DNA of 38,412 nucleotides from a virus: the IMG/VR virus record IMGVR_UViG_3300045988_127166, positions 1-38,412 of that record; one strand, 5' to 3'. Below are positions 1 through 38,412 of the stretch, piece by piece. The position numbers and the translations under genes are program-made. The notes under the pieces were generated by a model. It had not been told where the DNA came from, ran no database searches, and worked only from the letters and a program-made list of their open reading frames with translations. Positions within the stretch are counted from its first letter, which is position 1. Each line of letters begins with the position of its first letter.

Positions 1-55
1 ATAATAGAGGGTGGCCGCCTTTGCTCTCTGACTTTCCTTAATTGGCATTATATCA
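1..55. repeat. Terminal direct repeat, left copy (candidate att core, or circular-genome overlap)
   Basis: ataatagagggtggccgcctttgctctctgactttccttaattggcattatatca is identical base for base to 38358-38412. Confidence 0.95.
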
Positions 56-75
56 AGTATATTTCAGCCTGTAAA
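47..75 (-). promoter_or_regulatory. Sigma70-type promoter firing leftward across the terminal repeat (TTTACA-17 nt-TATAAT with TG extended -10)
   Basis: The minus strand reads tttaca (75..70), a 17-nt spacer ending in tg, then tataat (52..47). In the circular form it lies upstream of the small ORF 38219-38308. Confidence 0.5.
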
Positions 76-107
76 CCGTAATAAAATAATAATTTTATCA
101 CTGAACT

Positions 108-129
108 AGTAACAAATTAGAAACAAAAA
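108..129. repeat. 22-bp direct repeat, copy 1 (tagtaacaaattagaaacaaaa)
   Basis: Exact second copy at 280-301. Lies in the non-coding att-proximal arm next to a cactgaact motif at 99-107. Confidence 0.9.
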
Positions 130-279
130 GCGGAAGAAACGCCGTAAAATCAAGCATTTCTCCCGTTTTTAGACTTATTCTATCATAAATATGAGTCATT
201 TTAAACCACTGATTCACCCCATATTTGCTGAAAAGTTCAGTGTTTACAACCTCTGAAAATCTCGCAAAACCTTGCTATT

Positions 280-301
280 TAGTAACAAATTAGAAACAAA
301 A
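280..301. repeat. 22-bp direct repeat, copy 2
   Basis: Identical to 108-129. Abuts the endolysin stop codon (302-304). Confidence 0.9.
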
Positions 302-1234
302 TCAGTGAACATAAACCTGACCGGTTTTGCCAACAGCACAGACCCAACCAGAAGGGATTTTTACCCAAGTCATTCCGTCCTGTTCTACCACATCTTTGAC
401 GGTGACAACTGTTCCTTTTTTGAGGACAGCGCTTCCATCAGTTTGCTTCACCGCATGGTTTTTAGCATTGGTGGTTAACTGCAGATATTTCTTTTTCTTA
501 CCATTCGCAGAATCCCTTACATACATATTGCCCTGCAGGGTATAATTTTTGCCAACCTCAAACATCGGTTTCTGTGCAGGATCCTGCTCTGGGTCTGATT
601 GAGGAATCGGGAAATAACACTCATTCATATCTATCCGGTCTGTCACGCCTGCAATTTTTCCTACACTGGTATACTGCCACATATCGTACTTTTTCACATA
701 AAACGGTTTCTGGTCCACATTGAGCTGCCCGTTGTTCCTGCCATACTTAGCAACCCAAATCAGATACTGAACCAGTTCAGGGTAATTCAGATTATCCTTG
801 AACCAACTATCACTTGCATATACGCCGCCAGCTTTCCCCTGCGCAGCGATATAGTCACAAAAGGCCTTTACTACTGCAGTCCTCTCTTTCTTAGAAAGAC
901 CGTCTGCCCTGACCTTTCTGGATGTACCGTCCCCGTCTTCTGAATCAATGAAAATAGGGAGCGTTGCTCCTGCCACTAACGCCGCCTGAACGCTATATTT
1001 AGCTTCCTCTTCCCCTTCTGCTTCATTAATTGCCTGTGACATAAAATACACACCGAAGGGAATACCATACTTGACACACTCAGCGGCATGTTTGCCGTAC
1101 ATTGGATCAGGGACGATCTTTCCGGAAGTGTACCCACGATAGCCACATCGAATAATCACCCCATCGACAAGCCCTTTCAGCTTGCCGATGGTAATGACAT
1201 TGTATTTTGAAATATCAACTACAATTTTACCCAT
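302..1234 (-). CDS. Endolysin: GH25 muramidase domain plus C-terminal SH3b-like cell-wall-binding domain
   Basis: N-terminus MGKIVVDISKYN...IIRCGYRG...GVYFMS...FIDSEDGDG is GH25 lysozyme-like. The C-terminal ~70 aa (GKNYTLQGNMYVRDS...WVKIPSGWV) is SH3-like. The ATG at 1234 has an upstream GGTGAAGGTG RBS and lies 2 nt from the holin stop. Last gene of the late operon. Confidence 0.85.
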   Translation of the reverse strand: MGKIVVDISKYNVITIGKLKGLVDGVIIRCGYRGYTSGKIVPDPMYGKHAAECVKYGIPFGVYFMSQAINEAEGEEEAKYSVQAALVAGATLPIFIDSEDGDGTSRKVRADGLSKKERTAVVKAFCDYIAAQGKAGGVYASDSWFKDNLNYPELVQYLIWVAKYGRNNGQLNVDQKPFYVKKYDMWQYTSVGKIAGVTDRIDMNECYFPIPQSDPEQDPAQKPMFEVGKNYTLQGNMYVRDSANGKKKKYLQLTTNAKNHAVKQTDGSAVLKKGTVVTVKDVVEQDGMTWVKIPSGWVCAVGKTGQVYVH

Positions 1235-1658
1235 TATTTTCACCTTCACCCTCTGACTTTTTCTGTAAAACGTCAATTGCCTTGGTAATCACTGCCGGAA
1301 GCGGTACACCCATGAGTCCTGCGTTCTCCACCAGTGAAATCAGCTCATTGGCAATGAATGCAATAATTACAGCATCCCGGATATAATTGGTTCCAATCAC
1401 CAGATCAAGGCGGTATGCAATCAATACAAAAACAAGGGTCATGCATTTTCTACATAAACCTTTCCACCCTGCTTTGCTTTCAAGGCTACCTGTATCTGTC
1501 TTGGGGCTGTTCTTAAATACCCCTGCTACGATCAGACCTGAAATATAATCAAGGCACATAAAAATAAGCAGCGTAGTAAGCCCTGCGCTCCATCCACCAA
1601 AAAAAGACGCAATCGCTGAACCGATCACGCCAAGGATCCCACAAATTTTTTCTTTCAT
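1227..1658 (-). CDS. Holin (phage holin 4_1 / TcdE-like family)
   Basis: MKEKICGILGVIGSAIASFFGGW...LDYISGLIVAGVF...IANELISLVENAGLMGVP shows the typical multi-TM holin motif set. Sits immediately upstream of the endolysin. Start chosen at the ATG behind an AGGAAAGGAAG RBS. Confidence 0.85.
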   Translation of the reverse strand: MKEKICGILGVIGSAIASFFGGWSAGLTTLLIFMCLDYISGLIVAGVFKNSPKTDTGSLESKAGWKGLCRKCMTLVFVLIAYRLDLVIGTNYIRDAVIIAFIANELISLVENAGLMGVPLPAVITKAIDVLQKKSEGEGENNG

Positions 1659-1856
1659 TTTTCTTCTTCCTTTCCTCTGTTGGTTGCATAACAAAAGCAC
1701 CTGTCAGACCTCATATAATGGTCATATAGGTGCTTTCTATGCGTTCATTGATAATTTCCTCACATTACTGTTATAAGTACCGATTTCCCCTCAAATAAAA
1801 AAAGCCCTAAAGGCTCCGCTCTGATTTTTCTCATATATGAATCCCCTCGTTTGATC

Positions 1857-3293
1857 CTACCCCTCAGATAACGTGTATGTCACCTTCATGGTGTGGGCTG
1901 ATGTCTTTGTTACCGGCTCTGAAAGGTTATTGATAGTGGCAATGTAAAAAGGATTCTGCACAATCACAAGCATTGGAGAATATCCATTTCTCATACTTAT
2001 TATAAATTTACTTTTATCTGCTGTAACTGTTGTTAAATATTCTGTTCCAAAACTATTGAATAATGAACATTTACATGTCCACTCATCAAGATCAATGATA
2101 TATGAATTACCATAATTTTTCAATAAAACATGTGCATCTGTAATTTTTCCAACAAACCGTTTTTGTGTGTTTTTATCCCACCCTTTTGCAAGACTCATAT
2201 CAATAGCTGCGACATCCGTAGAATCAGCTATTTTGATTCGATACAGTTTATCTCTATCCTGATTTATACAAATATAATACCCATCCGCAACAAACCACTC
2301 ACCACCATAATCCGGTATCTTATTATTACTTGAAAGATAAGATCTGAACAAAACTTCATTCGTTGTGTTGATAAAAGAAACACATTCTGCCGAAAAATTA
2401 TTTTGTGTATCAATCTTTAATAAATTGATCTCTTCATTCTTTGCAATATATTTATGTGCAGTGGTCAACATTACATACATATATCTACCGTCCAAACATA
2501 TGCCACCGATTATGCCATTGTTATCTGTAATCTGATTCATAATTTTAGACGGAATACTGATATCAACCCTCTCATATCGCATTGGCTCATTTGACTTATT
2601 ATTGCTAAAGACAATATTATCAACCGGCATTTTTACTTTAAGAAACGAAAGTGTGCCTGAATTTTTCATATACAAATCTGCTTCACTGCTACTGTAATAC
2701 ACATTATAAAACAAAAGAAAATATAAACAATCTCCTATTGCAAATGCTATTTTATCTGAAATGGTGGCATCTTTCACTTTTTGATAAAAACCATAATCTG
2801 TACTGTAAAGTGTCTGTGCCGTACTTGAATTGATTGCTGAATCATATGCAGGACTTCCAAGTCCACTCCTACCGCCAAGCAGAGAAGTCAGTGAAAGTGC
2901 TGCAATCGTTCCATTCGCCTGTGATGTATTAAAATCCCACACCATTTTGTAATTACCGTTTTCATCAAATCCGCTTTCATTGGAATTGAAACTGCCAAGG
3001 TTTGTATCCTCTCCACCATATGAAATATTTGATCCCCTGCCAGTACAGTGAACCCCTTTCGGTGGATATGTTATGTCTGCATTTTCTTCTATTGCTCCAT
3101 CAAACAGAAAAAGTCCACCGAACAGAACGTTGAATTGTCCTTTTGTCTTACAATCCAATAGTGGTGTATAACCGGTCAATGCAATCGGCTTTACATATTC
3201 TGATATGGCTTTCGTGAGCATATTATCATGTTCCACTACTTTTTTCTTTCCGGTAGCCACTTCAATTAATTCAATTTTTGCATGCCCTTTCAT
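1857..3293 (-). CDS. Tail-tip / putative receptor-binding protein (function unknown)
   Basis: Last structural ORF between the tail-hub protein and the holin. No recognised catalytic motif. Markedly AT-rich relative to its neighbours. RBS GAAAGGA upstream. Confidence 0.55.
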   Translation of the reverse strand: MKGHAKIELIEVATGKKKVVEHDNMLTKAISEYVKPIALTGYTPLLDCKTKGQFNVLFGGLFLFDGAIEENADITYPPKGVHCTGRGSNISYGGEDTNLGSFNSNESGFDENGNYKMVWDFNTSQANGTIAALSLTSLLGGRSGLGSPAYDSAINSSTAQTLYSTDYGFYQKVKDATISDKIAFAIGDCLYFLLFYNVYYSSSEADLYMKNSGTLSFLKVKMPVDNIVFSNNKSNEPMRYERVDISIPSKIMNQITDNNGIIGGICLDGRYMYVMLTTAHKYIAKNEEINLLKIDTQNNFSAECVSFINTTNEVLFRSYLSSNNKIPDYGGEWFVADGYYICINQDRDKLYRIKIADSTDVAAIDMSLAKGWDKNTQKRFVGKITDAHVLLKNYGNSYIIDLDEWTCKCSLFNSFGTEYLTTVTADKSKFIISMRNGYSPMLVIVQNPFYIATINNLSEPVTKTSAHTMKVTYTLSEG

Positions 3294-3308
3294 TAGTACA
3301 CATCCTTT

Positions 3309-5594
3309 CTAATTTGCAAAATCAACGTAAATTTCTGTAACTGACTGTGTTACATCCGTCAACGCAACTCTAATATAAAAAGCTGTAGCCCCTTGATATA
3401 GTACGTTCCACTGTTCAAAAGTGATTGCTTCCAGTGTTGCCTTATTCATGCCTGAATACTCATCTGACAAAGTAGACCATTCAGAACCATTCCAAGCTTT
3501 CCATGTTTTCTTCCCGTCAAAACTCACTGCTACAATCAGATCCCCTTCACAGGTTGCAGTCATATTCTCTATGCCAGTTATTGATTCATGTGTGAGACTG
3601 ATTGCATTAGTAATGATTGTTTGTGATGTCACAGTCTCTATTTCCTGATTCAGCATGAATTTTCCATCCGCATTGACATAATCAGCGTCATAGCTATACA
3701 AATTCTTTTTATCTGTATTGAATGTGTAGTTGGTCACCACCTCATTCACACCGCCGCTGATCTCAATACCACTGATCTGAACCGTGTTTATCGGGATTGC
3801 CCCTATCACCTCTGTGAATGTGGCCGCTGTAGGGATTTCCACACCTGCAACGACATTTTCAATGATTCCTGAAACGCCAATGGTATTTATAGGAATTACC
3901 CCAATAGGCTCTTCAATATTAAGGGTTCCGTCCCACTTCGATGTTCCTGCCAGTCCCTGCGCATACAGTACAGCCCTGATATCGTTCTTCTGAATCGTGG
4001 CCGCCGGTGGAGTTGTGTTCACTGGTACTACATCATACTGGATCGGTTGCTGCACTGCCCCTGATTCGCTGCTGCTTTGATTTTCTCTGTCTGCCTGCGC
4101 TGCAGTGATATAATTGAAGATCGTGGCTACATTGGCCTGTGTTACCCGGTTATCACTTTCCACATAAACAGTTTTAGCTGCCACAGTGACTGTATGCCTC
4201 TTATTTGCTTTGTCAATAAAGTATCTCGAGATCGTAACAAAATGCTTTCCCTTCTCAAAATACTCTGTAATCACCCCATTTTCATCAAGTATCCCGTCTA
4301 TATAAACAAAAAATTCAATATAGCCGTCCAGTGTCATCTCCAACGGGATCGTAGCCATGAATATGGGCTTTGTGTCTTCAACTGTGGCATAATTGATCAC
4401 AATTAAAGGCTTTTCAGCAGTGTCACCTACTTCAATCTTGGAAGAATTGGTAAATGTGTGAACTACCAACTTCTTACTGTCCACCCTCAATCCCAGATCC
4501 GTGAGCTGCTTATCCTCTGAGGATGAAACGCCCTGCAGCTTGGTGTTGGCACCGTCTGACTTAATCTTCTCGGCTTTGTGATAATTCCAAGTGAAAGAGG
4601 TCACCAATGTATTCACAGAATCTGTGGTAAAGTTCACGTCTTTCAGGCATAAGGTGTCACCCAGATCAATAGATGGATTGCCCAGCATTGAAAATTCCGA
4701 AGGGGTATACCTTATATTTTTCAGCACAGCAAGAATGTTTTGAAGAATTTCATGCTTTGTCTCTTCCATTCCCTGTACTATGGGAATATCACCCATATCA
4801 AGCAATAGACCGCCTTCCACAGTATCATCTATTTCTGTGTAGGGGTAAAAGTTCTGCTGTGATACGAACCTTGCCTTTACTGCATAAAAGAAAGTCTCAT
4901 AATCTGCAATCGTAGATACTGTCCTTCTCTTTGCTGTAATGTCCATGCAGGAAGTTGTTTGAAAGCTGCGGATCTGCAGCTTCCCCTCCCGGTTAATTGT
5001 GGCGTAGCCTGCCAGAACAGAAGCAATATAGGATATTGCGTCCCGGTATGTCCCAACCCTGTCGGCATAAATAGAATATAACTGGCTGCCGTTGCACATG
5101 GCCGTGATTTCTTCCTCGGTGTTTGCCAGCTCTACATCACAGTACTCACAGATGAATGAAAGTAACTGAAACGCCGTGCCGACTGTTTCCTCCGTCACAT
5201 CAATGTCAAAATCTGTCATTCTGTCATAGCACTTCAATGCTACGATCTTCTTCGTTCTCTTTGGGGAATCGACATAAAACACACCAAGAGGAATTTTTTC
5301 TTCCGTCTTATCTGGCAGGGTGAGATAATAACTCAGCTCAACCCGTGCCCCATACAGGGAATACCGGTCAATTTCCTTTTTCAAGCTTATGTTCATTTCA
5401 CCTACATAGACAGAACCAAAACAAAAGTTACTACTGTTTATACATTTGTTATTAATGGACAGGGAACCGGGGATGATCTCCCCGTCCCTGATGTCCAACT
5501 CTGTCCCGTCTTTAAGGGTAATTTTTCCATCCACTCTGTTTCTTACCACAGAGGCGTTGATCGCTGCTTTATAGGCATCCGATGTATTGTACAT
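3309..5594 (-). CDS. Tail-associated (Tal/baseplate-hub-like) minor structural protein
   Basis: 761 aa, two genes downstream of the tape measure protein, AGGAGG RBS. Internal G(V/A)IPINT..SGI repeats and a C-terminal beta-rich domain typical of siphophage tip proteins. Confidence 0.7.
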   Translation of the reverse strand: MYNTSDAYKAAINASVVRNRVDGKITLKDGTELDIRDGEIIPGSLSINNKCINSSNFCFGSVYVGEMNISLKKEIDRYSLYGARVELSYYLTLPDKTEEKIPLGVFYVDSPKRTKKIVALKCYDRMTDFDIDVTEETVGTAFQLLSFICEYCDVELANTEEEITAMCNGSQLYSIYADRVGTYRDAISYIASVLAGYATINREGKLQIRSFQTTSCMDITAKRRTVSTIADYETFFYAVKARFVSQQNFYPYTEIDDTVEGGLLLDMGDIPIVQGMEETKHEILQNILAVLKNIRYTPSEFSMLGNPSIDLGDTLCLKDVNFTTDSVNTLVTSFTWNYHKAEKIKSDGANTKLQGVSSSEDKQLTDLGLRVDSKKLVVHTFTNSSKIEVGDTAEKPLIVINYATVEDTKPIFMATIPLEMTLDGYIEFFVYIDGILDENGVITEYFEKGKHFVTISRYFIDKANKRHTVTVAAKTVYVESDNRVTQANVATIFNYITAAQADRENQSSSESGAVQQPIQYDVVPVNTTPPAATIQKNDIRAVLYAQGLAGTSKWDGTLNIEEPIGVIPINTIGVSGIIENVVAGVEIPTAATFTEVIGAIPINTVQISGIEISGGVNEVVTNYTFNTDKKNLYSYDADYVNADGKFMLNQEIETVTSQTIITNAISLTHESITGIENMTATCEGDLIVAVSFDGKKTWKAWNGSEWSTLSDEYSGMNKATLEAITFEQWNVLYQGATAFYIRVALTDVTQSVTEIYVDFAN

Positions 5595-5604
5595 TCTGCA
5601 CCTC

Positions 5605-5958
5605 CTACAGCTCTTCTATTTTGAATGACAATGACCAAACAGACACATCATTCTTATAGAATTTTTTATCATAACTTACGCCGGAAATCAGCGCATTGAC
5701 CTCTCGCAGGGCATCCCTCGCAGCATCATATATCTTGACGGCAGATACTGTTGTGATTGCATTCACAATCTCCTTTACCTTCTCTGCCGTCAGACCTTTA
5801 TATGACACATTTCCGGATAAAATATCTTCTCGGATCACTTCAACGGTCTTTACACCATTTTCACCCTCATATTCAGAAAGTTTTGTTTCTTGGCTCACAG
5901 AAAATGCACCTTCTGCATCAGGAAGTTCCACATCATTGATAGTTAATAACTTAAGCAT
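5605..5958 (-). CDS. Small distal-tail-like protein
   Basis: Start overlaps the tape measure stop (ATGCTTAA) with an AGGAGG RBS. The call rests on position only; it is short for a canonical Dit. Confidence 0.5.
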   Translation of the reverse strand: MLKLLTINDVELPDAEGAFSVSQETKLSEYEGENGVKTVEVIREDILSGNVSYKGLTAEKVKEIVNAITTVSAVKIYDAARDALREVNALISGVSYDKKFYKNDVSVWSLSFKIEEL

Positions 5959-8371
5959 TTACCATACCTCCTGATCTCAAAGTAACATTATTCTTGGAGT
6001 TGATAATAATTTCATCCCACAGCTCATTACCGAAGTAAATCGGAATGATGATATCACCGTCCCCGTTTGGTTTAAATTCATCCAATTTCTCCAAAATCTT
6101 GGTAAGGATCGTAACCATGGTACTATTCTGCTCAGCCACAGCCTGCCTGATATATCCAAGCAGCAGATCTACCGGAGCAATAGCCTCATTGCCTGCCTCA
6201 CCACCTACCATGGTCTTGCCACTGAACGGGTTCAGTCCGAAAGCGGTAGGCTCCGTTAAAATAGCACCTTTCTTATACCATTCAATACTAAAGGAAGGTA
6301 CTGACGGTGGATTCAGACTAAATCCTCCGCTGATATTAAAATGAGGAACTTTCAGCGGCGGTAACTTCCAAGTAAAATTGAAGGCTTTCTTTATCAGCTC
6401 GATTCCTTTATTCACAATATTTTTGGCATTATCCATCGTATTGTTGAATTTGTTCTTGATCTTATCTAGGATGCCGTTCACTATGTTCAGTGCTGCGTTC
6501 AATTTTGACTGAAAGTAAGACTTCACAAGCTCAAGTCCAGTTTGTACGACATTTTGTATTAAGTTCATCGCACTTTTAGCAAGTGATTGTATGCCCTGCC
6601 AAATTCCGGAAAAGATTTTTTCGATTCCAGACCATGCTTTTTGCCAATCTCCGGAGAAAATACCGGTTATAAACTCGATCACACCAGTCAGCACCGTTAA
6701 AAATGCTGAAAACTGCTCACCAATTAACTGAAAAGCAATTTGAAATACCGGTGCGAGACTTGTCGCTATAAAATCTATGAATGGTTTTAGGACATTTTCC
6801 CACAAATCCGTCAGCGCAGCTTTCAGTTCTTCCAACAACGGAGAACAGGTTGCAACAATTTCATTCCAAGTATTGGTCATACTGGTTCTGAATTCTTCAT
6901 TGGTGTTCCACAAATATACGAACACTCCAACCAGTGCTGCAATGGCAGCTATGACAATACCAACCGGTGAAGCTATCGCCCCCAAAGCACCACCGAGTGA
7001 AGCAAAACCACCTTTCACAGCCCCCAGTATTCCACTAAGTCCACCAAGGTTTCCACTAAGTCCACTGAGCAACGGTGCGACTTTTCCAATGCCGCCTGCA
7101 AGAGTACTGCCGACTTTTATGATCCCACCGATTCCGGTTGATACTTTTCCGGCAAATATAAGCACGGGACCGGCTGCCGCCAATAGGCCAGCTATCACAA
7201 TGATCAGTTTCTTGGTTCCGTCATCAAGTCCTGAAATCCAGTCACAAATCTTGGAAAGCCAATCAACACCCTGCCTTAAGTACGGCATGATCAGCGTAAC
7301 GAACTGAATAGCCAGTCCTTCAAGCTGAGATTTCAACAACGTGACCTGTCCAGCAAGGTTATCATTCATCGTGTCAGCCATTTGCTGAGTCACCCCGTCA
7401 CAGTTATTGATTGCATCAGATAATTTATTAAAATCACTTTCACCGGCATTTACAATGGCAAGCAACCCGGACATTCCTTCCTGTCCTGCCAATCTTGCAG
7501 CTGTCTGTGCTTTTTCTTCTTCCGTCAAACCTGCAAAGCCTGTCCGTAAATCATCAATTACTTCATTGAATGATTTCATAGTTCCGTCAGAATTTGTGAT
7601 AGATAAATCCAATGCGTTCATTGCAACTAATACTTCATCGGTTGGCTTGGCCAATCTTGTGAGCATACTTCTAAGAGATGTTCCTGCCTGACTTGCTTTT
7701 ATACCACTATTCGCCATAAGACCAATGGCAAGTGCCACATCTTCGGCTGAATATCCTAATGCACCAGCAACAGGTGCTACATACTTAAATGTATCTCCCA
7801 TCATACTTACATTGGTATTTGCATTGCTTGATGCCGCTGCCAGCACGTCGGCAAAGTGTCCACTGTCCTCTGCAGACAGGCCGAAAGCGGTCAATGCGTC
7901 TGTAACGATGTCAGAAGTCGTTCCGAGGTCTTCGCCTGATGCTGCTGCAAGGTTCATAATACCTTCAAGTCCGTCCAGCATATCATTGGTTTTCCATCCT
8001 GCCATTGCCATATACTTCAAAGCTTCGGCAGATTCAGAAGCAGAAAACTTGGTTTTTTCACCCATTTCTTTTGCCTTATCTGTAAGTGCTGCGAAATCAT
8101 CACCAGTTGCACCGGAAATGGCAGCAACTTCTGACATGGCATATTCAAAATCTGATGTAGCCTGTATTGCCTTACCACCGATCAGCATAATGGGTGTTGT
8201 CAGTCCTACAGATAACTTGGTTCCAAGACTGGTTGCCTTTTCTCCGAAGGATGTGAATTTGTCCGACAGATTCTCACTAAAAGAGCTGGCCTTGTCGGTG
8301 GTTTCATCAATGGCACTGTTGGCTTCGGTATTGTCAATGGCGATTCTACCAAGTAACCTAAACAATTCCAT
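5951..8371 (-). CDS. Tail tape measure protein (TP901-family core)
   Basis: AMSEVAAISGATGDDFAALTDKAKEMG...SASESAEALKYMAMAGW...GLEGIMNLAAASGEDL is the conserved TMP core. Gly/Ala-rich TM-like central region. Follows the G/GT chaperones. Confidence 0.9.
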   Translation of the reverse strand: MELFRLLGRIAIDNTEANSAIDETTDKASSFSENLSDKFTSFGEKATSLGTKLSVGLTTPIMLIGGKAIQATSDFEYAMSEVAAISGATGDDFAALTDKAKEMGEKTKFSASESAEALKYMAMAGWKTNDMLDGLEGIMNLAAASGEDLGTTSDIVTDALTAFGLSAEDSGHFADVLAAASSNANTNVSMMGDTFKYVAPVAGALGYSAEDVALAIGLMANSGIKASQAGTSLRSMLTRLAKPTDEVLVAMNALDLSITNSDGTMKSFNEVIDDLRTGFAGLTEEEKAQTAARLAGQEGMSGLLAIVNAGESDFNKLSDAINNCDGVTQQMADTMNDNLAGQVTLLKSQLEGLAIQFVTLIMPYLRQGVDWLSKICDWISGLDDGTKKLIIVIAGLLAAAGPVLIFAGKVSTGIGGIIKVGSTLAGGIGKVAPLLSGLSGNLGGLSGILGAVKGGFASLGGALGAIASPVGIVIAAIAALVGVFVYLWNTNEEFRTSMTNTWNEIVATCSPLLEELKAALTDLWENVLKPFIDFIATSLAPVFQIAFQLIGEQFSAFLTVLTGVIEFITGIFSGDWQKAWSGIEKIFSGIWQGIQSLAKSAMNLIQNVVQTGLELVKSYFQSKLNAALNIVNGILDKIKNKFNNTMDNAKNIVNKGIELIKKAFNFTWKLPPLKVPHFNISGGFSLNPPSVPSFSIEWYKKGAILTEPTAFGLNPFSGKTMVGGEAGNEAIAPVDLLLGYIRQAVAEQNSTMVTILTKILEKLDEFKPNGDGDIIIPIYFGNELWDEIIINSKNNVTLRSGGMVNA

Positions 8372-8429
8372 TCAAAGGGACACCCCCTTTCTTTGCACAA
8401 AAAAAGCACACCCCCTTGATGTGCTTTGA

Positions 8430-8750
8430 TTAACTGGGAGAGAAATTTTTCAAAATTCCTCTCGCCTGCTGTTTTGCTGTTTCCACTTGCTCGTCACTCA
8501 TCGTGAGTGCGTCAGGTTTTTCCTGACGGCCAGCAAGTACGTCTTTTTTCCACTCTATGAAAGTTTTATCTGACATACTGTGCAGATACAGCTCCCACAG
8601 ATTTCTTTCATTCTCTTTCTCAGCTTCTTCCTGTTTGCGTTTCTGATCCATTTCAAGGATGTTCGTTACAAACTCTCCAAACCGCCCCTGTTCCATGTAA
8701 AGGTGCATGAATTCTAATGGATTGCTGTACCTTGAATACAGCAAATCCAT
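8430..8750 (-). CDS. Tail assembly chaperone, T part (expressed as a G-T fusion by -1 frameshift)
   Basis: Lies in the -1 frame relative to 8768-9205. That frame is open from the slippery sites at 8792-8812 through the first ATG at 8750. Canonical position between the major tail and tape measure genes. Confidence 0.7.
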   Translation of the reverse strand: MDLLYSRYSNPLEFMHLYMEQGRFGEFVTNILEMDQKRKQEEAEKENERNLWELYLHSMSDKTFIEWKKDVLAGRQEKPDALTMSDEQVETAKQQARGILKNFSPS

Positions 8751-8767
8751 GAATTCAAACTCCCCTA

Positions 8768-9205
8768 TCAGAGCAATCTGGAAAGCACCTTGAAAAAAGC
8801 TGTGTTTTTTACCTCTCTGAGGGAATCATAGATCATGAGCGGCAGTGTACCAAACTCCATTTCCTTGATGTCCTCCACCGGAATGCCGGACAGATCAGAA
8901 TAAAGAAAATATACTTCTTCCTCAATCTTTGGTAAATTACCGATCAGAACATCTGCAAGATCAAAGGATGCAAGGATTCCAACATCACGCAGGCTTTTTT
9001 CACCTGACATGACCTGAATAAATGCTTCCTTACAATCCTTGATACCGATTTTTTTCAGGATCCGGAGCCAAATAGACAGATCACCGTCTTTGAATTTCCT
9101 CAAAGTGTATGGTCTCTCGATCGGTGCCGGGAACTGCTCAACCACACCTTCCATATTTTCTGTTGCAGTTTCTTCTACATTGGTTTTTTCAGTCATTTCA
9201 TTCAT
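8768..9205 (-). CDS. Tail assembly chaperone G
   Basis: Acidic 145-aa ORF between the major tail and tape measure genes. Ends shortly after two in-frame slippery heptamers. Confidence 0.75.
   Translation of the reverse strand: MNEMTEKTNVEETATENMEGVVEQFPAPIERPYTLRKFKDGDLSIWLRILKKIGIKDCKEAFIQVMSGEKSLRDVGILASFDLADVLIGNLPKIEEEVYFLYSDLSGIPVEDIKEMEFGTLPLMIYDSLREVKNTAFFKVLSRLL
8792..8812 (-). promoter_or_regulatory. Programmed -1 ribosomal frameshift site(s): A_AAA_AAC and T_TTT_TTC
   Basis: The minus strand reads GTA AAA AAC ACA GCT TTT TTC in the G frame. Both heptamers fit X_XXY_YYZ in the zero frame. The -1 frame has no stop from there to the downstream ORF. Confidence 0.65.
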
Positions 9206-9224
9206 AACTCGTCTTCATCCTTTC

Positions 9225-9983
9225 TTATGATTCCTGTTTTTCAGGGTAGAAAATATAGATTGGCAGCGTATCATATACGCCACTCTTAAAGTCTGCGGTA
9301 GCCTTGAATGTGGTCTTAACAACAGATGTCTCTTTGTTCTTGGCTTCCAGCTCCAAGCCAGAAGTGCAGAGGGCATTCTCCATAATGACAATGATCTCTG
9401 TACCATCTGTCATTGTCCCCACAAAGGCAATATTGTCCAGATAGTCAGACAGCTCAATCAGGCTCTTGGTCTGAATCTGTGTATACCCCTTAATCAGGGA
9501 CTCTACTTCCTTACCAACGATTGCACGCTTGATTGATTCAACCGTATGCTGTGCAAGGTTGACCTCGAGTGTTCCTGTTTCACTTGTCTTCTGGCTCAGA
9601 CCCTTAATATCAACCGTGGCACCGTCCACCTCAATGGCAGAAGACTCCGGAATAATTGAAAGCTTATTACCACCGTTGGTAGCACCAAGAACATGTCCTT
9701 CATCATCTGTCCATGCACCTGCTACAAAATCACCAACCTTAGGTTCTGTGTAATCTTCTGCCAGCCCGATGAAGGTTACACCCGGATTCAGCTTGCCGAT
9801 CTGAATTGTCGTTTCGGTCTCTTTTTCCCCATCCGCAACAACCTTTAATGTGCCTGCAGGCTGTGTGGAAGATGATCCTGTTACAGTCACCTTGCTATAG
9901 AGATACTTGAAATTTTTGAACACCACGCCGGCACCAAGGATAAAATCATTAGGGGTCTGGCTGTTAATACCTGATTTTCTCAT
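9225..9983 (-). CDS. Major tail protein
   Basis: Abundant-type 250-aa ORF directly upstream of the chaperones. ATGA start/stop overlap with the preceding gene. An alternative ATG exists at 9998. Confidence 0.75.
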   Translation of the reverse strand: MRKSGINSQTPNDFILGAGVVFKNFKYLYSKVTVTGSSSTQPAGTLKVVADGEKETETTIQIGKLNPGVTFIGLAEDYTEPKVGDFVAGAWTDDEGHVLGATNGGNKLSIIPESSAIEVDGATVDIKGLSQKTSETGTLEVNLAQHTVESIKRAIVGKEVESLIKGYTQIQTKSLIELSDYLDNIAFVGTMTDGTEIIVIMENALCTSGLELEAKNKETSVVKTTFKATADFKSGVYDTLPIYIFYPEKQES

Positions 9984-10381
9984 TTCATCACGCTCCATTC
10001 TTTAATCATTAAGTTAATCTGCATCTTTTTCAGTTCCGCATCCCCTGTCGGGACATCAAAACTGTTTGCATAAAAAATAGCCACCACTGAACCTGATTCA
10101 GTAGTGACCACTCTGCCGCCCACCATGGGAAAGTAGGCTGCTATTTTCTCTTTTGCATCCTCTAATGAGAGGTATGCCGTTTTCCCTTTTCCGGTATCTC
10201 TCGCAAAACCTGTAAGAATAAAAGATGTTTCCTGCTCCCCATGTTCTCCGGATGGTTCAAATTCCTGATATTCCCCGGTAAAATACGGGTAAGACGGTTT
10301 GACCGTCCACTCCATAAATTCATAATGGATCCCCATTGTGGCCATCGCTTCTGCGATGATCTTCAATGTTTCTTTTCTCAT
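9980..10381 (-). CDS. Tail completion / tail terminator-like protein
   Basis: Position between the HK97 gp10-like protein and the major tail protein. Translationally coupled on both sides. Confidence 0.55.
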   Translation of the reverse strand: MRKETLKIIAEAMATMGIHYEFMEWTVKPSYPYFTGEYQEFEPSGEHGEQETSFILTGFARDTGKGKTAYLSLEDAKEKIAAYFPMVGGRVVTTESGSVVAIFYANSFDVPTGDAELKKMQINLMIKEWSVMK

Positions 10382-10791
10382 TCTTCCATCCTCGCTTTCA
10401 GGACTTGCTCTGCCCGGTTAATAAGTTTGGTCTTAAGTGAAGTAAAGGCCTTATACAAAGCCCTCGAAGGTTTCTTTCCGTGGGTGTACTGCCAGTTTCC
10501 TTTAGAATCCTTGTAATGCCATCCACCCTTTCGACCATCGCCATTCAGGGCATACTCACCTGTACCAAATTCCTCCCATATTGCATTTTCCATCATAGAA
10601 CCGATTACAGCCTCGCCGCCCTCTTCATCTACGAGATATGACCAGCTTGCTCTTGTATCACCGGTATCAACACGGGTGTTTCTTTTAGTCTGTGATTCCA
10701 ATTCTCCGGCCGACTCATACAGATAAGCTACGATTGCCTCATCTATGGCGGCCTTTACATCCATTCTGTTGTCCGTAAATTCAACCGCCAT
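10378..10791 (-). CDS. HK97 gp10-family head-tail joining protein
   Basis: MAVEF...NRMDVKAAIDEA...QTKRNTRVDTGDTRASWSY matches the gp10-family signature (VDTG.L..S). Synteny agrees. Confidence 0.7.
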   Translation of the reverse strand: MAVEFTDNRMDVKAAIDEAIVAYLYESAGELESQTKRNTRVDTGDTRASWSYLVDEEGGEAVIGSMMENAIWEEFGTGEYALNGDGRKGGWHYKDSKGNWQYTHGKKPSRALYKAFTSLKTKLINRAEQVLKARMEE

Positions 10792-10792
10792 G

Positions 10793-11131
10793 TCACTGCC
10801 CTCCTGTATATTTCAGGTAGATTTCAAGCTGCTGGTGCATCTCCATAGGATCATCAATCAGTAGAATGTCATACCGCTTTCCATTGACCACCATGCGACT
10901 GTTTTCTGCTTCAATAGACGCATCTAAAGCCACATAATCAGAAATAAATACATGAGTAGATTCCTGAATTTTGGCATTGAATGCGGTGTGGCTGCTGTCA
11001 CCGGTCGACAGGTCAATGAATCCCTTTAATGGCTGTGCATCCTGCCATAACGGTACTTGCTGACCGATCTCATTGTATCTGTCACCCACATTGATCTGAA
11101 TGACCGCATCTGCATTTCCACCAATCATCAT
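10793..11131 (-). CDS. Head closure / head-tail adaptor protein
   Basis: 112 aa with ...VNGKRYDILLIDDP...LEIYLK, typical of SPP1 gp16-like adaptors. Synteny agrees. Confidence 0.7.
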   Translation of the reverse strand: MMIGGNADAVIQINVGDRYNEIGQQVPLWQDAQPLKGFIDLSTGDSSHTAFNAKIQESTHVFISDYVALDASIEAENSRMVVNGKRYDILLIDDPMEMHQQLEIYLKYTGGQ

Positions 11132-11132
11132 G

Positions 11133-11660
11133 TCAGAACCTCGCTTTCATATATGGTTTCAAGAACCCAAGCAGGGAAACCGGATACCCCATAACCTGAT
11201 TGTTTGTATCCTGATCATAATAGGTCACGCTGTGCCGGGAAAGGGTCTCGGATTTGATCCCAACCTTTGACCGGTTATTCTTTTCCCAGATCAGCAGGTC
11301 AACCACGCCCTTCTGAATGTCAACCGGATATATAACCCGTGTGACTGTATTCCTTGGAAAGTCAAATACATCCTTGTCAAGCGTAATACCAGTATCTGTG
11401 ATTTCAGTAATAACATATAACCCGTCATTTACAGCCGATTGAGAGATCTGCACGGTGTCACCCACCCTGAAATAAGGGGAATGACCGATCAGCACCCCAT
11501 TTTCAACCGGTACTTCAATACGCATAGCCCTGTTTTGGAAATTGTTGTTGGTGTACGCCCTGATAAGGTTTTCAATGGCTTCTGTCTTCATCGTAAGGAC
11601 ATCCTTGTCCATGTCTTTAAACTCTTCCATTGAAATTAACTTTTCAATTTCTACAATCAT
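11133..11660 (-). CDS. gp6-like head-tail connector protein
   Basis: Second ORF after the capsid gene (the 60-aa ORF 11678-11860 lies between). Start moved to the ATG at 11660, behind an AAAGGTGG RBS; the track ORF starts at a GTG inside that RBS. Confidence 0.6.
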   Translation of the reverse strand: MIVEIEKLISMEEFKDMDKDVLTMKTEAIENLIRAYTNNNFQNRAMRIEVPVENGVLIGHSPYFRVGDTVQISQSAVNDGLYVITEITDTGITLDKDVFDFPRNTVTRVIYPVDIQKGVVDLLIWEKNNRSKVGIKSETLSRHSVTYYDQDTNNQVMGYPVSLLGFLKPYMKARF

Positions 11661-11677
11661 CGGGGACACCACCTTTC

Positions 11678-11860
11678 TTATTTCTCGGTTACTTCATAGC
11701 CTTCATGCTCTCTGAACCATTCAGCCATTCTTTCAGATGTGATATGTGCCTCACCGTTGGCAAACTGAACACCACCTGCACCGATACCACAATAGTCAGG
11801 GTTGGTGGTTACTTTGATCACATAATTCTTTACCTGTGTTTCTGCTGCTTTTACTGCCAT
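11678..11860 (-). CDS. Small head-module protein of unknown function
   Basis: 60-aa ORF on the coding strand between the capsid and connector genes. Weak RBS. Confidence 0.45.
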   Translation of the reverse strand: MAVKAAETQVKNYVIKVTTNPDYCGIGAGGVQFANGEAHITSERMAEWFREHEGYEVTEK

Positions 11861-11926
11861 ATTTTTATACCTGTCCTTTCATCCTTAATTAACAGGTGGG
11901 CGATTACCGCCCACCATAGCCACCAC

Positions 11927-12943
11927 TTACGCAATTTTGATGTTTCTGAGAACACCTGCATGCTGTGTGTTTTTCAGTACTGTTGCTCCGATCATTTCAA
12001 CTTCTGCATCCTTTACAGTACCAGGAGCAGAAAAGTCAGGAAGATACTGGTCAATAACGCTGCCGCCAGCAAGGCTGATTCCGTGGAATCCGTCATTAAC
12101 ATCAAACTTAACTGCATAGATGTCTGTCAGACCAGTTGTATCAGAGCTTGCTCCGTTGATCTTACGGGACAGTCCCTTCTTAACAACAGCGTTTGCTACT
12201 GCTGCTCCATCGGATACAGTATAATAATTCTCCAGATCCATCATACGTACACCGTCAATGGAAGTTACCTTCTTTCCAAAGGCTTCTTCGGATTCAGTCC
12301 TGTAACCAAGAATACGTGCCACAGTCTGAACCTTTGTGATCATATCTGTGTTCAGCAGGAGCGCATCTGCCTGAGTAGATTTGATCAGAAGTGTGAGTGC
12401 TTCATAGAACTCGTCCGCATTTGCTTTCAGATTGGTGATGTTGGAGAGATCAATGCTGCTCTTTGCGCCATACTCTGTACTGGTGCCTGCCAGCATGGAG
12501 TCCAGTCCCTGAAATTCAGGATGGTCACCACTTGCGGTAGTTGTTGCATCACCATTGATCATGGTGTAATGGAACAGGGAAACGACCGCCGCAATATGCT
12601 CTTCGATCTGATAAGCAAGGTTATCGTACTTTCCTGCAATCTTATTCAGGACACGATCAAGCTGTACTGTACCGCCCATGATCGCAAGATTAGCCTCACA
12701 CTCCTGCTTGGTTGCTGCACTTGCTGTATAGGAACCGTTCAGCTTTCTGAACTCAGCAGTAGCAGGGAGTACCTTTCGAAGATACTTATACTTCATTGTG
12801 GATCCTGAACCGCTTGCGCTTACGCAATCATCAAATTTTAAGAGCTGTAAAATTTCAGATTTACGCAGGAAAATGTCCACGATCTGATCAAATACTTTGT
12901 CAGACATACCTTTCTTAATTTCTTCCAGTGTCATTACTGCCAT
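11927..12943 (-). CDS. Major capsid protein (HK97-fold type)
   Basis: 338 aa, directly after the scaffolding gene, strong AAAGGTGA RBS, no protease gene nearby (scaffold-dependent type). Confidence 0.85.
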   Translation of the reverse strand: MAVMTLEEIKKGMSDKVFDQIVDIFLRKSEILQLLKFDDCVSASGSGSTMKYKYLRKVLPATAEFRKLNGSYTASAATKQECEANLAIMGGTVQLDRVLNKIAGKYDNLAYQIEEHIAAVVSLFHYTMINGDATTTASGDHPEFQGLDSMLAGTSTEYGAKSSIDLSNITNLKANADEFYEALTLLIKSTQADALLLNTDMITKVQTVARILGYRTESEEAFGKKVTSIDGVRMMDLENYYTVSDGAAVANAVVKKGLSRKINGASSDTTGLTDIYAVKFDVNDGFHGISLAGGSVIDQYLPDFSAPGTVKDAEVEMIGATVLKNTQHAGVLRNIKIA

Positions 12944-12969
12944 AATTTTTCACCTTTTTAACCTTTCTG

Positions 12970-13566
12970 TTATTTATTGTCATGTTCATATTTCTGCTGC
13001 AGAGCCTCCGCAAGGTTTTTTGGTTCTGCAGATCCACCTGCACCTTCTTCCGACTTGTCGAGTCTGTGTTCCTCCACCTCTTTCTTACCGGGTGCATCGA
13101 AGTTACCGGGAAACTGTGTTTTCAAACCGGAAATCAGATCATCCTGACCTTTCAGTTTGCCATCTTCACCAACAGCCAGCTCACGACTCCCTGAACCAGC
13201 CTTAAACATCAGATAGTCCAGATCGGACGCCTTTGCCCCTGCATCAAGCAGTGCTACCTTCAAGGCTCCTTCCACTTTCAGCTTCTCATTTTCAGCCGTC
13301 AGCTCGGCCATTTTGCCCTCATAGTCAGTGATCTTGGTCTGCAGTGCACTGTTGTCACCTGCGTCCTTCTTCATCTGCTCGATTAACTTCTGTGCCTCAG
13401 TGAGCTGCTGAGTGGTGGTCTCATGGTCTGTTTTCAGCTTCCCATATCTGGTATCAAGGTTTTCTTCTGTGGCGGTGAAGATCTTATTCTGCTTCATCCC
13501 ATTGATCACCTTTTCAACCTGTTCATCTGTAAGTCCCTGCGCCTTCAAAATTTCCTGTAATGTCAT
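12970..13566 (-). CDS. Scaffolding protein (phage GP20-like)
   Basis: MTLQEILKAQGLTDEQVEKV...TEENLDTRYGKLKTD...: coiled-coil, acidic, classic GP20-type N-terminus. Sits upstream of the capsid gene. Confidence 0.85.
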   Translation of the reverse strand: MTLQEILKAQGLTDEQVEKVINGMKQNKIFTATEENLDTRYGKLKTDHETTTQQLTEAQKLIEQMKKDAGDNSALQTKITDYEGKMAELTAENEKLKVEGALKVALLDAGAKASDLDYLMFKAGSGSRELAVGEDGKLKGQDDLISGLKTQFPGNFDAPGKKEVEEHRLDKSEEGAGGSAEPKNLAEALQQKYEHDNK

Positions 13567-13763
13567 TCCTTTGTCCCTAACCTTTCATACAATTTTTACG
13601 TGTTATGTCACGAATTTACCGGGTCGATGTTTTACATCATCACTGATGAAGGGTATATAAAAAGACGGTCATTGACCGCCCTTTTAACTAAACTGTTCAA
13701 TTTTTGTTCAACTTGCTAAACAAAACCACTTCTAAACACTTCATTCACCTACTTTCAAGCATG

Positions 13764-13797
13764 AAAAAAGCAAGGTACACTATTTCATGTCCTTGCT
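13764..13797 (-). terminator. Rho-independent terminator after the Cys-rich ORF
   Basis: The minus strand reads GCAAGG-15 nt loop-CCTTGC followed by TTTTTT, starting 2 nt after the stop codon at 13799-13801. Confidence 0.6.
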
Positions 13798-13798
13798 T

Positions 13799-13963
13799 TC
13801 AATCCTTATCCTCTTCAAACTTAATTCCATTCCGGCATTCTTCTGACTCATCGGCTGATATCTTTTCTAATGGTATACCATCTGGAAACGCATCACAGCA
13901 CATCTTTTTTGCATCTTCATGGTAATGCTTACAAAAATCACACTTTGGTAATTTCAAACTCAT
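13799..13963 (-). CDS. Small Cys-rich (zinc-binding-like) protein
   Basis: MSLKLPKCDFCKHYHEDAKKMCCDAF... behind a GGAAGGTGG RBS. The track ORF extends further upstream with no RBS. Confidence 0.5.
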   Translation of the reverse strand: MSLKLPKCDFCKHYHEDAKKMCCDAFPDGIPLEKISADESEECRNGIKFEEDKD

Positions 13964-14057
13964 CTTTTCCACCTTCCGAAATAGGATTCTAGGCCTCCCT
14001 ATATTCATCGTTGATTGACATTTTAAAAGCAAGGTGGACATTTCAATCCCCTTGCTT

Positions 14058-14243
14058 CTAATACATTACATTCTCCAAATCTAAATATCCAATATCATAG
14101 ACATCTTTTCCTGCTTCAATGCATTCTTCAATCATCTCTATGATTTCTGTATCTTCCCTTGTTTCAGCTAATGGAACAGTAGGAAAATCTTCACTGAATG
14201 TATCTTTATATGCTTCATATGCTTTTTTTAGTTTTTCAGACAT
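14058..14243 (-). CDS. Small acidic protein, candidate immunity partner of the MuF C-terminal domain
   Basis: 61 aa. Its start codon lies 1 nt after the MuF stop. Shares the low G+C of the MuF C-terminal region. The function is inferred. Confidence 0.5.
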   Translation of the reverse strand: MSEKLKKAYEAYKDTFSEDFPTVPLAETREDTEIIEMIEECIEAGKDVYDIGYLDLENVMY

Positions 14244-14244
14244 A

Positions 14245-16002
14245 CTATAACACTCCTTTCAAAATTTGAATCATCGCTTCATAACTATTAGGTAAATACT
14301 TTTTCACATATTCCAATTCTTCACCCCCATTGACTTCTGCACTCATAATGTTCGCCCACATTTCAGATGCAGAGTCATAAACCCTACATTCAAAAGCAGT
14401 TTTACCTAAGTTACTCGCATCAATACCAAGTTCTTTGTATGCTTCCTGTAAACCTTTATGTTCCTTAAGCTGTTTTACTGAACTGTATTTACGGTTATAG
14501 TATCGGTCACCGTGCCCCCAGTTAATACGGTGTCCGAGAAGTCCATCAATGGCATCCTGAACACCGCCACTTGCATCATGATCTATAAGGTCTTTTTCTA
14601 CATCAGTGGTTAGTATTGATTTCAAAAACCGCCTGTCTTTTCTTACAGCTGTTAAAAACTCATCAGAAGAGCTTGCTATTTTTGCAAATCGGTTTATCTG
14701 ATACTTAGTCTTACTATGAATAGTTTCCACTTCTTTGAAGTGAAGCCCTCCATAATTCGCTTTTTTATCAAAATAGTGACCATATTCGTGTGCCAATGTG
14801 TGGTATTTACTTCTTCCATTATCAATATATTTTTGCAATGGATAACTGAACACGAGCTTGTTTTCAGAAGGTGAATAAAATCCATCATCTTTTTTATACT
14901 GTACACCGTTGATCAGATCAGCATATTTTGCATACAGTTTTTGAAGCGATGTATTACTGTGTTCAGTCAGAATCTTCATGTATTCATCATAGTCTGAACT
15001 GCTCATCGCACCCCTTAACTTTTGAGTGTGTGCTAACACATCATATTCTCTCATACTTATTGTATCAGCGTTTTCAGGAAGTTTCAAATATTTCTGTCTA
15101 TACTCTTCAAAATTCTTTGTCTTGTCGAGTCCGAAATACTCTGCCCTCTCCTGCAGCGTATTCAGTTCATCCTCATCCAGCGCCCACCTCGCACGCTGCA
15201 GTAATGCACATCGGCAATTAATCACCTCGGCTGCAGCCCCTTTCGGATCACCGGGATATTGGAGTCCATTTGAAAATGCTTCTTCCAGTTCCCTGATCTC
15301 CCCATCAACTTCTCTGTGAGATGGTCTCGTGCGGCCATCCAGTGTAGCGTCCCACTGTTTCAGGACATCAGCACCTTTCTCTCTGGCAGCATACTGCGCA
15401 TTGCTGGCAGCCTCTGATGCAATTCTATGCCCTTCGGTTCTTGCAATCCGCATTGCTTGGTTATAAGCCTTATTGAATGATGTATTCTTGAAACTCTTGG
15501 CAATCTTTCCAGCTATGGCGTTCCATGTCATACCGGTAGCCACACCTCTTGAAATTTCTGCACGGATACTTGTCCTCAGGCTATCCACATCTTCACCCAG
15601 ACGCTCATATAAGGGCTTTGACAGCTTAGTGTGGGTTTGTATAGCACTCACTACCTGTCTTTGGTCTATGGGGCAGATAAGTGGCACTCCTTGACCATGA
15701 ATGTCGTACATTGTTCCAATGTAACCATCTTCATAGCACCGAGCAAGATAATCTGCCACAGTAGCATATTCCTCTGTGTGCAGCTTATCAAGAACACTCC
15801 CAAGCTGTCCTTTTAACACTTCCTGATAACGCTTCTGGTAGATGATAGACTGCAGATTCTCTAAATCAGTGCGCATGGACAATTCTCTGATCTTTTCGTC
15901 ACAGTCTTTCATAGCCTGCCTGTACACCTGTCTCAGTTCATTCAGAGTACGTTTCTCACTATTTAACTGTGCCTCCAAGGCTTCCTTCTGCCGCTGATTC
16001 AT
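14245..16002 (-). CDS. MuF / SPP1 gp7-family head morphogenesis protein fused to a C-terminal HExxH metallopeptidase-like domain
   Basis: The N-terminal ~280 aa carry the MuF signature (ARTEGHR...WDATLDGRTRPSHREVDG...INCRCAL). The C-terminal ~285 aa carry HTLAHEYGH (14776-14790) and a downstream SEMWAN Glu. Follows the portal gene. Confidence 0.85.
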   Translation of the reverse strand: MNQRQKEALEAQLNSEKRTLNELRQVYRQAMKDCDEKIRELSMRTDLENLQSIIYQKRYQEVLKGQLGSVLDKLHTEEYATVADYLARCYEDGYIGTMYDIHGQGVPLICPIDQRQVVSAIQTHTKLSKPLYERLGEDVDSLRTSIRAEISRGVATGMTWNAIAGKIAKSFKNTSFNKAYNQAMRIARTEGHRIASEAASNAQYAAREKGADVLKQWDATLDGRTRPSHREVDGEIRELEEAFSNGLQYPGDPKGAAAEVINCRCALLQRARWALDEDELNTLQERAEYFGLDKTKNFEEYRQKYLKLPENADTISMREYDVLAHTQKLRGAMSSSDYDEYMKILTEHSNTSLQKLYAKYADLINGVQYKKDDGFYSPSENKLVFSYPLQKYIDNGRSKYHTLAHEYGHYFDKKANYGGLHFKEVETIHSKTKYQINRFAKIASSSDEFLTAVRKDRRFLKSILTTDVEKDLIDHDASGGVQDAIDGLLGHRINWGHGDRYYNRKYSSVKQLKEHKGLQEAYKELGIDASNLGKTAFECRVYDSASEMWANIMSAEVNGGEELEYVKKYLPNSYEAMIQILKGVL

Positions 16003-17458
16003 CCTCTATCACCACTCTGCTCAATTCCTTTGCCGCATCTTTCACCGTGTTATCCCCTTCATCCGGATCCGGTATTTTATCTTTAACTTCTTCGTAGTCA
16101 ATGTCCAAACAATCACAGATGTTTTTCAGTACAGTCTCATCATCAAGCGTATCTGCCAGCGAAAGCAGGGTATTGATCCTTACCTGCTGCTCCTGCGCTT
16201 CGGTCAACTTGATCTCAGCGTTATCTTTGGCATTCGTCATAACCTCACGCTCAAAAACAATCTTGATATCTTTCATCTGGTAATCACTCTGTAATTCCTC
16301 ATTGATCTCATCAAGTACCACTTTCAGGATCTGCCTGAGAAATTGCTTTAAACGGATTTCCAGCTTATTGCATTTCAGATCAAGTAAGGCATACCGGCTC
16401 TTGATCACAATATTGGTGATATTCCCATCACCGACCTGTGATGAATTGAAGCCCATACCAAACCTGTAGATATTCTTCTCATCCAGTTCCAGCTTCACCT
16501 TCCGGGCTTCGTAAGGAATATCTATCGTTTTGATATCAACACCACCGTCTGCATCCACACCAATATGCTTCTTCACCCGGATATTCTGAATCATTTCATC
16601 CAGATCCTGCCCCTGAAAGCCTTTCACCACATAAAGCCCTTCGCTGATGTCCTGCACATTGTTCGACAGGCCACACGCCATCAGGTCATAATCATCAATC
16701 AAAGCCTTAACCGGCTTTAACCCTGACATCTGCTTCTGATTATTGTCCAGCCGGAAGAAAGGAATGAATCCATATCCACCGTTGCCTGCATAGTACAAAG
16801 CGTCATCTCCGGTCTTTTTGTAGGTTATATGCGGCCTTGGGTTAATCTTCTGTGAATCATCCAAGGCAATCTGTCCGTTGCTCACCTGCACATAGAAGGT
16901 TGTTGTGTTTGCATCCCACACCTGAATCCGGGTAATGACTTTCTTCCCCTTATCAATCCGATCCGGATAATAATAAATGACATAATCGCACCCATCGTCC
17001 GTGTCTTTGGCTCTGACCTCAATGACCCCAAGAGAATCGGCGGTCATAAATCTGCTCTTTCCGTCCCGACCCTTGTAGGCATACATATTTTCAAACCCTT
17101 TCGCCACACAGCCAGTCAGGCATTCCTGCAACTCCGCTCTGAAATCATCACCAAAGTAGTCGTTCAGTGCTTCCTGCAGGCGATCATCCGTTTTCACCGA
17201 CAGAATGAACGGTTCAGTACCTGAAAGCATATATTGAACTTGCTGATCCACAAGCTCAGTGAAGAATGGATGCGGAATTTTAACATTACTCCGCAGTTTG
17301 TCTTCCTGCAGCTTGCCGTCTGCGTCCACATAATATGTCTTGTAGTCAAGGATATCGTGCCTACCTTCGTAGTAATCTAAGCCCCGTCTGGCAGCCCTCT
17401 TTTTCTCTGATGCCTTATCTGCATCTATGAACTTTCCAATTTCTTCAATGGTCAACAT
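15959..17458 (-). CDS. Portal protein (SPP1 gp6-like)
   Basis: 499 aa between terL and MuF. Acidic C-terminus. Confidence 0.85.
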   Translation of the reverse strand: MLTIEEIGKFIDADKASEKKRAARRGLDYYEGRHDILDYKTYYVDADGKLQEDKLRSNVKIPHPFFTELVDQQVQYMLSGTEPFILSVKTDDRLQEALNDYFGDDFRAELQECLTGCVAKGFENMYAYKGRDGKSRFMTADSLGVIEVRAKDTDDGCDYVIYYYPDRIDKGKKVITRIQVWDANTTTFYVQVSNGQIALDDSQKINPRPHITYKKTGDDALYYAGNGGYGFIPFFRLDNNQKQMSGLKPVKALIDDYDLMACGLSNNVQDISEGLYVVKGFQGQDLDEMIQNIRVKKHIGVDADGGVDIKTIDIPYEARKVKLELDEKNIYRFGMGFNSSQVGDGNITNIVIKSRYALLDLKCNKLEIRLKQFLRQILKVVLDEINEELQSDYQMKDIKIVFEREVMTNAKDNAEIKLTEAQEQQVRINTLLSLADTLDDETVLKNICDCLDIDYEEVKDKIPDPDEGDNTVKDAAKELSRVVIEDESAAEGSLGGTVK

Positions 17459-17470
17459 ATCCTACCCTCT

Positions 17471-18874
17471 CTAATAAATCCACGTGTTCGGATCATATAA
17501 GCATAATGCCAATGAATCAGCGGTATCCGGTGATCCCAACCCTCGCTTTTTCATATCGTCCTTACTCTCAAGCTGAATCTTTCCCTTGGAAGTCATATGA
17601 TACTTCCGGACACTGAGCTGCTTTATCATCTCTGAATCGTTGGGAAGTTCAACTTCAACACCCTTCCCCTGCACATTATTTGAAAAATTAACTTCAAGTA
17701 GCTCTTTCACGTGTCCCCAAAGCTGTCCACCAAGGTTAAAGTAATAATCGTCCGTGGCTGATTCCCCGTTATTCACCGGAATCACCCTGACCGGCAGCTT
17801 CTCTGCTTTAATCACTTCTCTCAGACGGTCAGTAACACCGCCACCAACACCAGAATCATCAACCTTGACAAGGCAATTCTTCAAATGGGGAAACTTCTTC
17901 ATGTACTCCTTGCAGCACATCAGCACATTTCCTGCTGTTTCCATGGTGTCCTTCTTGGTATATTTCCGGAATTCAAAAACCTTGGTACTGACCCTTGGTG
18001 TGATAACTGTCTTATCATCACCAAACCTCGCCACATCCACGCCGATGTGAAGAGTCTTCGCTGCGTCAATGTCAGCCTGTTTCAGTCTGTTCGATGGTGA
18101 ACAGGCAAGCTCAACTGTTTCCAGTGATATGAATGAATCAAGTGCACCTTTAGGGAATTGGCCATCAATTCTAACCCGGCACACGTCTGAATCCTTACCA
18201 TACTTGGATTCGAGCATTTCGATGTTATCCTTGGATGTGCGCTTTGAATCCCTACTGCTTACTGTGTGAGTCTTGAACTTATCCCGGTCTTTGTTAAACG
18301 CATCATAAAATACGCCCTCAATCCGGTTCGGGTTCCCCATCAGTAACAACTTGTTATCGGATCCGGTCAAAGTACCAAGAATTGCTTCCATGATCGGATC
18401 AGCCACACCGGATGCCTCATCCACCACGATCATCATGTGATCCTCATGGAATCCCTGCATATTCTCTGGCTTGGTTGCTGTCTTTGCAGTAGCGAACCAC
18501 CGTTCAGAATCACCATTCATATATACCTTGGTCTTCGTCCATGTCAGTAGCTGCTTAACCTTGGAAGTATCAAGCCACTTGGCAATTTCAGCCCACAGCA
18601 CATCATAAAGCTGCTGCATTGTTGGAGCTGTTGCGATTACCTTGGAATATGGCCTGCACACCAAAAACCAAATAATAAGCCCGGCTTCCAGTGCTGTCTT
18701 ACCAACACCTTGACCGGACTTTACTGCGACCTTAGGTTCAGCAGCCACATCTGCTGCAACCAAGGCCTGCCAATCATCACATTCCATATCAAGAAGATCT
18801 TCTAAAAACTCAGCAGGGTGGTCATAGTAAAAATCAAGGGCTTTGATCAGATCTGTTTCCATCCTGCTCTTCAC
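17471..18874 (-). CDS. terL: Terminase large subunit
   Basis: Walker A KSGQGVGKT, Walker B-like MMIVVDEASG, C-terminal nuclease region. Start may be the second ATG (METDL, 18862). Confidence 0.9.
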   Translation of the reverse strand: MKSRMETDLIKALDFYYDHPAEFLEDLLDMECDDWQALVAADVAAEPKVAVKSGQGVGKTALEAGLIIWFLVCRPYSKVIATAPTMQQLYDVLWAEIAKWLDTSKVKQLLTWTKTKVYMNGDSERWFATAKTATKPENMQGFHEDHMMIVVDEASGVADPIMEAILGTLTGSDNKLLLMGNPNRIEGVFYDAFNKDRDKFKTHTVSSRDSKRTSKDNIEMLESKYGKDSDVCRVRIDGQFPKGALDSFISLETVELACSPSNRLKQADIDAAKTLHIGVDVARFGDDKTVITPRVSTKVFEFRKYTKKDTMETAGNVLMCCKEYMKKFPHLKNCLVKVDDSGVGGGVTDRLREVIKAEKLPVRVIPVNNGESATDDYYFNLGGQLWGHVKELLEVNFSNNVQGKGVEVELPNDSEMIKQLSVRKYHMTSKGKIQLESKDDMKKRGLGSPDTADSLALCLYDPNTWIY

Positions 18875-19610
18875 CCCTTCGCTTTGCTATGGCAATAATA
18901 GCCGCTTTCCAATCCTGCACCTGTTCTTTAGAATTTGCTTTACTTGCTCCTTCCAACTCCAAATAGTCCTTAATCATGTTTTTCAGGGAATCGACTGCCT
19001 TTGACTGTGCTTTCAGAAAGTTGGCATGTTTATCCCAAGCCTGCTGAACTTCCCATGTTTCCCCTGAAACCTTACCTTCTGTGAATCCTACCTGTGTAGA
19101 AGTCATATCCATATTATCCTTCACATACATGATCTGCTGTGCCCGGATAATAGCCGCATATTGAATCTGTATTGCATCCCAAATCAGATCAAGTGGGGTT
19201 TTATCTTTCAAGGCATCCATAATATCAAGCGTATCCTTGGGGAGATACTTTGAAAAGAACCCATGCTTCACAGCATTGCTGTTTCCTTTTGGTGCACCTG
19301 CCCCCACCGCATTCTTATTGTTTAGAGGTGCACCACCTTTTTTCTTCTTGGATACACCTTTCTTTTCCTCTGACCAATGATAGCGTTTCACCCATGATTT
19401 CAGGGTGTTCAACGGTATGTTATACTTCTCAATCAGTTCTTTCTGCTTCATACCGTTCAGATAATCGGCTTTCACCTGTTCCTTATCAATTCCCGGCACG
19501 ATTATCACCGCCTTTTCGTTGTTTGTTTTGAATAATTCACTGTATAGACTGAACTCTCTGAACTTCTTTCTAAAAAATACGGTGAAGGTAGGAGTCCGGT
19601 GACCTGTCAT
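18834..19610 (-). CDS. terS: Terminase small subunit (start uncertain)
   Basis: HTH segment KQKELIEKYNIPLNTLKSWVKRYHW plus a Gly/Lys-rich linker, typical of the Firmicutes phage terS N-terminus. An internal GTG (VPGIDKEQ) behind AAGGCGGTGA is a plausible true start. Confidence 0.7.
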   Translation of the reverse strand: MTGHRTPTFTVFFRKKFREFSLYSELFKTNNEKAVIIVPGIDKEQVKADYLNGMKQKELIEKYNIPLNTLKSWVKRYHWSEEKKGVSKKKKGGAPLNNKNAVGAGAPKGNSNAVKHGFFSKYLPKDTLDIMDALKDKTPLDLIWDAIQIQYAAIIRAQQIMYVKDNMDMTSTQVGFTEGKVSGETWEVQQAWDKHANFLKAQSKAVDSLKNMIKDYLELEGASKANSKEQVQDWKAAIIAIAKRRGEEQDGNRSDQSP

Positions 19611-19642
19611 TTCACCTTATAGCACCCTTCACCGTATGAAAA

Positions 19643-19670
19643 AGCCCTCAATCCGTTAGAATCAAGGGCT
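19643..19670 (-). terminator. Weak terminator-like hairpin between the late activator and terS
   Basis: agccct / agggct 6-bp stem with a 16-nt loop, followed by TTTTT on the minus strand. Confidence 0.3.
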
Positions 19671-19689
19671 TTATTACCATATTTCAAAG

Positions 19690-19718
19690 TTATAAAAAAA
19701 TTATATATTTTTTTATAA
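19690..19718. repeat. AT-only palindrome (11-bp arms ttataaaaaaa / tttttttataa, 7-nt centre)
   Basis: Read directly from the sequence. Lies ~80 nt upstream of terS and downstream of the late activator. Confidence 0.8.
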
Positions 19719-19753
19719 TATCACTCTATCACGTTTCCTACTGTCATGACCTG

Positions 19754-20215
19754 TCAACTTTCACTCTCAGGATAAAGAATTTCTGCCAGATGCCTGATTG
19801 CCCCTTTATGGATCCGGAACACTGTTTTATCAGAAACGTGCATTTCCTGTGATATCTTGAAATATTCCATGTATCGCAGATATCTGCAGTATAGCACCCT
19901 GCGTTCTTCTAAATCCTCAAGTAAGTCTATCGTGTGCATGACATTGGCCTTAAGATCAACAAGGGAATCAATGTCCTGATTGATCTCTGCACATAGATCA
20001 ACAATCTTGGCGCAGCATTCCCCTAACTCGTCCTTACTTCCTGATGTCTGAACCCGTTCTGAATCTGTCCGCAGTCCTGTGCCGCAGGCTCTACTCCGCC
20101 AGTAATCGAGCTGTTTCTGCTTTTCGTCAATCATGTCATCTACAGACTTCACCCTGTACAGGTATCTGTATGTTTTATCTATCGGGGTATCACCCGTCTT
20201 CTTTTTCTGTATCAC
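19754..20215 (-). CDS. Sigma-70 region-4-like late gene activator (ArpU/RinA-type position)
   Basis: C-terminal HTH RRVLYCRYLRYMEYFKISQEMHVSDKTVFRIHKGAIRHLAEIL. Located immediately upstream of terS. Start moved to the GTG at 20215, behind an AAAGGAAGG RBS. Confidence 0.7.
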   Translation of the reverse strand: MIQKKKTGDTPIDKTYRYLYRVKSVDDMIDEKQKQLDYWRSRACGTGLRTDSERVQTSGSKDELGECCAKIVDLCAEINQDIDSLVDLKANVMHTIDLLEDLEERRVLYCRYLRYMEYFKISQEMHVSDKTVFRIHKGAIRHLAEILYPESES

Positions 20216-20241
20216 TTCAACCTTCCTTTCTCGGCTCACAG

Positions 20242-20420
20242 GTTACAGGTTACGGTTTATACTATTACTTATATATTTTCTATTTCATCATCGTATCGAC
20301 GATGAAATTTTGTAAAATTAAAAGAATATGACTTTAACCGTAACCTACCGTAACCGCCAGTATTTACAAGGCTTTGAACCGTAACCCGACACCGTAACTC
20401 GCCGTAACCCAAAGCGTAAC
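20242..20420. repeat. 179-bp inverted repeat, left copy (IR-L): GGTTACGG/CCGTAACC iteron array around an AT-rich core
   Basis: The reverse complement of 20242-20420 equals 36727-36905 at every base by manual comparison. Confidence 0.9.
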
Positions 20421-20463
20421 CGGAGCACGTTTTTGGTACTTAAGTACTATTTTTTATTTTTGA

Positions 20464-20476
20464 CTCACAAAGTCAT
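20464..20476 (-). promoter_or_regulatory. Distal operator-like site (atgactttgtgag)
   Basis: Shares 10 nt (atgactttgt) with operator O2 of the switch region. Lies between the last early gene and IR-L. Confidence 0.35.
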
Positions 20477-20528
20477 CCTCATTGATCACAGTGTTTGAAC
20501 CGTAACCCGGACACCTACATCACAACCA

Positions 20529-20717
20529 CTATTTGTACCTGCGCCCCGACCGTTTATGTTCAAATTCGATCCTCCCAACCACTTCAAAACCAACCATGGC
20601 TGCAGCATCTCTGATCAGGTGGATCAGACTGTGAACCTGTTTTTCTTCTCTGCTGATCTCAGCAATCGCCTTTGAAGCTGTCGGATCAGGATAACCTTCT
20701 ATGTTCTTTCCGCTCAT
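20529..20717 (-). CDS. Small conserved phage protein (EGYPDPTA motif), function unknown
   Basis: 62 aa, AAGGAAGG RBS, last ORF of the early operon. Confidence 0.6.
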   Translation of the reverse strand: MSGKNIEGYPDPTASKAIAEISREEKQVHSLIHLIRDAAAMVGFEVVGRIEFEHKRSGRRYK

Positions 20718-20745
20718 TTTTTATACCTTCCTTGAAATTAACTTT

Positions 20746-20874
20746 TCAAATATCACACCCGTCATTGTCAAAATTCATGCACCCTGATGCTGCCCTCACT
20801 GCACACAGAGCTGAGAGGAAGAGTGCACCCAAACCGCACCCCATACAAACCATACAGACCACTAAAAATTTCAT
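20746..20874 (-). CDS. Possible 42-aa hydrophobic Cys-rich peptide (not in the ORF track, <60 aa)
   Basis: My translation is MKFLVVCMVCMGCGLGALFLSALCAVRAASGCMNFDNDGCDI. GGAAGAG lies ~7 nt upstream. It fills the primase-to-next-gene gap on the coding strand. Confidence 0.35.
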   Translation of the reverse strand: MKFLVVCMVCMGCGLGALFLSALCAVRAASGCMNFDNDGCDI

Positions 20875-20891
20875 TCTTACACTCTTCCTTT

Positions 20892-22772
20892 CTAAGCCCT
20901 AACGAAGATCCTTGTGGGCTTTCCGTTGATTTTTTTTACAATTACCTCTGTATTTAACCGTTTGTTCAACTGCTTACTGAACACGATATTGGACATCGGC
21001 TGCATAGCATTTTCCTGACAAAATACCAAATACATCCGGTATACGTCGGAAGTAGCCTCATTGATGATATAGCTTTCATCATATTCTGCCAGAAATGCTA
21101 TGATGGGGTTGTTCTCTTCTTCATAGTCCTTCACCTGCTTGTCAACCTTCTCTGACTTTGTGAAGCACTGGTTGGTAAGGACTCTTTTCAGTCCCTGTAT
21201 TCCCAGTGCAATCAGATATTCCAGTGATTCCTGACTGATCAGCTTATACTTGATAAAAGGATCATAGTCCGGCGCATCCTTGCTGAACTGTGCGTTGAAC
21301 GGAATGATTACCAATCTTCTGAGTACGGCTCCGGTCTTGTCCCTCATTCTGGGGATGTCATTGGCAGAGAACAGCAGTTTGATATAGGGGTTAAACTCAA
21401 AGGGATCCTGTCCTTTTCGCTCTGCCTTGATCCGGTTGCCCGTGACCACCTTCTTGAACATGGCCACCTGCGCACCCTGCAGGAAGTCGTCCCCGATATC
21501 ATCACCGATGTTGGCCAGTTTTCCAAACATCATGGAAGTGCTGAATCTGTCCCCGAGCTCTTTCAGATCAAGCGCTGATGTATTGATGTCCCCAAGCACA
21601 GCCTTGATGCAGTCAAGGAAGGTACTTTTACCGTTTGCTTTATCACCAGTCAGTACAAACGCCTTTCCCAGTTCATTCCTCCGATAGAAGCAATAACCAA
21701 TACACTCTTCCAGTAGCAGCCGGATCGCCGGATCATTACAAGCCAGCTTATTTAGAGTTTTATCTGCCAGTTCTGAATAAGCTGCTGGATTATAGTCCCA
21801 TGGTATTTTATTGGTCACCACAATATCCGGAGAAAAGGGGAGCATCTGGTCTTCTGCCACATCATAAATTCCATTCCTGAATGCTATGTACCGGGCATCT
21901 GCCGGGGTGACCGCCTCACAGACAAGGTTCAGATATTTCAGAACCTCTTTTCTCTTGGCATCTGACAGGTTTGGAATGTGGTGAATCATGGCTGCCTCAA
22001 TGTCCCGGTAACCGTTCTGGTACACGCCATCCTTATAGATATGCAGGTTCCCATTGATGGTAACAATATGCTGCGTGTTCTTCATATAATTGGCAAATTT
22101 ATCGAACAGGAACTGCGCCCCATTGAAGAATATGGGCTTCTTGAAAGCGTCATCTCGCAGGATCACTTCCAGTTCTTCATCTGACAACGGCTCCGGCAAC
22201 ACCCATTTATTAATGATCCGGATTGTCTCTCTCGTTTCCTCAACCGTGAAGTCATTACTCTGCAGTGTCAGGATATAATTGAACAGCTCCTGATTCCTGC
22301 CGTCCCCGGCCTGCATGGTGAGGAAGGGCATTTCATGTTTTACCGGGAAAAACCACTTAGGGACTTCCTGATATTCTTCCCCTTCGTCAATGTCCCACTC
22401 AACGAAACGCTCCTGCCCCTTTACTTTCAGAACCTCGTAGGTATCCTTAAATCCAACCTTAATATCAGCAGTCAGACCAATCGCCAGTGAACAGTGTGTC
22501 CTGCAGCCCTGCACCTGTGAATTTTTGAATATGAAGTGCTTTCCTCTGCTCGTACAGATCACCTTACACCGCAACTGCAGGTCTTCAACAATGTTCATCA
22601 TAAGTTCAGCCTGTTCCGTATCGTCAATGTCAATAAACATCGTATCTGTGGCAAGGATCCCGGCAAACTCAGGAAGGTTTTTCACCTGTTCATAGGTCTT
22701 GAAGTCTGTTCTACCTTTGAACTTCTCTATACATTTCTTATCTTTCGTTTCTACATAACCTTTATATAGCAC
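20892..22772 (-). CDS. Primase-helicase (prim-pol-like N-terminus plus D5/P4-type SF3 helicase)
   Basis: Walker A VLTGDKANGKST, Walker B-like LANIGDD, C-terminal winged-helix-like tail. GTG start behind a GGAAGG RBS. Confidence 0.85.
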   Translation of the reverse strand: MLYKGYVETKDKKCIEKFKGRTDFKTYEQVKNLPEFAGILATDTMFIDIDDTEQAELMMNIVEDLQLRCKVICTSRGKHFIFKNSQVQGCRTHCSLAIGLTADIKVGFKDTYEVLKVKGQERFVEWDIDEGEEYQEVPKWFFPVKHEMPFLTMQAGDGRNQELFNYILTLQSNDFTVEETRETIRIINKWVLPEPLSDEELEVILRDDAFKKPIFFNGAQFLFDKFANYMKNTQHIVTINGNLHIYKDGVYQNGYRDIEAAMIHHIPNLSDAKRKEVLKYLNLVCEAVTPADARYIAFRNGIYDVAEDQMLPFSPDIVVTNKIPWDYNPAAYSELADKTLNKLACNDPAIRLLLEECIGYCFYRRNELGKAFVLTGDKANGKSTFLDCIKAVLGDINTSALDLKELGDRFSTSMMFGKLANIGDDIGDDFLQGAQVAMFKKVVTGNRIKAERKGQDPFEFNPYIKLLFSANDIPRMRDKTGAVLRRLVIIPFNAQFSKDAPDYDPFIKYKLISQESLEYLIALGIQGLKRVLTNQCFTKSEKVDKQVKDYEEENNPIIAFLAEYDESYIINEATSDVYRMYLVFCQENAMQPMSNIVFSKQLNKRLNTEVIVKKINGKPTRIFVRA

Positions 22773-22777
22773 CGTTC

Positions 22778-22948
22778 TTACCTTCCTTTTCTGACACAGC
22801 CACTATGAATGAACAGGTGTGTCTTTCTCCGAGTTTTGACATATTCAACGTCAGGAAAATCAGACGCATAGATCTGCCTGTCACATATCGGACAGTAAAC
22901 CTTCCCACCCATCGCATTAAACTTGTATCTCGCTGTTATCTTATCCAT
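22778..22948 (-). CDS. 56-aa zinc-ribbon protein (not in the ORF track)
   Basis: My translation is MDKITARYKFNAMGGKVYCPICDRQIYASDFPDVEYVKTRRKTHLFIHSGCVRKGR. GAGGTG RBS. It fills the polB-primase gap. CPxC...HSGC motif. Confidence 0.55.
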   Translation of the reverse strand: MDKITARYKFNAMGGKVYCPICDRQIYASDFPDVEYVKTRRKTHLFIHSGCVRKGR

Positions 22949-22967
22949 GTCTTCACCTCGCCCCTTC

Positions 22968-24809
22968 TTACACTAAAATCCCGAAATCCTTTAAACGCTT
23001 CTTGGCAAGGTTGATATACCACGCCTTATCTAAGTTTTCCGGGACACCCACGCCCACTACAGAATCATTGAAGATAAAGCAGTGATCCGGTGTATCCGCA
23101 AACTTTTCCGGTTTTCCACGCTTACCCCCACACTTTAAAATCCTGCCGTCGTCTGGATCATTGGATGCAAACACCCGATACGACTTGTAAAAATACTGTC
23201 TGGCGGCGGTATATTCATACCATTGCTTGATCTTCCGGACACCGGATTGCTTCAAGACTCTTCCACCATGTTCGTGCTGCACCCACTTATAATTTTCAGA
23301 TAGCTTTACCACTTTCTGGAATTTGATCAGTTCCGTACACTTTCTAATGGTCACTTCAACCGGGGTCTTATGTACCATATATTCAACCAACGCCTCATTC
23401 ACTATGGGAAGGTCATTATCAATCGGGGACAGTTCTTTCACATACGCCCCTTTGCGTTCAACCTTTCCTTCTGCATCTATCCAGAGGTAATTGTTCACAT
23501 CCTTCTGGTAAATCTCAGCGATAGTATCAAGCCCGAGAGTAATATTGCACTTCTCTGTAGAACAACGCTGTTCCCACTCCCAACAGATATCATCAACCGT
23601 GTCAAAGGCTTCATCCGTGTCCGGAATCCGGATAATAAGACCATCCGTGTTGCTCTGCAGCAGTTCAAATCCCGGTACTGCCTCCAAGTGTTCAATCAGG
23701 TCAATAAGCATGAGTTGACCGTTGATACACATACAGTTATTATTACGGGGATCGTATGCCGGGTTGAGAGGATCCTTCATAGCTCCGGAAAGTGCATTCA
23801 GCAGCTTTTTATAGGGAGCCTGCTCCTTCTTTTTTCCTTGGGCTTTCAGTGCCATTCTCGTATTATACACAAGATGGTAGTTATCATTTCTGGCTGCTCT
23901 TGTAACCAGATCCCATGCGATCAGCATTGACGGGTAATAAGACCCTACATCGACATGGAGAATTAACCCGGTAGCATGGATGGGCTTTTCCGTAGCCCCG
24001 TGCACACCACCGAACCCAAATACGTGAGGGATCCCGGCCACCATCATCTTAAGTGATTCTTTTTTGTAAAATTCTTCTTTCAGCCAGTAATCATTTCCCC
24101 GGTGTGCTGCCAGCTTCTGCTTGATTTCTGTACGCTTCTGCTCAAACCACCTCATCACACCACTGTACTTTTTTAACCGGATACAGGGGAGAAAGAAGTA
24201 ATCAAATTCATCGTTGAAATCCGTCCTCACGCACCCAAGCACCTGCGCTGTGATACGTGCCTCCGTGTATCCGATCATCTTCAAAGGAAGAGAGAACGCC
24301 CTCACAACCCCGATCTGTGCCTCGAACTCCGCTTTTCTCTGAATGAACACTTCAATCGTCTGCTCCACATCGTGACGGCAGTAAAAAACAGTCTGCTGGA
24401 TCTCCTTTTCTGTCAGTTTTCGATCAATGTTAAAAGGAATCTCTGTCTCTTTGATATTAGAACCAAGGAACCCTTCCAGTGTTTTCAGACCTTTGGGTGG
24501 GTTCGGCATCACATCATAGTTATTTAATTGAACTTCGTTCAATAATCGGCTGAACTGCCACGGCTCACGTCTGTCAACAATGATCCAGTCATTCAGTTCT
24601 TTTGGATTCAGTCCACAAAGAATTGCTTTCAGAATATATTGGTCATAGTGACGACTGTTGTAACCTACCCATATGTCGTGCCTATTTGCCTCATATAAGG
24701 CTTCTAACTCTTCCGGGCTATTAATTATCACGTGTTCCTGTCTGTTGGTCACATCAATGACCACAACAAGCCAATCCTCCTTGAAAACCTCAAAGTCATA
24801 AAACAGCAC
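22968..24809 (-). CDS. Family B DNA polymerase with 3'-5' exonuclease domain
   Basis: ExoI YDFEV, ExoII YNSRHYD, ExoIII YCRHD, motif A DVGSYYPSM, motif B KKLLNALSGA, motif C-like SNTDGL. GTG start. Confidence 0.8.
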   Translation of the reverse strand: MLFYDFEVFKEDWLVVVIDVTNRQEHVIINSPEELEALYEANRHDIWVGYNSRHYDQYILKAILCGLNPKELNDWIIVDRREPWQFSRLLNEVQLNNYDVMPNPPKGLKTLEGFLGSNIKETEIPFNIDRKLTEKEIQQTVFYCRHDVEQTIEVFIQRKAEFEAQIGVVRAFSLPLKMIGYTEARITAQVLGCVRTDFNDEFDYFFLPCIRLKKYSGVMRWFEQKRTEIKQKLAAHRGNDYWLKEEFYKKESLKMMVAGIPHVFGFGGVHGATEKPIHATGLILHVDVGSYYPSMLIAWDLVTRAARNDNYHLVYNTRMALKAQGKKKEQAPYKKLLNALSGAMKDPLNPAYDPRNNNCMCINGQLMLIDLIEHLEAVPGFELLQSNTDGLIIRIPDTDEAFDTVDDICWEWEQRCSTEKCNITLGLDTIAEIYQKDVNNYLWIDAEGKVERKGAYVKELSPIDNDLPIVNEALVEYMVHKTPVEVTIRKCTELIKFQKVVKLSENYKWVQHEHGGRVLKQSGVRKIKQWYEYTAARQYFYKSYRVFASNDPDDGRILKCGGKRGKPEKFADTPDHCFIFNDSVVGVGVPENLDKAWYINLAKKRLKDFGILV

Positions 24810-24833
24810 TGCTCCTGTTCTCCTTCCCTTTCT

Positions 24834-24858
24834 GGTACAGGGCTATTCACCCTGTACC
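24834..24858. other. Perfect 9-bp stem hairpin (ggtacaggg-7 nt-ccctgtacc) in the DUF669-polB intergenic region
   Basis: Read directly from the sequence. No adjacent T-run on the coding (minus) strand. Confidence 0.7.
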
Positions 24859-24900
24859 ATCATTTTAGTTAAGTTTATTTAACTCTACAAGTAAAAATAA

Positions 24901-25347
24901 TTAAAGATCATAGACTTCCTTGATGCTGATGCTGTTGAAAGTATCGGCATCGTAGTCGATTTCCAACTCTACCTTACCCTGAATCTCTTCATAAATATCA
25001 AGCACATTGTCCACGAAAGCATTGTATCCTGCAAATTCCGGAAGGGTATTAGTTGCAAACTTCTCAAGCAAAGTAAGCACGGACTGAATCATGGCACCGT
25101 CATTTTTCGTACCATAGATCACACGGTTCATAAACAGGTTACGATTCTTGAACTCACCTTCCTTGATCTTGCATTGCATTTTGAACATAGGTCTGTGGTC
25201 TTTGGTTTCACCGACCTCCATCTTTTCAACACTTACGATATAAGTACCCTTCGGGACATCAGAAAAGTTGTTCTTAGAATCCTCCACATCTTTCTGTAAA
25301 CCCTGTAGATCCACCGCTTCATCAATCTTACTGAAATCTACTGCCAT
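24901..25347 (-). CDS. DUF669-family phage protein (ssDNA-binding-like)
   Basis: ...DVPKGTYIVSVEKMEVGETKDHRPMFKMQCKIKEGEFKNRNLF is the DUF669 pattern. Pairs with the upstream AAA_24-type ATPase. ATG behind AAAGGTGA. Confidence 0.7.
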   Translation of the reverse strand: MAVDFSKIDEAVDLQGLQKDVEDSKNNFSDVPKGTYIVSVEKMEVGETKDHRPMFKMQCKIKEGEFKNRNLFMNRVIYGTKNDGAMIQSVLTLLEKFATNTLPEFAGYNAFVDNVLDIYEEIQGKVELEIDYDADTFNSISIKEVYDL

Positions 25348-25396
25348 AATTTTCACCTTTTTAACCTTTCAATATGTTAATAATAAAATACCTTTG

Positions 25397-26722
25397 TTAT
25401 CCTCTCACCCTTCTCGGTCTTCCGGTAGGTGTGGGTGCGCTTTCTTTATGCTCCGGCGCTACTTCCGGCGCTGATTCCGCTGTTCTGTCTTTACGTCTTC
25501 TCACCTTTACGGGTTCTTCCGGTGGATTCATTGTATCAGCAGCCGGATCAGGTTCCGGGTTTCCTGCCTGTGCCAGTCTCTTAACGCCTGCACCAAACTC
25601 TTCCTTGCTGATTACCTTCATGACCTCAACACCATCAACAATCAGATCGACAGTATCACCTTTGTGCTTCATGATATAATTATCCTCACCCGGCACATAA
25701 AAATAGGTATCAGCGTCCAGCGTCACAGATTCAGAATTTACATTTTCTTCCTGCCTGTCTGCACTCTGCGCTGCTTTTCTTTCTCCCCTCGTTCTTCTGG
25801 GTGGTGTTTCCAACTCCGGCTTGGATACAGAGTCTACAGCCTCACTTGCCTCATCAAAAGGTACTTCATCCCGGTCACCGGCAGCCTTGTCGATTGCCTC
25901 ATTGACCTTATTCTGGTAATCAGCCATCTTTTCATTGTTTTCCTGTACTACTTCATCATGGGTCTTACGGGTTCTTGGTACCTTGGTCGCTTCCTCTGCA
26001 GCCTTTTTTCCACCTCTCGCTCTTCTTCCGTTGGCATCTGGCTTTTCCAGATCCGAAGCGACCGCACTGTCGGCCTGACTCATTTCTGCATCTGACTTAT
26101 ATTCTCCGATCTCGTAAAAGTTCCGGATCTTGTCTGCCACATAATTCAGATCATTGTCAATGGCATAAGTCGGGAACATCCCAAGTGGAGATTTCACAGT
26201 ATCCTTTCCACTGTTCTGAGTAAAGAAATAATATTTTCCTTCATTTACACCTGTCCTGAGTACTACCGTAAACAGTCCTTCAATGGTGATCTTCTCACGT
26301 AACAGCTTGCCAATCAGCTTCACAGTAGTTAGCCCATTATCCAACGTTTCAAGATGGGTCATATAGGCGACAATCACATCATCGGGTAAGTCTTTACATA
26401 CTTCGATGATTTCAAAATAGTTTGCACCAAAATCATTGTACTTGTCCCATCCAGATTCTTTGATACGATTCATATAAGGTACTGCAAGAATGTACTGGAA
26501 ATCATCCACCACAATCAGCTTTTTCCCTGACGCTACCTGTGCCTTCATATAACGGGTAATCTTACTCGCATCTGTCACATTGTTCAGCATTTCAAAATGA
26601 CTTCTGAACGGTAATGGTTTACCGACCGGATTTACAACTGCTGTTGTCGCAGGGTCGCAGTTTCTCAGGCTGGTACTTTTTCCTGTACCAGATTCACCCA
26701 TAATTAAAAGCATTTGTGCCAT
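25397..26722 (-). CDS. AAA_24/RecA-like ATPase with a long C-terminal extension
   Basis: MAQMLLIMGESGTGKSTS Walker A, VVDDF Walker B. The last ~200 aa are charged and Pro-rich with one short globular stretch. Start at the ATG behind AAGGGGGA. Confidence 0.75.
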   Translation of the reverse strand: MAQMLLIMGESGTGKSTSLRNCDPATTAVVNPVGKPLPFRSHFEMLNNVTDASKITRYMKAQVASGKKLIVVDDFQYILAVPYMNRIKESGWDKYNDFGANYFEIIEVCKDLPDDVIVAYMTHLETLDNGLTTVKLIGKLLREKITIEGLFTVVLRTGVNEGKYYFFTQNSGKDTVKSPLGMFPTYAIDNDLNYVADKIRNFYEIGEYKSDAEMSQADSAVASDLEKPDANGRRARGGKKAAEEATKVPRTRKTHDEVVQENNEKMADYQNKVNEAIDKAAGDRDEVPFDEASEAVDSVSKPELETPPRRTRGERKAAQSADRQEENVNSESVTLDADTYFYVPGEDNYIMKHKGDTVDLIVDGVEVMKVISKEEFGAGVKRLAQAGNPEPDPAADTMNPPEEPVKVRRRKDRTAESAPEVAPEHKESAPTPTGRPRRVRG

Positions 26723-26723
26723 T

Positions 26724-26894
26724 TTACTTATCCCCCTTCTTCTGTCTTCTGAACATCCCAAGGAATGTTTCAGCTAAAGATTTCTTTACCTTACCACTTG
26801 TCTTGATTGCCGCTTTTCTGTGAAAACCTGCAAAATCAGGTTTATTGTGGTATGAATAGCAGCTTCTTTCTCTGTGCTTCTGCGCTGTTGCCAT
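26724..26894 (-). CDS. Possible 56-aa basic protein (not in the ORF track)
   Basis: My translation is MATAQKHRERSCYSYHNKPDFAGFHRKAAIKTSGKVKKSLAETFLGMFRRQKKGDK. TAATG coupling to the HD gene. Its stop lies 1 nt before the next ATG. Confidence 0.4.
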   Translation of the reverse strand: MATAQKHRERSCYSYHNKPDFAGFHRKAAIKTSGKVKKSLAETFLGMFRRQKKGDK

Positions 26895-27535
26895 TATTCT
26901 TCACTCCCTTCTTCTGTGCAGCCCTCTGTCACCCTGCTTGACCACAGATCCGCATAGTGCAGGATCAGGTACAGTGGTGTTTCGTGTCCTTTGACCCCAT
27001 AATTGGCTGTTTCATATAATCCGTCATGATATCTGATTGCAAATTCTTCATCTTCCGTCAGGTCAATGAAGAACGTAGCCAGCTTAATGCTACGTGTGGC
27101 GTGGTCAATGGGAAGCAATACCGGATTGCGCTTATACGGCTTTGCCTCGGACACCTTACCTGATTTCAGCACATTTGGTACATACATCTGTTTTCCATAA
27201 TCACCGCATTTTCCAAGGTCATGCAGTGCTGCAGCGATAGTAACTGAATCACTGATCTCCTCAAATCTTTCATCTCCTAACAGTGCACGTCCAACACTCT
27301 CTGCCGCCACCATTACATTGCGAGTGTGCTGCACAAGTCCAAATTCACAGCACAAATGATTTCCACCACTACAGGGTGCTGAGAAAAATCCAATATCCTC
27401 CATATACTGAATCAGACCCTTTATCCCCACACGCCCTGTCGCCAGCAGACGATCTGTCACAAATTTCTTGTTATCAAGCTCCTTTGAATTTGCCATTGCA
27501 TCTGTGGTCGCATCTTCTTTTTTCTTTGTTGCCAT
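26894..27535 (-). CDS. HD-domain phosphohydrolase
   Basis: AALHDLGK and RYHDG motifs. Confidence 0.75.
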   Translation of the reverse strand: MATKKKEDATTDAMANSKELDNKKFVTDRLLATGRVGIKGLIQYMEDIGFFSAPCSGGNHLCCEFGLVQHTRNVMVAAESVGRALLGDERFEEISDSVTIAAALHDLGKCGDYGKQMYVPNVLKSGKVSEAKPYKRNPVLLPIDHATRSIKLATFFIDLTEDEEFAIRYHDGLYETANYGVKGHETPLYLILHYADLWSSRVTEGCTEEGSEE

Positions 27536-27539
27536 CTTC

Positions 27540-27902
27540 TCATTCTCCTTTTCCTAACTTTATTTTCCAACGCTGCTGTTCCATAATATTGGATACATAC
27601 CAAGCATTAAGAACACTTTTATGTTCATTGAACTCCTTGAACTTTTCAAAATCTTTGGGGTATAGTAAAATTCCATATCCTCCGGCCTCCTGTATCATTG
27701 ACAGGTGTTTTAACTGCAACAGGGACGGGGAACCTCCTTCGGCCTTGACCTCGATCCCCATGAACACCCCACGGTCACAGACTATCAGGTCAGGTATTCC
27801 GCTTTTTGTAAAACCACCGCCACCCCAGTATTTCAGGAACCACGCCTTTCTTTCTTCAAGGTACTTTTTGACCTTATTCTCGAATTGTTTTTCTGCCGCC
27901 AT
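27540..27902 (-). CDS. VRR-NUC domain nuclease
   Basis: GIPDLIV...GIEVKAEGG..S..Q is a PD-(D/E)xK pattern. Commonly paired with an SNF2 helicase in this replication module. ATG at 27902 behind GAAGGG. Confidence 0.75.
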   Translation of the reverse strand: MAAEKQFENKVKKYLEERKAWFLKYWGGGGFTKSGIPDLIVCDRGVFMGIEVKAEGGSPSLLQLKHLSMIQEAGGYGILLYPKDFEKFKEFNEHKSVLNAWYVSNIMEQQRWKIKLGKGE

Positions 27903-27904
27903 CT

Positions 27905-28513
27905 TCACCCTTCTTTCTTTGTGCTGAAATAATGGTCACCTATCTTCTCCCACGCCTTACCACATGGGTGAAATCCCTCACTGGTAAAGTACAACACATC
28001 GTAATTTGTCCGCTGATCCAGTTCTTCACGAATCGCCTGAAAGGTTTCTTCTGTCGGCTCCATTTCCCAGATCCGGCCATCCAGAACCACACTGAATTGG
28101 TTCTTCTGCATGATCACATCCGTAATATTGTCCGGAAAGTCTTCATCATCGACCCGGTTCAGGATCACGTCACATACATACTTCTTACCAATCAGCCCCT
28201 GATTCCCAGCTTCCGCTTCCACGCAAAGTGCAAGCAATTCAAGACTGTCAAAATACTCCTCCTCTGCCAGATCTTCCGTTGTCATTTCATAATTTTGAAA
28301 ATCAACATTCAAAGATTCCACTTCCACTGCCGGTTGCTCAGCCGGTTCAGTCAGTTCAGTCTTAACGCTGAACTGTTCAACCAAGACCAGCTCATGATAG
28401 GTCGGGACAGGTACGGGATTCTGCTGGTGTACTGCATACAGGGAAAGTGGTAATCCCACAAGCACACCGATCAGAATGCTAAGAGTATTCCTTTTCAAAT
28501 AAGTAATCATCAT
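27905..28513 (-). CDS. Membrane-anchored SleB/CwlJ-type cell wall hydrolase
   Basis: N-terminal TM segment LSILIGVLVGLPLSLYAV, then LLALCVEAEAGNQGLIGKKYVCDVILNRV...QKNQFS (SleB-type hydrolase signature). Confidence 0.7.
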   Translation of the reverse strand: MMITYLKRNTLSILIGVLVGLPLSLYAVHQQNPVPVPTYHELVLVEQFSVKTELTEPAEQPAVEVESLNVDFQNYEMTTEDLAEEEYFDSLELLALCVEAEAGNQGLIGKKYVCDVILNRVDDEDFPDNITDVIMQKNQFSVVLDGRIWEMEPTEETFQAIREELDQRTNYDVLYFTSEGFHPCGKAWEKIGDHYFSTKKEG

Positions 28514-29837
28514 ACTCCTTTCCGAGCCTTAAATTTATCAGGTTCTTTTCCTCGATCGTCCCCTTCGCCAACAGATAATAATAAAAACATTTACGTTTCT
28601 GTCCGATCCGGTGTATACGCTTTTTGGATTGCTGCCAGAGATCACAGGATCCCTTCCCGAAAGGGAGCGTAAAATATACGATTTTGTTACCTTTCTGCAG
28701 GTTCAACCCCATGGCTCCGGCCTGATACTGAACGAATAAAACAGCATCATCCTTTTCCTCATAGGCTTTCTGATCCTTCACATGACCGTTTACCACACCG
28801 ATCGGCCGCTCCTGCTGCTTGGCTATCCGCATCAGTTGTTCCAGTTCTGCAGTGAAGTTATAAAACACCACAAGCCTGTCCCCGGTCGATTCAAGCAGGT
28901 CTGAAAATGCCACCAGCTTTTCCTTGGAATACTGACCACACAACTGTCTCGCATATAAAAACTTGGTAAGTATGGTGTCACCTATAAGTTCAACTCTTGG
29001 AGTTACGTCCTGACCATAAAAGTCTGAATCATCTCTGAATTCACAGAGGTTCAACGTATCAATGGTAATAACACCATGCTTCATAAATTTCTTGTATTCT
29101 TCGGAAGTGTTGACGTTTAGGATAATTTCGTTCTGTTCTGGCAGAGTGAGCACTTCCTCTGTCTTTATAAACACTGCCCCGTGAGAGATCAGCTTCTTTT
29201 TCAGCCGCTGCGTATTTTTGTAGCCTGTAACTCGCTGTCTTTTAAAACCGGTGTTTCTGTCCTCAGCCCATTCTGTTTCTATGTAACTATTCCAGTAGGC
29301 CTTTTTGGAAATATCCCATCCAAGCAGGCAGCACTGTGACCATAACTTCTCATACTTACCGGCAGACGGTGTTCCTGATAATAGGATCACATTTTCAGGC
29401 TTCATTCTCAGCACGGCCTTTGACCGTTTAGCTGTTTCGTTCCGGATCATCTGTGATTCATCCAACAGCAAGGTAAAGTGCTTCATATGGGCGATATATG
29501 ACCTTCTGAACAGCAAATCATAGTTAATCACTCCAACCACATATGCGTTAGAAAGAACCCCACCCTGTCCCTGCATGATTTTGCAGAAAATCTCGCTGTC
29601 CTTTTTCTTGGTCAGATCCAGAACCATATACTCGCCCGGATAGTTGTTACTAAAATGATTAATCCAGTCCTCTACCTTTGACTTCTGGCACACCACAAGG
29701 TTATGCAGTGTATCGAGCTGATACATTTTTTCAGATCCGACAAATGTTTTGCCAAGCCCCATGTCAAGGAAGTAACCAACCCGATTAAAACCCTCAGTAT
29801 CCTTCAACACCTGTTTCTGATGTTCATATAGCTGCAT
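28479..29837 (-). CDS. SNF2-family helicase
   Basis: LYEHQK, DMGLGKT (motif I), LLLDESQ (motif II), C-terminal helicase motifs (QAGAMGLNLQ, RIHRIGQ). ATG behind AAGGAG. Confidence 0.85.
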   Translation of the reverse strand: MQLYEHQKQVLKDTEGFNRVGYFLDMGLGKTFVGSEKMYQLDTLHNLVVCQKSKVEDWINHFSNNYPGEYMVLDLTKKKDSEIFCKIMQGQGGVLSNAYVVGVINYDLLFRRSYIAHMKHFTLLLDESQMIRNETAKRSKAVLRMKPENVILLSGTPSAGKYEKLWSQCCLLGWDISKKAYWNSYIETEWAEDRNTGFKRQRVTGYKNTQRLKKKLISHGAVFIKTEEVLTLPEQNEIILNVNTSEEYKKFMKHGVITIDTLNLCEFRDDSDFYGQDVTPRVELIGDTILTKFLYARQLCGQYSKEKLVAFSDLLESTGDRLVVFYNFTAELEQLMRIAKQQERPIGVVNGHVKDQKAYEEKDDAVLFVQYQAGAMGLNLQKGNKIVYFTLPFGKGSCDLWQQSKKRIHRIGQKRKCFYYYLLAKGTIEEKNLINLRLGKEYDDYLFEKEYS

Positions 29838-29842
29838 TACGG

Positions 29843-30769
29843 TCACTCCTTCATACCTTCGATCTTGATGCCAGTGCATTCCTCAAATATATCAGGGTCA
29901 AAATTTGGAAGATCTTTGATGCAGCCTTTTTCCTCATCTGTCAATCCGTCCCACCAGAGCTGACCGCTCTCGGATTCATCAAGTTCCTTCAAATAGCCGC
30001 CGGTTGTCTCGTATGTCGGATATGTGGTCTTTTCCTCATCCGTCATATCCCCCTCAGGAATCCATTCAACGACCTTTTTGGGGATGTGGGCTAATAACCG
30101 TCTTGCCTTTGAGAACAACCAGTCATTCCATGTCCATGACGAAGGTTTATCAAAAAACATGACCGGCTGTGCTATTGTACAGAAGCATCCTGTGGATCGG
30201 TCACAAGTGTTCCAGTCCCCGGTGTTCCTGTCCCCGGTGTTGCAGTCCCCGGTGTTCCTGTTCCCGGTGTTCCAGTCCCCGGTGTTCCTGTCCCCGGTGT
30301 TCCTGTCCCCGGTGTTGCAGTCCCCGGTGTTCCTGTTCCCGGTGTTCCAGTCCCCGGTGTTCCTGTCCCCGGTGTTCCTGTCCCCGGTGTTGCAGTCCCC
30401 GGTGTTCCTGTTCCCGGTGTTCCAGTCCCCGGTGTTCCTGTCCCCGGTGTTGCAGAGACCTGTGCAATCTTTCCCAATATTTACGATAGTCAGCAGCTCT
30501 GACCATGGGATCTCACGCACAATCTTAATTTTGTTTGTACAGGACTTATTACCATCTGTGGCAACATCTCCCAGTGCAATGACCTCTGCCACTTTGTTAT
30601 TAGAATCGAAGTCATAATAATCGAAGCAATCAGATGCCTTTTCGCAGAAGTGAAAACCTCTATTACAACAGGATGGCGTTACATCCTCTTCAAAAATCTT
30701 TCCGACCTCATACTGAAAGTTCCTACAAGTCCAATCAGGTTTAAACACTTTATATCCTTTTACGCTCAT
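29843..30769 (-). CDS. Phage protein with a conserved Cys-containing N-domain and a central NTGDx pentapeptide-type repeat array
   Basis: N-terminus KGYKVFKPDWTCRNFQYEVGKIFEE...CCNRGFHFCE, then ~17 consecutive five-residue units (NTGDR/NTGDW/NTGNR/NTGDC), then an acidic Trp-rich C-terminus. Confidence 0.75.
   Translation of the reverse strand: MSVKGYKVFKPDWTCRNFQYEVGKIFEEDVTPSCCNRGFHFCEKASDCFDYYDFDSNNKVAEVIALGDVATDGNKSCTNKIKIVREIPWSELLTIVNIGKDCTGLCNTGDRNTGDWNTGNRNTGDCNTGDRNTGDRNTGDWNTGNRNTGDCNTGDRNTGDRNTGDWNTGNRNTGDCNTGDRNTGDWNTCDRSTGCFCTIAQPVMFFDKPSSWTWNDWLFSKARRLLAHIPKKVVEWIPEGDMTDEEKTTYPTYETTGGYLKELDESESGQLWWDGLTDEEKGCIKDLPNFDPDIFEECTGIKIEGMKE
30206..30452. repeat. Tandem repeat: 15-nt units (gtgttNNNgtYcccg) x ~16.5, organised as 75-nt higher-order units
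   Basis: 30266-30340 and 30341-30415 are identical. The flanking units are partial copies of the same pattern. In frame within CDS 29843-30769. Confidence 0.9.
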
Positions 30770-30771
30770 AT

Positions 30772-31197
30772 CTACACCGCCTCTTCTAAGGGAATCGAAA
30801 TCCCTTCAATTTCTGCAAATCTTGTCGCATTAATGAAGTACGACCACCTGTGTTCACTGGTATGGATCGCATACCCCCAAGGGAAGACCCCCTGCTGCAG
30901 CCCCTGTGCGATAGTGTTCTTATGCTTGTGCATCAGTCTCGCCACATCAGCAATCTGTAAAGTCGGGATCCCTCCGTTCCTGATCGCTTTCACCATCTGA
31001 ATAGGTTCATCCTTCTCAAAGTAATCAGCAGGGAGTCCCAGTGCGAGGGCTATCTCGGTCTGCCCTTTTTCTGTAGGAACCTGCTTACCTGACAAATACT
31101 GACTGATGCTCGCCTTACTCTTACCAGTCAGGCCAACCACCTGCATCTGTGTGATCCCCAGTTCTGACATTGCCTTTTTCAATTTCTGGTTGAACAT
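30772..31197 (-). CDS. Xre-type HTH protein with a second C-terminal HTH-like segment
   Basis: ELGITQMQVVGLTGKSKASISQYLSGKQVP, and a C-terminal LQIADVARLMHKHKNTIAQGLQQGVFPWGY (excisionase/MerR-like). Confidence 0.65.
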   Translation of the reverse strand: MFNQKLKKAMSELGITQMQVVGLTGKSKASISQYLSGKQVPTEKGQTEIALALGLPADYFEKDEPIQMVKAIRNGGIPTLQIADVARLMHKHKNTIAQGLQQGVFPWGYAIHTSEHRWSYFINATRFAEIEGISIPLEEAV

Positions 31198-31232
31198 TTC
31201 TTAACTCCTTTCTTGTGTGCAGTTAATTTAAT

Positions 31233-31439
31233 TTAACTACCCGTATAAAAATTTTTCGTTTCATCAGATAACTTCTCGATCCGACTCAACCCATCTACTC
31301 CAAAATACACCACTGCTTTCGCTTCGGCTGGAAGCTCAAGATCTGAATTCTGCAGGAGAGTGAAGAGGTTCTTCAATTCCCCGGCCAGTGTATTGATCTG
31401 AAATAAGGCGATCTCTCTATTATTTTCCAAGCTGTTCAC
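31233..31439 (-). CDS. Hypothetical early protein
   Basis: 68-aa ORF on the coding strand, overlapping the upstream ORF end. Confidence 0.45.
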   Translation of the reverse strand: MNSLENNREIALFQINTLAGELKNLFTLLQNSDLELPAEAKAVVYFGVDGLSRIEKLSDETKNFYTGS

Positions 31440-31623
31440 CTTCCTCCCTTAATGGAAACCAGTTTTTGTTGTACTGCTTCCTGACTCTCATTCTGACCCC
31501 ATCCCGGCTGATAACGGAAAACCGCTGTTTGGATGCTTTCAGTTCCCTGATGTATTCATCAGCTTCATTGACAGAATCAAATATCAAAATTTGTTCAATC
31601 CAAGCTGCTTCAATGTGTTTCAT
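31420..31623 (-). CDS. Hypothetical early protein
   Basis: MKHIEAAWIEQ... ATG behind an AAAGGAG RBS. The longer track ORF lacks an RBS and overlaps the upstream gene. Confidence 0.5.
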   Translation of the reverse strand: MKHIEAAWIEQILIFDSVNEADEYIRELKASKQRFSVISRDGVRMRVRKQYNKNWFPLREEGEQLGK

Positions 31624-31640
31624 CTGTCTTTTTCTCCTTT

Positions 31641-32963
31641 CTAACAAGACCCACCATCTGCCCCATGAAAAGCACCAACAGGATATTGCCAATTTTCTAC
31701 ATAAATGTCGTTTACAGTAAAATCACCTGTCGTGATTGAATGAATTGCTTCTTTATCATCCCAACAGACACAGGATTCAGCACATCCAACAAATTCGTCA
31801 AGATTCTTTTTATTATCCAGTGTGAACCCAAGAACTTCTTCATCATTCCTTAGTGCAGCATAATCATCAGGAAAAAGTTCTTTTACTCCGGCAAATAACC
31901 GGGGTGTTGAAAATATGCACATCATGCAACTGCATCTGTTCCAACCTATCCTGTAACACGGATGTGGGTTTATATGATGTCGTTTCAGCAATTCCCACAC
32001 ATCCTTTTCAGAATAATCAATGCAACACCGCCATTGATGAACAATTCTGTGTGCCTTGGCTTCTGCATTGGTGCGATGTATTTCCATTTCATTGTACTTT
32101 GACCGTCCGGCTGATTCTCCACGGCGTTCACCTGAAACAATCAAGATTTTCTTGTCACGCTTGGTTTCTTCAAGGTTGGCTGTCACACTGTCCTGAACTG
32201 CTGCTTTTAAGTTACCACTGCACCAACGCCCCGAATGTGTACCACCCTTTGCCGGGAATTTATGTCTCTTACCGCCCAGTTTTTCAAGTTCACCAAGGCG
32301 GTCAAGATTACTTACAATTGTATCTGCAACACATATTTTCAGATATGCGGAACACCAACGACGTGACAGATCACCAGTTTTTGCCGGGAACTTCATTCTA
32401 TAACCATACTGTTTCAGAAGTTCTTCCATTTCTTCTGCTACCTGTTCTTTCAGTTCCTTGCATTTCAGATAATTACCTGACAATTTACACTGCTTAACAT
32501 CCCCGGTATTAGGGTCAATCCATTCAATAGGTTCTGATGCACCTATACGATATAATTCACCAAAGAAGCCGTTCACCCTGTATGAAACCCTTAATTTGAC
32601 ACCTTCTGCATCAGCTAATGCTTTCACATAATTCTGTGTACATTTCCAATCCATTCTTCTTGAAGGGTGTCCACCATCAATATCATGATGCCAAAACTCT
32701 ATTTTTTCTTTTGGTACACCTAATTCAAGGAGTTTCAAATAACAGGCAATTGAATCTTTTCCACCTGAAATTAGTACAACAATCAAATCATATTCTTCTA
32801 GTGGTAACAATTCAGGAAGATATATTTTCTTAAAATGTTCAGAATCCTTTCTTCCTTCCACTCTTGGTTTTATCCTTATATTTTTGCCATATATCGGTAA
32901 ATCTTGCTTTCCTAATGTCACTGGTGTTGCCTTTGTACAATCTGAATCTTTTATAAATTCCAT
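31641..32963 (-). CDS. PP-loop ATPase / PAPS-reductase-family protein
   Basis: PP-loop VVLISGGKDS. Two copies of a KFPAK.G..S.RWCS..LK motif. Cys-rich C-terminus. Confidence 0.7.
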   Translation of the reverse strand: MEFIKDSDCTKATPVTLGKQDLPIYGKNIRIKPRVEGRKDSEHFKKIYLPELLPLEEYDLIVVLISGGKDSIACYLKLLELGVPKEKIEFWHHDIDGGHPSRRMDWKCTQNYVKALADAEGVKLRVSYRVNGFFGELYRIGASEPIEWIDPNTGDVKQCKLSGNYLKCKELKEQVAEEMEELLKQYGYRMKFPAKTGDLSRRWCSAYLKICVADTIVSNLDRLGELEKLGGKRHKFPAKGGTHSGRWCSGNLKAAVQDSVTANLEETKRDKKILIVSGERRGESAGRSKYNEMEIHRTNAEAKAHRIVHQWRCCIDYSEKDVWELLKRHHINPHPCYRIGWNRCSCMMCIFSTPRLFAGVKELFPDDYAALRNDEEVLGFTLDNKKNLDEFVGCAESCVCWDDKEAIHSITTGDFTVNDIYVENWQYPVGAFHGADGGSC

Positions 32964-33002
32964 GCTTGTCCTTTCTTACTAAACTTACTTGGATTATTAA
33001 GG

Positions 33003-33653
33003 TTACCATTTTGTACTACACCCATCACCCAACCTTTTCACATTCGCCTGATAAACGATGAAATCCTCATATGTCGGTAGTGGCTTACCTCTTCCACGTT
33101 CATGCGAGAAAATATAGTCAATCATGCCATAGACATCCTGCAAGGTTGTTTCCTTCGGCTTAATGAAGCATGCCGGAAGCTGCACACCAAACTGATCACA
33201 GATCTTCTTGACTGCTGTTGCGATCTCAGTGGGGGATGCACCCTGCTCTTTCATCGTTTCCCGAGTAACTTTGATCAGGTTGACCACCTCACCAACAGAG
33301 GTTGCCTTTGGAGTATAACCCGGTGCCTCATAATGACCTGTTTTCCGGATTGCCGGAAGCACTTCACTGGTGACCCAGTGCTTGAACTTCTTCGCACTCG
33401 GCAGCTTACTCGATAAGATCAGGGAATACATACCAGACTCATTGATAACCACCATGCGCTGTGTTCCTCCAAGGGTGTCACAATTCGTTACCCCCTTATC
33501 TTCACCATCAACATGATCTACCAATGCCTTACGAGTATTTACATATCCAAGTGCGTCTGCAATGTCTTTACCTACGAACCATGGTACACCGTCAATAGTG
33601 ACTGTCCGGATGTTTCCGAACTCTGAGTTACTAAATACCTGTAATTCATTCAT
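33003..33653 (-). CDS. Bro-N domain antirepressor-like protein
   Basis: LQVFSNSEFGNIRTVTIDGVPWFVGKDIADALGY.NTRKAL..HVD is the Bro-N signature. Confidence 0.8.
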   Translation of the reverse strand: MNELQVFSNSEFGNIRTVTIDGVPWFVGKDIADALGYVNTRKALVDHVDGEDKGVTNCDTLGGTQRMVVINESGMYSLILSSKLPSAKKFKHWVTSEVLPAIRKTGHYEAPGYTPKATSVGEVVNLIKVTRETMKEQGASPTEIATAVKKICDQFGVQLPACFIKPKETTLQDVYGMIDYIFSHERGRGKPLPTYEDFIVYQANVKRLGDGCSTKW

Positions 33654-33798
33654 TTTCCTTATTTTCTCCTTCCTGCTTTACTCTGTTCTGCTCTTCCATA
33701 GTTTCAGCGATCCCATACAGCCGACCTTTCTGAAAATCTGACATCTTGGGAACCGCCTCTAAGATGGTCTCAAGAGCTTTCTTTTCCTTTTCTGACAT
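33646..33798 (-). CDS. Small acidic hypothetical protein
   Basis: MSEKEKKALETILEAVPKMSDF... behind an AAGGAGG RBS. Confidence 0.5.
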   Translation of the reverse strand: MSEKEKKALETILEAVPKMSDFQKGRLYGIAETMEEQNRVKQEGENKENE

Positions 33799-33924
33799 TA
33801 TAGCTACCTCCTTCCTTTCAGATTTTTCAATTAAGCATTTCTTCCTCTGACTTTGCTGATAACCTGCCATCATCAGATGTAAGGCAGTCACCCCTTACAT
33901 GACGGCCATTTCTGGCCGTTTCGG

Positions 33925-34542
33925 CTATTCCTCTTCCATCTCCATTTCACAGTCCATACAGGAGATCCTGACCACTTTTGTTGCCCGGACGATGGTGCCG
34001 CAGCAAGGACAAACATATTTCCGGGAACTCTGTGAAGATGTTTTCTTTGTCTTGATATTCGCTGCTGAATCCCTGTAAATCCCAAACCCTGTATCACCAA
34101 GGCCGCTGATGAACTGTTTTGCCTCTTCATTCAGGTGGGTGATCGTCCACCCATACTTGGGATGCTGCTCAATAATAAGACCATGCTGTTCAGCCACTTC
34201 TTTGAACTTTTTATTGTGATATGTACCACCCCGGCTGGTATCCTTGACCCCATTCTGCAGGTTCCAAAGATGAACCATCTCATGGAGCAGTGTTCCGCAA
34301 AGTTCCTCGAATGTCCTTGTGAGATGCTCTGCACAGATGTTAATTTCATAGTACCCTGCGTCTTTATCTTCATTTCCGGCTTCTTTCCATGCTTTCCAAG
34401 ATGTACACCAGCCATAAGCCCCTTTTGTGCTGTCCGGACTGACTGTGATTACCGGATTCTGCAGATCACCGCCATAGAAACGATCATTAAATTTTGAAAA
34501 TAACTTTTCAAGTTTATCAATTACCGGTTTTAATGATTCCAT
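33925..34542 (-). CDS. SprT-like zinc metallopeptidase with C-terminal zinc ribbon
   Basis: LLHEMVHLWN (HExxH) and C-terminal CPCCG...CMDC. Start at MESL, 9 nt behind GGAAGG. Confidence 0.75.
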   Translation of the reverse strand: MESLKPVIDKLEKLFSKFNDRFYGGDLQNPVITVSPDSTKGAYGWCTSWKAWKEAGNEDKDAGYYEINICAEHLTRTFEELCGTLLHEMVHLWNLQNGVKDTSRGGTYHNKKFKEVAEQHGLIIEQHPKYGWTITHLNEEAKQFISGLGDTGFGIYRDSAANIKTKKTSSQSSRKYVCPCCGTIVRATKVVRISCMDCEMEMEEE

Positions 34543-34543
34543 A

Positions 34544-34807
34544 TCAGTCATCCTTCCTTTCTCTCTTAAACAGCCAGTCTGTTTCATCTTCCGTACAAAC
34601 CCCACAATATTCGTCTGTTCTGCTGAAATAATACTCAACCCCATAAAACTGCTTCATCGCCAACTGATATATTTCCCACTGCGCCTGACATTGCCGTGCA
34701 TCATCTCTTTCTCTTTTCTCAAGGTAAAAATCCCAAGCAATAACGCATTCTTCTAATCGACTACCAAACTCTGTTTTCAGGAACTTTTCTTTATTTAACT
34801 TCATCAT
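34544..34807 (-). CDS. First gene of the leftward early operon, function unknown
   Basis: 87-aa ORF directly downstream of the PL-like promoter. Confidence 0.55.
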   Translation of the reverse strand: MMKLNKEKFLKTEFGSRLEECVIAWDFYLEKRERDDARQCQAQWEIYQLAMKQFYGVEYYFSRTDEYCGVCTEDETDWLFKRERKDD

Positions 34808-34850
34808 GGCTTTTATCCTCTCTTTTTATGTTCTGTTTGCTTTGTTTCTT

Positions 34851-34934
34851 GTGACTATGTCATTACTATAAATGACTTTGTCACAGTTGTCAATAGTTTT
34901 TTGTGACTTTGTACATTTTTTCTGACTTAGTCAC
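34851..34934. promoter_or_regulatory. Four operator sites, consensus (G/A)TGACTTTGTCAC
   Basis: gtgactatgtcat 34851-63, atgactttgtcac 34872-84, gtgactttgtaca 34903-15, ctgacttagtcac 34922-34. All lie in the divergent intergenic region. Confidence 0.7.
34865..34893 (-). promoter_or_regulatory. Leftward early promoter (TTGACA-17-TATAGT)
   Basis: -35 at 34893..34888 and -10 at 34870..34865 on the minus strand. Operator O2 lies in the spacer and O1 just downstream. Confidence 0.65.
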
Positions 34935-34942
34935 ATTTTCTG

Positions 34943-34971
34943 TTGACGTTAAATGAATTTAACTATATAAT
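34943..34971 (+). promoter_or_regulatory. Rightward promoter (TTGACG-17-TATAAT)
   Basis: -35 at 34943-48, -10 at 34966-71, about 27 nt upstream of the ATG at 34998. Confidence 0.65.
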
Positions 34972-34997
34972 TGGTGACAAGAAAAGAGGTGAAACTA

Positions 34998-35729
34998 ATG
35001 AACAATGAAACATTGAATGTCTGTGGGACAGAAATGGCGATCAGAGAATACGCCGGTCAAAGGGTAGTAACTTTCAAGGATATTGATAAGGTACACAACC
35101 GTCCGGACGGAACAGCAAGGTGGCGCTTCCATGACAACAGAAAACGTTTTATTGAGGGCGTGGATTTCTTCAAAATAACTCCGCAAACCCTTGAAAACAC
35201 TGAATTGTGCGAAAAACGGACATTTGGAATTGAAACTGTAAGTCCACGAGGAACTATCTTCCTTACAGAACAGGGATATCTAATGATTGTAAAGTCCCTC
35301 ACGGATGATCTGGCATGGGCGGTACAACGGAAACTGGTCAGTTCGTATTTCAAAATTAAGGAAGAAAAGAAGCACGCTCTGTCCGAAGAATATGCGCTGC
35401 GTCTTGCCGAGCTGGTAAACAATACACCACCAGAGAATATGCCGATCATCAGAGAGATATTTGCACAGGCTGGGATCCATATACCGGAACACATTACTAC
35501 CTGCAGCACTTATCAAGGTACAGATGTCATAACTAACTTCCTGCAGGGTGTAAATGTGGTAGGCAGACCGTCCAGCGATGTATATGCTGAATATAGAGAC
35601 TGGTGCTCTATGAACGGTACTGTGCCGGTATCGAATATCGCTTTTTCCAAGATCGTGAATAAGATCCTTGCAACCCACGTTAAACCAATGAAAGTATGTG
35701 GAGTCTGCCGCAGAGTATTTATACATTGA
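34998..35729 (+). CDS. ORF6N/KilA-N-like DNA-binding protein with a primase-C-terminal-like winged-helix tail
   Basis: AIREYAGQRVVTFKDIDKVHNRPDGTARWRFHDNRKRFIEGVDFF is ORF6N-like. The C-terminus SDVYAEYRDWC...VSNIAFSKIVNK parallels the primase C-terminus. ATG behind AAGAGGTGA. Confidence 0.6.
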   Translation: MNNETLNVCGTEMAIREYAGQRVVTFKDIDKVHNRPDGTARWRFHDNRKRFIEGVDFFKITPQTLENTELCEKRTFGIETVSPRGTIFLTEQGYLMIVKSLTDDLAWAVQRKLVSSYFKIKEEKKHALSEEYALRLAELVNNTPPENMPIIREIFAQAGIHIPEHITTCSTYQGTDVITNFLQGVNVVGRPSSDVYAEYRDWCSMNGTVPVSNIAFSKIVNKILATHVKPMKVCGVCRRVFIH

Positions 35730-35749
35730 AAAGAGGTGAAAACTACATA

Positions 35750-36133
35750 ATGAATGAACGAATCAAAAAGCTCAGAAAAGAGTTAGATTTAACACAGCAG
35801 GAATTTGCTGACAAAGTGGGTATACCCAGAGACAGCATAGGTGGCTATGAAATCGGAAGAAGAAGCCCGAGTGAAGCTGCAATATCACTCATATGCACTA
35901 AATGTAATGTAAACGAAGAATGGCTGCGCACTGGTCAGGGTGAAATGTTCCTCCCTTCGACCAGAGAAGAGGAAATTGCCAAACTAACCAAGAAGCTGCT
36001 GGATGAAGAGACAGATTCCTTTAAGAACAAAATGATATCTGTTCTCGCAAATCTGACAGATAAGCAGTGGGAAACACTGGCAGAGATAGCACAGAAATTC
36101 AAAGAAGAATGTGAAAATGAAAAGGCAGACTAA
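35750..36133 (+). CDS. Xre/CI-type HTH regulator (candidate repressor)
   Basis: IKKLRKELDLTQQEFADKVGIPRDSIGGYEIGRRSPS. AGAGGTGA RBS. Confidence 0.75.
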   Translation: MNERIKKLRKELDLTQQEFADKVGIPRDSIGGYEIGRRSPSEAAISLICTKCNVNEEWLRTGQGEMFLPSTREEEIAKLTKKLLDEETDSFKNKMISVLANLTDKQWETLAEIAQKFKEECENEKAD

Positions 36134-36135
36134 TT

Positions 36136-36237
36136 TTAGTCTGCCAGAAACGTTTTGATAAGCTGGTAAATGTACTTAAGATACTTTTCATTGTCAAGCT
36201 CATCCAGCATTTTAATGATAAGTGTTTTATAGTCCAT
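36136..36237 (-). CDS. Possible 33-aa ORF convergent with the Xre gene (not in the ORF track)
   Basis: My translation is MDYKTLIIKMLDELDNEKYLKYIYQLIKTFLAD. GAGGGGTGG RBS. Its stop lies in the same palindrome as the Xre stop. Confidence 0.35.
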   Translation of the reverse strand: MDYKTLIIKMLDELDNEKYLKYIYQLIKTFLAD

Positions 36238-36339
36238 ACTATCCACCCCTCTTCAACGCACATTCTAAAGTAGCGATAGTTATATAATAGAACATTTGTT
36301 CGATTATTGCAACGGTAATTTAGGGAAAGGAAGATTTCC

Positions 36340-36711
36340 ATGAACGAATTTTCCAAAAGACTACGGGGTCTCATGGAAGAACATGACGTTACAGCCACTG
36401 ATGTCGTACGCCTGTCAAAGCGATATGACAGCAAAGGTATATCCAAGGTAAATATGTCACAGTGGCTGTCCGGTTCATGTATTCCTAACTCTGCAAACAT
36501 CTATCTGCTGTCAAGGGTGTTCAATGTGACTCCTGATTATCTCATGGGTAAGAAAGGGGTAAGTGCTTCACAGAAGCCCTTGTCAGATGATGTATTCCAG
36601 ATGATAGACCTGTACTCCAAGTTAAATGCAGAGGGTAAGGCTGCGGCGCTGCAACGACTGTCAGAACTTACCCAGCTAAAGCAATATGCACTCCCAAAGA
36701 AGGAAAAATAG
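36340..36711 (+). CDS. Second Xre-type HTH regulator
   Basis: SKRLRGLMEEHDVTATDVVRLSK...SKVNMSQWLSGSCIPNSANIYLLSRVFNVTPDYLMG. Ends 15 nt before IR-R. Confidence 0.7.
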   Translation: MNEFSKRLRGLMEEHDVTATDVVRLSKRYDSKGISKVNMSQWLSGSCIPNSANIYLLSRVFNVTPDYLMGKKGVSASQKPLSDDVFQMIDLYSKLNAEGKAAALQRLSELTQLKQYALPKKEK

Positions 36712-36726
36712 CTCTCTTACTTACCT

Positions 36727-36905
36727 GTTACGCTTTGGGTTACGGCGAGTTACGGTGTCGGGTTACGGTTCAAAGCCTTGTAAATACTGGCGGTTACGGT
36801 AGGTTACGGTTAAAGTCATATTCTTTTAATTTTACAAAATTTCATCGTCGATACGATGATGAAATAGAAAATATATAAGTAATAGTATAAACCGTAACCT
36901 GTAAC
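36727..36905. repeat. 179-bp inverted repeat, right copy (IR-R)
   Basis: Exact reverse complement of 20242-20420. GGTTACGG at 36738, 36761, 36792 and 36802, AGTTACGG at 36748, CCGTAACC at 36892, and one extra CCGTAACC just outside at 36908. Confidence 0.9.
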
Positions 36906-36917
36906 TACCGTAACCTG

Positions 36918-36950
36918 AAAAAAAAGACACCCAACCGCTGCAACGGTTGG
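36918..36950 (-). terminator. Terminator-like hairpin oriented for leftward transcription
   Basis: ccaaccg-6 nt-cggttgg stem. On the minus strand it is followed, after 5 nt, by TTTTTTTT. Confidence 0.4.
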
Positions 36951-36961
36951 ATGCCTGCTAC

Positions 36962-37040
36962 CAAGTCAAGGATGAAATGACTTGAAAAAACGCATTTCAA
37001 TTATAGCATTTCATCCTTCACTTTTCAATGAAAGGATGAA
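36962..37040 (+). promoter_or_regulatory. Integrase leader with mutually exclusive pairings that can occlude the SD
   Basis: aaggatgaaatg (36968-79), catttcatcctt (37007-18) and aaggatgaa (37032-40, the SD region). The middle element is perfectly complementary to both others. Confidence 0.45.
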
Positions 37041-37045
37041 CAATC

Positions 37046-38062
37046 ATGGGAAGAAGAAACCCTAACGGCTACGGCTGCGTCACTAAACTGTCCGGACGCA
37101 GATCACGGCCTTGGTGTGTCAAGATCACCACTTATGACTCCGAAGGACAGGCAAAGCAAACACCGATCGGCTATGCTGCCACAGAAGAAGAGGCCAATAT
37201 CCTGTTGGCAGAATATAATAATAACCCTTGGAATATAGACCGGGAGCGAGTGACTCTTCTCCTTCTATATCAGCGGTGGGCTGAAATCAAGCTACCAAAG
37301 CTTGGAAAATCCAATCAATCCTCCTTGCGAGCGGCATTTAAACACTGTTCCAAATACTATGGGGTTAAATATCGGTCTCTGCGCTCATATCATATGCAGG
37401 ACTGCATAGATAACTGCGGCCGTGGTGCTTCTATGCAGTCCTGCATAAAAAACCTGTGGGGGCATCTGGATAGATTTGCATTCGAAATTGACCTGATAGA
37501 TAAGATGTATTCACAGATCACCACTGCACCGCCAATACCGGAAACAACCCGGACTCCTTTTACCAAGGCTCAGATAGATGCTCTATGGGCGGTCAAAGAT
37601 GAACCATGGGTGAATACCGTATTGATCTATATTTATACCGGCTTCCGGCTTCAAGAACTCCTGACCATGAAAACGGATCAGGTGAACCTCGAAGAATGGT
37701 ACTTTCAAGGTGGATTGAAGACCGCTGCCGGTAAAGGCCGTATCGTACCAATACATGACAGGATCCGACCACTTGTACAACATCTTGTGTATCAGAACAC
37801 GGAGTACCTTTTCACCTTTCAGGGGAAAAAATTCTGTAAATCAATTTATTATAGATGTTGGAGTGAGGTTATGAATAAAATCGGTGCTGATAAGACACCT
37901 CACGAAGCACGACATACCTTTGAAACTAATCTTGATAATGCCAAAGGTAACCGAAAATGTATAGACATGCTGATGGGACATAAGTCAAATGATGTGGGAA
38001 ACCGGGTATACAATCATAAGACGATTGAACAGCTTCGTGAAACCATCGCCCTGTTGGAGTAA
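37046..38062 (+). CDS. int: Tyrosine recombinase (phage integrase)
   Basis: C-terminal catalytic pattern: GFRLQELL (Arg), HEARHTF (His-x-x-Arg), LMGHKS (His), VYNH (Tyr). Terminal position next to the repeat. Confidence 0.9.
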   Translation: MGRRNPNGYGCVTKLSGRRSRPWCVKITTYDSEGQAKQTPIGYAATEEEANILLAEYNNNPWNIDRERVTLLLLYQRWAEIKLPKLGKSNQSSLRAAFKHCSKYYGVKYRSLRSYHMQDCIDNCGRGASMQSCIKNLWGHLDRFAFEIDLIDKMYSQITTAPPIPETTRTPFTKAQIDALWAVKDEPWVNTVLIYIYTGFRLQELLTMKTDQVNLEEWYFQGGLKTAAGKGRIVPIHDRIRPLVQHLVYQNTEYLFTFQGKKFCKSIYYRCWSEVMNKIGADKTPHEARHTFETNLDNAKGNRKCIDMLMGHKSNDVGNRVYNHKTIEQLRETIALLE

Positions 38063-38070
38063 TTTATAAA

Positions 38071-38102
38071 ACTGAACTTTTCACTGAACAGGCTGAACTT
38101 TT
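38071..38102 (+). promoter_or_regulatory. Cluster of ACTGAAC(TTTT) repeats, candidate integrase arm-type sites
   Basis: actgaactttt 38071-81, actgaaca 38083-90, gctgaactttt 38092-102. Related copies lie across the junction at 99-107 (cactgaact) and 231-242 (inverted, cactgaactttt). Confidence 0.45.
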
Positions 38103-38218
38103 CTTGCTTTTCCCTGATTTATATGCTATCCTTGAATAGAGGAAAAGCCAGAGAAGCGGCCTACCCTCAACAATACGACATTTTTAGCACAGCCGTCACT
38201 ATTGCGAGTAGTTGGCGG

Positions 38219-38308
38219 CTATTTTCTGCCCTTAAAGATTGCATAACACAATCCTATAAGGGTAACAATGAACATACTGAACTCAATAAGCTCTGAATAT
38301 GTAACCAT
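38219..38308 (-). CDS. 29-aa holin-like / type I toxin-like hydrophobic peptide (not in the ORF track)
   Basis: My translation is MVTYSELIEFSMFIVTLIGLCYAIFKGRK: one TM helix plus a basic tail. AGGAGG lies 9 nt upstream. It resembles the short Firmicutes holin-like toxin / BsrG-type peptides. Confidence 0.55.
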   Translation of the reverse strand: MVTYSELIEFSMFIVTLIGLCYAIFKGRK

Positions 38309-38357
38309 TGGCATCGCCCTCCTTTCTTTTGTCCGGATGGGTTAGCCCCTCCATAAC

Positions 38358-38412
38358 ATAATAGAGGGTGGCCGCCTTTGCTCTCTGACTTTCCTTAATT
38401 GGCATTATATCA
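38358..38412. repeat. Terminal direct repeat, right copy
   Basis: Identical to 1-55. Confidence 0.95.

Follow-up and report, generated by a model that had tools for sequence, protein, structure and literature searches.

The question raised by this locus is what the two inverted repeats of 179 bp are that bracket a 16.3-kb early/immunity segment in the window, i.e. the whole stretch of 38,412 nt of viral DNA analysed here. They are most likely two copies of the replication-origin module of a gut prophage, kept identical by gene conversion. When both strands were read, the left copy (IR-L) and the right copy (IR-R) were reverse complements, exact over 179 nt (Table 1), and identity broke off sharply at all four edges; a repeat search of the window gave the same pair in a slightly longer form, with arms at nt 20242–20423 and 36724–36905 (182 nt, 99% complementary, 16,300 nt apart). 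The remaining long repeats were only two, a 15-nt tandem array within a pentapeptide-repeat gene (nt 30147–30509) and a 55-nt terminal overlap (nt 1–55 = 38358–38412), as is characteristic of circular assemblies. Each copy had the same sense relative to its outward gene. Thus, the description in the initial annotation, namely perfect repeats with abrupt edges, no other repeat of such length, and a late activator on the left and an integrase on the right facing outward in the same sense, was borne out.

Table 1. Features of the repeat pair and the neighbouring genes and signals (coordinates of the window)
Feature	Position	Strand	Remark
Late activator, sigma-70-region-4/DUF1492/ArpU-RinA-like	19754..20239	-	start codon directly follows the module
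Two abutting opposite-orientation iterons, outer end of IR-L	20241..20255	-	
IR-L, left copy of the 179-bp module	20242..20420		between 62-aa ORF/primase-helicase and late activator
AT-rich core of IR-L, 80% A+T	20256..20337		candidate DNA-unwinding element
Inner six-iteron direct array of IR-L	20338..20421	+	CCGTAACC or one-mismatch variants
Extra iteron with partial repeat context (GAACCGTAACCCgGACAC)	20496..20513	+	inward of IR-L, outside the perfect repeat
Primase-helicase, P4-family/D5-like (SF3)	20892..22772	-	candidate initiator
ORF6N-domain protein	34971..35729	+	opens the rightward operon on the immunity side
Six-iteron array of IR-R	36726..36809	-	mirror of 20338–20421
IR-R, right copy, exact reverse complement of IR-L	36727..36905		between Xre-like gene (36340–36711) and integrase
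AT-rich core of IR-R	36810..36891		rank 1 least stable window
Opposite-orientation iterons, outer end of IR-R, plus one extra iteron	36892..36915	+	
Strong intrinsic terminator, 14-bp stem then T8	36925..36956	-	between IR-R and integrase
Tyrosine integrase	37046..38062	+	140 nt past IR-R

As the window was assembled from short reads into a circle with a terminal overlap, and as the repeat exceeds k, the second copy might be an assembly artefact, in the form of a chimera or of a repeat that was collapsed or duplicated. However, both copies were found again in about 25 independent assemblies; among contigs obtained from other samples and with other assemblers, 14 spanned the left junction and 9 the right one. 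Both copies were present in 3 long contigs, where all four boundaries were the same. In relatives, furthermore, the left and right copies had diverged and were hence resolvable by any assembler. An artefact can therefore be practically dismissed, and the concern over a chimera expressed in the initial annotation was removed by the same recurrence. Because de Bruijn assembly of short reads is unable to phase mid-repeat SNPs over 179 bp, zero divergence is strictly proven only up to about 55 nt from the unique flank. Relative to the window, scaffold_86 had three SNPs and scaffold_167 had one, all of them common to both copies. Since strain-specific SNPs occur in both copies of one genome, the copies are homogenised by gene conversion in the present lineage, in keeping with the selection or ongoing gene conversion that had been proposed from the lack of divergence.

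Each copy consisted, in order, of six direct CCGTAACC iterons, an AT-rich core of about 82 bp, and two iterons in the opposite orientation. Within the six-iteron array, spacing was 10–13 nt inside two clusters. There were thus 8 iterons per 179 bp plus one extra adjoining each copy, that of IR-R (nt 36908–36915) being located immediately beyond the repeat. The hexamer CGTAAC occurred 22 times in the window versus 7.2 expected, with 17 of the 22 in or adjoining the two copies. The core of IR-L, which held a palindrome (approximately nt 20283–20308) and a family-invariant AAAATATA box, had the lowest duplex stability of any 80-bp stretch in the window (dG -85.7 versus a mean of -106.5, sd 5.7).

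SaPI origins possess 6–12 iterons around an AT-rich centre, two or more of them on each side and in opposing directions, and these iterons are bound by a winged-helix domain in the C-terminal domain of Rep (PMC9371898). The present module has the same make-up, with six and two opposed iterons around a core of 82 bp, and the phage encodes an SF3 helicase of the Rep/PriRep type with a predicted C-terminal winged helix. This primase-helicase matched TIGR01613 (“phage/plasmid primase, P4 family”) with 199.8 bits (cut-off 108.7), the Pfam families D5_N, DUF5906 and Pox_D5, and PriRep5 of SaPI5 (PDB 7OLA) with E = 1.2e-36; the last alignment reached residue 605 of 626, and the C-terminal ~60 residues of the primase-helicase aligned with the PriRep5 C-terminal domain. 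It belongs to a replication module that also includes SNF2, VRR-NUC, DUF669 and AAA proteins. As in SaPIs, the left module is located downstream of the gene for the initiator, here a candidate one; however, SaPI origins directly follow rep, whereas IR-L lies about 470 nt after the gene with a 62-aa ORF between (median 1.4 kb in relatives), and IR-R is 14 kb away. Moreover, the module abuts the late-activator gene and is present twice, and the element is a full temperate phage rather than a satellite. The satellite phage P4 needs two iteron-bearing regions for replication, ori and crr (cis replication region), which are a few kb apart and both bound by alpha. The P4 initiator is likewise a P4-family primase-helicase, as was found here by TIGR01613, and its C-terminal winged-helix domain binds the origin repeats (PMC4234260). 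P4 alpha differs in possessing a Toprim-type primase, and the iteron sequence and ori/crr arrangement of P4 also differ from those described here.

An iteron cluster was located downstream of the primase gene at 72 related loci. The iteron word varied by lineage (GTTACGG, GGTAACG, GGTTACA, GTTCAAG, GGTAGCA, TGTGCAA and AGCTACA), while the architecture was unchanged, with both iteron orientations present in 43 of 49 related modules. In 42 dereplicated genomes, sharing of the iteron word was best predicted by identity over primase-helicase residues 566–624 (AUC 0.91), the helicase core (0.78), the N-terminus (0.77) and the late activator (0.73) being weaker predictors, in pairs without phylogenetic independence and with a linkage between the primase 3′-end and the module that could add to the signal. 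The late activator was thus a poorer predictor, although its gene is physically nearer the module. After core identity was regressed out, the C-terminus retained a residual AUC of 0.84 versus 0.62 for the N-terminus. As the same iterons occur in each copy, one protein very probably binds both, judging from the sequences. The ORF6N protein, whose final 56 residues were 41% identical to the C-terminus of the primase-helicase, is for this reason a candidate second iteron-binding protein; its gene was missing in several close relatives.

Two modules were present in a clade of Lachnospiraceae/Clostridia prophages, one just upstream of the late activator and the other upstream of the integrase or accessory genes, and this layout was kept in at least four lineages. 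Identity between left and right copies was 99–100% in two lineages, including the present one, and 70–76% in others. One relative, 3300035520_000467, had an inverted pair of its own (255 bp, 99.2% identity) with a different iteron, GTTACACA; in seven contigs of another group, the modules were only 70–76% identical, with iterons, AT-rich core and AAAATATA box retained in both. The cultured relative Paenibacillus phage Wanderer has a single module, which indicates that the P4-family primase-helicase family can work with one module and that the replication system in itself does not depend on a second copy. In the GGTAACG lineage, the right copy was flipped and pointed away from int, and the gene downstream of the right copy in relatives was a variable accessory gene instead of int. 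In integrated relatives, host DNA started past the 3′ side of the integrase. Of the first reading in the initial annotation, a regulatory module bound by one protein that co-controls both outward genes, the shared binding protein is thus retained, while the co-control is not supported, given the accessory genes after the right copy and the flipped lineage.

The second reading had been inversion of the segment. Since the copies are inverted and identical, an occasional crossover can invert the 16.3 kb between them, and the inverted arrangement was seen in 2 of 25 junction-spanning contigs. One of these (L008, coverage 1.6x) joined the Xre 3′-end through the repeat to the late activator, and the other (L030) joined the primase and the 62-aa ORF through the repeat to int and host genes, the latter being a prophage in which a 613-aa replication gene was disrupted. 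That both reciprocal junctions exist in public assemblies speaks for a programmed switch, with the repeats as crossover sites at which the early/immunity segment would flip, so that the late activator and int would each be reached by a different operon. Such a switch is nevertheless very unlikely: the other 23 contigs had the standard arrangement; L008 had low coverage, and mis-joins are to be expected, as 179 bp exceeds typical k-mer sizes; the disrupted gene of L030 suggests a decaying prophage; and the layout persists where the copies are 70–76% identical or in direct orientation and therefore unfit for inversion. In a Pfam scan of 20 ORFs (nt 19754–38062), no invertase/resolvase or FLP-like domain was found, the sole recombinase being the phage tyrosine integrase, whereas Hin/Gin/Cin, shufflons and FLP/2-micron have a dedicated invertase or recombinase and both orientations at appreciable levels, in contrast to the few inverted contigs and the copies not conserved as inverted sites here. 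A composite transposon or IS did not fit either, as no transposase domain was found in the ORFs scanned; the flanks of both copies had no direct target-site duplication. The oriS repeats of HSV and the repeats of the yeast 2-micron plasmid are also identical inverted repeats that bracket a unique segment, those of HSV containing an origin together with the sequences upstream of two distinct genes that face outward or inward. In both systems, the copies are homogenised and recombination yields inversion isomers, which are abundant and, in the 2-micron plasmid, driven by FLP; in the present phage, inverted junctions are rare and no dedicated invertase accompanies them. These data weakly indicate that the segment is occasionally inverted as a by-product of crossover; inversion cannot be the conserved function, because the copies of relatives are diverged or in direct orientation.

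The distances in relatives do not favour an origin. From the last iteron to the late-activator ATG (nt 20215 in the window, the start called in relatives) the median was 34 nt, with 150 nt or less in 37 of 40 cases, while the median from the primase gene to the first iteron was 1406 nt, so that the module has a closer tie with the late-activator gene than with that of the primase-helicase. Also at odds with an origin, the right copy in the group of seven contigs was followed within about 30 nt by a ribosome binding site and a co-oriented accessory ORF, which gives it the look of a promoter cassette. The module might accordingly be a portable regulated cassette, a “middle” promoter whose upstream iterons bind an activator, whose AAAATATA(A/T)AG box is -10-like and whose two downstream iterons form an operator, timing the late activator from the left copy and accessory genes or int from the right one; the invariance of the box just ahead of the opposite iterons, in both paralogous copies and in distant relatives, agrees with this. 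However, sigma-70-type matches inside the module were weak (9-of-12 only), the right copy of the GGTAACG lineage points the wrong way, some left modules in relatives were nearly symmetric, the iteron word follows the C-terminus of the primase-helicase and not the late activator, and the anatomy is that of an experimentally defined type of origin. A cassette of this kind is therefore rather unlikely as the explanation, but it is compatible with an origin, as the element can have a dual function.

In a further reading, the module acts as RNA, i.e. as a structured terminator, antiterminator, processing element or protein-binding RNA with repeated GGUUACGG; each copy would then be transcribed, both with one sense, at the 3′-end of one of two divergent operons. 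Divergent promoters at approximately nt 34865–34971 place them so, and the fold predicted for the 179-nt RNA was more stable than those of shuffled sequences (-50 kcal/mol, z = -3.6). The predicted stems were, however, mostly opposite iterons pairing with direct ones plus the central palindrome, which was not conserved in relatives or in diverged right copies; several upstream direct iterons had no pairing partner, no Rfam family matched within the repeat, and in one lineage the right copy has the reverse orientation. We regard this role as highly improbable.

A duplicated origin, the third reading of the initial annotation, was the best supported of the three by anatomy, homology to PriRep5 and covariation of the iterons. 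On the same grounds, a duplicated iteron-type origin module of the SaPI/P4 kind is the explanation we favour, with moderate confidence. Together with P4 ori/crr, the closest precedent is found in SPP1 of Bacillus, in which oriL and oriR are about 12–13 kb apart, share the same organisation and are bound by one initiator, and oriR, in a non-coding segment adjoining moron genes, has been proposed to be a fork barrier driving the theta-to-sigma switch (PMC6316719, PMC3485210). In both phages, two separated regions (16.3 kb apart here) contain repeats and an AT-rich unwinding element. The resemblance is functional and not one of homology: gp38 of SPP1 uses a DnaB-type helicase and a loader versus an SF3 primase-helicase here, oriL is inside gene 38, SPP1 is lytic, and oriL/oriR are not presented in the cited papers as a perfect inverted repeat or as evolving in concert (PMC6316719, PMC3485210). 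In view of SPP1, it went too far to assert that the layout is explained by no standard feature of siphophages; most likely, the layout has known precedents and is not a new kind of element.

For the duplicated origin, the following scheme is proposed. Each module would be an initiator-binding site, in which direct 8-bp iterons and two opposite ones surround the AT-rich stretch that melts more easily than any other in the genome. By homology and covariation, the P4-family primase-helicase, a self-loading SF3 enzyme, most likely reads the iterons via its C-terminal winged-helix domain; once assembled on either flank of the core, it would separate the strands there and prime DNA synthesis. The two modules of the clade are placed at the early/late boundary and near the integrase end, respectively. 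In nearly all relatives, the left module abuts the start codon of the late activator, and for this reason it probably also contains or gates the promoter or leader of that gene, a candidate role. By analogy, the second copy may be a second origin or a second initiator-binding site, as proposed for SPP1 oriR and P4 crr; such a binding site could either assist replication or restrict it, e.g. if it were a fork barrier and brought about the switch to concatemer synthesis.

A repeat search revealed a single long inverted pair in the window (20242-20423 and 36724-36905, 182 nt, 99% identity), within which reading of both strands gave exact identity over 179 nt, with the caveat that mid-repeat positions are not phasable by short reads. 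Similarity dropped abruptly at all four edges. The existence of the inverted repeat described in the initial annotation was thus confirmed by this exact match as well as by the same junctions in independent assemblies, and the gene map proposed there agreed with the ORF and domain annotation obtained here. The only other long repeats were a 55-nt terminal overlap and a tandem array of 15-nt units within a pentapeptide-repeat gene, which in relatives varies in length or is missing and at which several contigs break. In the early region, the hammerhead ribozyme match (41.5 bits, above the gathering score of 37, and spanning the whole model) was located in the leftward operon between a SprT-like gene and the next ORF, and in one relative (L040) the PAPS-reductase gene was instead placed between the primase gene and the repeat. 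Between the right repeat and the integrase gene (int), a strong promoter-like site followed after about 45 nt by a strong terminator would specify a small RNA some 75 nt long, divergent from int (36917-37028, minus strand); inverted GGATGAAAT-type repeats also occurred upstream of int, with counterparts in relatives that differ in sequence.

Coordinates of features annotated in the window
Feature	Position	Strand	Remarks
Terminal direct repeat	1-55 = 38358-38412		55 nt; marks circular assembly overlap
Late operon	302-20239	minus	Headed by activator gene
Late activator	19754-20239	minus	Sigma-70-region-4/DUF1492/ArpU-like
Left repeat copy	20242-20420		Reverse complement of right copy
Early operon	20529-34807	minus	SNF2, VRR-NUC, HD, AAA, DUF669, 613-aa protein, D5-like primase-helicase
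D5-like primase-helicase	20892-22772	minus	Early operon
Cell-wall hydrolase	27905-28513	minus	SleB-type (Hydrolase_2); early region
DUF7666/Pentapeptide_2 protein	29843-30769		Pentapeptide repeats
15-nt tandem array	30147-30509		About 24 units, encoding the pentapeptide repeats
PAPS-reductase-domain protein	31641-32963	minus	440 aa; early region
Type II hammerhead ribozyme	33858-33926	minus	RF02276 (Rfam)
Divergent promoter-like sites	~34865-34971		
ORF6N protein	34971-35729	plus	First gene of immunity-side operon
Two Xre-type proteins		plus	
Right repeat copy	36727-36905		
Terminator	36956-36925	minus	Strong
Promoter-like site	37028-37000	minus	TTGAAA-17-TATAAT with TG extension, 11/12
Tyrosine integrase (int)	37046-38062	plus	

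Read toward the outward gene, each copy consisted of six direct iterons, an AT-rich core, and two opposite iterons. The direct iterons, which read GGTTACGG or, on the opposite strand, CCGTAACC, were arranged in two clusters, while the two opposite-orientation iterons abutted each other; CGTAAC occurred 22 times in the window versus 7.2 expected, 17 of these occurrences being in or beside the two copies. The core (82 bp, 80% A+T, with an internal palindrome) was the least stable 80-bp duplex of the window, having a nearest-neighbour dG of -85.7 kcal/mol (mean -106.5, sd 5.7). No exact match to the central palindrome was found in IMG/VR, and blastn of positions 20000-21000 against cultured phages gave no match. 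Action of the module as an RNA element is unlikely, since a palindrome not conserved in relatives, together with the opposite iterons, accounts for the favourable fold (z = -3.6), and the repeats had no match in Rfam.

The product of the primase-helicase gene belonged to the P4 family (TIGR01613, 199.8 bits), and its only solved homologue was PriRep5 of SaPI5 (PDB 7OLA, E = 1.2e-36), with the HMM alignment reaching the C-terminal domain of PriRep5. According to the paper on that structure (PMC9371898), SaPI Reps belong to the self-loading SF3 helicases and recognize iterons through a C-terminal winged helix; in the SaPI origin, 6-12 iterons lie downstream of rep and surround an AT-rich centre, with at least two on each side pointing in opposite directions. 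The module agreed with this in every respect but one, its distance from the gene. In a set of 42 genomes dereplicated at 90%, the ability of segment identity to predict a shared iteron word was highest for primase-helicase residues 566-624 at the C-terminus (AUC 0.91), followed by the helicase core (0.78), the N-terminus (0.77), and the late activator (0.73), whose gene is physically closer to the module; with core identity regressed out, the C-terminus retained an AUC of 0.84 versus 0.62 for the N-terminus, the pairs compared being phylogenetically non-independent and linkage a possible contributor. Whole-protein identity of early-region proteins did not follow iteron type; only the primase-helicase C-terminus did. 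This covariation supports, but does not prove, the C-terminus as the determinant of iteron specificity. Two other kinds of binding site were also considered. A terminase-binding (pac/cos) site was rejected because TerS and TerL of relatives with the same iterons had no similarity to those of the window (tblastn, E <= 1e-5), and a site for activator autoregulation was disfavoured, activators being only about 31% identical among genomes with identical iterons.

Scans of IMG/VR and GTDB with the primase-helicase yielded about 125 loci in Lachnospiraceae, Faecalibacterium, and other Clostridia, at 40-91% amino-acid identity, and in 72 of them an iteron cluster was present downstream of the primase gene. 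The architecture was constant: direct iterons in an array came first, then an AT-rich stretch closed by an invariant AAAATATA(A/T)AG box, then iterons in the opposite orientation, with iteron words differing by lineage (GTTACGG, GGTAACG, GGTTACA, GTTACACA, GTTCAAG, GGTAGCA, TGTGCAA, and AGCTACA). Contig 3300035520_000467 possessed its own 255-bp inverted pair (99.2% identity, GTTACACA iterons), one arm after the primase gene and the other before int. In another group of seven contigs, the left module preceded the activator gene and the right one was 0.55-1.05 kb before int; the two were only 70-76% identical, and both kept the iterons, AT core, invariant box, and outward-facing inverted orientation. 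The right module was flipped in the GGTAACG lineage, making the copies direct repeats, and left modules were nearly symmetric in some relatives. The cultured Paenibacillus phage Wanderer (48% primase identity) carried a single module between the primase and sigma-like genes. The two-copy layout across these relatives indicates that the duplication is old in a Clostridia prophage clade and has been kept by selection; in at least two lineages the copies are homogenized to near-identity. In five relatives (L213, L187, L233, L238, and L244), variable accessory genes directly followed the right module, between it and int, and encoded either a conserved protein of 124 aa or one of 183 aa bearing a membrane anchor at its N-terminus; Pfam gave no assignment for either. 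Three prophages in host contigs (L011, L017, and L018) were deletion derivatives with two different endpoints, in which the tail tape-measure gene region was fused to the SprT-like gene; about 25 kb containing head, terminase, activator, left repeat, and replication genes was lost, whereas immunity genes, right repeat, and int were retained.

Exact-protein look-ups located the left junction (primase, 62-aa ORF, repeat, activator) in 14 contigs and the right junction (Xre, repeat, int) in nine, several being prophages within host contigs of 90-240 kb, and both copies were present in three contigs. Some contigs ended exactly at an edge of the repeat, an outcome predicted when the repeat is longer than k; sharing of the junctions by independent assemblies excludes the second copy being an assembly chimera. 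The boundaries were identical in every copy aligned, and at least four repeat haplotypes were observed. Relative to the window, three SNPs in scaffold_86 and one in scaffold_167 were common to both copies of the respective contig and, lying within about 20 nt of unique flanks, were properly phased. The two copies therefore evolve in concert by gene conversion, which bears out the second part of the earlier suggestion of selection or ongoing conversion. The only recurrent difference between left and right was a 1-nt deletion adjoining the outer boundary of many left copies.

Two contigs carried exactly the reciprocal junctions expected from inversion of the 16.3-kb segment: L008 (707 bp, 1.6x coverage), with the Xre end, repeat, and activator, and L030, from a MAG, with the primase gene, 62-aa ORF, repeat, int, and host genes, in which a deletion of about 50 nt disrupts the 613-aa replication gene. 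A programmed switch based on the inversion raised in the initial annotation nevertheless appears highly improbable and went unsupported, since 23 of the 25 spanning contigs had the standard arrangement, no invertase is encoded, and inversion would be impossible in relatives whose copies are diverged or direct; the only two further contigs found by a metagenome scan with a 40-nt repeat core were also standard. Because the repeat exceeds common k-mer sizes, the assembly graph admits either orientation equally well and mis-joins are to be expected, so that the graph alone leaves the orientation of the 16-kb segment undecidable. Occasional homologous crossover accompanying the observed gene conversion is plausible. 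Similarity of L030 to the window stopped near position 189, which places the attachment crossover at that point; in integrated relatives the attachment site is on the far side of int, outside the repeat. An att- or tRNA-related repeat was rejected, the tRNA scan having found none. Close relatives were integrated beside either SpoVAD/lipase genes or WXG100/FtsK-SpoIIIE type VII secretion genes.

The repeat is best explained as a duplicated SaPI/P4-type origin (initiator-binding) module. Of the readings offered initially, that of a duplicated origin is the one supported by the anatomy, the initiator homology, and the covariation, alongside the conserved architecture with lineage-specific iterons, the conservation of two copies, and their gene conversion. 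By inference, the primase-helicase would bind the iterons, the AT core would melt, and replication would start at the module. The Lactococcus phage phi31 record carried no origin annotation. Origin-type regions likewise occur twice in SPP1 and P4, to which the window adds inverted orientation and homogenization by gene conversion. By analogy, the second copy may be a second origin or an auxiliary site similar to P4 crr. It may also be an initiator-bound barrier like SPP1 oriR (PMC6316719, PMC3485210), at which fork stalling would lead to recombination-dependent concatemer synthesis; beside this option, the phage encodes VRR-NUC/Hjc-like, SNF2, DUF669, and AAA proteins.

The origin reading leaves the tie of the module to the late-activator gene unaccounted for. 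The last iteron was a median of 34 nt before the activator ATG (within 150 nt in 37 of 40), compared with a median of 1406 nt from the primase gene to the module, and in one group a ribosome binding site and accessory ORF directly followed the right copy; a further role of the module in supplying or gating a promoter or leader is therefore possible. These same features favour the main rival, namely that the module is a promoter/operator cassette, which is considered unlikely: the promoter scan detected inside it only weak 9/12 matches and no good sigma-A consensus, and the flipped right copy speaks against a purely directional role. This flipping in the GGTAACG lineage also left co-control of the two outward genes, another early proposal, without support.

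The ORF6N domain was fused to a copy of the primase-helicase C-terminus (last 56 residues 41% identical, E = 6e-10), the putative recognition helix being nearly the same, which on sequence grounds makes the protein a candidate for a regulator that binds the iterons in lysogens. Several close relatives with both copies of the repeat lack the gene, as do the other lineages in which the module is doubled; the gene is therefore accessory, and a role for the fusion as the conserved module binder was rejected.

A module serving as both origin and switch is a rather improbable extension of the origin reading. Binding or melting at the iterons by the primase-helicase would then fire replication and gate transcription of the gene starting about 30 nt further on: at the left copy the late activator, at the right copy accessory genes or int. 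Commitment to the late phase would in that case be tied physically to firing of the origin. In lysogens of the window lineage, the ORF6N protein would silence both sites, and recombination between the identical inverted origins could generate flip-flop isomers or double-rolling-circle intermediates like those of the 2-micron plasmid.

Hardly any replication origins have been mapped in gut Clostridia/Lachnospiraceae prophages. The combination of iteron array, AT-rich core, and opposite iterons immediately ahead of the late-activator gene constitutes a recognizable origin signature, present in at least 72 related phage or prophage loci and usable across a large family of prophages of gut Clostridia, with the last 60 or so residues of the primase-helicase as candidate specificity determinant. 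A two-copy origin layout is also documented for temperate phages, and its copies clearly evolve in concert. It can now be tested whether the right copy acts as origin, fork barrier, or regulator, whether late-gene commitment is coupled to origin activity, and whether replication in lysogens is controlled by an immunity-operon protein bearing an origin-binding domain.
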